Part shown: positions 1 to 64,000 of the stretch, piece after piece
Layout of the letters: the number at the start of each line of letters is the position of its first letter
Numbering within the stretch: the first letter of the stretch is position 1
NCBI GenBank assembly: GCA_964384235.1
Contig: CAYLJX010000003.1
Location: 8,389-72,388, forward strand
Reading direction: 5' to 3'
Length of the DNA: 64,000 bases
Source of the DNA: an uncultured Bdellovibrionales bacterium
Lineage (GTDB): Bacteria > Patescibacteriota > Minisyncoccia > Moranbacterales > UBA1568
The notes under the pieces: model-generated
What the model was told of the DNA's origin: nothing
The model's database searches: none
What the model saw: only the letters and a program-made list of their open reading frames with translations
Program-made: the position numbers and the translations under genes

Positions 1-107
1 TCTTCCAGGATCTTCTGGCTGGTCGGCACACCGATACCGTAGATATAGGTGAGGGCGATTTCGATTCTTTTGTTGTCCGGAATGTTGATTCCCGCGATAC
101 GTACCAT
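1..107 (-). CDS. rpsM: 30S ribosomal protein S13, N-terminal part only (gene continues past window start)
   Basis: Minus-strand translation from ATG at 107 gives [35 protein letters not shown], a typical S13 N-terminus. It sits in the conserved position downstream of rpmJ. Confidence 0.8.
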
Positions 108-111
108 ATGG

Positions 112-225
112 TTATCCTTGGCGCTGCTTATGCTTCGGGGTGACGCAAATCACGTAGAGCACGCCACGGCGCTTTACGATCTTGCAGTGGGCACAGATTT
201 TCTTGACCGAAGCTCTGACTTTCAT
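112..225 (-). CDS. rpmJ: 50S ribosomal protein L36
   Basis: Not in the ORF track (below 60 aa). Minus-strand [40 protein letters not shown] has the L36 zinc-ribbon signature (C-x2-C...C-x4-H). It lies between infA and rpsM as in most bacteria. Confidence 0.85.
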
Positions 226-235
226 AAAAAATTCT

Positions 236-457
236 CTATTTCAACCGATGAACGATCCTGCCCTTGGTCAGGTCATAGGGGCTCATCTCGAGCACCACCC
301 GATCACCCGGCAAGAGACGGATATAGTGGACCCGCATCCGACCGGAAATGTGCGCGAGCACCTCGTGGCCGTTCTGCAACTTCACCCGGAACGTCGTACT
401 GGGAAGGGTTTCCAAAACCTCCCCCTCGAGACGAATCAATTCCTTGTTATTTGCCAT
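236..457 (-). CDS. infA: translation initiation factor IF-1
   Basis: The 73 aa [45 protein letters not shown]...[23 protein letters not shown] is a near-canonical IF-1 S1-like fold. Confidence 0.95.
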
Positions 458-629
458 ACGGTGACCTATGCAAGCACGTTTTCTCCCGGAAAAATTCGAC
501 GTTCCTTCACCAACACAAAAAACAGAGAAGTCTCGTCATGGGGAAGCAATCAATCCTCGATCGTGAATGCGGCTGTTGATTACCCTCTCTTTCCTTGAGA
601 TCTATGCAATTTTTCAAAACGTGCTTTGT

Positions 630-658
630 ATTGTAGACGACTCGTCATTTCTTGTCAA
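630..658 (-). promoter_or_regulatory. sigma-70-type promoter upstream of infA (-35 TTGACA, 17-nt spacer, -10 TACAAT)
   Basis: The reverse complement of 630-658 reads TTGACAagaaatgacgagtcgtcTACAAT, matching consensus hexamers with ideal spacing. It lies about 170 nt upstream of the infA start, between uppS and infA. Confidence 0.55.
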
Positions 659-665
659 GCAAGCC

Positions 666-1418
666 TCACTTGCCCAACCGTCGCCCCCGTCTCATATACT
701 CCCGGATCGCTTCCCGAAAGGCCTCCGGCCCGAAATCCGGGTAGTGTTTCTCTGAGAAATAGAGCTGAGCATCAGCCATATCCCACATCATGAATCCGGC
801 CGAGAGATGCGGTTCCCCACCCGTCCGGATGAGGAGGTCGACCGGCGGCATGTCTTTGGTCATCAGGGCTCCTTTCAAGGATTCCCGCGTTATCTCCGTA
901 CCCTTCGATTGACTCAGGGTTTTCACTGCGCGGAGCATCTCGTCATCCCCGCTATAGGCCAAGAAGAAGTTCAGGAAGTACCGACTGTAATCCTTGGTGG
1001 CATCGAGGCAGCGATAAAGGATCTGCTTAAGCGCTTCCGGAAACTGCTCCTCCCACCGCCCGATGAAACGGATCTTCGCCTCATCCTTGTGGATATCCTC
1101 GCTCTCCAGGAGTTTCGCAAAATACTTGGAATAGATATCCAAGAGTGCCTTACTCTCCGCGAGCGGCCGCTTGGCGAGATTCTCCAGGGACGACCCCCAA
1201 AAGGAAAGCTCCCGGATGCCGATCCGTCTCGCCTCCCGGATGATCGCTTCGGTGTTTTCCGCTCCGGCCTGGTGCCCCTCCCAGGGTTTCAGTCCGCGCT
1301 CCGCCGCCCATCGGCGGTTGCCATCGGGAATGATCACGACGTGCCGTGGAAGAAGCTCGGCTGGAATGTTTGTCATTTCTTCAGAAGTCATATACCTCAA
1401 AGTATCCTTAACAATCAC
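666..1418 (-). CDS. uppS: undecaprenyl (polyprenyl) diphosphate synthase, cis-prenyltransferase
   Basis: Has the HVVIIPDGNRRWA motif and ...LSFWGSSLENLAKRP..., typical of UppS. Length 250 aa. Confidence 0.9.
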   Translation of the reverse strand: MIVKDTLRYMTSEEMTNIPAELLPRHVVIIPDGNRRWAAERGLKPWEGHQAGAENTEAIIREARRIGIRELSFWGSSLENLAKRPLAESKALLDIYSKYFAKLLESEDIHKDEAKIRFIGRWEEQFPEALKQILYRCLDATKDYSRYFLNFFLAYSGDDEMLRAVKTLSQSKGTEITRESLKGALMTKDMPPVDLLIRTGGEPHLSAGFMMWDMADAQLYFSEKHYPDFGPEAFREAIREYMRRGRRLGK

Positions 1419-2484
1419 GATTGGCCATGTAATCAGCTACCGACACGAGAAAATCGTACGCTCGCGGTTCAATCTTTTCCTTGAGTCCTTCCAGGGCGGT
1501 TCGTCCCTCCTGGATATACCCGTCCGCCAAGGCTTTCGCTCCTGCCAAGGCACCCGTCTCCCGGATAATCCCCTGAAATTCCTCGACATCTTTTTCGGTC
1601 AGGCGTTCCCCGAGACCGAGGAGTTCCTTCAGACGCTTCCCCTGCTTCCGGCTGCTGTCCCGGAGCGCCCGTGAGACGAGGAGCGTGATCTTGCCTTCGA
1701 CGATATCGGATCCGACCGGCTTGCCGAGACGCTTCTCGGTGGCAAAGACTCCCAAGATATCATCCTGGATCTGGAACGCGATCCCAAGCGGAATAGCGTA
1801 CGCCGAGAACCCGTCGAGGACCGATTGGTCCGCACCGGCGAGAATACCACCGAGATGGAGCGGTCCTTCGACCGTATACTTGGCAGTCTTGTTGCGATAC
1901 ATCCGGAGGATCTCCTCTTCCGAGGCCTCGCCCTTGTATTCCATATAGACATCACGCGCCTGTCCGATGACCGTGAACGAGATGATGTTCTGCAGTTTCG
2001 AGAGGGCCGCGAACACGCGCTCCTTCGGAAAATCGGAACGGAAAATGACATCGTTTCCGAAAGCCGAGACCATATCCCCCATGATGATCGCAATAGAATT
2101 ACCAAAATGCCTCGCATCAGCCTGAGGAAAGAAACGCCGACCGATATCGGCATAGCGCTCATGGAGCGTCGCGACACCGTGACGCATCCCGTCGCGGTCG
2201 ATGATATCGTCATGGATGAGGAGGAAGAGATGGATGAGTTCGATACTCACCGCCGTCTCAAGCATCTTCTCTTCTTCCCGTCCACCGGCCGCCAGGTACC
2301 CGTAGTACATGAAGGCCGCCCGCAGCCGCTTCCCTCCGGAGAGTGCCAGTTCCTTCACATGTCCCAGGGCCTCGGTCACGAGATCATCCTCCTTGGCGGA
2401 TTCTTTGATAGCCACATCAAAATACGCCTCGATCCGTGGGTCGAGACGCGCCTTAAAAGCTTTCAATTCGGCCTCAATATGCAT
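1408..2484 (-). CDS. trans-polyprenyl diphosphate synthase (IspA/IdsA family)
   Basis: Carries both aspartate-rich motifs (LIHDDIIDRD and FQIQDDILG). The ORF track extends to 2607, but the family alignment begins at MHIEAELKAF (ATG at 2484), and the upstream 41 codons look non-coding. It overlaps uppS by 11 nt, which suggests an operon. Confidence 0.8.
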   Translation of the reverse strand: MHIEAELKAFKARLDPRIEAYFDVAIKESAKEDDLVTEALGHVKELALSGGKRLRAAFMYYGYLAAGGREEEKMLETAVSIELIHLFLLIHDDIIDRDGMRHGVATLHERYADIGRRFFPQADARHFGNSIAIIMGDMVSAFGNDVIFRSDFPKERVFAALSKLQNIISFTVIGQARDVYMEYKGEASEEEILRMYRNKTAKYTVEGPLHLGGILAGADQSVLDGFSAYAIPLGIAFQIQDDILGVFATEKRLGKPVGSDIVEGKITLLVSRALRDSSRKQGKRLKELLGLGERLTEKDVEEFQGIIRETGALAGAKALADGYIQEGRTALEGLKEKIEPRAYDFLVSVADYMANRDC

Positions 2485-2619
2485 ATGCCTGTACCGACAA
2501 AGTCTATCATGAAGAGAAGAAAAATAACAGGCAAAGCCTGTTTTTACCGGCGCTGCGCTCGGAAACGAAAGCTTGCTTCCATTTCGCTCGCTTCGCTTGG
2601 TAATCAAGCACTCTCTCTA

Positions 2620-3324
2620 TCAAAACCGAAGAAAGTCCGCATAGCGGCGGTAGAGCTCGAGCGTCGCCTTGAGGTCGCGAGCGTTGTAACGGGCAATATC
2701 CTCGTAACGTTTGTCGCGGAAGAGGCTCTGCACATCATCGCCGGACACGCCCTGACTCTTGGGACTTTCGATACCGAAGGCCCTCGTCCAGAGGTGGAGA
2801 CTCCCCTTGCGCCGGAGCGCCCCATAGAAAGACAGCTGGTCGAGAAGGTCTACATGGCGGGCGTTCCCCGGCTGGTAGTTGAGGTAACGGTTGGCCATGA
2901 GATTCTTGGACGGTCGGATACCATGCACCGCCGAGCGGATCATGAGGAATGGCACATCGAACATGCGGCCGTTGAACGTGACGAACTCGTCATATTTCCC
3001 GACGATGCTCCAGAACTTCTCGAGCATCGCCTTCTCCGAGAGCGCCTCGTACTTGTACTCCCCTTCCTCAAAGGTCCGCTCCTGTCCCGGCGCCTGAAAG
3101 TACACCGCGCCCTTGTCCTTGTCCCCGTCGAGCACGCCGATGGCGACGACCTCCCCGGTGAGCGGTGAAAACCCGAGACCCTCTCGGATATCGGTGAGGA
3201 GCGCACTATACTCCTCGTCGCTTCCCGCCTCGCGCTTGATCCAGCGCGTGAGACTATCCTTGGTCGTCTCGTCGAGCGCCTCGAAGTCCTCCCCGATGGT
3301 TTCGATGTCGAAGATGAGAGCCAT
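2620..3324 (-). CDS. predicted 3'-5' exonuclease, RNase H-like fold (PolB-exonuclease/YprB-like)
   Basis: N-terminal LIFDIETIG (Exo-I-like DxE) and later YNARDL resemble the stand-alone RNase_H-like exonuclease family. The call rests on motifs only. Confidence 0.45.
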   Translation of the reverse strand: MALIFDIETIGEDFEALDETTKDSLTRWIKREAGSDEEYSALLTDIREGLGFSPLTGEVVAIGVLDGDKDKGAVYFQAPGQERTFEEGEYKYEALSEKAMLEKFWSIVGKYDEFVTFNGRMFDVPFLMIRSAVHGIRPSKNLMANRYLNYQPGNARHVDLLDQLSFYGALRRKGSLHLWTRAFGIESPKSQGVSGDDVQSLFRDKRYEDIARYNARDLKATLELYRRYADFLRF

Positions 3325-3380
3325 ATGATTAGCTGCTAGCTTCCTAGCTTCGTTAGCTTCTTAACTTCAATATTCTAACA

Positions 3381-3440
3381 GAAAAAGAAAAAGCCCGCCT
3401 GCAACGCTTGCGCGTGACAGGACAGGCTTTGCAGGCCGTG
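3381..3440 (-). terminator. rho-independent terminator downstream of pyrE
   Basis: On the minus strand a GC hairpin (GCCTGCAAAGCC...GGCTTTGCAGGC region) is followed by GGGCTTTTTCTTTTTCTGTT. Confidence 0.5.
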
Positions 3441-3488
3441 GTGTGCAGTACACACTCGGTAGCCTTTGAGAGTCGGGTTGCTCTGGAT

Positions 3489-4187
3489 TCAAACACTGAC
3501 ACCATACTGCTCTCGGTAGACGAGAATCTTCTCCAGTATTCCGGCGATATCGTCACCATCGTCTCCGGCCGACGCTCGTTCCAGCAAACTGATGAGGTCC
3601 GAGAGTGTCGCAGCGACATGCACAGGGATCCCATAGTTCCCCTGGAACTCCTGTACCGCCGACAGATCGCTTTCCTTTCCGCGTTCCTGCCGATCGAAAG
3701 CGATCGCACAACCGATGGCAGTGCCTCCATTCACCCGAACGATTTCCACGGCTTCGCCCGAAGATGTACCGGTCGTCATCACGTCATCGACGATCAGGAC
3801 ATCTTTCCCTTCCACGGGCATGCCGACGATGATGCCGCCTTCACCGTGATCCTTCGCTTCCTTGCGGTTGAAGGCATAGCCGATATTCACCCGGAGGCGT
3901 TCCTCCAGCTTCAGGGCTACTGCCGTTGCCAAAGGAATCCCCTTGTAGGCCGGACCGAAAACGATTTCCGGGGAAGAATGGCTCACTATGGCCGCGAGAT
4001 AGGCATCGGCAAGTTGAAGAAGCGACCGTCCCGTATTGAACAGCCCGGAATTGAAGAAATACGGCGATATCCGCCCGCTCTTCAGCTTCCGTCCTTCCGG
4101 CAACAGCTCCAGCGCACCGATACTGAGAGCGTACGCCAGAAAATGCTGAGCAGGATTTCGAGCGTACTTACCAAGACCATGTTTCAT
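3489..4187 (-). CDS. pyrE: orotate phosphoribosyltransferase
   Basis: Shows SPYFFNSG and the PRPP-binding motif VLIVDDVMTTGTS. Confidence 0.9.
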   Translation of the reverse strand: MKHGLGKYARNPAQHFLAYALSIGALELLPEGRKLKSGRISPYFFNSGLFNTGRSLLQLADAYLAAIVSHSSPEIVFGPAYKGIPLATAVALKLEERLRVNIGYAFNRKEAKDHGEGGIIVGMPVEGKDVLIVDDVMTTGTSSGEAVEIVRVNGGTAIGCAIAFDRQERGKESDLSAVQEFQGNYGIPVHVAATLSDLISLLERASAGDDGDDIAGILEKILVYREQYGVSV

Positions 4188-4197
4188 GTTGCCTCCT

Positions 4198-5100
4198 TCA
4201 GTTGCGATACTGGTTGATGGAACTATGCATCTCCTGTGTCTCGCGACGAGCGGCTTCGGGGAAATCCGGGCCGTCCGATGCGAAGATGATGCCGCGCGCG
4301 GAGTTGATAATCATGCCCTGATTGCGGCTGTCCTTCCCCGCCTTCACCGTCGCTTCCAAATCACCGCCCTGCGCGCCGATCCCCGGGATGAGGATCGGCA
4401 TGTCGCCAACGATCTCGCGGACTTCGGCCAGCTCTTGCGGACATGTAGCCCCGACGACGACAGCGCAGTTGCCGTTCGTGTTCCAATACCGAGAAACACG
4501 AAAAGCAACGTACTGATAAAGGGGAATACTCGTATCGCTCGGCTCTCGTTTGACAAGGGAGACGTATTCTTCATACTCACCCATTCGCAAACTGACTGGA
4601 CGATCTTGGAACTCACCGGCGCCCTTGTTGGACGTACGACAGAGCACGATGATGCCCTTGTCCTTCTGATCGAGGAACGACTGCATCGCTTCCTGACCGA
4701 AGTAGGGCGACACTGTCACCGCATCCGCATCGAAGTAATCGAAGGCTTCCTGGACGTAACCGACATTGGTGTTGCCTATGTCGCCACGCTTGGAATCCAG
4801 AATCACCGGAACATCGGGTGCTACTTTCCGGATGTACCTGATGGTGTAGTACAGCACCTCCTCTGCCTCCGGGCCGGTGTAGAAAGCGATATTCGGCTTG
4901 TACGCCAAGACGAGATCACGGGTCGCGTCGATGATCTTGCTGTTGAAGGCGAGACACCCGCCGACATCCTCGATGTTCTCGTCCTTCCAGTGGATGAAAT
5001 ACTGCCCCTTCGGCAGTTTCTGCGGGTCCGTGTCGAGCCCGACGCAGACGAACTTTCCCTCGTCCCATCTCCGTTGCAGCTTCTTCATGAACGTTGTCAC
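4198..5100 (-). CDS. pyrF: orotidine-5'-phosphate decarboxylase (long/type-2 form)
   Basis: Contains FVCVGLDT and ILDSKRGDIGNT, typical of the ~300-aa OMP decarboxylase subfamily. It is adjacent to pyrE. Confidence 0.85.
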   Translation of the reverse strand: MTTFMKKLQRRWDEGKFVCVGLDTDPQKLPKGQYFIHWKDENIEDVGGCLAFNSKIIDATRDLVLAYKPNIAFYTGPEAEEVLYYTIRYIRKVAPDVPVILDSKRGDIGNTNVGYVQEAFDYFDADAVTVSPYFGQEAMQSFLDQKDKGIIVLCRTSNKGAGEFQDRPVSLRMGEYEEYVSLVKREPSDTSIPLYQYVAFRVSRYWNTNGNCAVVVGATCPQELAEVREIVGDMPILIPGIGAQGGDLEATVKAGKDSRNQGMIINSARGIIFASDGPDFPEAARRETQEMHSSINQYRN

Positions 5101-5286
5101 GACAAACCTCTCTTTCTTTCAGTTATTAACAGTACTGCCTCCGTCAGCTTTTCAATCGAAAAGCCGATACTCCAAGATACGGGTTTGAGGGGTTGGTGTC
5201 AAATAAATAAGGCTCTGCCCGTTCGATTCCCTAGCCCTAAGGGGAATCCTCTTCCCTCGCCATTCCGCACGGAGGCTCCGCAGTTT

Positions 5287-5431
5287 GGCCTAAGGGGAAT
5301 TCCGCCTCGCGGTCTGCTGACCGCTTCGTTGTCCGGGGCAGCGCCAGATGCTCGCTTGCTCGCATCCGTCGACACTCGCCAGTTTCGCCTTCGCGAAAAG
5401 ACTTGCTCCTGCCCGTTCGATTCCCCTTAGG
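5287..5431. repeat. tRNA-3'-end-mimicking structured element, copy A (core shared with 6052-6195)
   Basis: A ~130 nt core is near-identical to copy B, including a 48 nt perfect block aattccgcctcgcggtctgctgaccgcttcgttgtccggggcagcgcc. The left flank cctaaggggaat copies the plus-strand image of the tRNA-Glu 3' end. The right flank gttcgattccccttagg is the same segment inverted. A further 17 nt direct copy tagccctaaggggaatc lies at 5229-5245. Confidence 0.7.
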
Positions 5432-5438
5432 ATAACAA

Positions 5439-5476
5439 AGTAAATACCCACCCCATAATGGGGTGGGTATTTACTT
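5439..5476. terminator. bidirectional intrinsic terminator hairpin (AAGTAAATACCCACCCC-ATAA-TGGGGTGGGTATTTACTT)
   Basis: A perfect 17-bp palindrome with A/T runs on both sides lies immediately 3' of tRNA-Glu on the minus strand and 3' of element A on the plus strand. Confidence 0.6.
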
Positions 5477-5482
5477 AATTTG

Positions 5483-5554
5483 TAGCCCTAAGGGGAATCG
5501 AACCCCTGTTTTCTCCGTGAGAGGGAGATGTCCTAGCCGCTAGACGATAGGGCC
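5483..5554 (-). tRNA. tRNA-Glu (anticodon CUC)
   Basis: Manually folded as GGCCCTA/TAGGGCT acceptor (G1:U72), D-arm GTCT..GGAC, anticodon stem TCTCC/GGAGA with loop CTCTCAC, and T-arm AGGGG-TTCGATT-CCCCT. CCA is not encoded. Confidence 0.7.
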
Positions 5555-5575
5555 AAATTTTGAAAACCTTCTTAG

Positions 5576-5646
5576 CAGGGGCGGTAGGAATCGAACCCAC
5601 GCAAAGGGTTTTGGAGACCCTTGTACTACCATTATACGACGCCCCC
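5576..5646 (-). tRNA. tRNA-Trp (anticodon CCA)
   Basis: Acceptor GGGGGCG/CGCCCCT, anticodon stem AGGGT/ACCCT with loop CTCCAAA, and T-loop TTCGATT. It lies next to rpmG as in many bacteria. Confidence 0.75.
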
Positions 5647-5663
5647 GTGAAGAAAACCGAGAA

Positions 5664-5804
5664 CTACTTGCTCTCGGTATGGGTCGTGTTCTTCTTGCAG
5701 AATCGGCAATACTTGCTGAGAGAAAGCTTTTCCTTGACCTTCTTCTTGTTGCGCTTGGTGTAGTGCGTGATGCGGCCGCAGGCGGAGCACTTCATCTTGG
5801 CCAT
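5664..5804 (-). CDS. rpmG: 50S ribosomal protein L33
   Basis: Not in the ORF track. MAKMKCSACGRITHYTKRNKKKVKEKLSLSKYCRFCKKNTTHTESK has a C-x2-C...C-x2-C zinc ribbon and an MAK start typical of L33. An alternative in-frame ATG lies at 5825. Confidence 0.8.
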   Translation of the reverse strand: MAKMKCSACGRITHYTKRNKKKVKEKLSLSKYCRFCKKNTTHTESK

Positions 5805-5902
5805 CGTGTCTTTGATCTGTCCCATACCGTTTCATTAAAACAAAAAATACGCTTCGAAAAGCTTCCCTACTCTACGCGAAAAACGGCTTTTCGTCAACAC
5901 TG

Positions 5903-5975
5903 AGCCGTTGACCGGGATTGAACCGGTGACCCCCACCTTACCATGGTGGTGCTCTACCAGCTGAGCTACAACGGC
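5903..5975 (-). tRNA. tRNA-Thr (anticodon GGU)
   Basis: GCCGTTG/CAACGGC acceptor, D-arm GCTC-AGCTGGTA-GAGC, anticodon stem CCACC/GGTGG with loop ATGGTAA, and T-arm ACCGG-TTCAATC-CCGGT. Confidence 0.8.
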
Positions 5976-6051
5976 TTGTTCAAAACTAAAGAACAAATCC
6001 CGATAATTATCAGGACTTTTTCTATTGTAATGTTTTTCTGAGAAAAGTCTA

Positions 6052-6195
6052 GGGCAGGGAGGGAATTCCGCCTCGCGGTCTGCTGACCGCTTCGTTGTCC
6101 GGGGCAGCGCCGAATGCTCGCTTACTCGCATCCGTCGACACTCGCCAATCTCGCCTTCGCTCGACGGCTCGCTCCTGCCCGTTCGAATCCCTCCC
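6052..6195. repeat. tRNA-3'-end-mimicking structured element, copy B (core shared with 5287-5431)
   Basis: Same conserved core as copy A. The left flank gggcagggaggga is identical to the plus-strand image of the tRNA-Tyr 3' end 190 bp away. The right flank cccgttcgaatccctcccc is the tRNA-Tyr T-loop and 3' stem inverted. It occupies the slot where tRNA-Gly sits in the common thr-tyr-gly-thr cluster. Confidence 0.7.
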
Positions 6196-6206
6196 CATAC
6201 TCAAAC

Positions 6207-6246
6207 AAAAGAGAAAAGGTACCCTCCAGGGTACCTTTTCTCTTTT
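6207..6246. terminator. bidirectional intrinsic terminator hairpin (AAAAGAGAAAAGGTACCCT-CC-AGGGTACCTTTTCTCTTTT)
   Basis: A perfect 19-bp palindrome with T/A tracts on both sides sits between element B and the 3' end of tRNA-Tyr. Confidence 0.6.
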
Positions 6247-6249
6247 TGT

Positions 6250-6332
6250 GGGCAGGGAGGGATTCGAACCCCCGAAGACCGAAGTCGCCTGATTTACAGT
6301 CAGGTGCGATTGACCGCTCCGCCACCTACCCA
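6250..6332 (-). tRNA. tRNA-Tyr (anticodon GUA), type II with long variable arm
   Basis: GGGTAGG/CCTGCCC acceptor, anticodon stem CCTGA/TCAGG with loop CTGTAAA, variable-arm hairpin GACTTCGGTC, and T-arm GGGGG-TTCGAAT-CCCTC. Confidence 0.8.
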
Positions 6333-6403
6333 AAACTCTGCAATACTTTCCAAAGAACTACCATCCTCCTATTTATACATACTTTCTCTTTCTTTTCAAT
6401 ATG

Positions 6404-6476
6404 AGCCACCCGTCGGATTCGGACCGACGACCTACGCATTACAAGTGCGTTGCTCTACCAGCTGAGCTAGGGTGGC
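6404..6476 (-). tRNA. tRNA-Thr (anticodon UGU)
   Basis: GCCACCC/GGGTGGC acceptor, anticodon stem ACGCA/TGCGT with loop CTTGTAA, and T-arm GTCGG-TCCGAAT-CCGAC. The T-loop has C at position 55. Confidence 0.75.
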
Positions 6477-6487
6477 TAGTTTCCCAA

Positions 6488-7093
6488 CTATATCCTATAT
6501 TCCTTGATCCAAAGATTTATCTGGTTCAACAGTTTCTTATCCGAATAATTGATAACTAACGTACCATATGGGGATTTTTTCTTATATGTCCCTTTCTTAC
6601 CGACATGGACATAGGACTTATAGAAATTTTGCTTCTGCACCTTCGTAATGCCGGACCAAAAACCTATCAGTTCTTGCTCATCATGGTCAGGATACATGTG
6701 TATAAGCAATTTCAGACGACTTTCCCAAATTCCACAGACTTCCCGGAGAAACCGAAGAAACAGTCTTATCATGTCAGGATCACTATTCACAAACTTCACC
6801 GTACTCCATCCCTTACATCCTTCAGCCCAATACAGCATAACCCCTGCCAACCGAAGTTTCTCCTCTTCACCATAAAAAGTCTTCTTGAGTACCAGTGGTT
6901 TTTTATGAAATTTCGTTATATGCCACTGGGTGACAGCATCACTCCTCGAACGGCGGACTACTCCATTCTTATTCAGGTAATATACAACTGACGAAGAAGG
7001 AACGTTAAATTTCTTCGCTATCTGAGCCATGGAAAGCCCTTCTTTGAGATAGGATTCTACAAACTTTTTCTGTATATTCTTCGATATTGCCAT
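6488..7093 (-). CDS. hypothetical HTH-domain protein, possible LAGLIDADG-like homing endonuclease, encoded in an AT-rich islet
   Basis: A 201 aa ORF in a ~35% GC segment within a ~58% GC region. The N-terminus LSMAQIAKKFNVPSSSVVYYL resembles a sigma-70 region-4/transposase-type HTH. The central LRLAGVMLYWAEGCKG is loosely LAGLIDADG-like. It lies directly upstream of tRNA-Thr(UGU). Confidence 0.6.
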   Translation of the reverse strand: MAISKNIQKKFVESYLKEGLSMAQIAKKFNVPSSSVVYYLNKNGVVRRSRSDAVTQWHITKFHKKPLVLKKTFYGEEEKLRLAGVMLYWAEGCKGWSTVKFVNSDPDMIRLFLRFLREVCGIWESRLKLLIHMYPDHDEQELIGFWSGITKVQKQNFYKSYVHVGKKGTYKKKSPYGTLVINYSDKKLLNQINLWIKEYRI

Positions 7094-7099
7094 ACCGAA

Positions 7100-7134
7100 A
7101 TTATATCACACCAGTTGTTTAATTAACAACTGGT
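7100..7134 (-). promoter_or_regulatory. perfect 10-bp palindrome ACCAGTTGTT-TAATTA-ACAACTGGT followed by TATAAT about 7 nt before the start codon of the HTH gene
   Basis: Seen directly in the sequence. The arrangement suggests an operator overlapping the promoter of 6488-7093, or a terminator for the upstream gene. Confidence 0.4.
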
Positions 7135-7166
7135 AAACTCCTATTTTAAAAGTACATCCAAATCAA

Positions 7167-8102
7167 TTACGCCTGCCTTTGTCCGGCAAGCAGTTTTTCC
7201 AACCGGCGGATCTTGATCTTGACCATGCGGTGGACAGGACTGAGTTTGAGAACCTGGCGGTAGCACTCTTTGGCGTCCTTGACGTTGTTCGTCTCGAGAT
7301 AATAATCACCGAGCGCCTCATACGCCGCGAAATCCTTAGGATTGGCGGCAATGTTCGCGATGAGATCCTCCTCCCGGGACGCGCGGGTCGTAGTCCGGGA
7401 AGCATTGCGCACAGAACCCGCGGCAGGGCGAGCAACCGGCTTTCGTCTGACCTCGGGCTGCGTCATGGTCTCGCTCACCATAGGTCGGACCGGGCGATCC
7501 TCGTCATCAGAAACATTCCGAGACACTGCCACTTCCTGTTCCTGCCTCTTTCGTCGGATGATCGGAGCAGTGAGCGTTTCGTCGGAGAACGATTTCCTGA
7601 AGGTTTCCCGCTCCGCAACCGGCATTTCCTCTCCTGATGATTTTTCCTCTTCGATCACAGTACTGATTCCCTGCTCTTCTTCCACGACTGTCGTTTCCCG
7701 TCTCCTCTTGAAACGGGAGAAGAAACTTTTCTTTTCAATCTCAGGAATCATTTCCACTCTTTCCGTCTCGGAGACTATTTCCTGCTGAGAAGCTTCGGGT
7801 TGTTCTTCGGAGACAGCAGCCTTTTCCTGCATCTCCTGACGCTTCTCACGAAGCGACTGCGTGAGATCGTTCAGGTGATTGTGCATCTTGAGAGAGATGA
7901 TCTTGAACCGCTGGGTCGTCTTTTCTAGGAGACGAAGAAAAAAAGTCTTGGTCCGGGAAAAAGCGATTTTCTCACCCGCTCCTTCTTCGATATCCGACAC
8001 CAAAGCCGTCACGGCCGGATCCTTCGCCTTCCGCGAGAGATACCATAGCAAAAAAGCGAGACTCAGAACGACGACTACTGGCGGAACAATCAGATACCAC
8101 AT
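7167..8102 (-). CDS. hypothetical membrane-anchored protein with C-terminal TPR-like motif
   Basis: N-terminal TM helix (VPPVVVVLSLAFLLWYL), a long charged low-complexity middle, and a C-terminal AYEALGDYYLETNNVKDAKECYRQVLKLSP that looks like a TPR. Confidence 0.5.
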   Translation of the reverse strand: MWYLIVPPVVVVLSLAFLLWYLSRKAKDPAVTALVSDIEEGAGEKIAFSRTKTFFLRLLEKTTQRFKIISLKMHNHLNDLTQSLREKRQEMQEKAAVSEEQPEASQQEIVSETERVEMIPEIEKKSFFSRFKRRRETTVVEEEQGISTVIEEEKSSGEEMPVAERETFRKSFSDETLTAPIIRRKRQEQEVAVSRNVSDDEDRPVRPMVSETMTQPEVRRKPVARPAAGSVRNASRTTTRASREEDLIANIAANPKDFAAYEALGDYYLETNNVKDAKECYRQVLKLSPVHRMVKIKIRRLEKLLAGQRQA

Positions 8103-8109
8103 TCTTTTA

Positions 8110-8235
8110 TTGCAGAGACTTCAGCGTTCGGCACATTTCTTTGTCGCCGCTTTGGTGCTCGATACGTTACGCTTTCGCAGTAGCGCTTACTTCGCTCCTC
8201 GCGGCTCCTCGAACTGTACTCGAACCCTGAAGCCC
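8110..8235 (-). repeat. MITE-like intergenic repeat, copy 1 (inverted orientation)
   Basis: Its reverse complement reads ...cttcagggttcGAGTACAGTTCGAGGagccgcGAGGAGCGAAGTAAGCgctactgcgaaagcgtaacgtaTCGAGCACcaaaGCggcgACAAAGAAATGTGCCgAAC..., which aligns with the copies at 14053, 17206, 47031 and 52857. Confidence 0.7.
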
Positions 8236-8262
8236 GTATTACTTCAGGCACTCTCACGACGC

Positions 8263-8847
8263 TTACATCTCGTAGCGGATGAAGCTTCCAACCTGTATAT
8301 TCTCCCCGATTTTCTGGATCTTTTCAGTAATGAGCGCTCCGACGGTCTTGTCGGCATCCTTGACGAACGGCTGCGTGAGGAGCGCGATATCGTTTCGGAA
8401 CTTCTGTTCCTTGCCCGTCATGATCTTGTCGAGGATCTCGGCCGGCTTGCCCTCCTGGGCGAGCTGCTCACGCCAGATGGCACGTTCCTTCTCGATAGTC
8501 TCCGCCGGGACATCTTCCGGCTTCAGAAACTGCGGGGCGGCGGCGGCGATATGCATCGCGATATCCTTGCCGAGCTCCTGGAACTCTTCGTTTCGCGCCA
8601 CGAAATCGGTCTCGCAGAAGAGCTTGACCATGGCACCGACACGCTTGTTGGAATGGACGTACGAGGCGATGAATCCTTCGCGGGCCTCACGGTCGCCTTT
8701 CTTGAGGGCCTTGTCCTGGCCGCGCTTGCGAAGAATCTCGATGGCTTTCGCTTCATCGCCGTTCGCTTCCTCGAGGGCTTTCTTCACATCGACGATACCG
8801 GCGCCGGTCCGCTCACGCAGGCCTTTGATCTGTTCCAATTGACTCAT
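8263..8847 (-). CDS. tsf: elongation factor Ts (short form)
   Basis: N-terminal UBA-like LRERTGAGIVDVKKALEEANGDEAKAIEILRKRG plus a dimerisation core. 194 aa. Confidence 0.9.
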   Translation of the reverse strand: MSQLEQIKGLRERTGAGIVDVKKALEEANGDEAKAIEILRKRGQDKALKKGDREAREGFIASYVHSNKRVGAMVKLFCETDFVARNEEFQELGKDIAMHIAAAAPQFLKPEDVPAETIEKERAIWREQLAQEGKPAEILDKIMTGKEQKFRNDIALLTQPFVKDADKTVGALITEKIQKIGENIQVGSFIRYEM

Positions 8848-8922
8848 AGATGTAAGGATACTTTGATTTTAACATTCTCTTCCCTTTCGGGACACTCCAA
8901 GAACCGGCAACAATATAAAGAG

Positions 8923-9738
8923 CTATTTGACAGCCTCTTTCTCGGCTTCCTGCTTCGGAGTCACGACGGCTTTCTCCTTCACGGAAAGCACTGCCTTCCC
9001 GAGAAAACCAAGGAGAAGGCGAAGCGACGACAACGCGTCGTCATTGCCCGGGACGGGATAGTCCACGAAGCTCGGATCGGTGTTGGTATCGACGATACCG
9101 ACGATCGGGACACGCATCTTGCGCGCCTCCTTGAGGACGAGGTCCGCCTCCTTGACGTCGGCGATGACGATCGCTCCAGGGAGTTCCCGCATGTGCTTGA
9201 TACCACCGACCTTCTTCTCCAGCTTTTCGAGCTCCTCCATCATCTTGGACTGCTCGAACTTGGTGTACTTCTTGAACTCCCCCGCCGCGAACTTCTCCTG
9301 GGATTCGATGAGGTGCTTGCCGCGGGCATGGATGGCGTTGAAGTTGGTGAGCGTGCCGCCGAGCCAGCGATCGATGACATACGGCTGCCCCAGACGTGTC
9401 GAGAGCGACCGGACCGTCTCGTGGGTCTGTTTCTTCATCCCGACGAAGAGCACCGGCTTGCCGCTCTTTACCACGTCGGCGAGGAAGGCCGCGGCCGCCT
9501 CCATCTTCTCCTGTGTCTTCTGGAGGTTCAGGATGTTGATGTTCTTGCGCGTCGTGAAGATGTACTCGTCCATCTTCGGATGGCGGCGGGACTTGAGGTG
9601 TCCGAAATGCACGCCGGCCTTGAGCATCGCCTCGAGACTCGCATCGAGCTTGTCAAAATCAAAATCAGCGAAAAACGAGTCGTTCGCCTTGGTCGCGGTT
9701 TTCTCGGCAGTCGCGGCTGCCTTGACGCTATCGGTCAT
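8923..9738 (-). CDS. rpsB: 30S ribosomal protein S2
   Basis: ...MLKAGVHFGHLKSRRHPKMDEYIFTTRKNINILNLQKT...VLFVG... is canonical S2. It is followed by tsf as usual. Confidence 0.95.
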   Translation of the reverse strand: MTDSVKAAATAEKTATKANDSFFADFDFDKLDASLEAMLKAGVHFGHLKSRRHPKMDEYIFTTRKNINILNLQKTQEKMEAAAAFLADVVKSGKPVLFVGMKKQTHETVRSLSTRLGQPYVIDRWLGGTLTNFNAIHARGKHLIESQEKFAAGEFKKYTKFEQSKMMEELEKLEKKVGGIKHMRELPGAIVIADVKEADLVLKEARKMRVPIVGIVDTNTDPSFVDYPVPGNDDALSSLRLLLGFLGKAVLSVKEKAVVTPKQEAEKEAVK

Positions 9739-9915
9739 AATGGTTCTTCCTTACTTGGTTACGTCTACCTCTCCTCCTGACGAGACCCGCAAGCGCATCT
9801 TCAAAAAAGAAACGCGAGGAAGGGATCTTCCGGAGAGATATGCTGGATTTTCCCGCTCCCCCGAGAGGGAACGAACGAAGAAAATACAGTCCCTAGTATA
9901 GCAGAGACGGAGGAC

Positions 9916-9944
9916 TTGTCAATTCCTGAAAGACGTGCTAGACT
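9916..9944 (+). promoter_or_regulatory. candidate sigma-70 promoter for rpmE (TTGTCA-17-TAGACT)
   Basis: Hexamers at 9916-9921 and 9939-9944, about 30 nt upstream of the rpmE start. This is a weak motif match. Confidence 0.3.
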
Positions 9945-9973
9945 CTATTTCACTGAAGTAACACCGACTCATT

Positions 9974-10276
9974 ATGAAGCAAGGTATCCACCCCACCTAT
10001 TTCGAGGAAGCGACTGTCACCTGCGCCTGCGGCGCGGTGTTTCAGACTGGCTCGACCGTCCAGACGATGGATGTCGAAATCTGCTCGCAGTGCCATCCGT
10101 TCTATACCGGCAAGAAGAAATTCATCGACACCACCGGCCGCGTCGACCGCTTCAAGAAGCTGACTGAACGCTCCATCGAAAAGAAAGGCGCCCTCAAGAC
10201 CAAGGCTCCTCGCGTCAAGAAGGACCAGAAAGAAAAGAAGGAAACCGCTCCCGCCAAGGCCGAGAAGGCTGCTTAG
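9974..10276 (+). CDS. rpmE: 50S ribosomal protein L31
   Basis: [47 protein letters not shown] has the type-A zinc-binding motifs. Confidence 0.9.
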
Positions 10277-10344
10277 CGACTTTTCTCAAGCGCTTTCTTT
10301 TCCGTACCTGTGCCCCATTACATTCGAAACTTTTGAGAAAGCGC

Positions 10345-10374
10345 AATCCCGTCCATTTGGTCGGGATTTTGTTT
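10345..10374 (+). terminator. intrinsic terminator after rpmE (AATCCCG-loop-CGGGATT + TTGTTT)
   Basis: A stem-loop followed by a T-run, 70 nt past the rpmE stop. Confidence 0.55.
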
Positions 10375-10420
10375 AGAAAAAATTTTAAATTTTGAACTTT
10401 GACTTTTGACTTGTTGTCAT

Positions 10421-11515
10421 ATGAACGATCTCATCACCGAAATCGAACGCGAGCACCAGGCCGTGACCGCGGCTCTGAGCGATCCGGAAATCGTGAAAGA
10501 ACCCAAGAAGCTCGCGGACTTCGGCCGCCGCAAGACCGAACTCGACGCCATCATCGAACGCGCCGAGAAGCTTCGTGCTGTCGAAAAGAGCATGCGCGAC
10601 AACGCCGCTCTCACTCATGATCCGGACATGGACGCGGAGCTCAAAAGCATGGCCATCGAGGAGAACATCGCGCTCGCCGAACAGAAGACCGCGCTCGAGG
10701 AAGAACTGAAGCGCCTCCTCCTCCCGAAAGACCGGAACGATGACAAGGATATCATAGTCGAGATCCGTGGCGGCGCCGGCGGGGACGAATCCACCCTCTT
10801 CGCGGCCGAACTGTATCGCATGTACGTCCATTACGCGGAAACTCTCGGTTGGCGCATCACCATGCTCCACTCCAACCAGACCGAAGTCGGCGGGTTCAAG
10901 GAAGCCGTCTTTGAGATCAACCGCGGCGGAAGCGACATACCGGTCTATTCCAAGATGAAGTACGAATCCGGCGTACACCGTGTCCAGCGCGTCCCTGAAA
11001 CCGAGAAGATGGGCCGCGTCCACACTTCGACCGTGACCGTCGCCGTCCTCCCTCAGGCCGAAGAAGTGGAAATCTCCATCAATCCGGCTGACCTGCGCAT
11101 CGATACCTTCTGTTCCTCCGGTCCCGGCGGCCAATCGGTCAACACTACCTACAGCGCCGTCCGTATCACCCACATCCCGAGCGGTCTCGTCGTCTCCTGT
11201 CAGGACGAGAAGTCCCAGATCAAGAACCGTGACAAGGCCATGAAGGTCCTGCGCTCGCGCCTCCTCCAGATGGAAGAGGAACGCCAGGCCAAGGAGCAGG
11301 GCGACGCCCGTCGCAGCCAGATCGGCACCGGCGACCGAAGCGAGAAGATCCGCACCTACAATTTCCCCCAGGACCGCATCACCGACCACCGTATCAAAGA
11401 ATCCTGGAGCAATCTCCACGGCATCCTCGCCGGCAACCTCGAACCCATCCTCTCCGCCCTCGAAGCCGAGGATATCCGCCGCAAACTGGAAAGACAGTCA
11501 ACAGAAAACAGTTAA
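10421..11515 (+). CDS. prfA: peptide chain release factor 1
   Basis: GGQ motif ([23 protein letters not shown]) and a PET tripeptide (RF1-type PxT). The ORF track starts at 10406, but [10 protein letters not shown] at 10421 is the more likely start. Confidence 0.9.
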
Positions 11516-11637
11516 CAACAAACAAAGAAACACGAATATGTTGCACACTATAACATACGACCGGATATTATAGTGTGCATGCCCGGGAACTTCGTATCCG
11601 TACTGTTTTCTGTTTTTTGTTGACTGTTATCTGATTT

Positions 11638-12522
11638 ATGACCGTTCAAGCGCTCCAAAAAAAATTCCTCCCCTCCCTCGCGCCGGAGGATTTTTTCGTT
11701 CTGCTTGCGGAAGCGACCAGCAAGGACAAGGCATTCCTCCTGGCCCATCCGGAATACGAGCTTAGGGCAGAGACAGAAGCGAAAGCCCAGGAATACTTCG
11801 CGAGACGCCTCCGCCATGAACCAGTCGCCTACATCGTCGGCCACAAGGAGTTCTACGGCCGGGATTTCAGGGTGACCCCCGCGACGCTCATCCCCAGACC
11901 GGAAACCGAACTGCTTGTCGAGCTTACGCTCAACGAGATTTCCAATTTCCAATTTCCAATTTCCAAAAAAATAATCCTTATCGATGTAGGAACGGGGAGC
12001 GGGAATATCATCATCACCCTTGCAAAGGAAATATCATATCTCATATCTCATATCTCATCATTCAGTTTCCATGCAACGGACATTTCCCTCGATGCGCTCA
12101 CCGTCGCGAAAGAAAATTCCAAACGACATCACGTCGATCATCTCATCTCTTTCCATCAGGGCGATCTCCTTACACCGATCATCGATGAACTGAGAGAGGC
12201 AGAACACATCATCATCACCGCCAATCTCCCTTATCTCTCCGAAACGATCTACGATGACGCCGAAGACGACGTGAAGGATTTCGAACCACGAAGCGCACTC
12301 ATAAGCGACGAGGAGGGACTCGCGCACTCATATCGTCTCCTGGAACAGCTCCACGCACTCACAGCACGCAAGTCTCTCGACGTGTTTTTTGAAATCAGTC
12401 CGGAACAATCTTCTCTTCTGCAAGATCGCATCCGGACGCTCTTTCCTGAGTCAAAAACAACTATTCATCCTGACCTTTCCGGCCGGGACAGAATTGTCTC
12501 TTTTTCCCTTTTTCGAGCCTAA
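11638..12522 (+). CDS. prmC: release factor glutamine N5-methyltransferase PrmC/HemK
   Basis: Class I SAM methyltransferase motifs (ILIDVGTGSGNIIITLA and TANLPYLS, the latter an NPPY-like motif). It lies immediately after prfA as in many bacteria. It contains two in-frame heptanucleotide tracts. Confidence 0.8.
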   Translation: MTVQALQKKFLPSLAPEDFFVLLAEATSKDKAFLLAHPEYELRAETEAKAQEYFARRLRHEPVAYIVGHKEFYGRDFRVTPATLIPRPETELLVELTLNEISNFQFPISKKIILIDVGTGSGNIIITLAKEISYLISHISSFSFHATDISLDALTVAKENSKRHHVDHLISFHQGDLLTPIIDELREAEHIIITANLPYLSETIYDDAEDDVKDFEPRSALISDEEGLAHSYRLLEQLHALTARKSLDVFFEISPEQSSLLQDRIRTLFPESKTTIHPDLSGRDRIVSFSLFRA

Positions 12523-12540
12523 AAACAGGATTGAAAAACG

Positions 12541-12572
12541 AAAAGACCCCGACTTTCGTCGGGGCTCTTCGT
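12541..12572. terminator. bidirectional intrinsic terminator (GACCCCGAC-TTTC-GTCGGGGC)
   Basis: A hairpin with A-runs upstream and T-rich sequence downstream on both strands. It sits between the convergent prmC and the small basic-protein gene. Confidence 0.55.
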
Positions 12573-12602
12573 TGGTTAACCAAAAGAACCTGAAAAGGCA
12601 AA

Positions 12603-12722
12603 ACTATTTGCGCTTCTTGGTGGTCTTCTTCGCGGCCTTCTTCTTCGTCACCTTCTTCGCGGCCTTCTTCTTCGTCACCTTCTTCGCAACTTTCTTTTTG
12701 GTTGTCTTTTTCTTGGCTGCCA
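12603..12722 (-). CDS. small lysine-rich basic protein (histone H1/HCT-like), 39 aa
   Basis: Not in the ORF track. The minus-strand ORF MAAKKKTTKKKVAKKVTKKKAAKKVTKKKAAKKTTKKRK is preceded by a strong SD, GGAGGTGA, 6 nt upstream. It contains a perfect 27-nt direct duplication and ends at the bidirectional terminator. Confidence 0.55.
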
Positions 12723-13231
12723 TATTGCTCACCTCCCTCCTTGCCGTTCTTCTCATCCGTCGTTCCCGTTGGAAGCGCTCGGAGGAAGAATCGGATTATT
12801 TTTTCACACAACACGATTTTTATTTTCAGAGTGTGTGATGCGCGGAAAAATTTTTCCGTACATTTTTATTATACTCTCTTTTTCAAAAATGCAAAGGGAA
12901 AAATAATTCCTGTCAACACCTCGTACACTATTACAAACGATGAAGAGAAAAGTTTCATGTAACAACCGAAGAAAAGTAAAATGAGAAATGGAAAATTAAA
13001 AAATTTAAAAGCAAAATTCAAAATGATTTTCAAAAACAAAACCGATCACATCAATCATGCCCTTCATATTTTTAAAATTTTCCATCACCATTTTCCATTT
13101 TCATCTTTCCAATTTCCATTCTCTGTTTCCTCTGCATGATTGGCATACTCACCCGAAAATATTTCTGTGGAACTTCTATCTCTCTACCAAGAAAATCCCC
13201 ATATTACGCTGAAAAACGTGTTTTTTGTCCA

Positions 13232-13260
13232 GTTGACAGGCACTTTTTCAGACCGTAACA
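13232..13260 (+). promoter_or_regulatory. candidate promoter TTGACA-17-TAACAT within a 660-bp AT-rich spacer
   Basis: ttgacaggcactttttcagaccgtaacat lies ~125 nt upstream of the 13385 start. Confidence 0.35.
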
Positions 13261-13384
13261 TGAAGGGAAAGGGGGTCGAAATGCCGGAACATCCCCTCAC
13301 GAAAACGTGTTCCGACCGAAGCTTCAACGCAAGCGGTACTTTGCAAACTTAGAGATGATTAAGCTAGAAAGAGAGGTGAATACC

Positions 13385-13975
13385 ATGGAACAGATGGACC
13401 AGCAGGATCCGATGTTTGAAGACGATTCCGTTTCCGAAGGAAAGACCTGGATTCAGGAGAATCTCCGTATCATTGTCAGTGTATTCATAGTGGCCGCGAT
13501 CGCCTTGGGTATCTATTCGTACTCGCAGCGCTCGCAGACCGTCTCTGACAACGAGAGCCTCCTCGAATCGAGCGGCGTAAGCGAAGAGCAGTCGGAAGGC
13601 GATGTCGCGGAAGGCGACGAGCCGGAAGCAGTGCAGCCGAACAAAGTCGTCGTCACCCCCGAACTCTCCCGCGAGACGGAAAATTCTTTCGTCGAGCAGG
13701 CGGAACGCGGCAACGGGACGACTCACCTGGCACGCCGAGCACTCGCCCACTATCTCGAGAAGAATCCCGACTCATCCCTCACGGCTGAGCACAAGATCTA
13801 CATCGAGGACTATCTCCGCAAGAACGCCGGTTTCCGAGGCGCTGTCACGACCCAGACTTCGATCGAGTTTCAGAAGAGTCTGATTCAGCAAGCTATCGAG
13901 AAATCGAAGACGCTCAATGAACGCCAGTTGAATAACCTGAAAAAGTATTCCGCTCGCGTGAGCGCCTACCGTTAG
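13385..13975 (+). CDS. hypothetical single-pass membrane protein
   Basis: The start at MEQMDQQDP has a good SD (GAGAGGTGA). One TM helix (IIVSVFIVAAIALGIY) is followed by an acidic region. The ORF track begins upstream at 13307 with no SD. Confidence 0.55.
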   Translation: MEQMDQQDPMFEDDSVSEGKTWIQENLRIIVSVFIVAAIALGIYSYSQRSQTVSDNESLLESSGVSEEQSEGDVAEGDEPEAVQPNKVVVTPELSRETENSFVEQAERGNGTTHLARRALAHYLEKNPDSSLTAEHKIYIEDYLRKNAGFRGAVTTQTSIEFQKSLIQQAIEKSKTLNERQLNNLKKYSARVSAYR

Positions 13976-14022
13976 AATCTCGCAACAAGTTCCCCCGTTC
14001 TTTTTCTGCAGATTAAGAAGAT

Positions 14023-14050
14023 AAAACCCCGCAACCGCGGGGTTTTATGT
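14023..14050. terminator. bidirectional intrinsic terminator AAAACCCCGC-AACC-GCGGGGTTTT
   Basis: A perfect 10-bp GC stem flanked by an A4 and a T4 tract, between convergent genes. Confidence 0.7.
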
Positions 14051-14052
14051 TT

Positions 14053-14173
14053 CAAGCTTTCATTTTGGCACATCTCTTCGTTGCAAGCTCCGGTACTCGA
14101 CGCCGTACTTGCATCAGTACGGCTTACTTCGCTCCTCGCTTGCGCCTTGATCTACACTCAAAATGAAAGCTTG
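14053..14173 (-). repeat. MITE-like intergenic repeat, copy 2 (inverted orientation; perfect 15-bp TIR CAAGCTTTCATTTTG)
   Basis: Internal sequence aligns with copies 1 and 3-5. The central hairpin is GCCGTACT-TGCATC-AGTACGGC. It lies between convergent 3' ends. Confidence 0.7.
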
Positions 14174-14180
14174 ACTGATT

Positions 14181-14651
14181 TTAACGGAATTCCACCCGGT
14201 CGCCGACATTGAGTGAGTCCGCCTCGCCGGCGTTCACCTCAAGGACACTGTCGGCCGCCTCCGGAGGACGGAGAACATCTTGGGAATCAGCCGAAACATG
14301 GCGCTCGATATGCACCACCCGGCCGTCCCGAAGCCAGACGATATCGAGAGGAAACCGCATCCCCTTCATCCAGAAAGTATACTCCCCCGGTTGGTCGAAG
14401 ATAAAGAGCATGGCGGAGCGGCTACTGAGCGTGTCGCGATATCCCAAACCCCGACTGTGTTCCGCTTCCGTCCGGGCGATCTCAAGAGTGAAGTATTTCT
14501 CGTGGAACGTCACCTGTGTCGGAAACGCCTGCCAGGAATCCGGTCTTTCTTTCCTTTCAGACCAAAGGAACAGCAGAGCTGCCGCCACTGCCGCTCCGAT
14601 CCCTCCCCACAGGAGGATGCGCGAAATTTTCCGTATTCCGTTAGGAAGCAT
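14181..14651 (-). CDS. DUF192-family protein (secreted/periplasmic, unknown function)
   Basis: N-terminal TM/signal segment, then LEIARTEAEHSRGLGYR...MLFIF...FWMKGMRFPLDIVWL.DGRVVHI, typical of the DUF192/COG1430 family. Confidence 0.65.
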   Translation of the reverse strand: MLPNGIRKISRILLWGGIGAAVAAALLFLWSERKERPDSWQAFPTQVTFHEKYFTLEIARTEAEHSRGLGYRDTLSSRSAMLFIFDQPGEYTFWMKGMRFPLDIVWLRDGRVVHIERHVSADSQDVLRPPEAADSVLEVNAGEADSLNVGDRVEFR

Positions 14652-15675
14652 GGATTTTCTGTTTCAGGACGGTTTTCCGTTCCACAAAGAGAAGCAGTAG
14701 AAAAATAATCCCCAAGACCAGAAGAATGGCCGCCAGCTTTCCCAGTGCCTGCGTATTGAGGGCGATGCCTGCGATGAAGGCCGTCACCAGGAAAAAGAAC
14801 GCCGTGATGCGCCCATCGGACCAGCCGAGCTCCCGGAGACGGTAGTGCAGGTGCCGCTCGTCTGCCTCAAAAACAGGTGCTTTCGCCCGCAGACGCGACA
14901 CGATGACCCAGGCGGCATCGGCGATGGGAAGTGCCAGGACCAGGAGCGCTGTCGCGATCTTGGTTCCGGCCACGATAGCAAGTACCGAGATGAAAAACCC
15001 GAGAAACATCGCTCCGGCCGTACCAGCGAGAATGCGTGCCGGATATATGTTGAAGAGCAGGAATCCAGCCGTCACCCCGGCCCCGATGATAGCCAGGATA
15101 GCGAGAGGCGGCTGATTGACTTCCGGTTTCAGACTCAAGGCGAAGATGGTGAGAAACGTGATGAAGGCGACTCCTCCGCAGAGACCATCGAGACCGTCGA
15201 GCCAGTTGGTCACGTTCATCACGAGCATCACCCAGCAGAAGACGAAGAAAAAGCTCGGGAACAGCCAGTCCTCCACATGAAGCGACCAGATCCCACCGAA
15301 CGGGTTGGTGACGTATGCCACCCGGATACCGAAAATGAAGATGAGTATCGCAAGCGCCACCTGGAAGAACACCTGAGTCTTCCAGTCCAGCTCGGAGAAA
15401 TCATCCCACAGACCGAAGGCGAGTACGACGATCGTCCCCAAAGCCAGTCCGAGGAATTCCTTGGTGAGCACGAGGTGCGTATCCAGAAACAACGCCGCGA
15501 GGAAGGCTAGGATCATCGCCGCTCCGCCCATCCGCGAGAGTGTCTGTTTTCCGGATCGGGAGCGGTTCCGCCATCGTCGTTCCCGAAAAAACGGCAGCGA
15601 CAGAAATACGATGATGAAACCGGCCGTAAGACCGAAGGCGGTCAGGAAGGGTACCAGGAAAAGATCAGACCACAT
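14641..15675 (-). CDS. polyprenyl-phosphate N-acetylhexosamine-1-phosphate transferase (MraY/WecA/TagO family)
   Basis: Polytopic membrane protein with the family signature NVTNWLDGLDGL. 344 aa. It overlaps the DUF192 gene by 11 nt. Confidence 0.6.
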   Translation of the reverse strand: MWSDLFLVPFLTAFGLTAGFIIVFLSLPFFRERRWRNRSRSGKQTLSRMGGAAMILAFLAALFLDTHLVLTKEFLGLALGTIVVLAFGLWDDFSELDWKTQVFFQVALAILIFIFGIRVAYVTNPFGGIWSLHVEDWLFPSFFFVFCWVMLVMNVTNWLDGLDGLCGGVAFITFLTIFALSLKPEVNQPPLAILAIIGAGVTAGFLLFNIYPARILAGTAGAMFLGFFISVLAIVAGTKIATALLVLALPIADAAWVIVSRLRAKAPVFEADERHLHYRLRELGWSDGRITAFFFLVTAFIAGIALNTQALGKLAAILLVLGIIFLLLLFVERKTVLKQKIHAS

Positions 15676-15700
15676 AACGGAAACTGGAATTTAGACGATC

Positions 15701-16111
15701 TCAGTAGTTCACAAAGGCGATAGCTGAACTGGCAATGAGCACCCCCGCTGAAAACATCCCGGATCCCAGAAGCAGGAGATACGCCGCGATACGCTCCGTC
15801 CGATAATAAAACCCGCGCGCCAGGAACAGGTGTCCGAAAAGGGCGATAGCGGCAGCGGCCGGCAACGCGTATACCTGCCACCATGCCCCCAACAAGTCTA
15901 CGCCGAAATAGACGTTGTAGTGGAGAACGATCGGGTTTTCCGTCGGACGGATGAAGTATGCAAGGATCGCAATGCTCGCCGAAAGAGCGAGGAGGTTTCC
16001 GCCAAACAGGATACGCACGAGCGTGTTCCGGAAAAAATCGACACCTCCCTGAGAAAGCGCGACGCGACTCCCCCATGATACTTTTTCCCGATCGAATCGC
16101 GTTTCTTCCAT
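15701..16111 (-). CDS. hypothetical membrane protein (3-4 TM helices)
   Basis: Hydrophobic segments LLALSASIAILAYFI, ALPAAAAIALFGHLFLA and LLLLGSGMFSAGVLIASSAIAFV. No family recognised. Confidence 0.45.
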   Translation of the reverse strand: MEETRFDREKVSWGSRVALSQGGVDFFRNTLVRILFGGNLLALSASIAILAYFIRPTENPIVLHYNVYFGVDLLGAWWQVYALPAAAAIALFGHLFLARGFYYRTERIAAYLLLLGSGMFSAGVLIASSAIAFVNY

Positions 16112-16118
16112 AAAAACG

Positions 16119-17204
16119 TCAGGTTTCTTCCTGTCCTTCCACGAGCGGTGCGGGCTGATTCAGGCCGAGACGCGCCGATCCGAGCTGGTCGCTCACTTTC
16201 TCGAGCCGCTTCTCGGCATCCTCGTATTTCTTGCCGGCATTGCCGAGATGGTTGCCTAGCACTTCGAATTCCCGGATGAACTTCTCATGCTCGCGTGAGA
16301 GCTTCTCCAGCTGCCCCATGATTTCCTTGGCACGCTTTTCGATCTGCAGTCCCTGCAAGCCGAAAAGGATCGTCTTCATGTAGGCATAGAAGGAGTTCGG
16401 CGATACGGGAATCACACGCTTGTCCGAGAGATAATCCAAAAGCCCCTGTTCGTCCTCGTCCTTGATGATGATCTCGTAGTAGACGTTCTCGGCAGGGATA
16501 TACATGAGCGCGAAATCGAGCGTCCCTTCGGCCGGCAGGATGTATTTGGAAGCGATGGCATCGACATGTTTCTTGACATCCGCATAGAACTGCCGCCTCG
16601 CGACGCGGCGCTCCTCGTCGCTCTGAGCCAAGAGGGTTTTCTTGAAATTTTCCAACGGGAACTTGGAATCGACGCTGATGTTTCCGCTCTTCAGAAGGAT
16701 GAGCGCGTCCACCGCTTCCCCGCTCTTGAAAGCGTGCTGGAGCGTGAAATATTCCCTGGGAAGCATTTTTCCAAGGATGTCCTTGAGCATGAGCTCGCCG
16801 AATCCGCCCCGGATCTTGGGTGCCTTGAGGATCTCCTGAAGCGACGCCACCTCCTTGCTCACCTCGAGGATCTGACGGTTCATCTGACTCACTTCCACCA
16901 GCTTTTCCTTCACCTCGGCATATGAGTGGGCCGCTTTGTCCAGACGCTGGTCCAGACGCGACGTATTGTCGCTCAGGCGCTGGTCGAGGGTGCGCTGGAA
17001 ACTCCCGAGCTGCTGATTGAGCGCGCCCGTGATGTGACGCATCTCTTCGTTCAGTTGTCCCTGGAGCATATCCATCCGCGCCCTCAGTTCGGTCTCTTCC
17101 CTCCCCCGACCGCGGAAAGAAAAAGCCAGCCACACTGCCAGGCCGGCTATGATAATACCGATAATGATAAATAATACCAACAAAGACATAGCTTGTGTTT
17201 CCAA
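16119..17204 (-). CDS. rmuC: DNA recombination protein RmuC
   Basis: N-terminal TM, long coiled coil, and C-terminal ...[18 protein letters not shown]...[22 protein letters not shown]..., characteristic of the RmuC family. Confidence 0.8.
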
Positions 17205-17205
17205 A

Positions 17206-17321
17206 AACTTTCAGATTTGAGCACAGTTCGAGGCGCGAGCGAGGAACGAAGAAGGCTGTACTTCCCAGTACAGTGTCGAGCACTGGAGCTCGCAACAAAG
17301 AAATGTGCCAAATATGGAAGT
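17206..17321 (+). repeat. MITE-like intergenic repeat, copy 3
   Basis: aactttcagaTTTGAGCACAGTTCGAGGCGCGAGCGAGGAACGAAGAAGG-CTGTACTTCCCAGTACAG-TGTCGAGCACTGGAGCTCGCAACAAAGAAATGTGCCAAAtatggaagtt. It sits between the stop of the 17322 gene and the rmuC start. Confidence 0.7.
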
Positions 17322-17927
17322 TTACTTCTTGAGACCAGCGATGAAGCGTTTCAGTTCCGGCACTTTGTTCGTCACCTCCTCATACGGCCCCTCCAAAAAC
17401 TCGATGAAGAACCGGTCCAGCATGTTGAGGCGGTAGTGCAACTCCTCGTTGTTCATGAGTACGAACCGGATCTCTTTGCCGACTTCGGCCTCCAGATGAT
17501 TGATGGCGTGCTTGAGCTTGGTGCGGTTGACGTTGTTCACCACCAGGATCATATCCACCTTGCTCTTCGGATAGTTGAGGAACAGGCCGCTGATGAGGAT
17601 GAGTTTCACCTCGCCGACGATCTTGAGCTTGCGGAACACCTGTGACTGCGCATGGACATTGAGCTTGGAGACCAGGCTCTTGAGCTCCGTATAGAACGGG
17701 AAGTCCTCATTGGCGATATAGATCTTCCGCCCCTTCCGTGACCGCTCCACGATGAACTTCATTTTGGCCAGACGCGCCACTTCCCGAGCCACCTCCGTCC
17801 GGGAAACAAGTGTTTTTTCCGATACCTCGGCGGAACTGAATTCTATGCCGGGGTTCAAGAGGAAGAAGCGGATGAGACGGGAACGAGCCTTCGATCCGAA
17901 CAGCGCATCAAAGAGGGCAAGCGACAT
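17322..17927 (-). CDS. hypothetical protein (possible winged-helix N-terminus)
   Basis: 201 aa. No confident family assignment. Confidence 0.45.
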   Translation of the reverse strand: MSLALFDALFGSKARSRLIRFFLLNPGIEFSSAEVSEKTLVSRTEVAREVARLAKMKFIVERSRKGRKIYIANEDFPFYTELKSLVSKLNVHAQSQVFRKLKIVGEVKLILISGLFLNYPKSKVDMILVVNNVNRTKLKHAINHLEAEVGKEIRFVLMNNEELHYRLNMLDRFFIEFLEGPYEEVTNKVPELKRFIAGLKK

Positions 17928-18097
17928 AATACAGGTTTACGGTAAAAGAGAAACTACCGACCGCCTCCCAAGACCGGTCATGTGAAGTATATGAGAAAGA
18001 ATGAAGAAAGTCAAAAACCACTCTCTTCTCAAAAATCCCTCCTGAAAGCCGAAAACCTCTGAGAAAAAAGGATTTTTATGGTATACTGAAGGAGTCT

Positions 18098-20617
18098 ATG
18101 CACAGAAAAAAAACTCCCGAAAAAAACACTCCCCTTCTGGAACTGGAAAAGGCTGTCAGTGAGGTATTGATCACCAACGGCCGCTCCCTGGAACCCTTCA
18201 TCAAGGTTTTTCATTATCAGGGAGACAACGTCACCCAGAAAAGCCTGGGGGCGCTGGTCGGTGTGTTCGAGGTGGATGAAAAGAGTGAGGACTCGGCTTA
18301 CATCGTGAACTTTCTCGCTTCCGTCGCGAAGAAAGAGTATTTCGGCAATCCACGCCGCGGCGCCATAGAGAGCTTCGAGGCGACCCTTCACAAGGTCAAT
18401 CTCGCCCTCGCCGAGCTCGTCAAGCATGGCAACGTCTCCTGGCTCGGCAAGTTCCACGGCTCCCTCTGTGTCCTCGAAAAGAACCACATCCATTTCTCCG
18501 TCACCGGACAAAGCGCCATTCTCCTCTGGAGAAACGAAGCCTTTACCGACATAAGCGACGGTCTCGCGTCGGAGGAATCCCATGTCCACCCCATCAAGAC
18601 GTTCGTGGAAATCTCCAGCGGACGACTCGACCTCGACGACCGGATCATCGTCGCTTCCCCCGAGCTCCTGGCCCTCTTTTCCTTGGAAGATCTCAGGAAA
18701 AACGCCCTGCGGATGGACAGAGACCGCTTCACGCAGTTCCTCCGGACCGCCCTCGTCAATGAGCTGGACATGGCCGGCATCGTCGTCATCGACTTCGTCG
18801 CCGCACAGCCCGTCGCGGAAGAAAAATCCGCTCCCCGGAAACCGAAGCATGACCAGAACATCTACCGGAACGTCTTCAGCGAAACGACTTTCGTCAAAAA
18901 ACCCGAGGAAATTTCCTCTACGGAACGACCGGTTGAAAGGACGGAACCACCACGGACGGAATATGTCGACACCAAGACCGGACACATCTACGTCCAAGGC
19001 GATACTTTGGAGCAGGAATCATCCCATCCCTTCTGGGAGCGCACACAACTGATCCTCTCCGACCTTGGCGGCGCGATCTCATCATTTCTCGCCGATAAGC
19101 GACGGCTCCTCCGGAAAGGCCGGAAAAAGTCAGTCATTCTCTTCGCCCTCTTCCTGGAACGATCCGGGACGGTATCGAGAAGGGGTCTTAGGGCGCTTCG
19201 CCGGCAGACGAGACACCTGAAAGACCGTCTTGCGGCTTCGCGAGAGAAAGAAGAAGAAAAGAGGAAACAGGAAGAAACTGATCTATCACAGGCATCGCAC
19301 CCGGATACACCGAGAGAAGAGTCTTTCCCCGTTCCAGAACCGGAAAATATTCCGGAGGAACCGCAAAAGAAAGAAGTGAAAACAGAAGAAGAGACCTTCC
19401 TTCTCCCTGAAAACGCACCCGAGGAAGAGAAAAAGGAGCATGTCATGACCACGCTTCCCGACCGTACTCTTCTCAAGACAAAACTCGCCTCCTTCTATGC
19501 CCCAAAAAGAGAACAAGCTGAGGGCCCCCGCAAGACATTCGCGGCTGCCATGGAGCATTCCTTGGAAAAAGCAGGTACTCTTTGGAATGATCTGAAGGAG
19601 AAGTGTTCCCCGAAAAACGTCCGGCTTCCCGATAAGATGGAGTTTTCATTTCCTCCTCAGGCCGTTTCCGCGCTAAAAAATCTGCCGGAACGATACCGAA
19701 GCCTCTCCCCGGAAAAAAAGAAATACTTGCTTGCCGGCTCGACTGTCATCATCCTCGTCGGAGGCACCTTTCTTCTCCTTCTCCCCCTCCTCACCCGTCC
19801 GACAGCCGAGAACGCTCCTGCGCCAGCCACCTCTTCGGAAACGCCCGCCTCTCCTCTCTCTGGTGAAAAAAATCTGCGCACGGTAACGCTCTCCGCCATC
19901 CAAGAGACCAGTGATGAAATCGTCACCCCTCTCATGCTCCACGGCGAACCCTTCCTCGTGACGAAACACGGGATCATTCAGGAGAACGATACTTTCTCTC
20001 TCCCGACAGCCGACCAGGTGGTACTCGCCGCCGCGATGGAAGACCTTCGTCTCATTTTCCTGTTTACCGAGAAGAAAAGCCTCTACGCGTGGAGTCCACT
20101 CACCCGTACCTACGTACAAAACTCCCTCTCTCTCCCGGATGGAGCGACCATCCGAGACATGGGGAGCTATCTCACCTATCTCTATTTCTTCGACAGCACC
20201 GGGAAACAGATCTACCGTTTTCCCCGCGCAACGGGAGGCTTCGGGGAACCGACCCCTTGGCTCAAGGAAAACCTTGAGCTCGGCGAGTCTTCTTCCATGG
20301 CTGTAGGGTCGGATATCTTTCTGTTCTCCCAAGATTCTCTCCGGAGCTATTCACGAGGCCGAACCGCCTCGACCCTGGAGTCACCGGTCAATCCTCTCGG
20401 AGCCATCCTTCTCACGGCACCGGAAGAGAGCTCCTTCCTCTACGCCCTCGACCGGAACAACCGCCGCATCCTCGTCTGGAATCGGGACGGCTCGCTCGTC
20501 GCCCAGTACGCCGCGGAGCAATTCTCCCAGGCCACCGGTCTCAGCGTCTCCGATGACGGCTCACAAATCTTCGTCTCCACTCCTCACACGCTCTACTCTT
20601 TCAAATCGGAGATGTAA
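18098..20617 (+). CDS. large membrane protein with N-terminal PPM/SpoIIE-like phosphatase-like domain and C-terminal extracytoplasmic domain
   Basis: 839 aa. The N-terminal ~240 aa has PP2C/SpoIIE-like blocks (GALVGVFEVDEKSEDSAY..., SAILLWRNEAF, LDLDDRIIVASPELLAL). A central TM helix is YLLAGSTVIILVGGTFLLLLPLL. The C-terminus is hydrophilic, possibly a beta-propeller. Confidence 0.5.
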   Translation: MHRKKTPEKNTPLLELEKAVSEVLITNGRSLEPFIKVFHYQGDNVTQKSLGALVGVFEVDEKSEDSAYIVNFLASVAKKEYFGNPRRGAIESFEATLHKVNLALAELVKHGNVSWLGKFHGSLCVLEKNHIHFSVTGQSAILLWRNEAFTDISDGLASEESHVHPIKTFVEISSGRLDLDDRIIVASPELLALFSLEDLRKNALRMDRDRFTQFLRTALVNELDMAGIVVIDFVAAQPVAEEKSAPRKPKHDQNIYRNVFSETTFVKKPEEISSTERPVERTEPPRTEYVDTKTGHIYVQGDTLEQESSHPFWERTQLILSDLGGAISSFLADKRRLLRKGRKKSVILFALFLERSGTVSRRGLRALRRQTRHLKDRLAASREKEEEKRKQEETDLSQASHPDTPREESFPVPEPENIPEEPQKKEVKTEEETFLLPENAPEEEKKEHVMTTLPDRTLLKTKLASFYAPKREQAEGPRKTFAAAMEHSLEKAGTLWNDLKEKCSPKNVRLPDKMEFSFPPQAVSALKNLPERYRSLSPEKKKYLLAGSTVIILVGGTFLLLLPLLTRPTAENAPAPATSSETPASPLSGEKNLRTVTLSAIQETSDEIVTPLMLHGEPFLVTKHGIIQENDTFSLPTADQVVLAAAMEDLRLIFLFTEKKSLYAWSPLTRTYVQNSLSLPDGATIRDMGSYLTYLYFFDSTGKQIYRFPRATGGFGEPTPWLKENLELGESSSMAVGSDIFLFSQDSLRSYSRGRTASTLESPVNPLGAILLTAPEESSFLYALDRNNRRILVWNRDGSLVAQYAAEQFSQATGLSVSDDGSQIFVSTPHTLYSFKSEM

Positions 20618-20623
20618 GTTTTT

Positions 20624-23101
20624 CTATACGTTCTCCGCGAGGCGGACACGGTCCATGATCTCGCGGTTGACGATGTTGGCGTCCCGGCCGTAGCGCAGAC
20701 GCGAGAGTTCCTTGAGCGCGTTGGCAATCTCCTGATTCCCATGGGTCGGCGCGTAGGTCTTCATGTTGAACGGCTTGGTGAGCTCATTGTTCATGAGGAG
20801 CCGGACGAAACAGTTGTAGTTGTCGACGTTCATGAGATCGCTCGCCGCAAAGACCGGCGCGAACTGTTTCTCCAAAAATTCCGCGTCCTCCGGTCCCACC
20901 CGGAAGGCCGTGAGTGATCCGACGTTGCCGAAGACCGCCTTGGAGATCTCTTCCTTGAGCTGACCGATGAACTGGTGCGCCAGGATGAGGACGAGACGGT
21001 ACTTGCGCGCCTCGGAGAGGATCTGCGCGATGGAGTTGGTCGTCACGTTCTGGAACTCGTCGAGGTAGAGATAGAAGTCCTTGCGCTCGGCTTCCGGCAT
21101 ATCGACGCGGGACAGGGCCGCCATAAGGATCTTGCCGACGATGACCATACCGAGGAGCCGGGCGTTGATCTCGCCGATCTTGCCCTTGGAGAGGTTGATG
21201 AGGACGATCTTGCCGCTGTCCATGATCTCGCGGAAGTTGAGGGAGCTATGCTGCTGCGCGATGATGGGACGCATCATGTCGTTACTGATGAAGGCAGTGA
21301 GCTTGGACGTGATGTAGGGCACCATGTTGGCAAGCGCCGCGTCGCCGCCGGCCTTCTCCGCTTCCTTGAGCCAGAAGTCACGCACGATCGGATTGGTACA
21401 ATGCTCGAGTTTCATCCGGCGGAAATCCTCGTCGGCGAGCACTTTGGAAATCTCCAAGAGCGTCGATCCGCTCTCGGGGTGTTCCATAATGAGGAGCATG
21501 GCGTTTCGCATGTACTGCTCGAACATCGGACCTCCCGTCGCCTTGAGATCGTAGAGCTGATCGAAGATGCCGATCATCTCGTTGATGACGAACGTCTTCT
21601 GCTCGGGATGCGCCGGATCGTATTCGAGGAGGTTGATACCGATGGGTCGTGCCACATCGGCCGGATCGAAGACAATGACGTCCTCGGCCCGTTCCTTGGG
21701 GATAGCGGTCAGGATGTCCTCGATGGCGTCGCCGTGCGGATCGATGAAACAGAAGCCTTTGCCGGACCGCGCGTCTTTCTTGGCCATTTCCTGAAGATAG
21801 TTGGACTTGCCGACACCCGTCTGTCCGATGACATACATGTGGCGACGACGGTCGTTGTCAGTGATGCGGATGTCCGCCTTGGCACCCCGATAGTCATTAA
21901 AGCCGAGAAGGATGCCCTCCTGGGGAATATTGATCGGGGGCGCAGCGGCGCCGGATTTGAGCCACTTGATCTTGGGCGTTTCGGTGGTCGAGATAGGAAA
22001 GTGGAAGATGCTCGCGATCTCCTCGACGTTCATAATCATGGAGTTCTCCTCGTCGAAATTGCGGAAGATGTAATCATAGAGAGCCTCTTTGGCCCGGACA
22101 CGCTTCCTCACGCGGAAGCGGTTCACTTCCGGATTCTCGAACTGACTGAATGCGTTTTCCATATGCGCGAGGATCTCTTCCGCTCGTTCCTGACTCTTGG
22201 CCGAGGCCACCAGGCGGATGTTCACGCGGAAGGCGCTCTTGCTCGCCTTGGTATCGATCGCCTTGACGAGCTCCTGCTCCTCGGGCGTGAGCTGCACGAC
22301 CTTCTTCTCTTCCGACATCGGATTCTTCTTGGAATTCGTAAGGACGCTCACCATGCCCTTGCCGACTTCCTTGCCGACATCGCTCATGAGCGAACCGCCG
22401 CGCGCGTCCTTGAGCCGTTTGCCTTCCTGCATCTTCTGTGCGAGGGAACGGCCAGCTCCGCGCCACTTGGTCCCCGCCTGCGAGAGAAGCACCTGAATGG
22501 AAGCTCCTTCATCGATCGTCTGGAGACGGCTGAGTGCGTTGGAAATCTCATTGAGGGGATCGACACCCATCTGCCGATACGTCCGAAGCGGCAGCGCATG
22601 ACTCTCCGCAAGCTCGAGCGTCGCTACGACCGACACGCTCTCGGGAGAGAAGACGGTATAATCGGAAACCTTTTCGATGACCGCGTGCGGAAAGAAACCA
22701 TGGATCTGCTTCTCCACGCTCTCGCGAAACTTCTTGGGCACGGACAGATAAAAGAAAATCTCTTCGCTCGAAGACGGGTTGGCGATCTCGAACACGATGT
22801 TCGGTACATGAAAAAAAAGCTTCTTGAGGAAGTTTCCTTTCGGCTTGAGCGTCGCGAGGGTGATGAGGAGCTGTTCCATCGCGAGAATCTCCTCCTTCCA
22901 GGCCTCGGCGCTCCGCTCCCCTTCCGGAAGCTTTTTCTTGGTCACCTGGATGACCTCGAGATCCATATTGAGCGACTGGTTGACCTGGTATCGGAAACGG
23001 AAAAAGCTGCGGATCACGAGCAATGCCCCGGAAAAAAGCGTGAAACCCGCGAGTATCCACGCGAGCGGCACGAACACGATATTCAGATCGAATCCCTCCA
23101 T
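20624..23101 (-). CDS. membrane-anchored P-loop ATPase, type IV secretion coupling-protein-like (VirD4/TraG/TraD family)
   Basis: 825 aa. It has two N-terminal TM helices, Walker A VIGQTGVGKSNYL and Walker B FYLYLDEFQN, and a C-terminal region typical of TraG/TrwB-like AAA domains. It is convergent with the 18098 gene. A HerA/FtsK-like relative is an alternative assignment. Confidence 0.5.
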   Translation of the reverse strand: MEGFDLNIVFVPLAWILAGFTLFSGALLVIRSFFRFRYQVNQSLNMDLEVIQVTKKKLPEGERSAEAWKEEILAMEQLLITLATLKPKGNFLKKLFFHVPNIVFEIANPSSSEEIFFYLSVPKKFRESVEKQIHGFFPHAVIEKVSDYTVFSPESVSVVATLELAESHALPLRTYRQMGVDPLNEISNALSRLQTIDEGASIQVLLSQAGTKWRGAGRSLAQKMQEGKRLKDARGGSLMSDVGKEVGKGMVSVLTNSKKNPMSEEKKVVQLTPEEQELVKAIDTKASKSAFRVNIRLVASAKSQERAEEILAHMENAFSQFENPEVNRFRVRKRVRAKEALYDYIFRNFDEENSMIMNVEEIASIFHFPISTTETPKIKWLKSGAAAPPINIPQEGILLGFNDYRGAKADIRITDNDRRRHMYVIGQTGVGKSNYLQEMAKKDARSGKGFCFIDPHGDAIEDILTAIPKERAEDVIVFDPADVARPIGINLLEYDPAHPEQKTFVINEMIGIFDQLYDLKATGGPMFEQYMRNAMLLIMEHPESGSTLLEISKVLADEDFRRMKLEHCTNPIVRDFWLKEAEKAGGDAALANMVPYITSKLTAFISNDMMRPIIAQQHSSLNFREIMDSGKIVLINLSKGKIGEINARLLGMVIVGKILMAALSRVDMPEAERKDFYLYLDEFQNVTTNSIAQILSEARKYRLVLILAHQFIGQLKEEISKAVFGNVGSLTAFRVGPEDAEFLEKQFAPVFAASDLMNVDNYNCFVRLLMNNELTKPFNMKTYAPTHGNQEIANALKELSRLRYGRDANIVNREIMDRVRLAENV

Positions 23102-23104
23102 ATT

Positions 23105-23206
23105 TGTTGAGTGAGTAGTGAGTAGTTTGTAGTGAGTAGAAAAAATTCAAAAAATCCAGTCGGTATCATTGTTATCGGTCTACCGACTACTCACTACGAC
23201 CTACTC
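23105..23206. repeat. heptamer array (AGTGAGT x4), a 45-nt spacer, then the inverted array (ACTACTC/ACTACGA/CCTACTC)
   Basis: gagtgagtagtgagtagtttgtagtgagtag...ctactcactacgacctactcactc sits immediately upstream of the ATPase start codon. Confidence 0.6.
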
Positions 23207-23629
23207 ACTCTTGATCAGTCCCTTCTCCACGAGGCCCTGGTAGAACTTGTCAGCGAGCTCGTCGTGCATCTTGTCGAGAACGTAGTAATCCTTGAGCTTG
23301 CGCGCGACAGAGACCGCGTGCACGACGCCCTTGGTTCCGGCGAGGTCGACGAGCTTCTGTACTTTTGATTCCGCATCGGTCACATCGGCGATACTCTTGG
23401 CATCCTGATGAGTATCCGTATCGGTATCGTCACCCACCTGCTTGGCCGCACCGCCGGCCTTCGAGAGGATCTCATTGAATGTCCCTTCCGCTTGCTCGAC
23501 CGACTGCTCCGCTTGCTCGACCTGTCGCTCAGGCACGTTCGGAACCTCCTGTCCCTCGCCTCCAACCGTTTTCATCTCCTCCGGCTTCGCCTCCTGTTTC
23601 GTCTCCCCGAGAGTCAGTTCTTCAGCCAT
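23201..23629 (-). CDS. hypothetical acidic protein (142 aa)
   Basis: ORF with a Glu/Gln-rich N-terminal half. No family recognised. Confidence 0.45.
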   Translation of the reverse strand: MAEELTLGETKQEAKPEEMKTVGGEGQEVPNVPERQVEQAEQSVEQAEGTFNEILSKAGGAAKQVGDDTDTDTHQDAKSIADVTDAESKVQKLVDLAGTKGVVHAVSVARKLKDYYVLDKMHDELADKFYQGLVEKGLIKSE

Positions 23630-23654
23630 ACTCGTTTTCCTCTATCGTTTATGA

Positions 23655-23960
23655 TTACACCAATCCTTCCTTCATCTCTTCCTTAAACTTCTCGACGACT
23701 TCCTTCACGAAGGCCCCGTAACCGGGAATCTTCTGCTCGAAAAACGCCTCCACTTCTTCCTGACTGGCCGACTTGTCGAGCAACCCTTCGTATTCCTTCA
23801 CGCCGGCGTCTCCGAGCTTGTCCATCGTCTCGAGAAAGATCCGTTTGAGGAGCGCCTCCCCTATCTGGGAAAGCAGCGCTTCCTGCTTTTCCGTCGGGAG
23901 CGTCTCCAGATGAAACGTTTCAACGAGTTCTTTCTTCAGTGCTTCTTGGTCGAGAGTCAT
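23655..23960 (-). CDS. hypothetical small acidic helical protein (101 aa)
   Basis: ORF between heptamer-repeat tracts. No family recognised. Confidence 0.45.
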   Translation of the reverse strand: MTLDQEALKKELVETFHLETLPTEKQEALLSQIGEALLKRIFLETMDKLGDAGVKEYEGLLDKSASQEEVEAFFEQKIPGYGAFVKEVVEKFKEEMKEGLV

Positions 23961-23964
23961 ATTT

Positions 23965-24016
23965 TTTTAGTTAGTAGTGAGTAGTTGGTAGTGAGTAGTT
24001 ATGGTTGGTAGTGAGC
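23965..24016. repeat. heptamer array AGTGAGT/AGTTGGT x about 7 (single orientation)
   Basis: tagttagtagtgagtagttggtagtgagtagttatggttggtagtgagcag. The unit is the same as at 23105. Confidence 0.55.
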
Positions 24017-24025
24017 AGGAGAAAG

Positions 24026-26578
24026 TCAGAAGCGGATTTCTTTGCCGGTGCGAAGTGCGATCGTCATGATACGACGGGTATACTCGTCGACGGTTTCCCC
24101 GGCCTTGGCATAGGAGAGCGGTCCGAGCGCCTTCTCCGCCGCCTTGGTAAACAAGTCAAGCCCCTTCATCTGGGAATAATGCAACGGATTAAGGGAACGG
24201 TCGTAATTGGTGAAGGGATTGCCATTCAGTTTCCCATAGTCACCGAGGACCCGACCGACTTCCGCTCCGCCCAACGCTTTCGCGTTTTCCGTGTACTGAT
24301 ACTCGAGACCGGTCATTCCTTCTATCTCACTCGTCTGAAAGATTCCCATGCGGATATTTCCCAGTCCCCGGTTGAACTGTCCGATCATTTCGGGATTCTC
24401 CGCGAGGTACGCTTTGGGGTTGCTGTTGATGAGGTTCTCTTCCTGGACGCGGACGGCATCCTCCACCGACACATCCCTCACTGCCGGTTCAGAGACCACT
24501 CCGGAGACGGTCCCTTCCGCCGGTACCGCGGCTTCCGTGCCGACCTGCCCGGCTACGGCTTCCGCCACGTTTTTCCCTGGGATATATTCCCCGGAGAGCG
24601 CCTTGTCGATATCCTGCGCGTTGAGAATCTGACCGAATTTGATCGTATCGCCGGCATAGATCTTTCCGATATCGCCATCCGGGAATCCTAAGCCTTTGAG
24701 CTGTTCCGGCGACATGTCATGCAGCTTGTTTTGGATCGCATTTTCCAGGGACTGGATCGCCTTCACGCGGTCAGCACCATGGAGGTCTTCCGGGAGCTTG
24801 GCATCGATGATACCCCAGAGACCCCGCTTGCCATCGGCCGATGTGAGATGATAGTCCTCGAGGGAGAAACTTATCTTTTCAGGTGTCACAGAAGCCGCTC
24901 CCTCCGCTGCGGGAGCTACTGCTGCTACTTCCGTCGCGGCGATTTCAGGCGAAGCCATACCTGCCTCTGCTGAAGGAGTCGCCTCAGCCGACGACCCTAC
25001 GGTACCAATACCCATCTTCTCCGTGATGATCTGCCCGAGCCAGCCGGAACCGACCGCCACGCCAAGTCCCAGTGCAGCGCCTTTACGTACTTTCTTCCAG
25101 GCTTTCTCGTGTGAAAGTCTCTCATCAAGGTCAAAAATATTCCCTTTCAGCATCGCACTTGCTTTGTCGAAATCGATGATTTTCCCGTTTCTTTCTTCAA
25201 CCGCTTTCTGATCGGTCTCGAGAGTAGGTTCCTGTCTCTCCTTTGTGGTGAGTTCCTCCATCGCTTCAGCCACTTCCCTGTCCGCTTTCGATTCTCGACG
25301 CGCTGCAGCCACCTTCTCAAGCCCGGTTTCCGAAGTGACAAAAAGTGCCGATCCGGCCATCATGTTTCTCACCTTGTTGATACCCAAAGCGAGCGCTCCG
25401 CCCGCCACTCCCCCGAAAGCGGCCGTCGTAGCCGCCCCGGTAAGGAGAACCGCGGTGATGGCGATCTTTTCCGCACCGGAAAGCCGGTTGTACCATCTTC
25501 CGAGCGCCCCGAACGAGTCAAGCGCTTTGGTTGGCCAGTTACGATGCTCCGCCTGATACTGCGTCCGCGCGTCCACGAGCTTTATCGTCTCGCCAAGCTT
25601 CACCTCTTTGAGGAGGTTTCCCATTCCCTCTTTGAGCTCCATTCCGGAAAGGTTCCCTTGCTTCAGCTGCTCAAGCTCGAGGTTCTGCAGATCCATGAGC
25701 TTGTTCATGTACTTGGCCTGGTAGTAATTCACCTCGGCATGCCCCTTTTCCTGCCATTCGCGTTCATCCAGTCCTTTCAGTGTTTTTCCAAAAAACTTCT
25801 GCACTCGCGCCCATGCGTTGGTGTTCTCATGGTCCTCCTTCACATACTCCGCCCGCATCGCCTCGACTTCCCCACGAAGCTTGGCGATCCGCTCTTCGAG
25901 AGGAGATTCTTCCGTCTTCATCTCCGGCTTCAGACCAAGTCCCTCTTCGACGACTTCTAACCGGTCAGCCGGCGTCTCGAAAGGCTTTTCCATCTCCGCC
26001 TGGACTTTTTCCGACATGAACTCCTCCGCCTTCAGCTCGGGAATGTCTTCGGTCTTCGTCGCATGCTGATCTGCAGTCGCAGGCACACTTACGTTCTCAG
26101 GACCATCCGTCTCTGGTTTGTTCAATGGTTCCGTTTTTCCCCAGTCTCTGTATACCTCATCCTGATAGTCAGCGTAAGCTTTCGATTCCTCTTCCGTCTG
26201 TACTCGAGGAGTCGGTTCGGCAGCCGAAGCGACATCCGCCACCTGCGGTTCCGAGACGTTAAACGCATCCAGTTCCTGCTGCGCCTTGGCGATATGTCGA
26301 TTCTCACTGCCGAGAAACGGATTGACGGCATTAGCCTTATCAAGATTCTCGCCAACCTTTTTCTTTGACGCCATCCCCCGTGCCGTTCTTTTTCTTGTCC
26401 GCAAAGACTTCTGTTGGTCTTCGTCACCGGCTTCATTATCGGAATACTCTATCGGATTCTCCTTTTCAAGAATCTTCAAGGCAGCCGCTTTCGCAAGCGC
26501 CACCTGCTCCTCGTGGGACTTCTTTTGTCTTTCCGGTCTTACCGGTTGTTGGATATTTTCCATGCCCATAGGGTTCAT
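24026..26578 (-). CDS. very large hypothetical membrane/surface protein (850 aa)
   Basis: Charged Glu/Lys-rich N-terminus, a glycine-rich hydrophobic cluster (ITAVLLTGAATTAAFGGVAGGALALGI ... GAALGLGVAVGSGWLGQII), an Ala/Glu-rich linker and a C-terminal globular part. No family recognised. Confidence 0.55.
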   Translation of the reverse strand: MNPMGMENIQQPVRPERQKKSHEEQVALAKAAALKILEKENPIEYSDNEAGDEDQQKSLRTRKRTARGMASKKKVGENLDKANAVNPFLGSENRHIAKAQQELDAFNVSEPQVADVASAAEPTPRVQTEEESKAYADYQDEVYRDWGKTEPLNKPETDGPENVSVPATADQHATKTEDIPELKAEEFMSEKVQAEMEKPFETPADRLEVVEEGLGLKPEMKTEESPLEERIAKLRGEVEAMRAEYVKEDHENTNAWARVQKFFGKTLKGLDEREWQEKGHAEVNYYQAKYMNKLMDLQNLELEQLKQGNLSGMELKEGMGNLLKEVKLGETIKLVDARTQYQAEHRNWPTKALDSFGALGRWYNRLSGAEKIAITAVLLTGAATTAAFGGVAGGALALGINKVRNMMAGSALFVTSETGLEKVAAARRESKADREVAEAMEELTTKERQEPTLETDQKAVEERNGKIIDFDKASAMLKGNIFDLDERLSHEKAWKKVRKGAALGLGVAVGSGWLGQIITEKMGIGTVGSSAEATPSAEAGMASPEIAATEVAAVAPAAEGAASVTPEKISFSLEDYHLTSADGKRGLWGIIDAKLPEDLHGADRVKAIQSLENAIQNKLHDMSPEQLKGLGFPDGDIGKIYAGDTIKFGQILNAQDIDKALSGEYIPGKNVAEAVAGQVGTEAAVPAEGTVSGVVSEPAVRDVSVEDAVRVQEENLINSNPKAYLAENPEMIGQFNRGLGNIRMGIFQTSEIEGMTGLEYQYTENAKALGGAEVGRVLGDYGKLNGNPFTNYDRSLNPLHYSQMKGLDLFTKAAEKALGPLSYAKAGETVDEYTRRIMTIALRTGKEIRF

Positions 26579-27942
26579 TTTTTCTCAAGACTTTCACTGA
26601 GAAGCGCCTGTATGAGTCCTTCGTGCCGGTCCTGCGGTATCCCTGTCTTCTCCTGTAGAAATTTCATCACTGTCTCCTTGATTCGCGGGACAAGATCACT
26701 CAACCATACCTCGTCACGCGCTTTTTTCGACACGCCCTCACCGTAAAGTCCGTGCTTGAAATCCTTTTGGATTCCCTGTACATATTTTATGAGCGTAGTT
26801 TTTTTCCGATCACCATTTGGTTCCTGGGAAAAATATTCTCCCAATGAATTTTCTTGTGAAGGCGTTTCCTTCTTTTTTTGGAGTTGAAATACGTCCAAAT
26901 CCTCCACAAGTGCTTTCAGTCGCTCTGACACCTTCTTCTTATCAAGAGGACTCCCCATCTTCGCAAGGATTTTGCTCTCTTGCGCCTGGTCGTTCATCTG
27001 CTTCAAGAGATCCAACAAACGATTCCGGTCATCCTCCTGCAGACTGGTCATCTCATGAAGCTTTTCCTGGTTCTTCCCGATGAGTGTTTCCGCTCGACCG
27101 ATCATCTCCTCTATTTCCCGATCCAACTGTTTCTCGGAACCTTCCGATTGCAAAGGAGCGTTTCCTGGTCCTTTCTCATTCGGAACACTCTTCTTCCGGA
27201 AATCATCAAGTTGCACCACATCGGCAGATCGCACCTTCACCTTTGTCTCTTCTCGCTGTGAAGTTGAGACACCGAAGGGTGAGGGTATCGTCTCATTATT
27301 CTTTTTCTTTTCCGGTTCTGCCACCGCTTCCGCAGTCTCCTCTGCGGGTGCTACCGGTACGGACTGAGGGGATTCTACCAGTTCTGTCGCTACAGTCTCC
27401 GTTACTGGAGGTTGTATAGGTTCTGCCACGGCTGCAGGCTCTTCCACCGAGGAAGACGTAGGAATCTCAATTGGCTCTACATCCTGTACTGTTTCTTTTT
27501 GAACAGGATTCTTTTTGGAAATCTCTACGAGAACTCGATCTATATCTTCCTGATTCGGAGATCCTATCGCCCCTGACCGACGGCTTTCCAGGTTGAAACC
27601 TTCGTTTCTCAAAAAATCCTTGAGTTCATCGATTCCTTCGAAAATATGATCGCCCGTCCTGTCCTTGCGAGTACTCTCGGTCCGATAACGAACCCGTATA
27701 TCTCCTTCCCGAAGCGATTCGATACGGATCACATGATGAGGATTCTTCCATTTGTCTTTCTGACCAAGACTCTCCAAGTCTTTCTCCCGTTTGGCGACCG
27801 TCTCGGGAGACTCCGGGGACGCCGAACCACCGGCGGATGTTTCCTCGCCAGCCTTCGCTTCCAATTTATGAAAAAAATCGAACACAGCCGTGTGCGTTTC
27901 CGTTTTCTTTGCTATAATCTTATCATAAGAAACAAAAAACAA
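26575..27942 (-). CDS. hypothetical protein with Pro/Glu/Val-rich linker (455 aa)
   Basis: Overlaps the upstream 850-aa gene by 4 nt (translationally coupled). It has a low-complexity PxxP/E-rich centre. Confidence 0.55.
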   Translation of the reverse strand: MFFVSYDKIIAKKTETHTAVFDFFHKLEAKAGEETSAGGSASPESPETVAKREKDLESLGQKDKWKNPHHVIRIESLREGDIRVRYRTESTRKDRTGDHIFEGIDELKDFLRNEGFNLESRRSGAIGSPNQEDIDRVLVEISKKNPVQKETVQDVEPIEIPTSSSVEEPAAVAEPIQPPVTETVATELVESPQSVPVAPAEETAEAVAEPEKKKNNETIPSPFGVSTSQREETKVKVRSADVVQLDDFRKKSVPNEKGPGNAPLQSEGSEKQLDREIEEMIGRAETLIGKNQEKLHEMTSLQEDDRNRLLDLLKQMNDQAQESKILAKMGSPLDKKKVSERLKALVEDLDVFQLQKKKETPSQENSLGEYFSQEPNGDRKKTTLIKYVQGIQKDFKHGLYGEGVSKKARDEVWLSDLVPRIKETVMKFLQEKTGIPQDRHEGLIQALLSESLEKK

Positions 27943-27982
27943 ACAAATCGTCGCGGGTCAAAATCAGCCCGCGAGCACGAGT

Positions 27983-29599
27983 ATGTTCGAACAAAAAAAG
28001 TATTCCTTGCTTTCCGGACTGCTTCTCGTCGCCATCCTGCTCCTCGCCCTCTTTCTCCGGAGCTACCACATCGAAAGCATCCCTGCCGGACTCTATCCCG
28101 ACGAGGCGACCAATGCCACCGACGCCCTCCATGCCATCGAGACCGGCGACTACCGGCTCTTCTACCCCAACAACTACGGTCGTGAAGGACTCTTCATCAA
28201 TCTCCAGGCCTTTGCGCTCCAGCTTTTCGGATACAGCGTCGCGGCGCTGAAGTTCTGGTCGGTGATTTTCGGCACCCTCACCGTCCTCGGCGTGTATCTT
28301 CTCGGCAAAGAACTCTTCCGCCGCCGGGCCGCCGGTCTCGCTGCCGCCTTCATGACAGCCACCGCCTTCTGGACCATCAACTTTTCACGCATCGGCTTCC
28401 GGGCCATCATGATGCCGTTCCTTATTTCGTTCACGTTCTTCTTTTTCTTCCGCGGACTGCGGACCAGGCGGTACCTCGACTTCGTCTGGAGCGGACTCTT
28501 CCTCGGTCTCGGACTCCATACCTATGTCGCGTTCCGGCTCACGCCGCTCATCTTCGTCGTTCTTCTGCCGGCCCTGTTTCTCTCGTATGAGAAGTTCCTC
28601 AAGCGCTATTGGAAACACGCTCTCGCCTTTTCTTTCGCTGCTTTCGTCGCGGCCGCACCGATGTTCTACCATTTCTTCGTCACCAACCCGGAGGACTTCG
28701 CTTCCCGTTCCGCCGCCGTTTCCATCTTTTCCCCCGAAATCAATCACGGCGACTTCTTCGGGACGCTCGGCAAGACCTTCAGTCTCTCGCTCATCAAGTA
28801 CAACTTTCTCGGTGACCAGAACTGGCGTCACAACTATCCGCCCTATCCGATCCTCGACCCGCTGGTCGGCACGTTCTTCCTCGCCGGTTTCCTCTTCGTC
28901 ATCTGGCAGATCGTCCATCAGGTTATCATCCGTTTCCGCGATCGCAACCGCGAGATCGACCTAGTACGGAACACGTTCCTTCTCGGTTCGTTCTTCGTGA
29001 TGCTCATGCCGGAATTCCTCACCGAGGAAGGATTGCCCCATGCCCTGCGCGCCATCGGCACCCAGGTACCCGTCTTTCTCATCGCCTCATTGCCAATCCT
29101 CTGGATTCTCCGACAGATCCATCGCTCACAGGCCGGATCCCGCCTGATACTCACTTCCCTCCTGGTCCTCTTCCTCGCGGGGAGCGCTCTCATCAATATC
29201 ACCAAGTACTTCGTGTTCTTCGCACAGAGTCCCGAACAGCACGGCGCCTTCGATGAGCGCTACACCAACATGTCCCGCTACCTCCTCTCCCTGCCCGCCG
29301 AGACCCGCAAGTATGTCCTGACCAACGCCGGCGGCACCCATATCGACAACGGCCTCCCCGTCACCGCCCAGCCGATCGCCTTCCTCACCTATGGGAAGAT
29401 CGAGAATCTCGACTACCTGCAGCCGGATACCCGCATCGACCGCAGCTATGAGAATATCATCGTCTTCCAACGAGACGACGACCGGGTCGTCGAGAACCTC
29501 AAAAAGCGCGTTCCCGATGTGAAGATCGAAAAGATCGATCCGCGTCCGGAATTCGGCGGAGGTTTCACCGTCGCCATCCTCCCGGCCTTGCAGAAATGA
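27983..29599 (+). CDS. GT-C family glycosyltransferase (ArnT/PMT-like, polyprenyl-phosphate-sugar dependent)
   Basis: 538 aa polytopic membrane protein. Its N-terminus LYPDEATNATDALHAIETGDY... with DE in the first periplasmic loop is typical of the GT39/GT83 (PMT_2) family. Confidence 0.7.
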   Translation: MFEQKKYSLLSGLLLVAILLLALFLRSYHIESIPAGLYPDEATNATDALHAIETGDYRLFYPNNYGREGLFINLQAFALQLFGYSVAALKFWSVIFGTLTVLGVYLLGKELFRRRAAGLAAAFMTATAFWTINFSRIGFRAIMMPFLISFTFFFFFRGLRTRRYLDFVWSGLFLGLGLHTYVAFRLTPLIFVVLLPALFLSYEKFLKRYWKHALAFSFAAFVAAAPMFYHFFVTNPEDFASRSAAVSIFSPEINHGDFFGTLGKTFSLSLIKYNFLGDQNWRHNYPPYPILDPLVGTFFLAGFLFVIWQIVHQVIIRFRDRNREIDLVRNTFLLGSFFVMLMPEFLTEEGLPHALRAIGTQVPVFLIASLPILWILRQIHRSQAGSRLILTSLLVLFLAGSALINITKYFVFFAQSPEQHGAFDERYTNMSRYLLSLPAETRKYVLTNAGGTHIDNGLPVTAQPIAFLTYGKIENLDYLQPDTRIDRSYENIIVFQRDDDRVVENLKKRVPDVKIEKIDPRPEFGGGFTVAILPALQK

Positions 29600-29642
29600 T
29601 TTTCAAAAAATACCCTCCAAATGGTAACAACATAAAACGTTT

Positions 29643-31577
29643 ATGGAACTTCTCAAAAAACACGCTGGTCGGATCGTCCTCCTCATCCTCGTCCTCTTCT
29701 TTGCCGTCTCACTCGTCGTCTCCCGACAGGAATCCACCACCATGGACGAGAAGGCCCATATCCCCGCCGGGTACAGCTACGTCCGCTATGGTGACATGCG
29801 TATCAATCCCGAACATCCGCCCATGCTCAAGGATTTCGCCGGGCTGCCGCTTCTCCTCCTCGATCCGCAGCCGGTGATGCCGCAAAGCGACCCCCTCTGG
29901 GAGAGCGGTGACTGGTTGGACAAGACGAAGTTCCCCGAGGGACCGGCCCGTACCTGGGGACTCGCCCAATGGAACTTCGGTGACACAATCCTTCATCAAA
30001 ATGGGAACGACGCCGACGCGATCACCTTCTGGTCACGCTTCCCGATCGTACTGGTCGCCATGCTTCTCGGTTTCTTCGTCTATCGCTGGACCAAGGAACT
30101 CGGTGGGACGCTCGCGGGACTCTTCGCCCTCGTCCTCTATGCCTTCGATCCCAACATCATCGCCCACAGTCACTACGTGACGACCGACATCGGCATCGCC
30201 GCCTTCATCTTCATGTCGATGTACTACTTCGTCCGCTTCCTCAAGGACCCGAGCGGAAAGAACGTCATCCTCTCCGGTCTCTTCCTCGGTCTCGCGGAAC
30301 TCGCCAAGTTCTCCGCCGTCCTTCTCTTTCCCATCTTCGGACTGTTCACGGTCGCCTACGCCCTCACCTTCCAGGTGAACGGGACCTCCGTATGGAAAGC
30401 CAAGTTCCTGAAGCTCTGGGAATACCTCTGGAAATATGCCGCCTCCGTGGCGGTCGCCTTTGTCGCCATCTGGATCCTCTACTTCGTGAACACCATCAAT
30501 ATGCCGGGCGAGGTCATCGCGGAGATCGCCCGCGCCCAGTTCCCCAATGACCGTAGCCTAGGACGACTGGCGGAAACAGCCGTCATCGCGATGAGCAACG
30601 TCCCCGTCCTCAAGCCGCTTGCCGAATACTTCCTCGGCGTCTTCATGGTCTTCGCACGCGTCGCCGGCGGCAACACCTTCTACTTCCTCGGCACCGTCTC
30701 CAACCACGCCGATCCCTGGTACTTCCCGGTCGTCTTCTTCCTCAAGGAAACCCTGCCGTTCCTCTTCCTGCTTCTTTTCACCACTCTCTACACCCTCTAT
30801 CGCATCGGCCGCTCCGTCGCGATGGAAGAGACGAAAAACATCCGATCGCTCTGGAACCTCTTCGCCCGATCCTTCCAGCACCGCATCGCGCAGTACCTGG
30901 CCGCGTTCTTCATCCTCTTCTATGCGTACGTGAGCATCACCGGCAACCTCAACATCGGCTTCCGTCATCTCTTCCCCATCCTGCCGTTCCTCTACATGCT
31001 CGTGGGGAAGACTGCCTTCGACTTCCTCAAGCGCCACCAGGAGGAGATCGCGACGCACGGGCTCATCCGCTTCGCGCTCGGTGCCGTCGTCCTCGTCATC
31101 ATCGCCATCCCGGTCCTCTCCTACCCGAGCTACCTCTCCTATTTCAACCCCATCGGCGGCGGCCACGAGAACGGATACAAATATGTCACCGACTCCAACT
31201 ACGACTGGGGTCAGGACCTCAAGCGCTTGCGGAATTTCGTGGATCAGTACAATGGTTGTCAGGATAGTACGACCACATCCATCGACTGTACGAAGATCCC
31301 ATTCGTACCAGGAAGCAGCGAGATCGACAAGATCCATGTCGACTATTTCGGCGGATCGAATCCGCAGTACTATCTCGGCGACAAGTATGTCCCGACACAC
31401 GGCGAAGCCGCCCCGGGAACCGGCTGGTACGCCGTCTCCATCGGCTTCCTCCAGGAGAGCACCCACAAGGAACTCAAACCCGGCGACATGAGCTACCGCT
31501 GGCTCGTCGACAATCATGAGCCCGTCGCCCGCGCCGGCGATTCCATCTTCATCTACTACGTCCCGGAAGAAGAGTAG
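29643..31577 (+). CDS. GT-C family glycosyltransferase (ArnT/PMT-like), paralogue of the preceding gene
   Basis: 644 aa. Same architecture (TM1, a MDEKAHIPAGYSY loop, and more than 10 TM helices) plus a larger C-terminal periplasmic domain. Confidence 0.7.
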   Translation: MELLKKHAGRIVLLILVLFFAVSLVVSRQESTTMDEKAHIPAGYSYVRYGDMRINPEHPPMLKDFAGLPLLLLDPQPVMPQSDPLWESGDWLDKTKFPEGPARTWGLAQWNFGDTILHQNGNDADAITFWSRFPIVLVAMLLGFFVYRWTKELGGTLAGLFALVLYAFDPNIIAHSHYVTTDIGIAAFIFMSMYYFVRFLKDPSGKNVILSGLFLGLAELAKFSAVLLFPIFGLFTVAYALTFQVNGTSVWKAKFLKLWEYLWKYAASVAVAFVAIWILYFVNTINMPGEVIAEIARAQFPNDRSLGRLAETAVIAMSNVPVLKPLAEYFLGVFMVFARVAGGNTFYFLGTVSNHADPWYFPVVFFLKETLPFLFLLLFTTLYTLYRIGRSVAMEETKNIRSLWNLFARSFQHRIAQYLAAFFILFYAYVSITGNLNIGFRHLFPILPFLYMLVGKTAFDFLKRHQEEIATHGLIRFALGAVVLVIIAIPVLSYPSYLSYFNPIGGGHENGYKYVTDSNYDWGQDLKRLRNFVDQYNGCQDSTTTSIDCTKIPFVPGSSEIDKIHVDYFGGSNPQYYLGDKYVPTHGEAAPGTGWYAVSIGFLQESTHKELKPGDMSYRWLVDNHEPVARAGDSIFIYYVPEEE

Positions 31578-32004
31578 CTTTCTTTCACTCTCTCCAGTCA
31601 AAGTCTCCCTTTTCGGAGTCGCTCGCCCGTCCGGCGCGCAACCTCACTCCTGAAGCTCCTTCGCTCTCCTCCTTGCCAGTCGGAACCATGCCCCCGCCTA
31701 GCCGGCGAGGCTGGCGCTTTCGGATCTTCAAGACTCCGAAAAGGAATCTTTGCCTTCCGTTCGAATAAAAGACTCGGAGCTTCCCTGTTTCTTCTCTTAT
31801 CCCTTCCTTCCCGAACAGCAACTCTTTTCGAGACTTTTACAAATTTTTTGCTTCAGTTTTTTTTCCTACCCTAAAGAAAAAATTTGTACTAAGCGAACGA
31901 AACGACTACGGAGAAACATACATTACCACAGATGATGTTGGAGTGAGTGAGCGGGTCGAGAAAGGAGGTTGCTGGAGGAAAGGAAGAAGGAGAGGGAAAG
32001 AAAA

Positions 32005-32973
32005 TCATTTCTTTTTCTTCTTCTCTTCCTTCTTCAAAGATTCCTCTTTCTTTTCGTCCGAGTTTTCCTCCTTCTTCTCCTCTCCCTTCATCACGTAGTA
32101 GATCCGGTTTTCGGCACGGAGGTCAACATACGAGAGAGACTTCCGCTTCTCATCTGACGATATTTCCTTATCTAAAAGAAGCTTGAGCGCTTTAAGCGAG
32201 CTCTCCATCGGGATACTCGTGGAAAAATATACTTCCCACCCTTCCGCCGTCCTGACCCGGAGTTCCTCCGCGAACCGCGATGGGGTGGAAAACTCCGTCA
32301 TGATTTCCATACCGATCGATTCCTTGAACACCTCCGGAAGGGCAAGCACGAAGGATACGAAATGTGAATCGATCACATCCTGGCCGAAACCGACCGGTTT
32401 TGCACTCATGTCGGTCACCGTCCGCACCGCGATCGCCTCACCGTCCATGAGCATCCGCGAGCTGTCCGAAGCGCGACCGTTCTCATCGAGGAGATAGCAC
32501 GGGCCGCTGCTGCACCACAAGAGCACCTCGTTTCGCCTCACCACCTCCACCGTCATCCTGTCAGGAAAGACTTTCTCGACATCCGCTTCCCGAAGAAGAG
32601 GATACTCATCATGAAGCGATGCCTCCAAAGCGTCGGTCCGTATGACAAAAAAGTTGTTGCGAGGAAGCAGACCGAAATACTTCCCGGAAATTCTCCCTTC
32701 AAGAAAACCGCTCACTTTGTCCCGAATCGGCGCCTCACTTCCGATCACGGAAACCTGCACCACGGAAAGGTACGGGGAAAAAAACGCGACGTAGACGACC
32801 GTCATGAAGAGAAGTCCCCAGAGGAACACCACGCCGCTCACACCGGGTTTCTCTTTCTCCTTTTCCTGGACGACTGCCAACCGCTCCTTCCGGGACGATT
32901 TACGAAAAGAAAACAATCCTTTTGAGGATTTTTTTTCCTTTTCCCTATGGGATTTGTGATGGAGAAATCGCAT
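32005..32973 (-). CDS. cell-division protein FtsQ/DivIB-like (POTRA domain)
   Basis: Basic cytoplasmic tail, one TM helix (VVFLWGLLFMTVVYVAFF), then POTRA-like VVQVSVIGSEAPIRDKV...NNFFVIRTDALEASL...VEKVFPDRMTVEVVRRNEVLLW. A Lys/Glu-rich C-terminal tail follows. Confidence 0.5.
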   Translation of the reverse strand: MRFLHHKSHREKEKKSSKGLFSFRKSSRKERLAVVQEKEKEKPGVSGVVFLWGLLFMTVVYVAFFSPYLSVVQVSVIGSEAPIRDKVSGFLEGRISGKYFGLLPRNNFFVIRTDALEASLHDEYPLLREADVEKVFPDRMTVEVVRRNEVLLWCSSGPCYLLDENGRASDSSRMLMDGEAIAVRTVTDMSAKPVGFGQDVIDSHFVSFVLALPEVFKESIGMEIMTEFSTPSRFAEELRVRTAEGWEVYFSTSIPMESSLKALKLLLDKEISSDEKRKSLSYVDLRAENRIYYVMKGEEKKEENSDEKKEESLKKEEKKKKK

Positions 32974-32976
32974 ACA

Positions 32977-33879
32977 TCAGAGCGAAAGAAACAATCTCTC
33001 CAGAAGGAGCCGCGAATTGCTCTGCGTCGTCTTGAGAAGCGTCATAGCGTCCGCCGTCATTTCCAGAAAACCGAAAAAACGTTCCGTGGTCTTTTTCTCT
33101 TTCGCTTTCTTGGCCTGGGCATGAAGACCAGGAAGCCACCACTCGAGGAGACGGATCGTCTGCGGTACATTCTGCGAAAGCGTTTCCGCGAGTCTCAGAC
33201 GTTCAGGAAGAGAGAGCGAGGAAATCCGAAAGAGCGAAGCGAGTTTTTCCCGTTCATCGGAAAACAAGACCGGTTCACGGAGAGCCTGGACAATCATGCC
33301 AGGCCGGCCGAGGGAATAGAAGAACGCCGCGACTTCTTCCTGTCGACCCGGAAACAGAGCTTCCATACCGGCAGCCAGTTCTCCCTCGGGAACAAAAGAA
33401 AGCCGCACCTGCTGGACACGAGAAAGAATCGTCGGCACGAGACTTGCTGCCTCATGCGTCACGAGGACGAGTATCGCCGTGGAAGACGGTTCCTCCAGGG
33501 TCTTGAGAAGGGCGTTTTGCGCCGAGAGGGACAGCTTGTGCGCCTCTTCGATGATGACCACTCGGTACCGGCCCTTCGAGGGAAACCGTCCGAGAAAAGA
33601 GATAGCCTCGCGCACGTCCTCAGTCTTGATACTCTTTTCTTTGGTCACACCCTTCTTGGTCTCGACCTGCGGCCGCAGGACCATAACCTCCATCGGTTCC
33701 GGTCGTTCCTCAGTCGGAATAAACTCCGGCTCACCGACAAGCATGGAAGCGAACTCGCACGCCACGAGACTCTTCCCCGTGCCGCGCGGCCCGGAAAACA
33801 GATACGCCTGCGGTATCTGTTCCGCTTCCGCCAGTCTTCGCAGAAAGTCACGTTGTTTCCGATGACCGATGATGTACAT
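32977..33879 (-). CDS. holB: DNA polymerase III delta-prime subunit
   Basis: Contains AYLFSGPRGTGKSLVACEFA, VVIIEEAHKLSLSAQNALLKTLEEP and SRVQQVRL (the sensor-2 arginine). The start was moved to MYIIGHRKQ, since the ORF track starts 17 codons upstream. Confidence 0.75.
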   Translation of the reverse strand: MYIIGHRKQRDFLRRLAEAEQIPQAYLFSGPRGTGKSLVACEFASMLVGEPEFIPTEERPEPMEVMVLRPQVETKKGVTKEKSIKTEDVREAISFLGRFPSKGRYRVVIIEEAHKLSLSAQNALLKTLEEPSSTAILVLVTHEAASLVPTILSRVQQVRLSFVPEGELAAGMEALFPGRQEEVAAFFYSLGRPGMIVQALREPVLFSDEREKLASLFRISSLSLPERLRLAETLSQNVPQTIRLLEWWLPGLHAQAKKAKEKKTTERFFGFLEMTADAMTLLKTTQSNSRLLLERLFLSL

Positions 33880-33933
33880 AGGGAAATCAGGAATAAGGAA
33901 TGATGAATGATGAGGCGAGCAAGAGTGCAAAAA

Positions 33934-35088
33934 TCATAATTCCTTATTCGTCATTCCATATTCATCGACAAGTTTCCGTATTTCTTCTTGGAAATGCCGT
34001 TTTGAAAAACGTTCTACAGAAGAACGCATACGCGTTTCGTCGTATTTCCCCTCTTTCTCCAGAAACCGACGCACGCCTTCGGCGATGATTTCCGGCGTCG
34101 CCGCGTGAAAGAGCTCGCCGGTGATACCCGGTTCCACGATTTCGCGGATGCCACCATACTCGTACCCGATGACCGGTGTCCCGAAGGAGAGCGCCTCCAC
34201 CGCCACCATGCCGAAATCCTCCTCGGACGGGAAGATGACAGCCCGCGTTTCACGGTAGTATTTCGCAAGTGCTTCATCCGACGCGAACCCGAAAAAGGAA
34301 ACGTTGTCTGCCGCGATACTCTTCAGTCGCTTCTCTTCCTTTCCCGTTCCCACGATGACGAGCGGGAACCCCAGCTTGTTGAACGCTTCGATCACCGCTT
34401 CGACCTTCTTGGCTCTGGTAAGACGCGACACGACCAGAAAGTGACGGCGTTTCACGTCGTCACCCTGAACTTGTTTCAGGGTCTTTGTGGCCTGCTCGGA
34501 CAACCCAAGCGCTGGCGGGTACACCACCACGCTTTCCCTCCGATAGTACTTGCGCACGCGCTCTTCGGTGAATTTGGAATTGGCAATGAGGAAGTCCGGG
34601 CGCTCCGCCGCTTCTCGGTCCCAGAGTCGCAGATACGAGAGAAGGAGCCGCGTGAAAATCCTTCGCTTCCCTCGCGGCTGCAAGTCGTCGAGATACTCGG
34701 CGTGCGTATCCCAGGCGTAGCGCATGGGCGAATGGAGATACGCGATATGGGTCGTGTTGAGCCGCGTCACGATCCCCTTGCTCCAGGCGCCAGAAGACGA
34801 GATGACGAGATCGAAGTCGCGCAGATCGAACGTCTCCACCGCCACCGGAAAGAACGGCAAAAGCCACCGATACCGCTTCCGGAGGAATTTCGGAAACTTC
34901 TGAAGAAACGATGGACGGATATCCCGATTTTTGAAGTGTCCTTCGACAAGCTCAGGGTTGGCAAGCAACGTATAGATCGGCGCCTCGGGAAACATCTCCG
35001 CAAACGCCTCAAGCACCCGCTCCGCTCCACCATATGAAACGAGAAAATCATGAACAAGGGCGATTTTTTTGTTGTTCGGCTGGTTCAT
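33934..35088 (-). CDS. glycosyltransferase family 4 (GT-B, retaining)
   Basis: C-terminal EX7E-type motif region ...FPSEEDFGMVAVEALSFGTPVIGYEYGGIREIV... The start was taken at MNQPNNKKIALVHDF. Its ATG overlaps the stop of the next gene (ATGA). Confidence 0.75.
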   Translation of the reverse strand: MNQPNNKKIALVHDFLVSYGGAERVLEAFAEMFPEAPIYTLLANPELVEGHFKNRDIRPSFLQKFPKFLRKRYRWLLPFFPVAVETFDLRDFDLVISSSGAWSKGIVTRLNTTHIAYLHSPMRYAWDTHAEYLDDLQPRGKRRIFTRLLLSYLRLWDREAAERPDFLIANSKFTEERVRKYYRRESVVVYPPALGLSEQATKTLKQVQGDDVKRRHFLVVSRLTRAKKVEAVIEAFNKLGFPLVIVGTGKEEKRLKSIAADNVSFFGFASDEALAKYYRETRAVIFPSEEDFGMVAVEALSFGTPVIGYEYGGIREIVEPGITGELFHAATPEIIAEGVRRFLEKEGKYDETRMRSSVERFSKRHFQEEIRKLVDEYGMTNKEL

Positions 35089-36200
35089 TTTTCTTTTCTT
35101 AACAACCCAATAATGCCTCGAGAACATCTTTCCCAGGAAAATTTTTCGACATTCTTCTTTCCTTTTTCTATTATACCACCCCGAAAAACTTCATCTGAAA
35201 GGACTTTTTGTACCGCGTCGGCTATCGCTTCGGCACTCGAAGGATCGCAATACGCCGCCCCCTCGCCTGCCACTTCCGGAAGCGATGAAGTATCTGACGT
35301 CACCACCGGCACCCCTACCGCCTGCGCCTCCAGGACCGGGATCCCGAATCCTTCATACAGCGTCGGAAACAGAAATACGTCGGCATTTTTCAACAACTCC
35401 CATTTCTCTTCCTCGATCACATATCCTCGTTCAACGATGTCGTCCGCGACTTTTGCCTTTTGCCTTTTGCCTTTTGCCTTTTCATACCCATACCCCGGTT
35501 TTCCCACAAGCACGAGCTTATGCGGTATCTTGTATTTCTCTTTCAAAATCCCAAACGCCTCGATTATTCGTACGACGTTCTTTCTTTCTTCCAATCTCCC
35601 AATGAATAAAAGGTATTCTGTATTATGTATCTTGTATTTTGTATCCGATACTTGATACTTAATACCTGATACTTGATACCGATTCTCATATCCTTCATAC
35701 ACCACCTTCACCCTCTCCTCCGGCACGCCATACAATTTCACCACGTCGCGCTTGGTATTCTCCGACACGGCGATAACCGTTTCCGACACGCGCACCGAAA
35801 AGCGGATGGAATAGCGCATATAGATCCGCTCCCACCAAGAGTACGCCTTCGGACAGAATTCGTATTCGAGCCCGTGCACCGTCACGATGGTCTTCTTAGG
35901 GTGAATGAGCGGCACCGTGTGCGCCGGCACGAAAAGCACGTCCGGCGGATGAAAAAACATCTCCAGGGACAGCCGGATCTGTGTCCAGAACCTCGGCGCC
36001 CAGAGCTTCTTCACCCGCCAGTGCTTCGGAAGGTCAAAAGAAACCTCTTGATCGGAACGGATATACAAAACTACCCGATCATTGTTCGGTATGGCATCAC
36101 GCAGGTGCCTGATCACCTGGTAGCTGTATTCTTCTATTCCCGTCCGTCTCTTCAGAAACGCCCTCGATGCGTCGATACCGATTATCATAGTCAAGTTCAA
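35085..36200 (-). CDS. glycosyltransferase family 4 (GT-B) containing in-frame heptanucleotide repeat tracts
   Basis: ...FLFPTLYEGFGIPVLEAQAVGVPVVTSDTSSLPEVAG... GT4 signature. It contains (TTTTGCC)x4 at 35451-35478 and a nine-unit heptamer block at 35620-35682. Confidence 0.75.
   Translation of the reverse strand: MNLTMIIGIDASRAFLKRRTGIEEYSYQVIRHLRDAIPNNDRVVLYIRSDQEVSFDLPKHWRVKKLWAPRFWTQIRLSLEMFFHPPDVLFVPAHTVPLIHPKKTIVTVHGLEYEFCPKAYSWWERIYMRYSIRFSVRVSETVIAVSENTKRDVVKLYGVPEERVKVVYEGYENRYQVSGIKYQVSDTKYKIHNTEYLLFIGRLEERKNVVRIIEAFGILKEKYKIPHKLVLVGKPGYGYEKAKGKRQKAKVADDIVERGYVIEEEKWELLKNADVFLFPTLYEGFGIPVLEAQAVGVPVVTSDTSSLPEVAGEGAAYCDPSSAEAIADAVQKVLSDEVFRGGIIEKGKKNVEKFSWERCSRGIIGLLRKEK
35451..35482. 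repeat. (TTTTGCC)x4 + TTTT heptanucleotide tract inside the GT4 gene
   Basis: cgac ttttgcc ttttgcc ttttgcc ttttgcc ttttcat encodes EKAKGKRQKAKVAD on the minus strand. The unit length is not a multiple of 3. Confidence 0.8.
35620..35682. repeat. heptamer array TGTATnn x4 followed by the inverted array GATACnT x5, inside the GT4 coding sequence
   Basis: tgtatta tgtatct tgtattt tgtatcc gatactt gatactt aatacct gatactt gataccg. The 63 nt block is in-frame and encodes ...YENRYQVSGIKYQVSDTKYKIHNTEY... Confidence 0.75.
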
Positions 36201-36363
36201 GAATGACAGGAAAACCGAAACAAACAGGTTCGAGCTACTTTGAAGATCGGATTTGCATGGTTCGGAAATGCGACATTTCCGAAAATCCGAGCTTCACGGA
36301 GGAAAACCTCTCGCAGGGAAGTTTTCCGATAGCGAGAAGCTTGTTTGCGAGGTTTTCTAAAAA

Positions 36364-37380
36364 CTACTTTGCCAGCATTATACTCCTCTTATAGGTATCA
36401 AGGTTCTCCAGCACGATACCCGTCCCTTTGACCACGCAGTAGGCCGGGTCGTCCGCCACGTAGCACGGCACGTTGATCGTCTTGGAGATGAGCTGGTCGA
36501 GATACTTAAGCTGGGCCGTCCCGCCGGAGAGCACCATTCCCTTGTCCATGATGTCGGCCGCCAGTTCCGGCGGTGTCTCCTGGAGGACCGACTTGATGAC
36601 GTTGATGATCTCCCGTAGCTCGTCCTGGATGGCTTCCGTCACCTCGTTGGACGAGATCGTCACGGTCTTGGGCAGGCCGCCCATCAGGTCGCGGCCGCGG
36701 ATGTCCATGTGCTCCTCCTTGACCTGGGCGAGAGCGGAGCCGATGGTCACCTTGACTTCTTCCGCCGTCCGGTCGCCGATGGCGAGGCTGTATTTTCGTT
36801 TGATGTAGTCCGAGATGGCCTGGTCGATGCGGTTGCCGCCGACACGCGCGCTCTGTGCCGCTACGATGCCGCCCAAGCTGATGATGGCGATTTCCGTCGT
36901 GCCGCCGCCGATATTGATGATCATGTTGCCCTGCGCCGTGTGGATGGGAATGCCGGCGCCGATGGCCGCGAGGATCGGTTCCTTGACGACATAGGCCGCC
37001 TTGGCACCAGCCTTGAGTGCCGCGTCGATGACCGCGCGCCGCTCCGTCGACGTGACGCCGGCCGGGATGGAGAGGACCACTTCCGGACGGACGAAACGTA
37101 CCCGGCCGCTCACCCGGTTCAGGAAATACTTGAGCATGGCCTCCGTGATGCGATAGTCCGCAATGGCACCGTCCTTCAAGGGCTGGCTCGCGACGATGGT
37201 GTCCGGTGTCCTACCGAGCATTTCCTTGGCCTCGTTCCCGACCGCGAGCACCTTGTTCTCGGTGAGCGATATCGCCACGACCGACGGCTCGTTGATGACG
37301 ACACCCTTCCCCGGCACGAACACCAACGTGTTCGCCGTCCCGAGATCGATACCGATTTTCCGTAGAAACATATCGTTCAA
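36364..37380 (-). CDS. mreB: rod-shape determining protein MreB (actin homologue)
   Basis: IGIDLGTANTLVF...; DGAIADY...; GGGTTEIAIISLGG; VLSGGTAQL. All five actin-fold motifs are present. Confidence 0.9.
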   Translation of the reverse strand: MNDMFLRKIGIDLGTANTLVFVPGKGVVINEPSVVAISLTENKVLAVGNEAKEMLGRTPDTIVASQPLKDGAIADYRITEAMLKYFLNRVSGRVRFVRPEVVLSIPAGVTSTERRAVIDAALKAGAKAAYVVKEPILAAIGAGIPIHTAQGNMIINIGGGTTEIAIISLGGIVAAQSARVGGNRIDQAISDYIKRKYSLAIGDRTAEEVKVTIGSALAQVKEEHMDIRGRDLMGGLPKTVTISSNEVTEAIQDELREIINVIKSVLQETPPELAADIMDKGMVLSGGTAQLKYLDQLISKTINVPCYVADDPAYCVVKGTGIVLENLDTYKRSIMLAK

Positions 37381-37395
37381 AATTTCCCCTTATAC

Positions 37396-38652
37396 CTAGA
37401 CTCGCCTGATGACCGCGCCGATTTTCTGCAACCGCTCTTCGATTCTCTCGTAGCCGCGGTCCACCTGGTAGATGTCCTCGATGATCGTCTTGCCCTTGGC
37501 GCACAGGGCCGCGATGATGAGCGCCGCTCCGGCCCGCAGGTCATAGCTCTTGATGACCGTCCCGCGAAGCGCCGTCTTTCCGGAGATCACTACCTGATGC
37601 GGATTGAGCACGACTGCGTGACCGCCCATCTTTTCCAACTCTGACACATAGTTGAAGCGTCCCTCGAAGAGAGTATCGAACACAAACGTTTCCCCCTTTG
37701 TCTGGGTCGCGAGCACACCGAACGGTGCCTGGACATCCGTCGGAATACCGGGGTAGGTACGCGTCTCCACTTTGGCGACACTGCGAAGTTTTTTTCCCGG
37801 TACGACCGTGATGGCGTTTTTCTTGACGATGAAATCCGCCCCGAACTCCCGAAGTTTCTCCAGGACCAGATCGAGATGCTCCGCCCACGCGTTCCTGACA
37901 GTCAGAGGACTGCCGGTCGCGACGCCGAGAATGAGAAAGGTGGCGGCTTCGTTGGCATCAGGGATGATCGTGTGTTTCGCACCGCGAAGCCTCTTCTGTC
38001 CGATGATCGTAAGCGTGTGTGTCCCCAGTCCCTCGATCTTCGCTCCCATCGCGATGAGGAATTTCCCGAGGTCCTCGACGTGCGGTTCGGCCGCGGCGAT
38101 CTTGATGATCGTTTTGCCGGGCATGCCGGCGGCGAGCATCATGGCGTTCTCCGTACCCGTCACCGAGAATTCCTTGAGTACGACCGTGGCGGGTTTGCGC
38201 TTGCCTGCGTCGACGACATATTCCTTCTCCGTGCGCTTCACCGAAACGCCGAGCTTGGCAAAGGCATCGACATGCGTATCCACCGGTCGCGCCCCGATGA
38301 CGCACCCGCCCGGCTGGTAGAGCCTGAACCGGTCAAAACGTGCCGCGAGCGCCCCCATGAGAAGCACCGAGGAACGGATGCGCTTCACCAGGTCGGTATC
38401 CATCCTGCCCGGGTCGATGTCCTTGGTAGTAACCGCTACCGTATGTTTCCCTCTCCATTCGACAGCCGCTCCCATGCTCTCCAGGATCTCCAGCATGCGA
38501 AAAACATCCTCGATGAGAGGGATGTTCGAAAGGATACAGGTTTCCTTGGTGAGCAGAGTGGCGGCGAGGATCGGCGTCGTGGCGTTCTTGGATCCGGACA
38601 CGGTTATCTCCCCTTTGAGCCGCTTTCCCCCTTCGATTTCGAATACTTCCAT
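37396..38652 (-). CDS. murA: UDP-N-acetylglucosamine 1-carboxyvinyltransferase
   Basis: 418 aa with the EPSP-synthase fold signature (ITVSGSKNATTPILAATLL, catalytic-loop region PGGCVIGARPVDTH). Confidence 0.9.
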   Translation of the reverse strand: MEVFEIEGGKRLKGEITVSGSKNATTPILAATLLTKETCILSNIPLIEDVFRMLEILESMGAAVEWRGKHTVAVTTKDIDPGRMDTDLVKRIRSSVLLMGALAARFDRFRLYQPGGCVIGARPVDTHVDAFAKLGVSVKRTEKEYVVDAGKRKPATVVLKEFSVTGTENAMMLAAGMPGKTIIKIAAAEPHVEDLGKFLIAMGAKIEGLGTHTLTIIGQKRLRGAKHTIIPDANEAATFLILGVATGSPLTVRNAWAEHLDLVLEKLREFGADFIVKKNAITVVPGKKLRSVAKVETRTYPGIPTDVQAPFGVLATQTKGETFVFDTLFEGRFNYVSELEKMGGHAVVLNPHQVVISGKTALRGTVIKSYDLRAGAALIIAALCAKGKTIIEDIYQVDRGYERIEERLQKIGAVIRRV

Positions 38653-38825
38653 ACCTGGGAACTATACCTCAAAACAAGCCTTTTATCAATATTAAAGCCG
38701 CTTGCCAGAAGATTCCGGAAGCGGCGCGTTTTTGCCCTGAAAAGAGCTAAGACAAAGAGATTTGTCTTAAATGGATGTTTTTTCTTTTTGTTTTGTTTTG
38801 AAAGGACGAGAGAAAAAGAAAAAAC

Positions 38826-38860
38826 GGGCTTGGCACCCGTTTTGCTCTTTCTTAAATACA
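38826..38860 (-). terminator. intrinsic terminator after trxB (GCAAAACGGGTGCCAAGCCCGTTTT + TTCTTTTTC on minus strand)
   Basis: A hairpin followed by a T-rich run, about 60 nt past the trxB stop. Confidence 0.55.
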
Positions 38861-38913
38861 GTATAGCACATTTTCGACTCCTTGTCCACCCTAAGTAAGT
38901 GAGTGAGTGAACC

Positions 38914-39843
38914 CTATTTCCCCTTGCGGAGGAAATCGTAGGCCGAGAGGGCGGCGACTATGCCGTAGCCGGCGGAGATGTTGTTCTGCTTGTAGGGAAG
39001 ATCCGTCGCGTCGCCCGTCGCGAAGATGCCCGGTTTGGAAGTCGCAGCGGTCTTGCCGTCGAGGATGATCTCTCCACGCTCATTGAGATCGAGAATATCC
39101 TTCACGAACTCGGTGTTCGGCACCATACCGATCTCCACGAAGACACCGTCGACGTCGAGCGTTTTCTTTTCGTTCGTCTCCGTATCACGATACCTGATGC
39201 CCGTCACTTTTTCCTCACCGAGGACCTCCTCTGTCAGCGCATGATAGACGACACTCACCTTGTCCGAAGCGAGGATCGTGTCCTGGGTGATCTGATCGCC
39301 TTTGAGTCCGCCGGAACGCACCATGAGAATGATTTCCTTCGCGTACGGCAGCAGGTCTTCTACCGCTTCGAGACCGGCGTTGCCGCCGCCCACCACGGCC
39401 ACCTTCCTGTCACGGAAGAATGGCGCGTCGCACGTCGAGCAGTACACGACGCCTTTGCCCTTGAATTTTTCTTCACCGGGCACATCGAGATGCCGATGCC
39501 GACCGCCGGACGCGACGATCACGGTCTTGGTCTCGTACCGCTCACCCTTCTCCGTGACGACCGCGTATCCCTTTCCCAGAAGTTCTTCCAGCTTGGCAGC
39601 CCGCTCCCCTGTTCGTATCTCTATCCCTTCCTGTGCGCGCAGGTGCTTCTCGAGGGACTGGGCGAATTCCCATCCCGTGATCGACACCGTTCCGATCCAG
39701 TTCTCGATACCGGCCGATACCGCCGACTGGCTCTGGAAACTCTCCGTAAGGAAGAGGGTCTTGAGCTGCTTGCGCGCCGTGTACACTCCTGCCGCTACTC
39801 CTCCTGGCCCCCCTCCAATGATGATGACATCATACATAATCAA
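38914..39843 (-). CDS. trxB: thioredoxin-disulfide reductase
   Basis: YDVIIIGGGPGGVAAGVY (FAD), redox-active CSTCD, VAVVGGGNAGLEA (NADPH), and GIFATGDA. Confidence 0.8.
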   Translation of the reverse strand: MIMYDVIIIGGGPGGVAAGVYTARKQLKTLFLTESFQSQSAVSAGIENWIGTVSITGWEFAQSLEKHLRAQEGIEIRTGERAAKLEELLGKGYAVVTEKGERYETKTVIVASGGRHRHLDVPGEEKFKGKGVVYCSTCDAPFFRDRKVAVVGGGNAGLEAVEDLLPYAKEIILMVRSGGLKGDQITQDTILASDKVSVVYHALTEEVLGEEKVTGIRYRDTETNEKKTLDVDGVFVEIGMVPNTEFVKDILDLNERGEIILDGKTAATSKPGIFATGDATDLPYKQNNISAGYGIVAALSAYDFLRKGK

Positions 39844-39857
39844 AAATATTAGCGATT

Positions 39858-41093
39858 CTACCCTCTTCCCCGCTCTTCCATGGCATGCGCGACCCGGCGG
39901 ACGGCGAGCGCGTAGGCGCCCATCCGATAGCTCGTGTTGTATTTCTCCCGTTCCTCCGAAACCGCCTGGAATGCTGTCCGCATGATTTTCTCCAGTTTAC
40001 CAAGAACCTCTTCTTCTTCCCAGTAATATCCGAAGGCGTTCTGGACCTGTTCGAAATACGAGACGGTCACGCCGCCGGCATTGGCGAGAATGTCCGGTAC
40101 CACGATCACTCCCCTGTCGAAAAGCATGGCATCGGCTTCCGGGGTCACCGGACCGTTGGCCACTTCCACGATATAACGGGCCTGGATCGTATCGGCATTT
40201 TCCGATGTGATCGCATTCTCCAGGGCGGCCGGCACCAGGATATCCGTCGGGACCGAGAGGACCGCGTCGCTCGGAAGGCTCTCGCAACCGGCACACTGAT
40301 CCAGACTGCCGGTCGCACGCTTGTGAGCGATGAGCTCGTCCACATCGAGGCCACTCTCGCGATAGAGGGTCGACTTGGAATCGGCGATGGCGACCAATGT
40401 ATATCCAGCTTCCGAAAGGATTTTCGCAAGAAAGCTCCCGCCGTTCCCGAACCCCTGGATCGCGACGCGCGTCCCTGCTTGGAGATGATGTTTCTTCGCC
40501 AGTTCGTCGAGACAAAAGAACGCTCCCTGGGCCGTGGCATAGTCACGAACGACCGATCCGCCCAAAGACGTCGGCTTGCCCGTGATGACACCGGGAGCGT
40601 GCCGACCTGTCACCGATTCGTACTCGTCGAGCATCCAGGCCATGATACGGGGATCCGTCGAGACGTCCGGCGCCGGCACATCGAGATCCGGCCCGATGAA
40701 GGGCGCGAGGGCGCGGGCGTAGGCGCGCGAAAGCGATTCGAGCTCACGGTCAGAGAGCTGTTTCGGATCGACCGCCACGCCACCCTTGCCGCCGCCGAGA
40801 GGGATCTTGACCACGGCCGTCTTCCACGTCATCCAGGCCGAGAGCGCCTTCACCTCGTCAAGCGTCACCTGCCGGTGGAAGCGGATGCCGCCCTTGAACG
40901 GTCCGCGGGCGTCGTTGTACTGCGAGCGATATCCGGTAAAGACTTCTACGCGACCGTCGTCCATCTTCACGGGAAGCGATACTTCGATCACGCGCTTCGG
41001 ATGCATGAGCTGCGCAAGGATGTTGTCGTCGATCTTGAGAATCTCCTGCACCGCGCGAAGCTGCTGCTTCGCATTTTCAAAGGGGGAATTCAT
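39858..41093 (-). CDS. gdhA: NAD(P)-dependent glutamate dehydrogenase
   Basis: GGIRFHRQVTLDEVKALSAWMTWKTAVVKIPLGGGKGG (Glu/Leu/Phe/Val dehydrogenase active site) and the Rossmann motif GFGNGGSFLA. Confidence 0.9.
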   Translation of the reverse strand: MNSPFENAKQQLRAVQEILKIDDNILAQLMHPKRVIEVSLPVKMDDGRVEVFTGYRSQYNDARGPFKGGIRFHRQVTLDEVKALSAWMTWKTAVVKIPLGGGKGGVAVDPKQLSDRELESLSRAYARALAPFIGPDLDVPAPDVSTDPRIMAWMLDEYESVTGRHAPGVITGKPTSLGGSVVRDYATAQGAFFCLDELAKKHHLQAGTRVAIQGFGNGGSFLAKILSEAGYTLVAIADSKSTLYRESGLDVDELIAHKRATGSLDQCAGCESLPSDAVLSVPTDILVPAALENAITSENADTIQARYIVEVANGPVTPEADAMLFDRGVIVVPDILANAGGVTVSYFEQVQNAFGYYWEEEEVLGKLEKIMRTAFQAVSEEREKYNTSYRMGAYALAVRRVAHAMEERGRG

Positions 41094-41129
41094 AATCTTT
41101 CTGTAAAAAATTTTCGCTGTTCTTCGTTC

Positions 41130-41387
41130 TTACTGCATCTTGAACAATGATTTCAGGTACGCTTCATCGATCTTTTTCTTGCCGTCCCACTTGCACGTGA
41201 TATCGTCCTTGAGGAGCTCGACGCCGAGCATCGCCACCGCTTCCCTGATCGCCGAGATCTGCGTGATGATATCGAGGCATTCCTTTTTTTCCTCCACCAT
41301 GCGGCGGATACCCTTGAGCTGACCCTCGATGCGCGCGATACGCGACAGCACCAGCGAATGTATGTCCTGTTTCTTCGGCATAGGCAT
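41130..41387 (-). CDS. csoR: CsoR/RcnR/FrmR-family metal-sensing transcriptional repressor
   Basis: 85 aa all-helical protein with the RLxRIEGQLxGIxRM motif and conserved Cys/His positions (C36...H?/C74). Confidence 0.65.
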   Translation of the reverse strand: MPMPKKQDIHSLVLSRIARIEGQLKGIRRMVEEKKECLDIITQISAIREAVAMLGVELLKDDITCKWDGKKKIDEAYLKSLFKMQ

Positions 41388-41415
41388 ATTCTTTAAAACA
41401 AGTGAGGGTAAGAAA

Positions 41416-41436
41416 ATATACCCTCTGGGGGTATAT
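41416..41436. promoter_or_regulatory. CsoR-type operator ATATACCC-TCTGG-GGGTATAT
   Basis: A GC-centred pseudo-palindrome (TACCC-N5-GGGTA) lies 30-50 nt upstream of the csoR start codon. It matches the known operator architecture of the CsoR family. Confidence 0.5.
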
Positions 41437-41708
41437 TAGTATGGAAGGAAAATTATGTCAAAATTTTATTCTTTTCCTTCTTGTCTTCCCACTCCTCTTC
41501 TTCGAGCATTAGCCGAGTTTTGCCAGCCTCGCGCGATGAAGTCGTCGCTAGAAACGGAGCGTGACGCGTGGCTTAGTTAGCAGGACAGCGACGTTTCTCG
41601 ACGACGAGTCGGGCGAGGGTCAAAAACGGGTACGTGAGAAAAGAGGGCGTGGGAAGATGAGAAGGTCGGAAGAGAATATCGAGAAACAAAGTTGCTTCAA
41701 AAAACTCC

Positions 41709-43103
41709 CTATAATTCCCCTACGCACTTTTTGAACTGATCCCCACGGTCGAACTCGTTCTGAAACACGCCGAAGCTCGCCGTCCCGGGCGAGAGCAGGA
41801 CGATATCCCCGGAGGCCGCCGCTTCACGGGCCAGTCGTACCGCCTCGGCCATGGATCCGACCACTGTCCATTCCTCTTCCTTTTCGGGAGCCAGCCGATG
41901 CAGCTCTTGAAGGATCTTTTCCGTTCCTTCACCCCTGAAAAGGATAACCCGCTTGGCATGCTTGAGGATCGCTTCGGAAAATGCGGCAAATTCCAAACGT
42001 TTGTCACTTCCGCCCGCCAAAAGGACGATCGGCTGCGAAAACGTCCGAAGTGCCGCGATGGCCGCTTCGGGAATGGTCGCTGCCGTATCGTTGTAATAGC
42101 AGACCCCATCCTTTTCTCTCACCAGTTCCAGACGATGCGGCACGCCTCGGAAACTCTCTATGCCGTCCCGTACCTCGTCGGCCGAAAGCCCGAACGCGAG
42201 CGTCGCTCCCGCCGCCGCTAAGACATTCGAGAGATGGTGTTCCCCCAGCAAAGCGATCTTTTCGACGGGAAGGAGCACGGTCTCCTTTCCTCCCACCTGC
42301 GCGAAGATCATGCCGTCCTCGACCCAGATACCGTCCCCATCCACTTTTCCGGATTTCGAAAACCAGCCGAGCTGCGCCGGAGCATCCTGGGCCGCTTCCC
42401 GAGAAAGCTCATTGTCAAAATTGGCGATAAACGTGTCGTTTCGTTTCTGAAAGAGGAAGATGTTCTTCTTGTCGGACACGTATGCATCGATTGTCTTATA
42501 GTAGTTGAGATGATCAGGATAGAGGTTGGTCAGGACGGCGATGTGCGGACTCTTCTTCATATGTGAAAGAGCCGACAGCCGCCATGAGGAAAGTTCGAAG
42601 ACGACCACGCTTTCGGAAGTGATCTTGGAAAGGCGCGAGAGCACGCCGGTCTGTCCGATACCGGCTTCGATCACGTTTCGTCCGGCAGCCTTGAGGATAT
42701 GAGCGATGAGCGTCGAAGTGGTCGTCTTCCCCTTGGTGCCGGTCACGCCGATGATCGGGGCTTTGCACAAGGCGAAGAAAATACTCGAATCCATTTCCAC
42801 CGAAACGCCGTTCTTCTGCGCGAGCCGTATGTATTCGTTGGTCCATGGGATACCTGGGTTCTTGATCACCATGTCGACATGGGTGAAATCCTCCGGCCGG
42901 TGCTGTCCGAGGACATAGGTGATATTTTTGTATTTGGCAAGCTTCTCCAAAGAAGCCGCGAGTTCCTCGCGCTTCTTGATGTCGGTCACGACGACTTCCC
43001 GGACACCCTGACGGACCAGGAACTCCACCGTTCCGACCCCGCCGGCATTGAGACCCAGTCCGAAGACGGTGATTCGCTTGTTCTTGAAAAAATCCCCTTG
43101 CAT
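41709..43103 (-). CDS. murD: UDP-N-acetylmuramoyl-L-alanine--D-glutamate ligase
   Basis: ITVFGLGLNAGG (N-terminal Rossmann), IIGVTGTKGKTTTSTLIAHIL (P-loop), Mur ligase middle and C domains. Confidence 0.9.
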   Translation of the reverse strand: MQGDFFKNKRITVFGLGLNAGGVGTVEFLVRQGVREVVVTDIKKREELAASLEKLAKYKNITYVLGQHRPEDFTHVDMVIKNPGIPWTNEYIRLAQKNGVSVEMDSSIFFALCKAPIIGVTGTKGKTTTSTLIAHILKAAGRNVIEAGIGQTGVLSRLSKITSESVVVFELSSWRLSALSHMKKSPHIAVLTNLYPDHLNYYKTIDAYVSDKKNIFLFQKRNDTFIANFDNELSREAAQDAPAQLGWFSKSGKVDGDGIWVEDGMIFAQVGGKETVLLPVEKIALLGEHHLSNVLAAAGATLAFGLSADEVRDGIESFRGVPHRLELVREKDGVCYYNDTAATIPEAAIAALRTFSQPIVLLAGGSDKRLEFAAFSEAILKHAKRVILFRGEGTEKILQELHRLAPEKEEEWTVVGSMAEAVRLAREAAASGDIVLLSPGTASFGVFQNEFDRGDQFKKCVGEL

Positions 43104-43124
43104 ATGTGACGAAAGATGTTCCGG

Positions 43125-44720
43125 TTACCACGGAAACCATGAGGAAGACCGGTGACGGAGCACGGATCCGGCCCGTTTGTCCAGATATTTTCCCTGCTCG
43201 ACGGTCACGACACCGTTGACGATGACCTGCGAGATACCGACAGGATACTGGTAGGGTTCCTCCATCGTGGCCCGGTCCTGGATTTCTCCCGGACGGAACA
43301 CCACTATATCAGCGAAATACCCTTCCTGCAAGAGTCCTCTTTTTTCCAGATTGAATTTCATGGCCGGCTTACCGCTCATCTTGTGGACCGCTTCCTCCCA
43401 GGAGAGCACCTTCTTCTCGCGGACATACTCGGCGAAGATCTTGGGGAACGTCCCGAAGTTTCTCGGATGCACCAGGTCGCCGGTCTCCTTGTGCTCTACG
43501 CCATATCCGACACCGTTGGAGCTGATGATGGAAAACGGGTGCTGGACAGCCTTGGTGACGTTCCGCTCCGAAAGCACTTCCATGGAAACGATGGCCCGGC
43601 CGTCGCTTGCCACGAGGAAGTCCACTACGACTTCCTCCGGCGTCTTGCCCTGAAGCTCGGCGATCTCGGAAATCTTCCGGCGGGTGAGCATCTTGGAGAG
43701 CGTCGAGACGGAGATGAGGATGTTCGAGTAATCGACTTCTTTCTTCCTCATGTCGCGCAGGACGGCGCTCCGCACCTGGGTTTCCTTCAGGCGCTCGAGC
43801 ATCATCTTGCGACCGCCCTCCGTGATCCATTCCGGCAGGAGCGTATAGAGCACCGATCCGGTCACGGTATACGGATAGACATCGAATGTCACCTCGACAT
43901 CGTTGAGTGCCGCCGTTTCGATCAGGTTGAAGACTTCGTCCATGAGCGGCCAGTTCTTCTTGCCGACGGCCTTGAGGTGCGAGATATGCACCGACGCTCC
44001 GGTATCGCGCGCGACGCCGACCGCCTCCTCGACGGACTGCACCAGACCTTCTTCCTCATCCCGCACGTATGTCGCGTACATGCCTTTCTCGCCGGCGGCC
44101 AGCCTAGCCAGTGTCGAAAGCTCCCGGGCCCCGGCACCGCGGGCATGCGTATACTTGAGTCCCGTGGACAGACCGATCGCTCCTTCCTTGAGCGCGCGCT
44201 TGAGCATCGTCTGCATGATCGCGATCTCCGCAGGCGTGATGGTCCGTGTCTCGTCCTTCATGGCACCGCGACGGAGCGTCCCGTGACCGACAAGCGTGGC
44301 GAAATTGAGGGCCGGTCGGCGTTTCTCCACCTGATCCAGGAATTCCTTCATGGAAAGCCAGTTGAAGTTGATCTTGCCGACATCCGTCCACTTCTGGATG
44401 GAGCGGATGATGCTCGGATCGATGAGCGGGGCGAGGGACGATCCGGAGTTCCCTCCGATGATGGTCGTCACGCCCTGCTGGAGCATACTCTCGAGCTCCG
44501 GATGCGAAAGCAGCTCCCAGTACGTGTCGGAATGGTTGTTGACATCGACAAAGCCGGGAGCGACATATTGTTCGGTCGCGTCGATGACCCGCTCCGCCGT
44601 CGCATGGGAGAGATCGCCCATCGCGACGATGTGCTCCTCCCTGACCGCGATATCGGCCCGATACATCGGTCGGCCGCTTCCATCCACGACGGTACCGTTT
44701 TTTATGAGAATATCGTACAT
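43125..44720 (-). CDS. amidohydrolase-superfamily enzyme, N-acyl-D-amino-acid deacylase (D-aminoacylase)-like
   Basis: ILIKNGTVVDGSG...ADIAV.EE.IVA.GDL...VIDATEQYVAPGFVDVNNHSD... is typical of the D-aminoacylase/dihydroorotase-like metal-dependent hydrolases. Confidence 0.6.
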   Translation of the reverse strand: MYDILIKNGTVVDGSGRPMYRADIAVREEHIVAMGDLSHATAERVIDATEQYVAPGFVDVNNHSDTYWELLSHPELESMLQQGVTTIIGGNSGSSLAPLIDPSIIRSIQKWTDVGKINFNWLSMKEFLDQVEKRRPALNFATLVGHGTLRRGAMKDETRTITPAEIAIMQTMLKRALKEGAIGLSTGLKYTHARGAGARELSTLARLAAGEKGMYATYVRDEEEGLVQSVEEAVGVARDTGASVHISHLKAVGKKNWPLMDEVFNLIETAALNDVEVTFDVYPYTVTGSVLYTLLPEWITEGGRKMMLERLKETQVRSAVLRDMRKKEVDYSNILISVSTLSKMLTRRKISEIAELQGKTPEEVVVDFLVASDGRAIVSMEVLSERNVTKAVQHPFSIISSNGVGYGVEHKETGDLVHPRNFGTFPKIFAEYVREKKVLSWEEAVHKMSGKPAMKFNLEKRGLLQEGYFADIVVFRPGEIQDRATMEEPYQYPVGISQVIVNGVVTVEQGKYLDKRAGSVLRHRSSSWFPW

Positions 44721-44745
44721 GCCTGTTTGAATACGGATTCTTTCC

Positions 44746-45954
44746 CTAGGGCCTGCTGTGGCGGATGCTCCACGGACCCTTTTTCGGAGCGGAGGACGAA
44801 ACGTTCTCCGAAGCCGCCTGGACCTTGTCCGCTTCCGCTTCCTTCTTCGGAGTCTCCTCTTTCTTCTTGACCGCCGACACCTTCGTCACTTCCTCCATGA
44901 ACGCCTTGTCTTTCTGCAAGATTTTCGGGATCAGGAACGTCACATCCACGCCCTCCTTCAGTTCCTTCACCTTGGCGAGTGCACCCCGCTTGGCGATCGA
45001 AAGCATCTCGTCATAGTCGTCCATCCCTGCATGCGCGAAGCGGATGTTCCGGAAATCCTGCCTGACACCCGCGAGCACCACCTTGGATGTCCGCATCTCG
45101 GGAAGCATTTCCGAAAGCGCGTTTCCGGTATTGCGGACGTTTTTTATGCCCGCGATACGCACATTGAAATCCTCATCTTTCTTGAGGGTATCGGAATCAG
45201 CATAATGCATCGCGTAGGCCGGATCGATCGCCGCCACTTTCACCATGAACGACTTGCTCCGTTTGGCCGCTACCGGCAGACCCTGCAGGATCACTCCGAG
45301 CGTATGAGGACTGCTTTCGATCTGTTCCAGATACCGGTCAAACTCTCCGCTCTCCTTGAGCGGATCGGTCACGATTGCCTCATTTCCGAAACGCTCCTCC
45401 TCGACTGAGGATTCGGACACCGGTTCCGGCATCGTGACGGCCGGTTCTTCTTTCTCCTCCTCCGGAGATTCGATCGCCTCGTTCTCTTTTCTCTCCGGAG
45501 CGACACTCTCCGGACGAAGCGTCTCCGCAGGTTCTTCCTCTTCGTCTTGCTCCTCCTCGATCGGAATTTCCGGTTCCGGCTGCGGGAGCGGTTCATCATC
45601 TCCCTTGATTCCCAACTGTTCCGAGAGCGCCTCGAGCTTCACTTCCAAATCTTTCCGTTCCTTGATGAGCTCCAGGAGATCATCGTCGCTCTTGTCCGGC
45701 GTGATCGTCTCGTTGAGCCTCGCGATGTCATCAGCTACCGAATCATACTCCTTCCGCAGGGCGGCCTGTTGTTCCTCGGCCTCCTTGGCTTCCCGGTATG
45801 CGCGTTCCTCCTCTTCCAGCTGTTTGCGCGACGCCAAAAGCCGGAGCACCTCGTCATCGGAGAGCGTACCGAGTTTCGTCTCACGGATTTCTTCCAAGCG
45901 GGCCGCAAGAGCGACCGGGTCGGCGACCGTTTGTGTTTCTGATTTTTTTACCAT
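44746..45954 (-). CDS. hypothetical acidic coiled-coil protein (402 aa)
   Basis: The N-terminal half is a Glu-rich coiled coil. The C-terminal ~200 aa is globular (..LGVILQGLPVAAKRSKSFMVKVAAIDPAYAMHYADSD..). No family recognised. Confidence 0.5.
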   Translation of the reverse strand: MVKKSETQTVADPVALAARLEEIRETKLGTLSDDEVLRLLASRKQLEEEERAYREAKEAEEQQAALRKEYDSVADDIARLNETITPDKSDDDLLELIKERKDLEVKLEALSEQLGIKGDDEPLPQPEPEIPIEEEQDEEEEPAETLRPESVAPERKENEAIESPEEEKEEPAVTMPEPVSESSVEEERFGNEAIVTDPLKESGEFDRYLEQIESSPHTLGVILQGLPVAAKRSKSFMVKVAAIDPAYAMHYADSDTLKKDEDFNVRIAGIKNVRNTGNALSEMLPEMRTSKVVLAGVRQDFRNIRFAHAGMDDYDEMLSIAKRGALAKVKELKEGVDVTFLIPKILQKDKAFMEEVTKVSAVKKKEETPKKEAEADKVQAASENVSSSAPKKGPWSIRHSRP

Positions 45955-45986
45955 ACTTCCCTCCCTCAGTAACTATAATAGCCCCG

Positions 45987-46994
45987 CTATTTCCCGATGA
46001 GCTCCGCCATCTCGACGAGGCGGTTCGAATAGCCCCACTCGTTATCATACCATGCCACGACTTTCACTAGGTCGCCATCGATCACCTTGGTAAGCGACAG
46101 ATCGACGATACTCGAGTACGGATTGCCGATGAAGTCCGACGAGACAAGCGGCTCTTCGGTGACCGCGAGCACCTTGCGGAAACGCTCCTCCCTGGCCGCG
46201 TCCTTGAGCGCCTGATTGATCTCTTCCTTGGTCGTTTTCTTTTTCAGGAGAAAGGTGAAGTCCGTGAGCGACACGACGATGGTCGGCACGCGTACGGAGA
46301 GACCGTCAAAGAGGCCCTGGAGTTCCGGCATGACCTGCGTCACGGCGATCGCCGCACCAGTCGTGGTCGGGACGATGTTCTCCGCCGCCGCCCGGGCCCG
46401 CCGCAAGTCCTTGTGCGGACCGTCCTGCAGGTTCTGGTCGGCCGTGTAGGAATGGATCGTCGTCATGAGCGCCTTCGCGATGCCGAACTTCTCTTCCAGT
46501 ACCTTGGCTACGGGAGCGAGGGAATTGGTCGTACAGGAAGCGTTGGAGAGCACCGTTTCCGCGCCGTACGTCTCTTCGTTCACGCCGATGAGGAACGTCG
46601 GGACCGCCCCGTCGTCACCCTTGGAAGGCGCCGAAAGGATGACTTTCTTGGCACCCGCCTCGAGATGCTGCGAGGAGCCTTCCTTGTCCGTGAAACGTCC
46701 CGTGCATTCCAAAACGACATCGACGCCAAGTTCGCCCCAGGGCAGTTTCTTGGGATCCGGTTCGGCGAGCACAGGAAACGACCGGCCGTCGACCACGAGC
46801 TTCCCCGCTTCGGCACTCACGTCCTTGCGGTAGTGCCCGTAGGCCGTATCGTACTTGAGAAGATGCGCGAGAATCGGAGCCTCGGTCAGGTCGTTGATCG
46901 CCACGATCTCCAGATCCTTCTTCTCAGAAGCGATCTTGAACGCGGCCCGCCCGATCCGTCCGAAACCGTTGATCGCGATTTTTGTCTTATGCAT
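45987..46994 (-). CDS. gap: glyceraldehyde-3-phosphate dehydrogenase
   Basis: IAINGFGRIGR; active-site ASCTTNSLAP; 335 aa. Confidence 0.9.
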   Translation of the reverse strand: MHKTKIAINGFGRIGRAAFKIASEKKDLEIVAINDLTEAPILAHLLKYDTAYGHYRKDVSAEAGKLVVDGRSFPVLAEPDPKKLPWGELGVDVVLECTGRFTDKEGSSQHLEAGAKKVILSAPSKGDDGAVPTFLIGVNEETYGAETVLSNASCTTNSLAPVAKVLEEKFGIAKALMTTIHSYTADQNLQDGPHKDLRRARAAAENIVPTTTGAAIAVTQVMPELQGLFDGLSVRVPTIVVSLTDFTFLLKKKTTKEEINQALKDAAREERFRKVLAVTEEPLVSSDFIGNPYSSIVDLSLTKVIDGDLVKVVAWYDNEWGYSNRLVEMAELIGK

Positions 46995-47030
46995 ATATAC
47001 TTACCTCTATTTTTAATAAAAGTTTACAGG

Positions 47031-47228
47031 ACTTGAATGTTTGAGTACAGTTCGAGGCGCAAGTGAGGAGCAAAGTAACGGGTCTTACAGACCCGATTTT
47101 ACCAGCACTCGCTCGAAAACGAAAGTAATTTTCGTTTTACTCGCTTCGTTTGGTAATAAGCCGTACTGATGCAAGTACGGCGTCGAGCACCGGAGCTTGC
47201 AACAAAGAAATGTGCCAAACAGGCAAGT
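47031..47228 (+). repeat. MITE-like intergenic repeat, copy 4 (longest; about 20-bp TIR ACAGGACTTGAATGTTTGAG / CCAAACAGGCAAGTCCTGCC)
   Basis: Carries the family core plus two extra hairpins (CGGGTCTTACAGACCCG, CGAAAACGAAAGTAATTTTCGTTTT) and GCCGTACT-GATGCA-AGTACGGC. It lies between the fba stop and the gap start. Confidence 0.75.
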
Positions 47229-47233
47229 CCTGC

Positions 47234-48091
47234 CTACACTCTGTTGGCGCTGCCGAACGCATACATTTTGGCTTTCACTGCCTCTTTGGCACTTTCCTTG
47301 GCCATACCCATCACCTTGCGCACATCCGTCTCTTCTTCCGATTGCAGTGCCCGTTTCAGTCCTCCGATGAACGAGAGCCGGAGTGCCGTATCGACGTTGA
47401 AACAGCTGATTCCGCGCTCGATGACCTGCGCCACCCGTCCGTTGTTCCAATCGGAAGCGCCATGGAGCACCAGAGGACAGGAGACCCGCTTCGCGACCTC
47501 CGTGAGACGGTCGTAATCAGGCTCGCTTCGTTCCTGGAAAAACCCGTGCGCGTTGCCGATGGCGACCGCGAGCGTATCGAGACCGGTCTCGCGGACGAAT
47601 TCCTCCGCCTGGGCCGGGTCCGTCATGTACTGGTCCCAGTCGATCGTGTCCATCTGCATCTCACCGAGATACGGGACGCTCCCGAGCTCCGCCTGCACGA
47701 CGATGCCGCGCATATGGGCCAGAGTGACGATCTTCTTGGTCGTCATGAGGTTGTCGGCATATTCCTTGCGCGAGCCGTCGTACATCACCGACGTGAACCC
47801 GATCTCCATGGCCCGCTCCACCACCTCGAAACTCTTCCCATGGTCGAGATGGATGCCGATCGGGATATCCTTGGCGTAGAATTCCGCGATGTTTTTGATC
47901 AGATGAAAGATCGCCCGGCCTCCCGCGAAATCGAACGTCTTCTCCGTCACCTGGACGATGACCGGGGAACGCAGTTCCTTGGCGGCCTCGATGATGGCTC
48001 GTGTCGTTTCCAGGTTCACGGTATTGAAAGCCCCGACGGCGTATCCCTCGCTCCTCGCCTTCTCCAGCATTTCCTTCACGTTGGTCAACAT
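47234..48091 (-). CDS. fba: class II fructose/tagatose-bisphosphate aldolase
   Basis: GYAVGAFN..N.E; IHLDHG; LHGASDW. The zinc-ligand histidines are present. 285 aa. Confidence 0.85.
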   Translation of the reverse strand: MLTNVKEMLEKARSEGYAVGAFNTVNLETTRAIIEAAKELRSPVIVQVTEKTFDFAGGRAIFHLIKNIAEFYAKDIPIGIHLDHGKSFEVVERAMEIGFTSVMYDGSRKEYADNLMTTKKIVTLAHMRGIVVQAELGSVPYLGEMQMDTIDWDQYMTDPAQAEEFVRETGLDTLAVAIGNAHGFFQERSEPDYDRLTEVAKRVSCPLVLHGASDWNNGRVAQVIERGISCFNVDTALRLSFIGGLKRALQSEEETDVRKVMGMAKESAKEAVKAKMYAFGSANRV

Positions 48092-48102
48092 ACGCTTCTC
48101 TC

Positions 48103-48891
48103 TTATGGGTTATCTTCCTCCCGACGAACCTCCTCCTCGAACATCTGTGCCATCTTGACGAGCTCGTACGGGAAGAGACTCTCTCTCCCGACGAGTACCC
48201 CGTCCATCTCCGCCTCCCACGACACCGCTGGAAGAAGCGCCGCTTTCACGGATCCTCCATAGAGAACCTTCACCCGCTTCGCCACGTGCTCATCGAACAT
48301 TTCCGTGAGGAGTTTCCGGAGAAACACCCGGACCTGAAGGATCTCTGCGGTCGTCGGAAGCGTATCGGTCCCGATCGCCCAGCGCGGTTCATAGGCAAGC
48401 ATCACCTTTTCGGCCTGAAGCTTGGAAAGGCCCTCGAAAACCGCTTTGACCTGCTGTGTCAGCACCTTGTCGATCCGTTCACGTCTGCGTTCCTCGGCGG
48501 TTTCCCCGATACAGACGATCGGAACGAGCATGTGTTTGAGCGCCAGGCGCGCCTTGGCGGCGACGATCTCATCCGTATCCCCGCCATAGAGGCGGCGTTC
48601 GCTGTGACCCACGAGCACGTATTCCACTCCTTCGTTCTTGAGCACGAGGGGCGATACCTGGCCGGTATAGGCGCCACCCTTCTCCCAGAACGTATCCTGA
48701 GCTCCCTTCTTCACGCTGCCCGGCAGATGGTCGAACAGCGAAAGATACGGGAACGGCGGACAGACGACGAACGTCACGGCCTGCAGATGCTTCCCTTGCG
48801 TTTCACGACGAAGAATGGAAAGATACTGGTTCGTCTCTTCCCGGGAAGTCAGGTTCATCTTGAGGTTTCCCACTACGAAAAAATTCCGCAT
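48103..48891 (-). CDS. tpiA: triosephosphate isomerase
   Basis: NLKMN; VGHSERR; IGET; YEPRWAIGTD; VLYGGSV. The start was set at MRNFFVVGNLKMN, since the ORF track begins 34 codons upstream. Confidence 0.85.
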   Translation of the reverse strand: MRNFFVVGNLKMNLTSREETNQYLSILRRETQGKHLQAVTFVVCPPFPYLSLFDHLPGSVKKGAQDTFWEKGGAYTGQVSPLVLKNEGVEYVLVGHSERRLYGGDTDEIVAAKARLALKHMLVPIVCIGETAEERRRERIDKVLTQQVKAVFEGLSKLQAEKVMLAYEPRWAIGTDTLPTTAEILQVRVFLRKLLTEMFDEHVAKRVKVLYGGSVKAALLPAVSWEAEMDGVLVGRESLFPYELVKMAQMFEEEVRREEDNP

Positions 48892-48910
48892 ATCAGAGAG
48901 ACAATCTTCC

Positions 48911-49942
48911 TTATTGTTCGAGCTTCGATCGCAGGTATTCGGCCGCCACTTCCGGCTGGATGGTCGAGATCTCGATACCGGTGGAAAGTTCAAACCCGGC
49001 CCAGGTCGCCGTATGGGGCAAGATCTCGATATGCCACTGGTAGTGCGGATAGTCCCGCCCGTCGCAGGGAGCCGTATGGATATAGAAATTGTAGGGCGGA
49101 TCGTTCAGTCCGCGGTTGATCGAGAGGAGAGCCTGTTGCAGCGCTTCGGCGGCGGAAAATTTCTCCTCGTCGGTGATGCGCTCGAAATACGGGTTGTGCC
49201 GCTTGCCGAGGATCCACACCTCGAAGGCCGCCCGCGACGCGAACGGACAGAAGGCGATGAAGTGATCGTTCTCGAAGATGATCCGCTTCTTCGCTTCCGT
49301 CTCGTACTCCGCCATGACGGTGTAGACGTTATGACGGTTGCGACGATAGTACTGTTCCGCGCCCCGAAGTTCCAGTTCGATATACGGGGAGACGACCGGA
49401 ATCGCCATGAGCTGCGAGTGCGGGTGCGGCAGAGACGCTCCGGCTTCCTTGCCGTGATTGTGGAATACCTGGATGTAGTTGACGCTCTTCTTGTTCATGA
49501 GCGCCAGGTAACGCTCCTGGTACGCATCGAGCACCTCCGCCACCTGCCACGTCTCGAGGTGCGCGAGGGAGCGTCTCGCATCGCGCGTCACCACCACCTC
49601 ATGGTACCCCGTGCCGTTCATCGCGAAGTACGGACCTTCGGAGAGCTGCTTTGCGACCTTGCCGCGGGAAAAGGCCGGATACTTGTTGGGAAAGACACGC
49701 AGGCTCCAATCTCCGTCGTCCCTGCGGTAGATGAGCACGTCCTTCTCCTGTCCGCTTGCTTCCGGATCCTCGAACGGGTCACCGGAAAGATCCGACTGGA
49801 TACGCTCTCCCTGCACGAACTCATCCGGACGCTTGGCCCGGCCGGTCGCGATGACGACCCAGTCTCCGGTCACGATATCCTGACGAAGTTCCGATTCGTA
49901 TCCCGCCGCAGGTTTGGTTTTTTCGATCTGATTGCCGGACAT
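48911..49942 (-). CDS. HIT-superfamily nucleotidyltransferase, galactose-1-phosphate uridylyltransferase (GalT)-like
   Basis: Two HIT-like halves. The active-site region LPHPHSQLMAIP resembles the GalT HPH.Q motif. Confidence 0.55.
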   Translation of the reverse strand: MSGNQIEKTKPAAGYESELRQDIVTGDWVVIATGRAKRPDEFVQGERIQSDLSGDPFEDPEASGQEKDVLIYRRDDGDWSLRVFPNKYPAFSRGKVAKQLSEGPYFAMNGTGYHEVVVTRDARRSLAHLETWQVAEVLDAYQERYLALMNKKSVNYIQVFHNHGKEAGASLPHPHSQLMAIPVVSPYIELELRGAEQYYRRNRHNVYTVMAEYETEAKKRIIFENDHFIAFCPFASRAAFEVWILGKRHNPYFERITDEEKFSAAEALQQALLSINRGLNDPPYNFYIHTAPCDGRDYPHYQWHIEILPHTATWAGFELSTGIEISTIQPEVAAEYLRSKLEQ

Positions 49943-49981
49943 GTTTTTGTCTTCAGTTTTCTTTTTTCCCGAGAGTCCCTC

Positions 49982-50752
49982 TCAGGCGACCGCTTTTTTC
50001 CTCGCGTACTCACCGATACGATAGGCACCCGAGATGAGCCGTCCTTTCGTCTTGAACAGGTCGATGAGCACCTGGATGAAGCCATTCGGACCGGTGAGAC
50101 TCACCGTCGATCCCTCCTCGTTCATCCAGCGTACCGGCATCTGCTTGATCTTGAAGCCGAGCTTGTGCGCAAGGATGATGAGCTCGAAGTCGAAGCCGAA
50201 GCGGTCCACCACCATGCGGCTCGCCACTTCCTTGGCCGCTTCCGCCGAGAGCATCTTGAATCCGCACTGGGTATCCGGATAGCTCCACAGTCCCAGGACG
50301 ATACGGATGAGCCAGTTGCCGCCCTCACCCATGATCTCACGATGTTTCGGCTGGTGCACCTGAATGAAGGATCCTTCGATCTTGCGCGAACCGATGACGA
50401 CGTCATACCCGGCCTCGAACTGCGGGAGGAAAGTGTCGAGATGCGTGATGGAGGTAGAGCCGTCGGCGTCGAGAAAGACCCGACATTTCCCCGTCGCTTC
50501 CAAGAGTCCCTGGCGGACGACGTAGCCCTTGCCGTGGTTCTCGGGATTGTCGATGACGCGGAGGTTCGGTACCTGGAGTGAATAGTTCCTCGCCACTTCC
50601 GCCGTGTTGTCCGGAGAACCGTCCACGACGACCACGATCTCGTAGGTATACCGCTTGTCCTTCAGGTATTTGTCTATTTCCAACAGATTACGCCCGATAC
50701 GCTCCCCTTCCTTGTAGGCGGGAATGATGACGGAAAGAAACGGTTGTTCCAT
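49982..50752 (-). CDS. GT2 family glycosyltransferase, polyprenyl-phosphate sugar synthase-like (DPM1/ArnC-type)
   Basis: LSVIIPAYKEGERI...; DGSPDNT; DAD (DxD) motif. At 256 aa it is the likely donor-lipid synthase partner for the GT-C enzymes. Confidence 0.75.
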   Translation of the reverse strand: MEQPFLSVIIPAYKEGERIGRNLLEIDKYLKDKRYTYEIVVVVDGSPDNTAEVARNYSLQVPNLRVIDNPENHGKGYVVRQGLLEATGKCRVFLDADGSTSITHLDTFLPQFEAGYDVVIGSRKIEGSFIQVHQPKHREIMGEGGNWLIRIVLGLWSYPDTQCGFKMLSAEAAKEVASRMVVDRFGFDFELIILAHKLGFKIKQMPVRWMNEEGSTVSLTGPNGFIQVLIDLFKTKGRLISGAYRIGEYARKKAVA

Positions 50753-50793
50753 ATATCAAAAAAGAGGACTTGAATCCCGGATTATGCAGCTTC

Positions 50794-50826
50794 ATTGTAC
50801 CACAAAAGAAAAAAAGAGGCATCAGG
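50794..50826 (-). terminator. intrinsic terminator overlapping the ruvX stop (AGAGGCCTGATGCCTCT + TTTTTTTCTTTTG on minus strand)
   Basis: A hairpin and T-run lie immediately at the stop codon of the 50822 gene. Confidence 0.55.
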
Positions 50827-51250
50827 CCTCTTTCTCGTTTCTCCGTGTATCCAACCATTCCTGAAGGATGATGCGGGCCGCCTCCTCGTCGTCATGTTTG
50901 GATACCTGCTTCGTACCCCGTTCGATCAAATTGGCCTGGGCCATCTTGGTCGTGAACATCTCGTCCTGATAGGCGATTTCCAGAAAAGGAAAACGTTCTT
51001 TCAGGGACTTGCCGAGCTTTTCTCCGGAATATTCCGCTGTCTCGTGATTGATATAAGAAGGAATACCGATCACGACCGTACCGATACTTTCTTTCAAAAA
51101 GATCTTTCCCAAAGACTCCAGAAGCTTCCCGTCATTTGCAAGCGTCGCGTACGCCAAGGCGACCCGCGTCTCGTGATCCGCCACCGCCACGCCGACATCC
51201 GTCGCTCCCCAGTCGATACCCATATAGTTTTTCTGACCTTCCTTTTCCAT
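50822..51250 (-). CDS. ruvX: Holliday-junction resolvase-like nuclease YqgF/RuvX
   Basis: MGIDWGATDVGVAVAD is the RNase H-fold N-terminus of YqgF, followed by ...IGTVVIGIP.... A possible later start lies at MGIDWG (codon 10). Confidence 0.7.
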   Translation of the reverse strand: MEKEGQKNYMGIDWGATDVGVAVADHETRVALAYATLANDGKLLESLGKIFLKESIGTVVIGIPSYINHETAEYSGEKLGKSLKERFPFLEIAYQDEMFTTKMAQANLIERGTKQVSKHDDEEAARIILQEWLDTRRNEKEA

Positions 51251-51292
51251 GACTTTCGCCTTCTTTCAAGGTTTTGAGAAATTACAAAAACG

Positions 51293-51376
51293 TATCATGT
51301 ATCAAGTATTACGTATTATGTATAAAAGCAAATCATTCCCCATACATAATACATGATACGCAATACACAATACTCC
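51293..51376. repeat. heptamer array GTATnnn x5, a spacer, then the inverted array nATACnn x5
   Basis: gtatcat gtatcaa gtattac gtattat gtataaa agcaaatcattcc ccatacataatacatgatacgcaatacacaatactc, in the intergenic region between map and ruvX. Confidence 0.65.
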
Positions 51377-52144
51377 CTATCTTGTCACGACTTCCGCTCC
51401 TGTCTCAGTGATGACCACCGTGTCCTCGAAGTGTGCCGAAAGCGACCCGTCCGCCGTGACGAACGTCCAGCCGTCGGAGGCGATCCGCACCGGGAAACCG
51501 CCTGCATTGACCATCGGCTCGAGTGCGAGTGTCATGCCGGCCTCGAGGAAAAAATCGTGCATGCCGCGCGAGACATAGTTCGGCACCTGTGGCTCCTCAT
51601 GGAGCTCACGCCCCACGCCGTGTCCCACCAGGTCGCGCACCACCGAACAACCGTTCGCCTCGACGAATGACTGTACGGCCTGCGCATAGACGGAGATCCG
51701 TGCCCCGGGCTTCAGTTCGGCGATGCCCCGATCGAGACTCTCTTGTGTCACATCCAAAAGATGTTTGGCTTCGGCGGAAATATTTCCTACCGGAACCGTC
51801 CGCGCCATGTCAGTCACCATTCCCTCATAACGCAGACCGATATCGAGCTTCAAAAGGTCACCGTCATGCAGTACCCGGTCCCTCTTCGGAATGCCGTGCA
51901 CCACCTCGTCATTGAGCGACACGCACAAAGAAGCCGGAAACGGTGTTCCCGACTCTTTGCCATATCCCTTGAAAATAGGAGTCCCTCCTTCTTCACGGAT
52001 CAACCGTTCGGCGAGCGTATCGATCTCCTCCGTCGTCATTCCCGGCCGGACGCTTCGTATCACCGTATCGAGCACGCGAGCGAGGCGCTTGCCTGACTCG
52101 CGCAGTCGCCTCACCTCATCGTCGGTTTTGATCCACTGTTTCAT
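51377..52144 (-). CDS. map: methionine aminopeptidase, type I
   Basis: ...FKGYGKESGTPFPASLCVSLNDEVVHGIP...HGVGRELHEEP... The start was taken at MKQWIKTDDEV, 7 nt after the adk stop. The ORF track extends 46 codons upstream into adk. Confidence 0.85.
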   Translation of the reverse strand: MKQWIKTDDEVRRLRESGKRLARVLDTVIRSVRPGMTTEEIDTLAERLIREEGGTPIFKGYGKESGTPFPASLCVSLNDEVVHGIPKRDRVLHDGDLLKLDIGLRYEGMVTDMARTVPVGNISAEAKHLLDVTQESLDRGIAELKPGARISVYAQAVQSFVEANGCSVVRDLVGHGVGRELHEEPQVPNYVSRGMHDFFLEAGMTLALEPMVNAGGFPVRIASDGWTFVTADGSLSAHFEDTVVITETGAEVVTR

Positions 52145-52151
52145 ACGAATT

Positions 52152-52820
52152 TCAGGAAATCTCGTTTTTCCCGATACCCTCGAGAATGGTCTGAAAGATC
52201 TTCTCCGGAGTCTGCTCACCGCGCACCCAGAGAAGCCTGCCTCGCTTGGCGAAGTACTCGATGACCGGACGCGTCTCGTCATGGAATATCTGGTACCGTC
52301 GCTCTATGCCTTCCTCCGTATCATCGTCGCGCTGCACCAGTTTGCCGCCACAGACCGTACAAGGGGTCTCTGAATTTTCGATGTCCGTCCCCACCACGAA
52401 CTTCTTGCCGCACTGCGAACAGGAAAAACGTCTCGAAATGCGATCGATAGAGACCTCTTTGGGCAGGTCGATATAGATGACCCGTTCCACTTCGCGCCCG
52501 TGCTCGCGGAAGGCCGAGAGGACTTCTTCGATCTGGGTTTCCCGGCGGGGCGCCCCGTCGAGGATGATACCCTGATCGTCAGGCACTCCGGCAAAGGCGA
52601 GGCGAAGCACTTCCTGGATGATCTCATCGGAAACGAGTTCGTGCCGGACATCCATGGTTTCCTTTACCTCGCGGCCGAGATCCGAGTCATGGCTCGCGAT
52701 CTTACGGAGTTCGGCGCCCATCTCGATACGCGCTTTCTGGAACTGGTCGACGAAAAACTGCGCCTGCGTACTCTTGCCCGATCCCGGCGGCCCAAGAAGG
52801 ATATAGTTCTTTTTGGTCAT
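52152..52820 (-). CDS. adk: adenylate kinase with zinc-ribbon LID domain
   Basis: ILLGPPGSGKSTQA (P-loop) and C-x2-C...C-x2-C in the LID (CSQCGKKF...CTVCGGKL). Confidence 0.9.
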   Translation of the reverse strand: MTKKNYILLGPPGSGKSTQAQFFVDQFQKARIEMGAELRKIASHDSDLGREVKETMDVRHELVSDEIIQEVLRLAFAGVPDDQGIILDGAPRRETQIEEVLSAFREHGREVERVIYIDLPKEVSIDRISRRFSCSQCGKKFVVGTDIENSETPCTVCGGKLVQRDDDTEEGIERRYQIFHDETRPVIEYFAKRGRLLWVRGEQTPEKIFQTILEGIGKNEIS

Positions 52821-52856
52821 CTAAACAGGATAAAGAATTTAAATTTCAAAAGGAAA

Positions 52857-52974
52857 AACTTTCATGTTTGAGTGCAGTTCTAGGCGTAACCGAGGAACGA
52901 GGTAAGCTGTATTTCCAATACAGTGTCCGAGTCCCGGAGGTTACAACAACGAAATGCACCAAACAGGGAAGTTT
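52857..52974 (+). repeat. MITE-like intergenic repeat, copy 5
   Basis: aactttcatgTTTGAGTGCAGTTCTAGGCGTAACCGAGGAACGAGGTAAG-CTGTATTTCCAATACAG-TGTCCGAGTCCCGGAGGTTACAACAACGAAATGCACCAAACagggaagttt. It lies between the secY stop and the adk start. Confidence 0.7.
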
Positions 52975-54246
52975 TTAGAAGCTCTCGTAGCTTCGCATGG
53001 TCAGCTGGCTCTGAATATGCTTGATCGTCTCGAGCACCACCGAGACGACGATGAGGATAGAGATACCCCCGATGGAAAAGGCCTGGATACCGGTTATCCC
53101 CTGCACGACGAAGGGAAGCACGGCGATCGCCCCGAGAAAGAGCGACCCCGCGAGCGTGATACGGTTGATGATGTGGTAGAGATACTCGGCTGTCGTATGA
53201 CCGGGACGCACCCCCGGGATATATCCCCCTTGCTTCTGGAGGTTCTCCGCGATCTTGACCGGATCGAAGACGACCGCGGTGTAGAAATACGTGAAGAGCA
53301 CGACCAGGACGAAGTAGATCCCGCCATAGACCCACTGGTTCTGCAACCACGCCGAGACCGAGAGGGCGATATCCGCGACGGAAGCGTTCCCGGACTGCGC
53401 CAAGTAGTTCGCGACCATGGTCGGAATGAGGATGAGCGAGACGGCGAAGATGATCGGGATGACACCGGCCTGATTGACCTTGAGCGGCAGATGTGTCGCT
53501 CCGCCGCCAGCCATTCCTGCCCCGCGCACCCGCTTGGCATACGATACCGGAATGGTCCGCTGACCTTCGTTCACGAAGATCACTCCCGCGATCGTCACCG
53601 CCGCCAACAGGGCGAACAGGATATAGGTGAAGACCTGCGACGGATCCCAGGTCGCGAGGAAGCGCGATATGCCGGTCGGCAGGCTGGTCACGATACCGGC
53701 GAAGATGATCATGGAGACGCCGTTCCCGAGACCCTTCTCGGTGATGAGTTCGCCGAGCCACATGAGGAAGATGGTACCGGCCGTGGCCGAAATCACGATC
53801 ACTGCCGTATTGAAAGGCGAAAGGTCGGCAAGAATATTCTGCGAGCGGAGAAGCGAGAGCATACTGAAAGACTGGATCGCCGCCAAAGGTACCGTGAGCC
53901 ACCTCGTCCACATGTTGAACTTCTGCCGTCCCTGCTCTCCTTCTTCCTTGTAGAGCTTTTCGAGGGACGGCACGATCGTCGTCATGAGCTGCATGATGAT
54001 CGAAGCCGTGATGTACGGGGCGACACCGAGAAGCACAATGGAGATATTGGAGAGCCCGCCACCGGAAAAAACGTTGAGGAGTCCGAGGAGCGTACTCTCC
54101 TCGAACAGTCGTTTCAACGCCAAAACATCCACTCCGGGAAGAGGGATGTTGGCGGCGATACGGTAGATCACGAGCACTCCGAGAATGAACAGGATCTTGT
54201 TCCGGAGTTCGGGAACCTTGAAGATATTGAGAAGGGTTGCGTACAT
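52975..54246 (-). CDS. secY: preprotein translocase subunit SecY
   Basis: 423 aa with 10 TM helices. NIFKVPELRNKILFILGVLVIYRIAANIPLPGVD is a canonical N-terminus. Confidence 0.95.
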   Translation of the reverse strand: MYATLLNIFKVPELRNKILFILGVLVIYRIAANIPLPGVDVLALKRLFEESTLLGLLNVFSGGGLSNISIVLLGVAPYITASIIMQLMTTIVPSLEKLYKEEGEQGRQKFNMWTRWLTVPLAAIQSFSMLSLLRSQNILADLSPFNTAVIVISATAGTIFLMWLGELITEKGLGNGVSMIIFAGIVTSLPTGISRFLATWDPSQVFTYILFALLAAVTIAGVIFVNEGQRTIPVSYAKRVRGAGMAGGGATHLPLKVNQAGVIPIIFAVSLILIPTMVANYLAQSGNASVADIALSVSAWLQNQWVYGGIYFVLVVLFTYFYTAVVFDPVKIAENLQKQGGYIPGVRPGHTTAEYLYHIINRITLAGSLFLGAIAVLPFVVQGITGIQAFSIGGISILIVVSVVLETIKHIQSQLTMRSYESF

Positions 54247-54311
54247 GGGAGAAGTTTTTTGTTTATACCCCTGCCAAAAATACCAAGTACGGAAGCATCA
54301 GGAGTTTCCGT

Positions 54312-54725
54312 CTACTTCTTGAACGCTTCCTTGGCCTTTTCGGAACAAGCGACACTCTCATCGAGACCAAGTTTCTTCTTGAGGGTGCCCGTCGCGACGA
54401 TCTTCGCACCGGCGACGAGCGCCTTCTTCGGAACCACCCGCTTCTCGATCAGGGTGGCGAGCGTCACGGTCTCTCCGTCGGAGAAACGGGCTTCCAACTG
54501 ATCAAGGGTCACGGTGTACTTCTTGGGATGAACGGACTTGAAACCGCGCACCTTCTTGAGACGCTCGGTGAATGTCGAGCGACCACCTTCGAAGAGCGGG
54601 TCCTTCTTCTTGCCGTGCGCACCCTGACCTTTCGTACCGCGACCGGACGTCGTGCCGCGCTTGCCGCCGCGTCCGATGCGCTTGCGCTCCGGCTTCTTGG
54701 TAACTTTGAGCGTGTGGATCTGCAT
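54312..54725 (-). CDS. rplO: 50S ribosomal protein L15
   Basis: KRIGRGGKRGTTSGRGTKGQ is a glycine-rich L15 N-terminus. Confidence 0.9.
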   Translation of the reverse strand: MQIHTLKVTKKPERKRIGRGGKRGTTSGRGTKGQGAHGKKKDPLFEGGRSTFTERLKKVRGFKSVHPKKYTVTLDQLEARFSDGETVTLATLIEKRVVPKKALVAGAKIVATGTLKKKLGLDESVACSEKAKEAFKK

Positions 54726-54760
54726 ACTGATTATAGCAAAATGATGATGTTCTTCGGAAC

Positions 54761-55288
54761 TTACGCCTTCGCTGTCTCGGCCGGCGCTGCTTCTTTCTTT
54801 TCTTTCGGCGGCTTCAGGTCCTCCAGAGCCTTCACGGTCACACGGGCGACATTGAGCGGGTTGGACGCGCCGAGCGATTTCGAAACGATATCCTTGACCC
54901 CCAGGAGATCAACCACGGCACGGACCGCACCGCCGGCGATGATACCCTGACCCTTGGAGGCAGGCTTGAGGAGCACTTTGGCGCTCCCGAGCTTGGCTTT
55001 CACATCGTGAGAGATGGTCGAACCGTCGAGAGTGACCGCAATGAGGTTCTTCTTGGCATCATTGAAAGCCTTCTGGATGGCATCGGACACATCGGATCCC
55101 TTGGCGACACCGACACCGACCTTGCCCTTGCGGTTGCCGATGACGAGCGTGGCACGGAAACGGAACCGGCGACCACCCTTCACGACGCGGGTCACGCGCG
55201 CCAAATTGAGGAGTTTCTGGTCGAACTCCGGTTTCTCGCGTCGCATACCGCCGCGCTTTCCCTGTCTTGGTCCTTGCTTCATTGCCAT
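54761..55288 (-). CDS. rpsE: 30S ribosomal protein S5
   Basis: VTRVVKGGRRFRFRATLVIGN.KGKVGVGVAKG is a canonical S5 dsRBD and C-domain. No rpmD (L30) ORF lies in the 35-nt gap to rplO. Confidence 0.95.
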   Translation of the reverse strand: MAMKQGPRQGKRGGMRREKPEFDQKLLNLARVTRVVKGGRRFRFRATLVIGNRKGKVGVGVAKGSDVSDAIQKAFNDAKKNLIAVTLDGSTISHDVKAKLGSAKVLLKPASKGQGIIAGGAVRAVVDLLGVKDIVSKSLGASNPLNVARVTVKALEDLKPPKEKKEAAPAETAKA

Positions 55289-55310
55289 ACTCCTTCCTTA
55301 AACTAAAGGC

Positions 55311-55666
55311 TTAAAACTTGAGTCCTCCCTCGCGCGCCCCTTCGGCGAGCGCCTTGACTTTCCCGTGATAGCGATAGCCCGAACGGTCGAAGACCGCCTC
55401 GTTCACCCCTGCTTTGACGCACTTCTCGGCGAGAAGCGCTCCGACTTTGGCCGCGCTTTCGACCGTGTGCTTCGCCTTGACGCCGAGATCGGCGAGCTTG
55501 GCGGAACAGAGGGTCTTGCCGGTCACGTCATCGATCGCCTGAACGGAGATGCTCCGGAGGCTGCGGAAAACGGAAAGACGAGGCTTCGTTGCCGTGCCGG
55601 AAATCTTAGCTCGGACGCGGCGCTTGCGCTCGAACCGTTTCGCTTTTCTTGCTGCTTGATTGATCA
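55311..55666 (-). CDS. rplR: 50S ribosomal protein L18
   Basis: RKRRVRAKISGTATKPRLSVFRSLRSI...YHGKVKALAEGAREGGLKF. The start was set at MINQAARKAKR, since the ORF track extends 25 codons into the repeat spacer. Confidence 0.85.
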
Positions 55667-55679
55667 TAATATCTAGCTT

Positions 55680-55776
55680 TCTAGCTTCGTTAGCTTTTAG
55701 CTTCGTTAGCTTCCTAATTTCATCAGCCGTTATTCCTAACAAGCTAGTGAAGCTAAGAAGCTAGTGAAGCTGATCT
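55680..55776. repeat. heptamer array TAGCTTC-like x5, a spacer, then the inverted array GAAGCTA-like x4, inside the spc operon between rplF and rplR
   Basis: agctttc tagcttc gttagct tttagct tcgttag cttccta atttcatcagccgttattcctaacaa gctagtg aagctaa gaagcta gtgaagc. The TAGCTTC array also occurs at 3333-3372. Confidence 0.65.
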
Positions 55777-56313
55777 CTATGCGGCGGCCTTCTTGCCTTC
55801 CTTGAGACGGACGAGTTCTCCGACGTATCGGAACCCTTTCCCCTTGTACGGTTCGACCGGTTTCAACTTGCGTACCACCGCGGCGAACTGTCCTACCTGC
55901 TGGCGATCGATACCGGCAATGGTGAGAACGTTCCCTTCCACTTTCGTGTCCAATCCTTCCGGAACGATCACCTCCACCGGATGGGAGAAACCAAGCGCGA
56001 GCGTCAGTTTCTTCCCCGAAGCGGACATACGGTACCCGACGCCGTTGAGCTCCAGCTGCTTCTGGAAACCAGTCGTCACTCCCGTGAGCATGTTGGCGAT
56101 GAGCTTGGCGGTCGTTCCCCAGATGGCAGCCGCCTCCTTGGTCCGTCCCAGCTTCGTCACCGTGACGTTCCCTTCCTCGAGAGCGACCGACACTTCGCGG
56201 CGATGCGTCCACTCGAGGGTACCCTTGGGACCCTTGACGGTCACCACGTTGGCCCGGAGGGTCACTTCAGTGCCAGCGGGAAGAGCGATCGGTTTTTTTC
56301 CAATTCTTGACAT
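55777..56313 (-). CDS. rplF: 50S ribosomal protein L6
   Basis: MSRIGKKPIALPAGTEVTL....VKGPKG is canonical L6. Confidence 0.95.
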   Translation of the reverse strand: MSRIGKKPIALPAGTEVTLRANVVTVKGPKGTLEWTHRREVSVALEEGNVTVTKLGRTKEAAAIWGTTAKLIANMLTGVTTGFQKQLELNGVGYRMSASGKKLTLALGFSHPVEVIVPEGLDTKVEGNVLTIAGIDRQQVGQFAAVVRKLKPVEPYKGKGFRYVGELVRLKEGKKAAA

Positions 56314-56323
56314 AAGAGATACG

Positions 56324-56731
56324 TTACCAGACTTTGCACAGATATTCGCCGCCCAGACCCTTGCGATAGGCTTCCCCGCCCGTCATCACGCCCTGGGACG
56401 TCGAGATGATGGCGATACCGTAGCCGTTCTTCACCTTCTTCACTTCGCTCTGCTTCACGTAGATCCGGCAGCCTTCCTTGGAAACCCGGGTGATCTCACG
56501 AATCGCCGGACTCTTCTTGGTCGGAGACACCTGGGTGTACTTGAGCCAAACGGTCAGCATGTCGTGTCCGCCTTCGGCCGATTCCTTCTCGACACGCGCC
56601 ACGAAACCCTCCTGCTCGAGGATCTTCGCGATGGTGTGTTTGAGCTTCGACGCGCGCACACTCATCTTGGCATGACCGGCGGCCTGCGCGTTGCGAATCC
56701 GAGTGAGCATGTCTGCGATTGGATCTAACAT
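56324..56731 (-). CDS. rpsH: 30S ribosomal protein S8
   Basis: MLDPIADMLTRIRNA and ...GIAIISTSQGVMT are canonical S8. Confidence 0.95.
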   Translation of the reverse strand: MLDPIADMLTRIRNAQAAGHAKMSVRASKLKHTIAKILEQEGFVARVEKESAEGGHDMLTVWLKYTQVSPTKKSPAIREITRVSKEGCRIYVKQSEVKKVKNGYGIAIISTSQGVMTGGEAYRKGLGGEYLCKVW

Positions 56732-56761
56732 AATGTCTTGCTTAGCTTAGAGCGGTTTCAA

Positions 56762-56947
56762 TTACCAGGAGGCCTTCTTGACTCCGGGAATCTCGCCGGT
56801 ATTGGCGAGCTCGCGGAAACAGATACGGCAGATATCGAACCGACGCAGGTACCCACGCTTCCGACCACACTTCCAACACCGCTTGACGATGCGGGTTGAA
56901 AATTTCGGGGTTTTCTCTGCTCTTGCGGCAGTGGATGTCTTGGCCAT
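56762..56947 (-). CDS. rpsZ: 30S ribosomal protein S14, zinc-binding type Z (61 aa)
   Basis: C-x2-C...C-x2-C ([23 protein letters not shown]). Confidence 0.9.
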
Positions 56948-56961
56948 AGTTGGTTCAATGC

Positions 56962-57528
56962 TTATTTATTCGCTTGCGCTTCGTCGCTCTGAAGCGGGAG
57001 ACCGATGAGACGAAACAGGGTCTCGCCGGCTTTTTTGTCCTTGGCGGTCGTCACGATATTCACCTGGAAACCGAAGATGTGCTGGACCTTTTCCGGAACG
57101 ATCTCGGGAAATACCATATGTTCCTTGAGTCCCAGGTTACAGTTGCCATAGGGATCGATCGCGCTCTTGGGAATTCCCTGGAAATCACGGACACGCGGCA
57201 AAGCGACATTGAACAACCGGTCGAGGAACTGCCACATGCGGTTACCGGTGAGCGTCACACGGGCTCCGACCTCCAGTCCTTCACGGATCTTGAAGCCGGC
57301 GATAGCCTTGCGCGCCTTGGTCTGCACCACCTTCTGTCCGGTGATCGCCTCCAGGGAAGCGATCACTTCCTCCACGCGCTTGGTGTCCTTGAGGATCTTG
57401 CCGACCCCGACATTCACCACGACCTTGCGGACGCGCGGCACCGCCATCGGATTCTTGATACCGAGGGCTTCCTTGAGACCGGGCACAGCCTTCTCAAGGT
57501 ACTTGGTTTTGGTCAATGGAGTCTTCAT
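56962..57528 (-). CDS. rplE: 50S ribosomal protein L5
   Basis: Canonical L5 core. The start was set at [11 protein letters not shown] (the ORF track starts 16 codons upstream). Confidence 0.9.
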
Positions 57529-57541
57529 AAATACAGGTTCT

Positions 57542-57850
57542 TTAGGCGATCGTCTTACCGGAGCGCTTGCTGACACGAATCTTTTCGCCGCCTTCGATCC
57601 GATACCCGACGCGGGTCGGTCTTCCGGTATCCGGACAGACGAGCATCACGTTGGAGACATGGAGCGGAGCGGCCTTTTCGATGCGCTCCCCTTTCTGTCC
57701 CTCGCGGCGCGCCTTGATATGGCGCTTCATGAGGTTCAGTCCCTCGACGACCACCTTGGACGTCTGGGGATAGACACGCACCACCTTGCCTCGCTTTCCG
57801 CGGTCCTTGCCGGCAATGATCTCTACTTGGTCACCTTTCTTGATCTTCAT
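57542..57850 (-). CDS. rplX: 50S ribosomal protein L24
   Basis: MKIKKGDQVEIIAGKDRGKRGKV (KOW motif). Confidence 0.9.
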   Translation of the reverse strand: MKIKKGDQVEIIAGKDRGKRGKVVRVYPQTSKVVVEGLNLMKRHIKARREGQKGERIEKAAPLHVSNVMLVCPDTGRPTRVGYRIEGGEKIRVSKRSGKTIA

Positions 57851-57862
57851 AACTGTCTTTGA

Positions 57863-58228
57863 TTACAAAACTTCCGGAGCAAGGGAAACGATCTTGGCAA
57901 ATCCTTTCTCGCGCAACTCTCTCGCGACCGGTCCGAAGATACGGGTTCCTTTCGGTTCCGTACCGTCCAGGATGACGGCGGCATTCTCGTCGAATCGGAT
58001 ATAGGAGTTGTCCTTGCGGCGGTATTCCTTGCTTTGGCGGACGATCACGGCTTTCACCTTGTCACCCTTCTTCACCATGCCGCGCGGTTCGGCTACCTTC
58101 ACCGAGGCGACGATGATGTCACCCAGGGAGGCATAGCGCCGTCTGGTTCCGCCGAGCACCTTGAAACATTCGATGACTTTGGCACCGGTGTTGTCGGCTA
58201 CTTTCAATCTGGTTTCCGCTTGGATCAT
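57863..58228 (-). CDS. rplN: 50S ribosomal protein L14
   Basis: [17 protein letters not shown]... Confidence 0.95.
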
Positions 58229-58249
58229 ATGGTTACGATTCTCTGTTCC

Positions 58250-58513
58250 TTATTCGGAGACTACCTGATGACGCTTGTCACGGCTGATGGGCCGGCACTC
58301 CTGAAACGTCACGACATCGCCGACCTTGTGTCTGTTCTCGGCATCATGCACCTTGTAACGCTTGGTCGATCGGTACTGCTTGAGATACTTCGGATGGGTC
58401 TTGAGCGTCTCGACGGCCACGACGATCGTCTTGTCCATCTTGTCGCTCACTACCACGCCCTTGAATTTGGGAGCCTTGTTCTGCTTTTCAGTTGTGACCG
58501 GGGTCGTTTTCAT
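58250..58513 (-). CDS. rpsQ: 30S ribosomal protein S17
   Basis: KGVVVSDKMDKTIVVAVE.....KYLK.....KYKVHDE... Confidence 0.9.
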   Translation of the reverse strand: MKTTPVTTEKQNKAPKFKGVVVSDKMDKTIVVAVETLKTHPKYLKQYRSTKRYKVHDAENRHKVGDVVTFQECRPISRDKRHQVVSE

Positions 58514-58542
58514 AAAAATGTATGAGACTGGCTTGGGAAAAT

Positions 58543-58740
58543 TTAGTCGATCGAGAGTTCCGCTTCGCGCTTGAGCGTGAGGAGCCTCGCGATATCCTTC
58601 TTGAGCTTGCGGTATTCCCGGTGGTTCTTCGCCTCGCGCGTCGCGATGTCGAAGCGGAGCTTCCGGGATTTGTCCTGGAGCTCGAGGAGAAGCTTCTCCT
58701 GTTCACCGCTGTTCTTTTCTCGCAATTCTTTGACTTTCAT
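58543..58740 (-). CDS. rpmC: 50S ribosomal protein L29
   Basis: MKVKELREKNSGEQEKLLLELQDK...; the ORF track begins 7 codons earlier (58761). Confidence 0.85.
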   Translation of the reverse strand: MKVKELREKNSGEQEKLLLELQDKSRKLRFDIATREAKNHREYRKLKKDIARLLTLKREAELSID

Positions 58741-58791
58741 AACGCTCTCGACTTGATACACTTTACAGACTTGATTGACTTTGTGACTCTC

Positions 58792-59202
58792 TTATTGTTT
58801 TTCGACGAATTTCGTCTTGATCGCCAACTTGTGTCCGGCGAGTCGCATGGCTTCCGCCGCCGCTTCCCTGGCGATACCGTCGAGTTCGAAGAGGACTCTT
58901 CCGGCCCGGATCTTGGCGACGAAGTGGTCGACACTTCCCTTGCCCTTGCCCATCGGAGTCTGTTCGCCTTTCTTGGTCATCGGCTTGTCGGGAAAGACGC
59001 GGATCCACACCTTGCCGCCACGCTGGATGGATCGAGTCATGGCCCGGCGGGCCGCTTCGATCTGGCGGGCGGAGACGAGACCCTCCTCGGTCGCCTTGAG
59101 ACCGAAACTGCCGAAGCTCACCTTGTCACCGCGAGTGGCCGGGCTACCCGACCAGCCGCCGCGCTGGATCTTCCTGTGTTTGACTTTTCGTGGCATCAAC
59201 AT
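58792..59202 (-). CDS. rplP: 50S ribosomal protein L16
   Basis: [15 protein letters not shown]... and [11 protein letters not shown] are canonical. Confidence 0.95.
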
Positions 59203-59211
59203 AGACGTGGG

Positions 59212-59865
59212 CTACGCTACTGTTTCAAATTTCTCACCCTTGTAAATCCAGACTTTCACCCCGATCACACCATAGGTCGTACGGGCTTCGGTCCGGGCGA
59301 AGTCGATATCCGCGCGCAGGGTATGGAGAGGAATCTTGCCGCGGGACAACCATTCCCGACGCGACATCTCGGCACCGCCGAGACGGCCGGAAATCTCGAT
59401 CTTCACACCCTGGATGCCCTTGTTGGCCTCCACCTGGTCGAGCATACCCTTGAGGACACGACGGAACGGGACACGCTTCTCCAGCTGCTCGGCCACCTGC
59501 TGCCCCACGAGCATGGCGCTCGCTTCGGCGTTCTTGATCTCCTGGATTTCCACCTTGAGTTCCACCTTCTTGCCGGCGAAGAACTTCTTCCTGACGGCAC
59601 GGGTGAGATCCTCGATACCGGTGCCGCCGCGGCCGATGAGCACGCCGGGACGAGAGGTATGGATGATGAGACGGACCGCGTTGGCGGAGCGCTCGATATG
59701 GACCGAGGCGATGGCTGCCGCCTTCCACTTGGTCGTGATCATCTCGCGGATCTCCACGTCCTTGCGGAGCTGCTCCTTGTACGTCTTCTTCGCACCGAAC
59801 CAGCGCGACTGCCAGTCGGTCGTGATCCCGAGACGGATTCCAGTTGGATTGACTTTATGACCCAT
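59212..59865 (-). CDS. rpsC: 30S ribosomal protein S3
   Basis: MGHKVNPTGIRLGITTDWQSRWF, KH domain. Confidence 0.95.
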   Translation of the reverse strand: MGHKVNPTGIRLGITTDWQSRWFGAKKTYKEQLRKDVEIREMITTKWKAAAIASVHIERSANAVRLIIHTSRPGVLIGRGGTGIEDLTRAVRKKFFAGKKVELKVEIQEIKNAEASAMLVGQQVAEQLEKRVPFRRVLKGMLDQVEANKGIQGVKIEISGRLGGAEMSRREWLSRGKIPLHTLRADIDFARTEARTTYGVIGVKVWIYKGEKFETVA

Positions 59866-59879
59866 AACTTCTGTAAAGT

Positions 59880-60401
59880 TTATGCGGCTTTCCGCTGAAA
59901 TACCTTTTTGACGAATTTCCCGCCGGTCTTCCCGCTGACTCGGCTCCCTGTTCCTTCAGTCTTGATCGGTCTGGCTTCGGACTTCTCTTCCTTGACTTCC
60001 TCGACTTCGGATTCTTTCACGGTGACGATCGCTTCCTGTTTCTTTTTCTCGGTGCGGTTCTTGCCTTCCACCTTCTCCTCGAGGATGAGCGTCACATTGG
60101 AACCACGGCGCAAGAGCGGCGTCGCGCGGCCGAAGGCGCGCGGCAGCCAGCGCTGGAGGCGAAGACCGTCACCGACCCGTACAGCAAAGACGTAGAGATT
60201 GTCCTTGTCCAGACCGAAGTTATTCGTCGCATTGGCCACGGCGCTCTTGAGGAGGTCATGGATCGGCTGCGAGGATTTCTTGGTCTGCTTGGAAAGCTGG
60301 ATGAGCGCCTCGGAGGCGTCCACGCCCACGATCGAATGCGTCACGAGACGGACTTTCCGGGGAGCGACTCTCAAGTTGTTCAGGGTGGCGTGTACCTTCA
60401 T
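59880..60401 (-). CDS. rplV: 50S ribosomal protein L22 with ~55-aa Lys/Glu-rich C-terminal extension
   Basis: MKVHATLNNLRVAPRKVRLV... is the L22 core; residues ~118-173 are a low-complexity extension. Confidence 0.9.
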   Translation of the reverse strand: MKVHATLNNLRVAPRKVRLVTHSIVGVDASEALIQLSKQTKKSSQPIHDLLKSAVANATNNFGLDKDNLYVFAVRVGDGLRLQRWLPRAFGRATPLLRRGSNVTLILEEKVEGKNRTEKKKQEAIVTVKESEVEEVKEEKSEARPIKTEGTGSRVSGKTGGKFVKKVFQRKAA

Positions 60402-60420
60402 AAATCTCTAGACTCTAGAA

Positions 60421-60762
60421 CTATTTCTTGGCGGTTGTCGCGGCCTTGGCTGCCTTGGCGGCATCCAGTTCGCGCTGTTTGGCGGCCTGTTCGATCTCTT
60501 TCTGCATCTTGCCACCATGACGCTGGAACTTGCGCGTCGGGGAAAACTCCCCGAGCTTGTGCCCTACCATCTCTTCCGTCACGAAGACCGAGACGAAGTC
60601 CTTGCCGTTGTGCACGCCAAAGGTAAAGCCTACCATCTCCGGAGAGATCGTGCAAGCGCGCGACCACGTCTTGATGACGGTGCGGTCGCCGAGCTTCTTC
60701 CCTTCGAGCTTCTTGAGGACTCTCGGGTCGACGTATGGACCTTTTTTCAGACTTCGTGACAT
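60421..60762 (-). CDS. rpsS: 30S ribosomal protein S19 with Ala/Lys-rich C-terminal extension
   Basis: [12 protein letters not shown]...[29 protein letters not shown]. Confidence 0.95.
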
Positions 60763-60792
60763 AAGTTATGTGGATTCAAACGAAATTGATGG

Positions 60793-61620
60793 CTATTTCT
60801 TGGTGCGGCGCTTGACGATGTACTTGTTGCTGTGTTTCTTGCGCTTGCGGGTCTTCTTGCCGAGCGCCGGCTTGCCCCACGGGGTCTTCGGATGCATACC
60901 GAGCGGCTGACGGCCTTCACCACCACCGTGCGGGTGATCCACCGGGTTCATCGCGGTACCACGGACCACCGGACGACGGTTCATGTGACGGGCGCGACCG
61001 GCCTTGCCGATGCGTTCCGCGCTGTGTTCGAAGTTGCTCACCTGACCAAGCGTCGCGTAACAGTCCTTGCTCACGAGACGGATCTCGCCGGAAGCGAGTT
61101 TCACCTGAGCCATCGGACCGTCGAGTGCCATCAGAGTCGCCTGTGAACCGGCACTCCGGACGATCTGTCCGCCCTTGCCGATCTTCATCTCGATGTTGCA
61201 GATGGTCGTACCGACGGGAATGTTTTTGAGGAGCAGACGGTTGCCATTGACGATGGGGGCCGTTTCTCCGGAGATAATCTCCTGACCGACCTTCATGCCG
61301 GCCGTCGCGAGGACATAGCGCTTCTCGCCGTCCTTATAGTGCACGAGCGCGATGAGTGACGAACGATTCGGATCCTTCTCGAGCGCGGCGATCCGACCCG
61401 GGACGTTCCATTTGTCCTGGCGGAAGTCCACCACGCGATAGCGACGCTTGTGCCCGCCACCCTGGTGACGCACCGAAATCTTGCCGCCCGAGCGACCAGC
61501 CCGTTTCTTGTGGGCGGCGAGGAGAGACTTCTCTGGCTTCTTGTCGGTCAGTCCTTCCGGCTTCACCACCGACATGTTGCGGCGCCCGGCGTTGTTTCGT
61601 TTGTAGATCTTGATGGCCAT
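60793..61620 (-). CDS. rplB: 50S ribosomal protein L2
   Basis: ...VDHPHGGGEGR... and ...TAMNPVDHPHGGG... are canonical. Confidence 0.95.
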   Translation of the reverse strand: MAIKIYKRNNAGRRNMSVVKPEGLTDKKPEKSLLAAHKKRAGRSGGKISVRHQGGGHKRRYRVVDFRQDKWNVPGRIAALEKDPNRSSLIALVHYKDGEKRYVLATAGMKVGQEIISGETAPIVNGNRLLLKNIPVGTTICNIEMKIGKGGQIVRSAGSQATLMALDGPMAQVKLASGEIRLVSKDCYATLGQVSNFEHSAERIGKAGRARHMNRRPVVRGTAMNPVDHPHGGGEGRQPLGMHPKTPWGKPALGKKTRKRKKHSNKYIVKRRTKK

Positions 61621-61625
61621 ATCCC

Positions 61626-62060
61626 TTAGATTCCAGCTTTGAACAATTCAATAGACTGTCCCGATTCCACGGAAACGATTGCTTTCTTGACGGCACCCTT
61701 CTGCCCCATCGTCTTGCCGAAACGCTTCGTGCGACTCGGCAGACGGACCATACGTACCGCTTTCACCGCGACACCATAGGCCTCCTCCACCGCGCGCTTC
61801 ACAGACTGCTTGGTCGCATCCTTGGAAACGACAAAGACATACTGATTGAGCGTATTCAGGGCGTACGCCTTCTCGGTGATGCGCGGACGGGTGAGAAGCC
61901 TGGCAGCGAGCGCGCTCTCCTTCGCAGACAGCTCTTTCTTACTGGTCTTCACGGCTTTCTTTGCAGCCCGAGGCTCATCCTTCGTTTCAGGAGCCTTCTT
62001 CTCTTCAGTTGTCTCTTTTCCAAAGAGTGCCATAGGTATGTTTATGCTTGCTTGTTCCAC
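61626..62060 (-). CDS. rplW: 50S ribosomal protein L23 with ~50-aa basic N-terminal extension
   Basis: C-terminal 90 aa (...ITEKAYAL...YVFVV...A.K..VKRAVEEAYGV.V..V...) is L23; the N-terminal extension is Lys/Glu/Ala-rich. Confidence 0.85.
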   Translation of the reverse strand: MEQASINIPMALFGKETTEEKKAPETKDEPRAAKKAVKTSKKELSAKESALAARLLTRPRITEKAYALNTLNQYVFVVSKDATKQSVKRAVEEAYGVAVKAVRMVRLPSRTKRFGKTMGQKGAVKKAIVSVESGQSIELFKAGI

Positions 62061-62692
62061 GTCTTGAACCGCTCTTCCAATTTCTTGATACCCGCTTCCG
62101 TCATGAGGACGTATTCGCGGTCCAGGAGTTCCTTGACGTTGAGATTCTCAGTGAGCGTCTGCTCCACTTTCGGGACATTGCGGGCGACCCGCTCGAAAGC
62201 CTTCTCCTCTCCCGTGAGACAGAGCGTGAGACCCTTGCCGGAAATATCGAGATGCTTCAGGGACTCGGCGAACAGCTTGGTCTTCTTCTCAGGAAAAGTG
62301 AAGGTATCCAAAATCACCAGCTTGCCGCCGCGGACCTTCTCGGAAAGCGCGATAAGCGTCGCCTTCTGGCGCATCTTGGCAGTCGTATTCTTGGAAAAAT
62401 TGCGATCCTTGGTCGGACCGAAGGTGATACCACCCTTGCGCCAGATCGGACTGCGGACGGAGCCGACACGGGCCCGACCGGTTCCCTTCTGACGCCACGG
62501 CTTGATACCGGAACCGGCGCGGTCGCCCCTATCCTTGGTATGAGCGATCACCTGACGCAGATTAGCCGTCATGGCCACATAGATCTGATGGAGAAGCGTG
62601 TCGTTTCCGGGCAGACCGAAGAGCGCCTCGCTCAGTTCGAGGTCCTTCACATCCTTGCCGGCAAGATTTTTGACGGTGACTTTCATAGGCAT
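62042..62692 (-). CDS. rplD: 50S ribosomal protein L4
   Basis: ...KPWRQKGTGRAR.GS.RSPIWRKGG..FGP... canonical; overlaps rplW start by 19 nt. Confidence 0.9.
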   Translation of the reverse strand: MPMKVTVKNLAGKDVKDLELSEALFGLPGNDTLLHQIYVAMTANLRQVIAHTKDRGDRAGSGIKPWRQKGTGRARVGSVRSPIWRKGGITFGPTKDRNFSKNTTAKMRQKATLIALSEKVRGGKLVILDTFTFPEKKTKLFAESLKHLDISGKGLTLCLTGEEKAFERVARNVPKVEQTLTENLNVKELLDREYVLMTEAGIKKLEERFKTWNKQA

Positions 62693-63300
62693 TATTTGAC
62701 GCTCATGATCTTGACGAGGCGACCGTTCACTCCCGGAACCGCACCGCGCACCCCGATCATCCCTTCTTCCTCATTGACATAGACGACGGAAAGGTTTTTG
62801 ACCGTGAAATTCTCCCCGCCCATGCGACCAGCCATACGGCGACCCTTGATGACGTGCTCCGGAAAAGTCGCACCGATGGAGCCCGGCTTACGCAGGTCGT
62901 GCTTGCGGCCGTGGCTCGCGGGAGATCCCCGGAAACCATGACGCTTGACCACACCCTGGAAGCCTTTGGCTTTGGTCACGCCGGTCACGCTCACCTTGTC
63001 TCCGACCTGGAAGGCCGTGACCGAGAGTTCAGTTCCCGTAGCGAACGCTTCCAACTCCTTGGCCAGAGCGGTTCGGTCCGCGCTCGGAGCCAGGTTCTTA
63101 TCCAGACGGAATTCCTTGCGGACGGACTTGCGAGTGGTCTTGGGGGCCTCGACCTGTACGGCGAGGTAACCGTCCTTCTCGAGAGTCCGGTTGACCGTCA
63201 CGGTGTTCTTCTCACAGACGATCATGGTCACGTTCAAGGCACCCTTCGTCTCGTCGAAGAGCGTCGTCATGCCGAGTTTTTTACCGATGAGGAATTTCAT
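62692..63300 (-). CDS. rplC: 50S ribosomal protein L3
   Basis: MKFLIGKKLGMTTLFDE...; GTKAKGFQGVVKRHGF.G; start set at MKFLIGKK (the ORF track extends 34 codons upstream). Confidence 0.9.
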   Translation of the reverse strand: MKFLIGKKLGMTTLFDETKGALNVTMIVCEKNTVTVNRTLEKDGYLAVQVEAPKTTRKSVRKEFRLDKNLAPSADRTALAKELEAFATGTELSVTAFQVGDKVSVTGVTKAKGFQGVVKRHGFRGSPASHGRKHDLRKPGSIGATFPEHVIKGRRMAGRMGGENFTVKNLSVVYVNEEEGMIGVRGAVPGVNGRLVKIMSVK

Positions 63301-63435
63301 ACTCCGTACCTTCTGTAACAAACAAAAAAACCGGACTCGAAGCGCGCCAGTTTCTTTCGTGAAACTTTTGTCGCTCAGTATCCTCTCTCTCACCAACAAC
63401 AACCAGGAGAGAAGGACTTTAACGAAAACCTGCTT

Positions 63436-63759
63436 TTACATCTTTATTTCCACATCTACGCCAGCTGGGAGATCCATATTCGTGAGGTTGTCGATGGTTT
63501 TCCCAGTCGGGTTCACGATGTCGATGAGCCGCTTGTGCACTCGCATCTCGTACTGGTCACGGGAGTTCTTGTGCACGAAGGTCGAGCGGTTGACCGTCAC
63601 CTTGTGGATCTCCGTCGGAAGCGGTACCGGACCCATGATCTCCGCACCGGTGCGCTCGGCCGTCTCCACGATCTTTCTCGCGGACTGGTCGATCACCTTG
63701 TGGTCGTAGGCCTTGATTTTGATGCGGACGCGAAGCGCCGGCGTGTCTGTCTTTTTCAT
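63436..63759 (-). CDS. rpsJ: 30S ribosomal protein S10
   Basis: [38 protein letters not shown]. Confidence 0.95.
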
Positions 63760-63794
63760 TGCTCAATACTACGGGAAAATTTCTTCTTTGTCCA

Positions 63795-63860
63795 GCCTGC
63801 CCGTCGAAGAGACGGGTTCAAGAGAACTATTCGTCCCGGGACCCCCTTCCCGGGACTGAA
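63795..63860 (-). terminator. GC-rich hairpins between tuf and rpsJ (possible attenuator/terminator)
   Basis: GTCCCGGGAAGGGGGTCCCGGGAC and CCCGTCTCTTCGACGGG on the minus strand; only weak T-tracts follow. Confidence 0.35.
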
Positions 63861-63879
63861 GTTCGCTCGAAGGAGATCT

Positions 63880-64000
63880 ACTTCAGGATCTTCGTCGCGA
63901 CACCGGCACCGACCGTGCGGCCACCTTCGCGGATCGCGAAACGCATACCTTCTTCCATGGCGACCGGGGCCAAGAGCTTGATCTTGAGCGTCACCGTGTC
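63880..64000 (-). CDS. tuf: elongation factor Tu, C-terminal 40 codons (gene continues beyond window end)
   Basis: Minus-strand translation ...[40 protein letters not shown] is the canonical EF-Tu C-terminus. Confidence 0.85.

Follow-up and report, generated by a model that had tools for sequence, protein, structure and literature searches.

The tandem-repeat hairpins described here are real and conserved across the lineage of Candidatus Moranbacteria (CPR/Patescibacteria), and they have apparently not been described previously. We analysed a 64-kb stretch of DNA from this lineage, in the following called the window, together with its Moranbacteria relatives. The structures are not peculiar to the source genome: families common to Moranbacteria fill the spacers between stop and start codons, and dispersal together with conservation well above neutral sites was seen in at least one of them. 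On balance, we favour the explanation that these are slippage-generated, palindromic, copy-dispersed repeat elements with a putative function, which would fold into hairpins between the cistrons of mRNAs, in a genome not enriched in Shine-Dalgarno (SD) sequences. We observed the periodicity, the pairing, the placement, the membership in families and a conservation that exceeds the neutral level; we also observed that orthologues carry in-frame arrays in the same loops of proteins and that unit numbers change by multiples that keep the reading frame. CPR genomes are very small (~1 Mb); despite this, some Moranbacteria spend ~100 nt per repeat hairpin between nearly all of their ribosomal-protein genes, and one element shows stronger conservation than the synonymous sites of its flanking ribosomal genes.

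Period-7 arrays and hairpins in the window

A preliminary description of this DNA had proposed a comparison of period 7 with other periods. We scanned the window for arrays of at least 4 units with at least 75% match, using third-order Markov sequences for the expectation, and found period 7 to be enriched ~40-fold (12 arrays vs 0.30 expected), compared to 4 arrays of period 6 (0.37 expected) and none of periods 8-15. Tandem Repeats Finder reported period-7 repeats 5' of the VirD4/TrwB-like gene (23110-23139) and of a DUF5663 gene (23968-23999), in a GT4 glycosyltransferase gene (35613-35644, 35647-35679 and 35450-35482, the last with 100% match), between map and ruvX (51292-51323 and 51342-51373) and in prmC (11938-11966 and 12034-12058, both with 100% match); the intergenic arrays are imperfect (70-84% match). 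The suggestion that a genome-specific process is at work is supported by the period-7 excess, by perfect arrays inside ORFs of about +3 units and by a 21-nt deletion in one strain (see below), and the preference for 7 nt is lineage-specific as well.

At all four sites at which an array had been described as followed by an inverted array, the sequences match that description. The long imperfect hairpins proposed there were recovered by folding: the four inverted pairs reach -17 to -41 kcal/mol and z = -4.5 to -6.6 on either strand, and 0 of 200 shuffles folded as well. Small internal loops interrupt the stems of the array hairpins every 5-6 bp. The hairpin sites are spread over the spc operon, a type IV secretion-like operon, the interval between map and ruvX and the interior of ORFs. 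Hairpin 1 (23105..23210, minus strand; sense -39.2 kcal/mol, z -5.6) has a stop-proximal arm of GAGTGAGTAG-type units, which overlaps the stop codon at 23201-23203, and, after the loop, an ATG-proximal arm of CTACTCA x4, which ends 3 nt 5' of the start of a VirD4/TrwB-like gene (23101). Hairpin 2 (35613..35680, minus strand) lies in frame inside the GT4 gene, where GTATnnn x4-5 and nnnATAC x5 encode RYQVSGIKYQVSDTKYKIHNTEY, the linker joining the two Rossmann domains of the glycosyltransferase. Hairpin 3 (51289..51376, minus strand), likewise of GTATnnn and nnnATAC units, directly follows the map stop codon (51377-51379) and ends ~38 nt 5' of the ruvX start; it folds to -33.0 kcal/mol in the sense and -22.4 kcal/mol in the antisense strand, and directly 3' of its stem stands GUUUUUG, which is weak as a U tract. 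Hairpin 4 (55672..55776, minus strand) belongs to a dispersed AGCTTC/GAAGCTA family and fills the rplF-rplR spacer, beginning 1-5 nt past the rplF stop codon (55777-55779) and ending ~5 nt 5' of the rplR ATG (55667). This spacer had been called unusual, and relative to other bacteria it is. The view that every instance is built from heptamers holds for three of them, but not for hairpin 4, the units of which are 8-9 nt long and form a 16-17-nt super-unit. The same correction applies to a supposed TAGCTTC heptamer array near 3329-3368, and two supposed recurrences of an array sequence turned out to be a period-4 (AGTG)n tract (38892-38910, reported at 38898) and a trivial short period-4 run (near 31935).

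Beyond the preliminary description, we found a fifth hairpin and four more arrays (10379..10415, 13077..13120, 33882..33916 and 35450..35482, see below). The additional hairpin (11493..11628, plus strand; -49.1 kcal/mol, z -6.6) reaches from the prfA stop to the prmC start; its 5' arm, GACAGTCAACAGAAAACAG, is located within the final codons of prfA, and its 3' arm, a CTGTTTT array, ends ~10 nt 5' of the prmC ATG (11638).

Several arrays lack an inverted partner, which speaks against our preferred explanation, and the single arrays are predicted to be unstructured (MFE 0 to -2 kcal/mol). One of them (23964..24016, minus strand; MFE 0), made of sense CTACTCA/CTACCAA units in one orientation, fills a 65-nt spacer and ends 3 nt 5' of the start of a DUF5663 gene (23960). 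An unpaired array of the GAAGCTA-type unit of hairpin 4 (3329..3368, minus strand) is located between a canonical terminator and the start of a PolB-exonuclease-like gene (3324). Unpaired TTTGACT-type units (10379..10415, plus strand) end 5 nt 5' of the prfA ATG (10421), with the rpmE terminator upstream, and sense TCATCAT/TCCTTAT units without predicted structure (33882..33916, minus strand) end 2 nt 5' of the holB start (33879, as called in public assemblies). A degenerate ATTTTCC-type array (13077..13120) lies in a 550-nt AT-rich non-coding region with no credible start codon adjoining. In sum, 8 of the 10 non-coding arrays and hairpins end at most 10 nt from a start codon (P ~4e-7 under random placement in non-coding DNA); the ATG-proximal units have no motif or composition in common, some being C/A-rich, some T-rich and some A/G-rich.

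The tracts in GT4 and PrmC are in frame, as had been claimed. Perfect heptamers in the C-terminal domain of GT4 (35450..35482, minus strand; CTTTTGC x4.7 on the plus strand) encode AKGKRQKAK, with no length change relative to orthologues. In prmC, a perfect ATTTCCA x4.1 array (11938..11966, plus strand) encodes ISNFQFPIS and a perfect TCATATC x3.6 array (12034..12058, plus strand) encodes ISYLISHIS; relative to E. coli HemK (2b3t), they represent insertions of 6 aa and of 7 aa (21 nt, 3 units), respectively. The peptide ISNFQFPIS is common to PrmC orthologues at ~60% identity. Both at the GT4 linker and at the PrmC loop, orthologues host arrays of the same or different unit families at the same sites, and the hairpin of the interdomain linker is present in two GT4 orthologues (L179 and L180), in the same or another unit family. 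The copy-number variation expected in the preliminary description was not seen: 18 near-clonal contigs from 11 samples (99.9-100% identical to the window) show no indel at any array, which also counts against our preferred explanation. The sole variant is an in-frame deletion of 21 nt (3 heptamers) in one strain 99.4% identical to the window, which comes from a scaffolded assembly that also has an N gap.

With regard to gene expression, an SD core precedes 12 of 70 genes of the source genome (17%), compared to 19.6% of random 17-mers, i.e. no enrichment is seen in these genes, and the core is absent 5' of the genes preceded by arrays. Canonical GC-rich terminators with a U tract are used elsewhere in the window (~12545-12580, 3385-3435 and 10345-10380). 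The window matches Rfam at gathering score only at five tRNAs and at none of the arrays. A Pfam scan of the window proteins revealed no transposase or RAYT (Y1 transposase), which counts against our preferred explanation.

Hairpin-filled spacers in related genomes

The relatives were sampled at ribosomal-protein neighbourhoods only. They are rich in arrays of period 7, 8 or 9, and their 1106 ribosomal-protein spacers fall into two size classes, ~5-35 nt and ~80-135 nt, the long ones being mostly array hairpins. Three genomes (L016, L019 and L029) have ~100 nt in nearly every ribosomal-protein spacer, arranged as array, loop, inverted array and ATG. Among the 1106 spacers, we found 91 strong single hairpins, the stems of which start at a median of 5 nt past the stop codon and end at a median of 11 nt before the next start codon; period 7 is the most frequent in their arms, followed by 8 and 9. 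The sense strand has the better MFE in 54 hairpins and the antisense strand in 23, the latter often folding better in low-GC genomes. An excess of G.U pairs is weak overall (230 vs 188, p = 0.045), is found in high-GC genomes only and could stem from strand-biased mutation. Of the cells in the ACTGACA family, 96.9% are paired in the sense strand, and U.G/U-A alternations are numerous there. Covariation is not significant, as the observed values were reached by 63-127 of 500 shuffles; like the weak G.U excess, this counts against our preferred explanation.

Occupancy is uneven: the spacers S14-S8, S8-L6, L6-L18 and L14-L24 are often filled, compared to L3-L4 and L29-S17, which are never filled except in three genomes. 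Unit families are diverse (47 consensus units among 86 arrays) and differ between clades at L6-L18, and in close relatives the same spacers can be hairpin-free. Between orthologous spacers, the difference amounts to 1-5 units or to exactly 7 nt. 'Empty' spacers often keep 1-3 units, short spacers of relatives keep AAGCTA units at -8 to -25, and 3' arms are often extended by 1-3 unpaired units ahead of the ATG. The comparison of filled and empty spacers yielded no target-site duplication or sharp boundary, which is a point against our preferred explanation; a duplication is not recognisable because the flanks are too diverged and empty sites retain units, and for the latter reason growth in place and insertion are not cleanly separable.

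The family of the rplF-rplR element comprises 12 copies in 8 assemblies, which occupy six different spacers, among them L2-S19, L22-S3, S14-S8, S8-L6 and L6-L18, all 12 in the sense orientation. The loop is conserved, and one G-C/A-U compensatory pair was found. Near-identical 105-nt elements, loop included, are present at non-orthologous spacers of different genomes. Between genomes, the copies are 78-88% identical; the flanking genes are 66-83% identical, with just 24-53% at third positions, and their synonymous sites are saturated.

Origin, maintenance and possible role

According to our preferred explanation, units of 7-9 nt (mostly 7) would be iterated into short arrays where extra sequence is tolerated, i.e. 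in intercistronic spacers, 5' leaders and protein surface loops or linkers. Replication slippage would add and remove units, and intrastrand template switching may create the inverted arm and keep it complementary; many arrays are coupled to an inverted copy, giving imperfect hairpins of 60-110 nt. The hairpins would constitute a lineage-wide class of palindromic repeat elements, of which at least some families appear copy-dispersed and sequence-constrained, their copies having probably spread among spacers by some copy mechanism. In co-directional operons, the element takes the whole spacer, from ~5 nt past the stop to ~11 nt before the start. Folded into a long hairpin on the polycistronic mRNA, it would leave an effective single-stranded stop-to-start distance of ~16 nt, similar to an empty spacer, which is why its insertion would be tolerated. 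Possibly, the hairpin is exploited for re-initiation, transcript stability or processing. A bolder version, which we regard as rather doubtful, is that stop-hairpin-start modules are a lineage-specific cis-acting device of SD-less Moranbacteria operons: it would hold stop and start ~16 nt apart in effective single-stranded distance and leave units as an unstructured landing site, so that terminating ribosomes would start again on the next gene or the mRNA would be cleaved and stabilised at this point. Since the arms are tandem arrays, the structure of such a device would be register-tolerant and self-renewing via slippage and template switching, and these properties would explain why spacers and loops remain filled despite the turnover of the unit sequence. 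A device of this kind would be new: it would couple translation or direct processing and, at the same time, propagate itself as a repeat.

If selfish, the elements would add a novel kind of miniature repeat, distinguished by arms made of tandem arrays and by its in-frame spread into protein loops, to a phylum whose mobile DNA is poorly known, and they would also give rise to artefacts in annotation and assembly. If functional, they would give insight into the translation and processing of polycistronic mRNA in an uncultivated SD-unenriched lineage. In either case, they bear on the old, unexplained excess of heptamers among bacterial tandem repeats. Moranbacteria offer many independent alignable instances, and genomes with almost all and almost no spacers filled provide a natural comparison.

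Selected cis-acting RNA modules, which would serve in RNase III-type processing, in 3' stabilisation or as stop-start bridges for re-initiation, are a possible though not a probable alternative. This alternative overlaps with our preferred explanation and differs from it in the maintaining force, which would be selection, not selfish or neutral DNA. A conservation far exceeding that of synonymous sites, the single orientation of all 12 copies and the exact stop-to-start placement would fit such modules, as would the uneven occupancy, the different unit families that took the L6-L18 spacer and the protein loops in different clades, and a sense-strand variation that tolerates wobble. Selected modules are harder to reconcile with hairpin-free spacers in close relatives, with the high diversity of units, with the non-significant covariation, with the better antisense folding in many low-GC genomes and with the hairpins inside ORFs, where no intercistronic role is possible. 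We consider it rather unlikely that the start-proximal repeats are SD-independent translation leaders, in which the ATG-proximal array would be an unstructured pad or a site for an S1/Csp-like protein and the inverted arm an optional anti-sequence. The proximity to start codons, the predicted lack of structure in single arrays, the missing SD enrichment, and the unpaired units before the ATG and AAGCTA units in short spacers all agree with such leaders, for which the TAACTGA repeats discussed below are a precedent (PMC4679880). However, the proximity is partly trivial because any insert in a compact operon adjoins a start codon, the ATG-proximal units have nothing in common, other arrays lie far from any start, within ORFs or a promoter region, and pairing of the arm would sequester the proposed leader.

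Purely neutral, microsatellite-like products of polymerase slippage, with no families, dispersal or function, are improbable. The perfect arrays in ORFs, the 3-unit indel and the unit diversity are what slippage would produce, and the known heptamer excess in bacteria has been ascribed to it (Mrazek 2007, as cited in PMC4692102 and PMC4679880). An inverted copy, however, is not produced by slippage alone, and neutral slippage leaves unaccounted for the near-identical 105-nt elements at non-orthologous spacers, their 78-88% identity beside saturated synonymous sites and the second mode of spacer length at ~100 nt; in view of the dispersal and conservation of the AGCTTC family, this alternative is strained. 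Phase-variation switches, iterons or operators for a DNA-binding protein, and intrinsic terminators or attenuators are highly improbable. Tandem repeats beside start codons are the classic phase-variable layout, but array length is constant across the 18 contigs, and imperfect arrays precede the housekeeping genes rplR, prfA, prmC and holB. Proteins can in principle bind direct repeats; against the iteron-like binding arrays put forward in the preliminary description stand the site-specific units, their location in housekeeping operons and ORFs and the absence of adjoining replication or partition genes. GUUUUUG follows hairpin 3, but no hairpin scores as a terminator or promoter, and canonical terminators are used elsewhere.

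Comparison with known repeats and RNA elements

Palindromic dispersed repeats such as REP/BIME/REPIN-RAYT, MITEs (e.g. the Correia elements of Neisseria) and Rickettsia palindromic elements (RPE) are ~100-nt hairpin formers in intergenic DNA of compact genomes, are co-transcribed in operons and form families conserved above neutral DNA; RPEs also insert in frame into protein surface loops. The Moranbacteria elements are likewise ~100-nt hairpins, dispersed, within operons and conserved above the neutral level, their arms act as inverted repeats, and the in-frame palindromic sequence at tolerant segments (GT4 linker, PrmC insertions) resembles the RPE way of working. They differ in their arms, which are internally periodic tandem arrays, and in their fuzzy boundaries, as units persist in 'empty' sites. 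A GTAG/CGTC tag is absent, a target-site duplication was not recognisable in the spacer comparison, and a transposase belonging to the elements was not detected among the window proteins. Given the different phylum and the periodic arms, homology to RPE families is unlikely. REP/REPIN are 20-40-nt GC-rich palindromes with a GTAG or CGTC tag; the elements studied here do not belong to them, being 60-110 nt long and AT-rich to neutral, beginning with ACAGCTTCAC and lacking either tag.

RNase III-processed intercistronic hairpins are known from phage T7 early mRNA and bacterial operons. They share with the structures described here long imperfect intercistronic stems on a polycistronic transcript, and the predicted stems reach the length of at least ~20 bp expected of such hairpins; cleavage would be hypothetical here, and the regular small internal loops and the repeated families, instead of unique sites, are differences. 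Other classes were compared with the following results. Intrinsic terminators were flagged elsewhere in the window and at no array hairpin, none of the hairpins scores as a promoter, and none matches an Rfam family at gathering score. Iterons were rejected based on units that differ from site to site, operon and ORF locations and the lack of an adjoining rep or par gene, and phase-variable loci based on the gap-free alignment of the 18 contigs from 11 samples, with the 21-nt in-frame deletion as sole variant.

Marine Beggiatoaceae, some Cyanobacteria and Bacteroidetes have heptamer direct repeats of the sequence TAACTGA 5' of start codons; for Beggiatoaceae, these were proposed to be SD-independent translation leaders (MacGregor 2015, PMC4679880). 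Both sets of tandem heptamers end a few nt 5' of start codons, partly in ribosomal-protein operons and SD-less spacers and occasionally in ORFs, and have no assigned function (PMC4679880). Unlike the TAACTGA repeats, those in Moranbacteria, a CPR lineage, have many unrelated units, sometimes with a period of 8 or 9, and are commonly paired with an inverted array to give a spacer-spanning hairpin. TAACTGA itself is absent from the 64 kb and TCAGTTA occurs once, without repeats of either.

In many bacteria, long simple-sequence repeats show an excess of heptamers, for which slippage has been held responsible (Mrazek 2007, as cited in PMC4692102 and PMC4679880), and the cyanobacterial STRR and GGGGAYT and the Xanthomonas GGGAATC repeats are heptamer-rich (Mrazek 2007, as cited there; Rehm 2015, PMC4692102). 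Common to these and the Moranbacteria arrays are a lineage-specific period-7 excess in intergenic DNA, variation in length and sequence at the same intergenic sites between related species and occasional inverted pairs. The former are G-rich, with a single unit dominating each genome, and have been investigated as G-quadruplexes (PMC4692102), whereas in Moranbacteria the units vary and are not rich in G, and the hairpin layout and stop-to-start placement prevail. Borg elements carry genome-specific, long, perfect direct arrays with units of at least 18 nt, the length of which is divisible by three in ORFs (PMC9879509). Repeats are pervasive and specific for the type of replicon in both cases, and are found in intergenic DNA as well as in ORFs, where they encode low-complexity peptides; inverted pairing does not occur in Borgs (PMC9879509), but it does in the Moranbacteria arrays.

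Arrays and hairpins in the window

The four sites at which the preliminary description had placed a tandem array facing its inverted counterpart were confirmed on inspection to carry the sequences described, and the preference for period 7 proved to be real rather than a reading bias. In a uniform scan (at least four units, at least 75% match, expectation from third-order Markov sequences), 12 period-7 arrays were found in the window compared to 0.30 expected, and none at periods 8 to 15. Tandem Repeats Finder (TRF) located period-7 arrays at 23110-23139 and 23968-23999, at 35613-35644 plus 35647-35679 and at 51292-51323 plus 51342-51373, as well as three perfect arrays at 11938-11966, 12034-12058 and 35450-35482. 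By the same program, the heptamer unit previously assigned to the rplF-rplR spacer and to the array at 3329-3368 had to be replaced by units of 8-9 nt within a super-unit of 16-17 nt, and two AGTGAGTGAGTGA tracts (38898 and near 31935), which had been counted as a recurrence, are short period-4 runs.

The four inverted pairs, all on the minus strand, form predicted hairpins of -17 to -41 kcal/mol (z -4.5 to -6.6) on either strand, in agreement with the long hairpins that had been proposed. Most genes of the window lie on the minus strand as well, according to a map built from Pfam matches and a codon-usage model, which was used because greedy ORF calling was confounded by long antisense ORFs; gene starts were taken from this map and from public gene calls. 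Hairpin 1 (23105-23210) begins at the stop codon of a 142-aa gene and ends 3 nt ahead of the start of the VirD4/TrwB-like gene, hairpin 3 (51289-51376) begins immediately 3' of the map stop codon, and hairpin 4 (55672-55776) occupies the rplF-rplR spacer nearly base for base. A fifth instance, absent from the preliminary description, lies between prfA and prmC (11493-11628, plus strand), where the last codons of prfA are paired with an array of CTGTTTT units situated about 10 nt upstream of the prmC ATG (-49.1 kcal/mol, z -6.6). The arrays are coupled as inverted pairs that are placed from stop to start. Unpaired single arrays, predicted to be essentially unstructured (minimum free energy, MFE, 0 to -2 kcal/mol), stand directly 5' of the starts of the DUF5663 gene, holB, prfA and a PolB-exonuclease-like gene, and in 8 of the 10 non-coding arrays a start codon follows within 10 nt of the array end. 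A degenerate ATTTTCC array was also noted inside a 550-nt AT-rich non-coding stretch with divergent genes on either side (12760-13306), in a window that is otherwise 89% coding. Short duplications precede two ribosomal-protein genes, namely TCTAGAG TCTAGAG ATTT followed by ATG before L22 (59880-60401) and CAAAGTCAAT CAAGTC before L29 (58543-58761; TRF period 9 at 58750-58781), and these may be early-stage arrays.

The iteration of 7-9-nt units is active in spacers and in ORFs, in the latter only in frame-preserving multiples. Hairpin 2 (35613-35680) lies within a GT4 gene and encodes RYQVSGIKYQVSDTKYKIHNTEY, which is the exact linker between two Pfam domains. The same linker peptide occurs in orthologues of about 69% identity, where the DNA of one retrieved GT4 locus (L180) forms the same GTATnnn/nnnATAC hairpin, and other orthologues have, at this linker, a hairpin built from another unit family (NFESNSN...KFKIQNSK in L179). 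Compared with HemK of E. coli (2b3t), the two PrmC arrays insert 6 and 7 aa; the peptide ISNFQFPIS is also present in orthologous PrmC proteins at about 60% identity, and the orthologue P0126 has KYQVSSIK instead, the translation of a GTATCAA-type array. Since orthologues host the same or other unit families at the same sites, these loops and spacers are long-lived hosts of arrays in which the unit can turn over. We also noted that two adjacent GT4 genes (33934-35127 and 35085-36188/36200) overlap by 43 nt at 35085-35127.

The copy-number variation that had been anticipated was not observed: in 18 contigs, which come from 11 independent samples and match the window at 99.92-100% identity, all arrays are free of gaps, although the sampled population is nearly clonal and the lack of indels is thus weak evidence of stability. 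L181 (ERZ28615168), a scaffold that shares 99.4% identity with the window and has an N gap elsewhere, shows a 21-nt deletion between GTAT registers of the GT4 gene, i.e. three heptamers or seven codons, which is provisional in view of the gap. An apparent 43-nt insertion in the same ENA scaffold (3826-3835, FtsQ-like gene), considered as a repeat expansion, is a run of N and a scaffolding artefact. Orthologous arrays of different species differ by whole units, e.g. by 7-nt steps in the L14-L24 family, and the number of AAGCTA units ranges from 1 to 5 across orthologous spacers. Together with the absence of indels among samples, this points to change on evolutionary time scales rather than to hypervariable switches.

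Filled and empty spacers among Moranbacteria

The closest relatives by L18 are metagenome-assembled genomes (MAGs) of Candidatus Moranbacteria/Moraniibacteriota (up to 73% identity), and the GT4 and PrmC homologues are consistent with this placement; JGI metagenomes contained no closer relative, L18 identity never exceeding 71%. Several of the best L18 relatives (L002, L003, L007, L008, L010 and others; three-digit L-numbers denote loci of retrieved relatives) are titled 'uncultured Bdellovibrionales bacterium'. Their L18 identity, operon structure and repeat content place them with Moraniibacteriota, and the titles look like a taxonomic mislabel in public records.

Numerous arrays of period 7, 8 or 9 were detected in many of these relatives, which were sampled around the ribosomal-protein cluster and GT4 only. 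The 1106 ribosomal-protein spacers examined, from the window and 66 Moranbacteria loci, form two length classes, 811 being shorter than 40 nt and a second mode lying at 80-120 nt. Most genomes have one to five spacers of about 100 nt, nearly all spacers are of this size in L016, L019 and L029, and the Actinobacterial and Bacteroidetes loci from the same query have none. The source genomes of L045 and L077 also rank with those filled at almost every spacer, and those of L010, L014 and L040 with the sparsely filled ones. A single strong hairpin was found in 91 of the 204 spacers of 60-150 nt, as judged against shuffles that preserve mononucleotide composition only and with many of the hairpins being orthologous copies and not independent. 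Its stem begins a median of 5 nt after the stop and ends a median of 11 nt before the start, and the arms most often have period 7, followed by 8 and 9. The spacers differ in how frequently they are occupied: S14-S8, S8-L6, L6-L18 and L14-L24 frequently hold a long insert, and L3-L4, L4-L23 and L29-S17 practically never, save in the three saturated genomes. The idea that a few heptamers are preferred in all genomes was not supported, as 86 arrays gave 47 consensus units; clustering at one mismatch was too lenient to inform.

Two further spacer features were observed. The S14-S8 spacers (69-92 nt) of L025, L033, L036, L039, L041 and L068 contain a conserved non-array hairpin with the layout TCGGAAnCGaTTTCCAAGTCCG...CGGAAACGGGAAGTCGA...CAGTAAGAnCTAGACT, then ATG, which could serve as the leader of a ribosomal-protein gene or as a regulatory site of the S8 type. 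Many loci (L015, L017, L025, L033, L048 and L068 among others) share the motif CTCGTTaAAGTCCC in their long S10-L3 'spacers', where it may represent a conserved leader element or an L3 start mis-set by tblastn-based boundaries.

Dispersal and constraint of the repeat families

The rplF-rplR element of the window belongs to a family of about 105 nt, the AGCTTC family, with a 5' arm of AGCTTCACT/AGCTTCTT, the loop GTTAGAAATAAYGGCTGATGAAATTAGG and a 3' arm of GAAGCTAAC and similar units. Using nhmmer, 12 distinct copies were recovered from 8 assemblies, every one sense-oriented, at L2-S19, L22-S3, S14-S8, S8-L6 and L6-L18. Five copies are in L007 alone, and its L2-S19 copy has diagnostic variants in common with the S8-L6 copy of L003, not with the other L007 copies. 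Copies of the element in different genomes share 78-88% identity, compared to 66-83% for the flanking L6, L18 and S8 genes and just 24-53% for the roughly four-fold-degenerate third positions within these genes. The repeat elements form families that are dispersed and conserved beyond the neutral level. The consensus stem of the AGCTTC family comprises 29 pairs, with four conserved G.U pairs and, in the apical stem, a single clear compensatory pair (G-C/A-U); the last 1-3 units are often unpaired ahead of the ATG, and 1-3 AAGCTA units frequently remain in the short 'empty' spacers of relatives. Comparing filled and empty spacers, we recognised no target-site duplication or sharp boundaries; no transposase or RAYT is encoded within the 64-kb window, and IMG/VR viral contigs gave no exact 21-mer match that would indicate a phage vector.

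Whether the constraint acts on RNA or DNA was judged from strand preference and pairing. By MFE, the sense strand is the more stable one in 54 hairpins and the antisense strand in 23, a significant difference. In the ACTGACA/GGTTGTA family (L14-L24), 96.9% of cells pair on the sense strand, where U-A and C-G pairs often alternate with U.G, compared to about 86% on the antisense strand (estimated from the pair table) and to 29-47% when partners are slid out of register. A strand-symmetric count gave 230 G.U against 188 A.C appositions (p = 0.045), a weak bias limited to higher-GC genomes (82 vs 39) that strand-biased deamination could mimic. Covariation in the ACTGACA/GGTTGTA family was not significantly above column shuffles despite the conserved pairing, and was rejected as proof of RNA structure. 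With a weak strand bias and covariation no better than shuffles, the alignments suggest rather than demonstrate an RNA-level constraint on the hairpins.

Conventional signals were considered as well. None of the hairpins was flagged as an intrinsic terminator or as a sigma-70 promoter by the respective scans, canonical GC-rich terminators with a U tract being used elsewhere in the genome, and an Rfam scan of the window returned tRNAs only. A UAG-N4 (HutP-like) periodicity, noticed by eye in some units, is missing from others and was dropped. A Shine-Dalgarno (SD) core, i.e. at least 4 nt of AGGAGGT at -4 to -20, precedes 12 of the 70 gene starts in the window (17%), compared to 19.6% of random 17-mers; this lack of enrichment suggests that initiation in the source Moranbacterium is largely SD-independent.

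Proposed mechanism, precedents and neighbouring genes

We propose that units would be gained and lost by replication slippage, that intrastrand template switching would generate the complementary arm and maintain its complementarity, and that some copy mechanism may spread elements from spacer to spacer. Folding of the polycistronic mRNA would leave about 5 + 11 = 16 unpaired nt from stop to start, similar to an empty spacer, and for this reason an SD-poor genome could tolerate the folded insert and possibly benefit from it in re-initiation or in the stabilisation or processing of transcripts. The excess of heptamers in bacteria generally has been put down to slippage as well (Mrazek 2007, as cited in PMC4692102 and PMC4679880).

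Of the phenomena described so far, the TAACTGA heptamer repeats of Beggiatoaceae come closest; they end a few nt before start codons, including those of SD-less ribosomal-protein operons (PMC4679880). Placement and SD context are alike, whereas the unit differs, no TAACTGA repeats being present in the window, and the inverted-array hairpin of Moranbacteria is new. A second precedent is provided by the heptamer-rich intergenic repeats of Nostoc and Xanthomonas, with occasional inverted pairs (PMC4692102). The elements also behave much like REP/REPIN, MITE (Correia) and the palindromic elements of Rickettsia, but they carry no defining tag of REP/REPIN, and neither a recognisable target-site duplication between filled and empty spacers nor a transposase in the window was found. 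Full-text literature searching turned up no publication that connects such repeats with Moranbacteria or Patescibacteria.

Some neighbouring genes deserve mention. A small lysine/alanine-rich protein (MAAKKKTTKKKVAKKVTKKKAAKK...; 12604-12756, minus strand) without Pfam match contains a perfect 27-nt tandem repeat (x2.3, 12625-12687), and its gene has a near-consensus TTGACA/TATAAT promoter upstream and a canonical terminator downstream. In the region 18098-31577, large proteins without Pfam matches (839, 850 and 455 aa) are clustered around the VirD4/TrwB-like ATPase, the DUF5663 protein and two PMT_2-type glycosyltransferases, and this cluster may represent a CPR surface module similar to a type IV secretion system or a pilus. 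In E. coli, RmuC has been associated with keeping inversions at short inverted repeats in check, and the RmuC-family gene at 16119-17204 (minus strand) is of possible interest given the palindrome-rich genome.

Follow-up and report, generated by a model that had tools for sequence, protein, structure and literature searches.

Can a heptanucleotide repeat inside the coding region of a glycosyltransferase switch an envelope glycan on and off in a member of the Candidate Phyla Radiation (CPR)? Most bacteria of the CPR, or Patescibacteria, have yet to be cultured; they live in attachment to other cells and carry few classical regulators, and how they vary their surfaces has, to our knowledge, hardly been described. 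The question is raised by a 64,000-nucleotide stretch of DNA (the window), in which an initial annotation had proposed a candidate slipped-strand phase-variation switch within a GT4 glycosyltransferase gene. That proposal drew on the classic mechanism of host-associated bacteria, whereas the present DNA comes from a CPR bacterium of groundwater type (Candidatus Moranbacteria), which is no classical host-associated pathogen. In the literature collection searched, no paper tied simple-sequence repeats (SSRs) or phase variation to CPR genomes.

The repeat in question is a perfect heptanucleotide microsatellite at positions 35450-35482 on the minus strand, which had been reported as 35451-35482 in a different rotation. 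Tandem Repeats Finder assigned it a period of 7, 4.7 copies, 100% matches and a score of 66, and a separate perfect-run scan returned the identical 33-nt run, which reads (CTTTTGC)x4.7 on the plus strand and (AAAAGGC)n on the coding strand. As claimed previously, the present copy number keeps the reading frame: the ORF is open through KAKGKRQKAK, and translation across the tract gives GYGYEKAKGKRQKAKVADD. The product of the tract, EKAKGKRQKAK (about residues 236-247), belongs to a helix on the surface of the C-terminal Rossmann domain, placed at residues 235-244 in an AlphaFold model with pLDDT values of 81-87 in the blocks spanning residues 231-250. The tract lies at two-thirds of the gene's length, away from the 5' end. 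The window contains three perfect heptamer arrays with three or more copies, while 20 shuffles yielded no period-7 array at all, and we regard the flagged tract as a genuine slippage-prone microsatellite. That it might represent an insertion relative to orthologues was ruled out, the helix being of equal length in 22 of 23 aligned homologues.

The gene that carries the tract (35085-36188, minus strand; 367 aa from its ATG) was identified by Pfam and Foldseek as a GT4 glycosyltransferase of the retaining type with a GT-B fold. Specifically, an N-terminal Glyco_transf_4 domain (PF13439, E 9.2e-15, residues 17-166) and a C-terminal Glycos_transf_1 domain (PF00534, E 4.4e-36, residues 188-345) both scored above their curated cut-offs, and the AlphaFold model (mean pLDDT 87.5, pTM 0.84) has the two Rossmann domains of a GT-B fold, with Foldseek matches to MshA, BshA, GlgM, sucrose-phosphate synthase and WaaG (E 1e-20 to 1e-16, TM 0.71-0.78). 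The E-x7-E motif appears as LYE279-GFGIPVL-E287AQ, and both glutamates are invariant in an alignment of 23 sequences. The exact protein is held in public collections as P0121, and searches returned no characterised close homologue, the best sequence match in the PDB having an E value of 1.6e-12. By analogy with the family the enzyme is probably cytoplasmic; its acceptor, and with it a role in surface glycosylation, is putative.

A second GT4 gene follows downstream (33934-35088, minus strand; assigned from sequence, Pfam and the gene call in L001, which is identical to the window). The ATGA stop/start overlap that had been described between the two genes was recovered, appearing as 'tcat' at 35085-35088 of the plus strand, and an alternative gene call in L001 starts the downstream GT4 at 35127, 43 nt inside the first. 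With regard to the surrounding glycosylation cluster, the members listed by the initial annotation were found, comprising two PMT_2-type GT-C genes (27983-29599 and 29643-31577), the two GT4 genes and a GT2-like ORF (about 49982-50752), but they do not make up a dedicated glycan operon: the immediate neighbours of the GT4 pair encode MurA, MreB, HolB and an FtsQ-like protein. The GT4-GT4 pair is syntenic in relatives, and the tract-bearing gene shows high conservation and keeps its synteny with core genes of the envelope and of cell division.

What slippage would do to this gene was examined in silico. Loss or gain of one unit gave a product of 254 aa, loss of two units gave 247 aa and gain of two gave 261 aa, and loss or gain of three units kept the frame. 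The predicted products of one- and two-unit slips (247-261 aa) are without the catalytic C-terminal half, and the expectation that gain or loss of one or two units would frameshift the gene was borne out by these truncations. We also considered whether the A-rich units could cause programmed slippage, ribosomal or transcriptional, and set this aside: a classical slippery site has the form X XXY YYZ, to which AAAAGGC does not conform, and the tract contains no long homopolymer.

Two independent sequences of the flagged tract were available, those of the window (L001) and of L002 (ENA ERZ28615168), an independent sample and assembly in which the gene is about 99% identical, and both contained 4.7 copies in the same 33-nt tract. 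L002 additionally had a 21-nt (three-unit) in-frame deletion within a degenerate array that encodes the interdomain linker of the same protein. A Logan assembly with the flagged tract was 100% identical over 9.6 kb. That the tract or its copy number is an unreal product of assembly or sequencing is highly improbable given that the 33 nt are shared by the independent L002 and by the Logan assembly, are far shorter than the read and k-mer lengths used, and have exactly the 4.7-copy length that an open ORF requires. A sign that assemblies can break near such repeats came from orthologue L024, which has an N-gap and a duplicated segment just upstream of its array; the weak, split match that made L024 look like a frameshifted orthologue is in fact this scaffold gap and duplication beside the array.

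Slipped alleles were sought in searches of low power, in which exact tract flanks separated by a variable gap (two units either way) had no match in JGI metagenome contigs, none of the six products predicted for slips of -3 to +3 units was found by exact look-up in a collection of 15 billion proteins, and no truncated form was present among the two members of the 90% cluster of the GT4 protein. Close relatives of the protein occurred at four loci only in the JGI metagenome contigs, none of them with the flagged tract. The strain is known from just two or three contigs, so the absence of slip products says little. Some candidates for altered lengths had other explanations: two 57-aa entries in a GT4 cluster (P0195 and P0196) are unrelated short proteins rather than truncated GT4, the divergent tail of P0132 is not explained by a heptamer slip, and several differences of 7 aa or 13 aa within 90% clusters stem from alternative starts or C-terminal differences, with no array change.

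One-unit polymorphism was present in a sister population, the orthologue of which is about 65% identical and shares the synteny MurA-MreB-GT4-GT4-HolB-FtsQ. Its array, a perfect (AATTCCA)x4.4 in the interdomain linker, had four units in eight contigs (L089-L096) and three units in two (L087 and L088), and the 7-nt loss in the three-unit allele splits the gene into ORFs of 229/215 aa and 159 aa. Over 3.8 kb, L088 matches L092 exactly apart from the 7-nt gap, and L087 and L096 differ by one mismatch and the 7-nt gap; since the two haplotype backgrounds also differ from each other, the change is either recurrent or has been moved by recombination. Variation with consequences for the frame is therefore found at an equivalent array of the same gene family. 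The proposal of a phase switch retains its candidate standing through the perfect repeat of non-3n unit length, this one-unit split and the enrichment of arrays in glycosyltransferase genes (below), but at the tract itself the length was constant in the two sequences.

The sister alleles bear on a neutral by-product reading, which we consider rather unlikely, albeit a serious contender. It holds that a 7-nt slippage bias seeds short arrays throughout and that selection spares the in-frame ones in dispensable surface loops; decayed arrays would seed new ones, rendering the GT4 loops tolerant, self-perpetuating hot spots, and frameshifted alleles would be ordinary deleterious mutations or nascent pseudogenes. 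The lack of variation at the flagged tract in the sequences and scans, all of low power, agrees with this account. However, the OFF allele of the sister population is the consensus in two of ten assemblies and is carried by two haplotype backgrounds, not what one would expect of a rare deleterious mutation in a conserved gene.

Comparison with orthologues, recommended by the initial annotation, showed that period 7 is retained at the position of the tract, with differing repeat units. Lag-7 self-similarity in the helix-coding stretch exceeded that at other lags in all 12 of 12 sequences, the window included (Wilcoxon p 2.4e-4). The same 33 nt are taken up by near-perfect arrays of other units in L095 (AGAATCA) and in L008 (AAATTGA), and by weaker arrays in L032 and L024, with CAAATTN and AAAATNN also among the units of these four orthologues. 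The four arrays are equal in length and register and their units are unlike each other, which argues for continuing homogenisation by slippage at a single site. The encoded helix residues are not conserved (KAKGKRQKAK versus IRIKNQESRI or IKLKIENCKL), and the fixed-length period-7 structure is kept among orthologues with only about 52-65% protein identity, a persistence that counts against neutral origin and decay.

The same comparison weighs on the idea that the repeat is kept for a role of its own, as an mRNA or DNA structure, a site for a heptamer-binding protein or a lysine-rich helix that binds a membrane or a partner, the frameshift being irrelevant. Inverted pairs of heptamer arrays gave unusually stable predicted hairpins (z -4.9 to -7.2), one of them inside the GT4 gene, heptamer repeats are bound by CspB-type proteins (PMC4679880), and the length of the helix is constant across orthologues. 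We nevertheless deem such a role improbable: the units differ completely between orthologues and thus leave no conserved nucleic-acid motif, no inverted partner lies close to the flagged tract, the encoded residues change from one orthologue to the next, and a 7-nt period could not be created by selection at the protein level. Where sequences cluster at 90% identity or more, it is the loops encoded by arrays that are hypervariable, changing in in-frame steps of 7 aa. Protein-level diversifying selection on the loops was rejected as the driver, as a period of 7 nt is not a multiple of 3 and the enzyme would, by family analogy, sit in the cytoplasm.

Other heptamer arrays in the window supplied points in favour of the neutral reading. 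Within the same GT4 gene, two adjacent degenerate arrays, (AGTATCA)~5 followed by (AATACAA)~5 on the coding strand, lie at 35613-35679 (minus strand), where Tandem Repeats Finder placed them at 35613-35644 and 35647-35679 with 84% matches. These encode the disordered interdomain linker (about residues 168-190, with pLDDT <50 at residues 171-183), and form a predicted mRNA hairpin (dG -17.3 kcal/mol, z -5.1); the linker (query residues 166-192) is also the main array hot spot among orthologues. Two perfect arrays on the plus strand, (ATTTCCA)x4.1 at 11938-11966, encoding ISNFQFPIS, and (TCATATC)x3.6 at 12034-12058, are in prmC, an ORF with Pfam PrmC_N and methyltransferase domains. Arrays as perfect as these in a housekeeping gene mean that some arrays, at least, are no dedicated switch, and the degenerate arrays kept in frame in the GT4 gene mean that purity is not always maintained. 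Both observations fit a neutral origin, as does the placement of arrays in the disordered linker and the surface helix. Furthermore, two papers that summarise the over-representation of heptameric long SSRs (Mrazek 2007) describe heptamers as the most abundant class of long SSRs in many prokaryotes and ascribe them to polymerase slippage (PMC4692102, PMC4679880); a purely mutational cause has been proposed. The commonest length in Xanthomonas is four units, and in the loci compared here period 7 dominated the tandem repeats (score at least 40, at least three copies), accounting for 32 of 43 arrays at Moranbacteria-type loci and for 40 of 72 at the remaining loci, among which Chloroflexi loci shared the dominance.

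Tolerance alone does not readily explain, however, how the perfect arrays are distributed among genes. In 24 CPR-type loci totalling 494 kb, every one of which was selected for its GT4 gene, the GT4/GT2-like ORFs that make up 18% of the DNA held 20 of the 23 perfect heptamer arrays (binomial p 1.8e-12), and perfect arrays of at least 24 nt numbered 15 in 96 kb of the GT4 orthologue versus 19 in 1,227 kb of flanks. Apart from the target GT4, the array-bearing ORFs in the scan encoded GT4 paralogues, GT2, a GT9-WecG fusion, MurJ and Wzy_C, with prmC as the exception. Perfect arrays were mostly coding, with few outside ORFs of at least 100 aa, and had diverse units (AAAAGGC, ATTTCCA, TCATATC, AGTGAGT, TAGCTTN, GTATNNN and others). 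In the GT4 family they clustered in three or four loops, and in some orthologues arrays were also found directly 5' of the start codon.

Taken with the frame consequences, these patterns make the flagged tract a credible contingency locus, and an on/off switch is plausible. We incline slightly towards reading it as a heptamer tract made and maintained by slippage and acting as a contingency locus in a Moranbacteria GT4 gene. Under this proposal, replication strand slippage would add or remove 7-nt units at the tract, a one- or two-unit change would shift the frame and end translation at residues 247-261, and the enzyme, deprived of the half that binds the nucleotide sugar and with it of the E-x7-E motif (279-287), would be off until a compensating slip brought back the only length that is permitted. 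As such cycles recur, they would homogenise the units and so leave every lineage with a unit of its own, the place and length being shared. The GT4 locus would then be a phase-variable contingency locus for an envelope glycan, with the OFF phase probably lowering the expression of the translationally coupled downstream GT4 through a putative polar effect. The tract is one member of a lineage-wide set of 4-5-unit heptamer arrays, which are concentrated in tolerant loops and 5' leaders of glycosyltransferase genes. The proposal presumes an appreciable slip rate at the tract, switching that is reversible and beneficial, and a glycan phenotype.

More tentatively, and with less than even confidence, we suggest that a lineage-wide heptamer contingency system for envelope glycosyltransferases could exist in CPR bacteria such as Moranbacteria and Levybacteria, and possibly also in some Chloroflexi. 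Its short arrays, sited in a few structurally tolerant loops and in 5' leaders, would be held periodic over long evolutionary spans by ON-OFF-ON slippage cycles with a fixed ON length. If true, no SSR phase-variation system would have been described in the CPR before it, and it would endow ultra-small episymbionts with stochastic switching of surface glycans, for example against phage or for host attachment. Heterogeneity of CPR surface glycans would become measurable from repeat lengths in existing metagenomic reads, and split glycosyltransferase genes in MAGs would be OFF phases, not pseudogenes or assembly errors. The combination of fixed length, fixed site and lineage-specific units also provides a concrete case in which to study the dominance of 7-nt units in bacterial microsatellites.

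As a candidate for phase variation, the tract adds to a known kind, and it is the lineage that is unusual. As in Neisseria pglA/pglE/pglG/pglH, the LPS glycosyltransferase genes of Haemophilus influenzae and the poly-G tracts of Campylobacter, an intragenic SSR with a non-3n unit would shift the frame and turn the gene off. The repeat unit of Neisseria pglE is likewise a heptanucleotide. Glycosyltransferase genes with SSR phase variation and heptanucleotide SSRs at hmw1A are documented in H. influenzae (PMC2651432), the pgl glycosyltransferase genes of Neisseria are phase-variable (PMC11130364), and repeats here are concentrated in surface-glycan genes as they are in those systems (PMC11130364; PMC2651432). 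Unlike those host-adapted bacteria, the host here is an environmental CPR organism with short arrays (4-5 units), several per gene, which lie mid-gene in structural loops instead of close to the 5' end; protein structure apparently fixes the ON length, the unit is lineage-specific and switching is predicted. Like the hmw1A/hmw2A promoter repeats and the intragenic AATTTTG/AACAACC tracts of H. influenzae, the tract has a 7-nt unit, and changes in array length alter expression or frame. With 4.7 units it is short beside the heptamer examples cited here, which range from 1 to 38 units across strains, mostly 13-38 at hmw loci (PMC2651432). A frameshift at a heptamer tract inside a gene has been reported in H. 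influenzae (PMC2651432; PMC8262952). The hmw tracts, however, are mostly in promoters and grade expression with 13-38 units, while the 4.7 units here encode part of a folded domain.

The arrays also resemble the tandem heptamers of cyanobacteria, GGGAATC in Xanthomonas and TAACTGA in Beggiatoaceae, in that period 7 is dominant, about four units are typical, inverted pairs are capable of forming hairpins, and length and sequence vary among close relatives. Those heptamer SSRs are mainly intergenic with one or a few units per genome, whereas the units in the loci studied here are diverse and the perfect arrays fall mostly in frame within glycosyltransferase coding regions. By comparison with typical contingency genes, a conserved and syntenic GT4 amid core envelope and division genes is atypical.

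The tract at window positions 35450-35482 reads CTTTTGCCTTTTGCCTTTTGCCTTTTGCCTTTT on the forward strand and was scored at 66 by Tandem Repeats Finder, with a period of 7, 4.7 copies and 100% matches. On the coding (-) strand it is (AAAAGGC)4.7, encoding the peptide ...GYGYEKAKGKRQKAKVADD... within an ORF (35085-36188) that was assigned to the GT4 glycosyltransferases based on Pfam matches (PF13439 and PF00534), an AlphaFold model (mean pLDDT 87.5), and Foldseek matches to MshA, BshA, GlgM, and WaaG. A perfect-run scan of the 64-kb window recovered three heptamer arrays of at least three copies (35450-35482, 11938-11966, and 12034-12058), and the same scan found no period-7 arrays in 20 shuffles of the window sequence. 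Tandem Repeats Finder, the scan, and the translation thus agreed with the initial annotation in placing a perfect heptamer tract inside a GT4 gene. Its statement that the frame is open at the present repeat number and is broken by changes of one or two units was borne out in silico, where -1, +1, -2, or +2 units gave products of 247-261 aa and changes of three units in either direction kept the frame. The ATGA overlap between the stop of this gene and an ATG of the next GT4 is likewise present in the sequence.

The nearest homologues with source names were labelled as members of the CPR, namely Candidatus Moranbacteria or Moraniibacteriota. Gene order around the tract (MurA, MreB, GT4, GT4, HolB, FtsQ-like) was conserved in relatives and points to an envelope neighbourhood, not a dedicated glycan operon. 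Of the glycosylation cluster that had been proposed, the members are there, namely two PMT_2-type GT-C genes 4-7 kb from the flagged GT4, the two GT4 genes, and a GT2-like ORF at ~15 kb, but not an operon devoted to glycan synthesis.

Evidence for slippage came from a sister population. The 90% cluster of homologous proteins P0031/P0135 shares ~65% identity with the window protein. Two of its members were only 229 and 215 aa long, though their contigs spanned 12-14 kb, and both parted from the full-length sequence within the linker. A perfect (AATTCCA) array, equal to the flagged tract in size and purity, had four units in eight contigs (L089-L096) and three units in two (L087 and L088), where the 7-nt loss causes a frameshift and splits the GT4 gene. 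L088 was identical to L092 over 3.8 kb except for the 7-nt gap, and L087 differed from L096 by one mismatch and the same gap. The two haplotype backgrounds of the three-unit allele were unlike each other, also 5′ of the gene, indicating that the same one-unit change is found on two haplotypes, by recurrence or recombination; moreover, this allele was the consensus in two assemblies.

The flagged tract is covered by no more than two independent sequences, one shared by the window and locus L001 (100% identity over 9.6 kb; probably from the same sample) and one from L002, which came from another sample. The presence of the tract in both excludes an artefact for practical purposes, and both have 4.7 copies. 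A search of JGI metagenomes with the flank pattern yielded no length variants, sequence look-ups gave no exact match to the predicted slip products, and the members of its protein cluster included no variants; each of these tests had little power. The proposed phase switch is therefore supported in part, by a one-unit slip with an OFF outcome in an orthologue, and the length heterogeneity expected at the tract was not seen in the two sequences or the metagenome scan. Separately, locus L024 has a scaffold N-gap and a duplicated ENTKQDLMRLYQTPEEKI segment (10100-10320) directly 5′ of a perfect (AACCTAC)x4.9 array, an assembly break possibly caused by length heterogeneity.

The helix encoded by the tract had equal length in 22 of 23 aligned homologues, such that the tract is not an insertion relative to orthologues. 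The orthologue comparison exposed arrays of a different unit at the corresponding stretch in four loci: (AGAATCA)x4.7 in L095, (AAATTGA)x4.7 in L008, (CAAATTN) in L032, and (AAAATNN) in L024. Self-similarity at lag 7 exceeded that at other lags in all 12 sequences, window included (mean 0.55 vs 0.35; Wilcoxon p 2.4e-4). Since a 7-nt period cannot be produced by codon-level or protein-level selection, and would not outlast such divergence unaided, the most economical explanation is that slippage goes on homogenising the units while structure keeps the in-frame length fixed. In line with this, the array-encoded loops stood out as hypervariable in proteins that otherwise shared at least 90% identity, linker length changes in clusters of at least 90% identity included in-frame 7-aa steps, and the near-identical strain L002 had a 21-nt (3-heptamer) in-frame deletion at ~760 (equivalent to window 35680-35700), at the edge of a degenerate linker array, that removed the otherwise conserved segment VYEGYEN. 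It is unlikely that the repeat serves a function of its own, whether through RNA or DNA structure or through the lysine-rich helix, given that neither its units nor its encoded residues are conserved and that the flagged tract is without an inverted partner.

Heptamer arrays are a class in this genome region and in relatives. Tandem Repeats Finder reported about a dozen in the window, each of ~4-5 units, including two degenerate arrays (35613-35679, - strand) that encode the interdomain linker of the flagged GT4, several intergenic ones that form inverted pairs, and two perfect arrays, (ATTTCCA)x4.1 at 11938-11966 and (TCATATC)x3.6 at 12034-12058 (+ strand), in frame within the prmC ORF (11638-12522). 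Across 80 loci fetched around relatives of the flagged GT4, 32 of the 43 tandem arrays in Moranbacteria-type loci had period 7, as did 40 of the 72 in the remaining loci. This dominance fits the literature: in many prokaryotes, heptamers outnumber the other classes of long SSR, and in Xanthomonas they most commonly have four units and also form inverted pairs (PMC4692102; PMC4679880). The general excess, the prmC arrays, and the decayed arrays that are still in frame support the main rival explanation, in which slippage is biased towards 7-nt units and the tract is a neutral by-product, tolerated where loops are dispensable. Two findings weaken this explanation, which we regard as possible but the less probable: the OFF allele occurs on two backgrounds, and the arrays are concentrated in glycosyltransferase genes.

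That concentration was pronounced. Perfect heptamer arrays ≥24 nt long numbered 15 in 96 kb of GT4 orthologue vs 19 in 1,227 kb of flanks, a ~10x higher density inside the gene. In 24 CPR-type loci (494 kb), selected around a GT4 gene like all loci in these comparisons, GT4/GT2-like ORFs made up 18% of the DNA yet held 20 of 23 arrays (binomial p 1.8e-12). Nine of ten array-bearing ORFs scanned outside the target GT4 were GT4 paralogues, GT2, a GT9-WecG fusion, MurJ, or Wzy_C ligase, prmC being the sole exception. Within GT4 orthologues, arrays clustered at residues 166-192 (flagged GT4 numbering; the disordered interdomain linker, pLDDT <50 at 171-183), 31-49 (in the N-terminal domain, comprising the end of helix 18-32, a short loop, and strand 38-44), and 214-247 (including a surface helix at 235-244), all surface-exposed on the AlphaFold model. 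This targeting of arrays to glycosyltransferase loops is a broader pattern of more interest than the single tract.

On balance, we lean towards the flagged tract being a slippage-prone microsatellite that acts as a contingency locus. A slip of one or two units would truncate the enzyme ahead of its E-x7-E motif (279-287), a compensating slip would restore it, and repeated cycles would homogenise the units; that switching would have a polar effect on the coupled downstream GT4, would be reversible, and would bring any benefit is inferred, as is the glycan involved. This proposed mechanism corresponds to that of phase-variable glycosyltransferase genes switched by SSRs in Neisseria, Haemophilus, and Campylobacter, and to the heptanucleotide SSRs of H. 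influenzae. Unlike in those systems, the tract belongs to a CPR bacterium from the environment, and the arrays are short (4-5 units), several per gene, and mid-gene in structural loops, with a fixed ON length and a unit particular to each lineage. With the known heptameric SSR class, the arrays here have in common their period, a typical length of four units, and inverted pairs able to form hairpins, but that class is mainly intergenic with a single unit per genome, neither of which applies here. This is a known kind of system in an unusual lineage, and literature searches found no paper in which CPR genomes are linked to SSRs or to phase variation.

Arrays were also found immediately 5′ of the start codon in two GT4 orthologues, an inverted pair, (AATTTCT)n ... 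(GAAAATT)x4.3, in L008 (9850-9990) and (AATTCAT)x3.6 in L017 (9966-9990), the latter ending a few bases before the ATG; these may modulate the leader or RBS. Many homologues (P0004, P0011, P0051, P0088, and P0117; alignment A1) were called with N-terminal extensions (such as ..SYQLKA.., ..SYKLKA.., or KLKAKSYQLKA) that, by back-translation, look like an (AAGCTAA)n array just 5′ of the true start, and the AGCTAA/TTAGCT unit also formed intergenic arrays in the window (55672-55771 and 3329-3368). In L029 (8595-9988), a paralogous GT4 was cut exactly at the interdomain linker, leaving a 177-aa ORF with only the N-terminal domain, ending VTYPGI, followed by an inserted gene of 275 aa. The two perfect prmC arrays flank the GTGSG motif of this release-factor methyltransferase, and the unit ATTTCCA/AATTTCC (peptide ISNFQFP) recurred in GT4 linkers of the unrelated loci L004 and L032. 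In Chloroflexi, in-frame arrays were present in envelope genes (L012 8451-8728 and 12028-12060, L052 7916-7944, L045 2880-2911, and L016 934-961), among them a (CCAACCT)x12.4 array in the linker of the GT9-WecG fusion and others in MurJ, Wzy_C ligase, and a GT4 orthologue; the phenomenon is thus not limited to CPR.

Intergenic inverted heptamer pairs at 51285-51380, 23105-23222, 55668-55775, 11489-11637, and 12962-13125 (for example GTATNNN/NNNATAC, AGTGAGT/ACTCACT, and TAGCTTN/AAGCTAN) form long hairpins with 7-nt periodic arms. The first four of these regions were folded and had z-scores of -4.9 to -7.2, with no shuffle folding as well, and the fifth was read from the sequence; terminators, protein binding sites, or template-switching products are candidate roles for the intergenic hairpins. 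The degenerate linker arrays of the flagged GT4 are inverted to each other, giving an mRNA hairpin in the coding region (35608-35685, - strand; dG -17.3 kcal/mol, z -5.1), and the YQVSGIKYQVSDTKYKI-type linker was also present in several ~70% identical homologues. Finally, a 39-aa lysine-rich ORF at 12604-12726 (- strand; MAAKKKTTKKKVAKKVTKKKAAKKVTKKKAAKKTTKKRK) consists of a 27-nt repeat, perfect over 2.3 copies and with sub-repeats of 12-15 nt, and may encode a small basic, histone-like or ribosome-associated protein.
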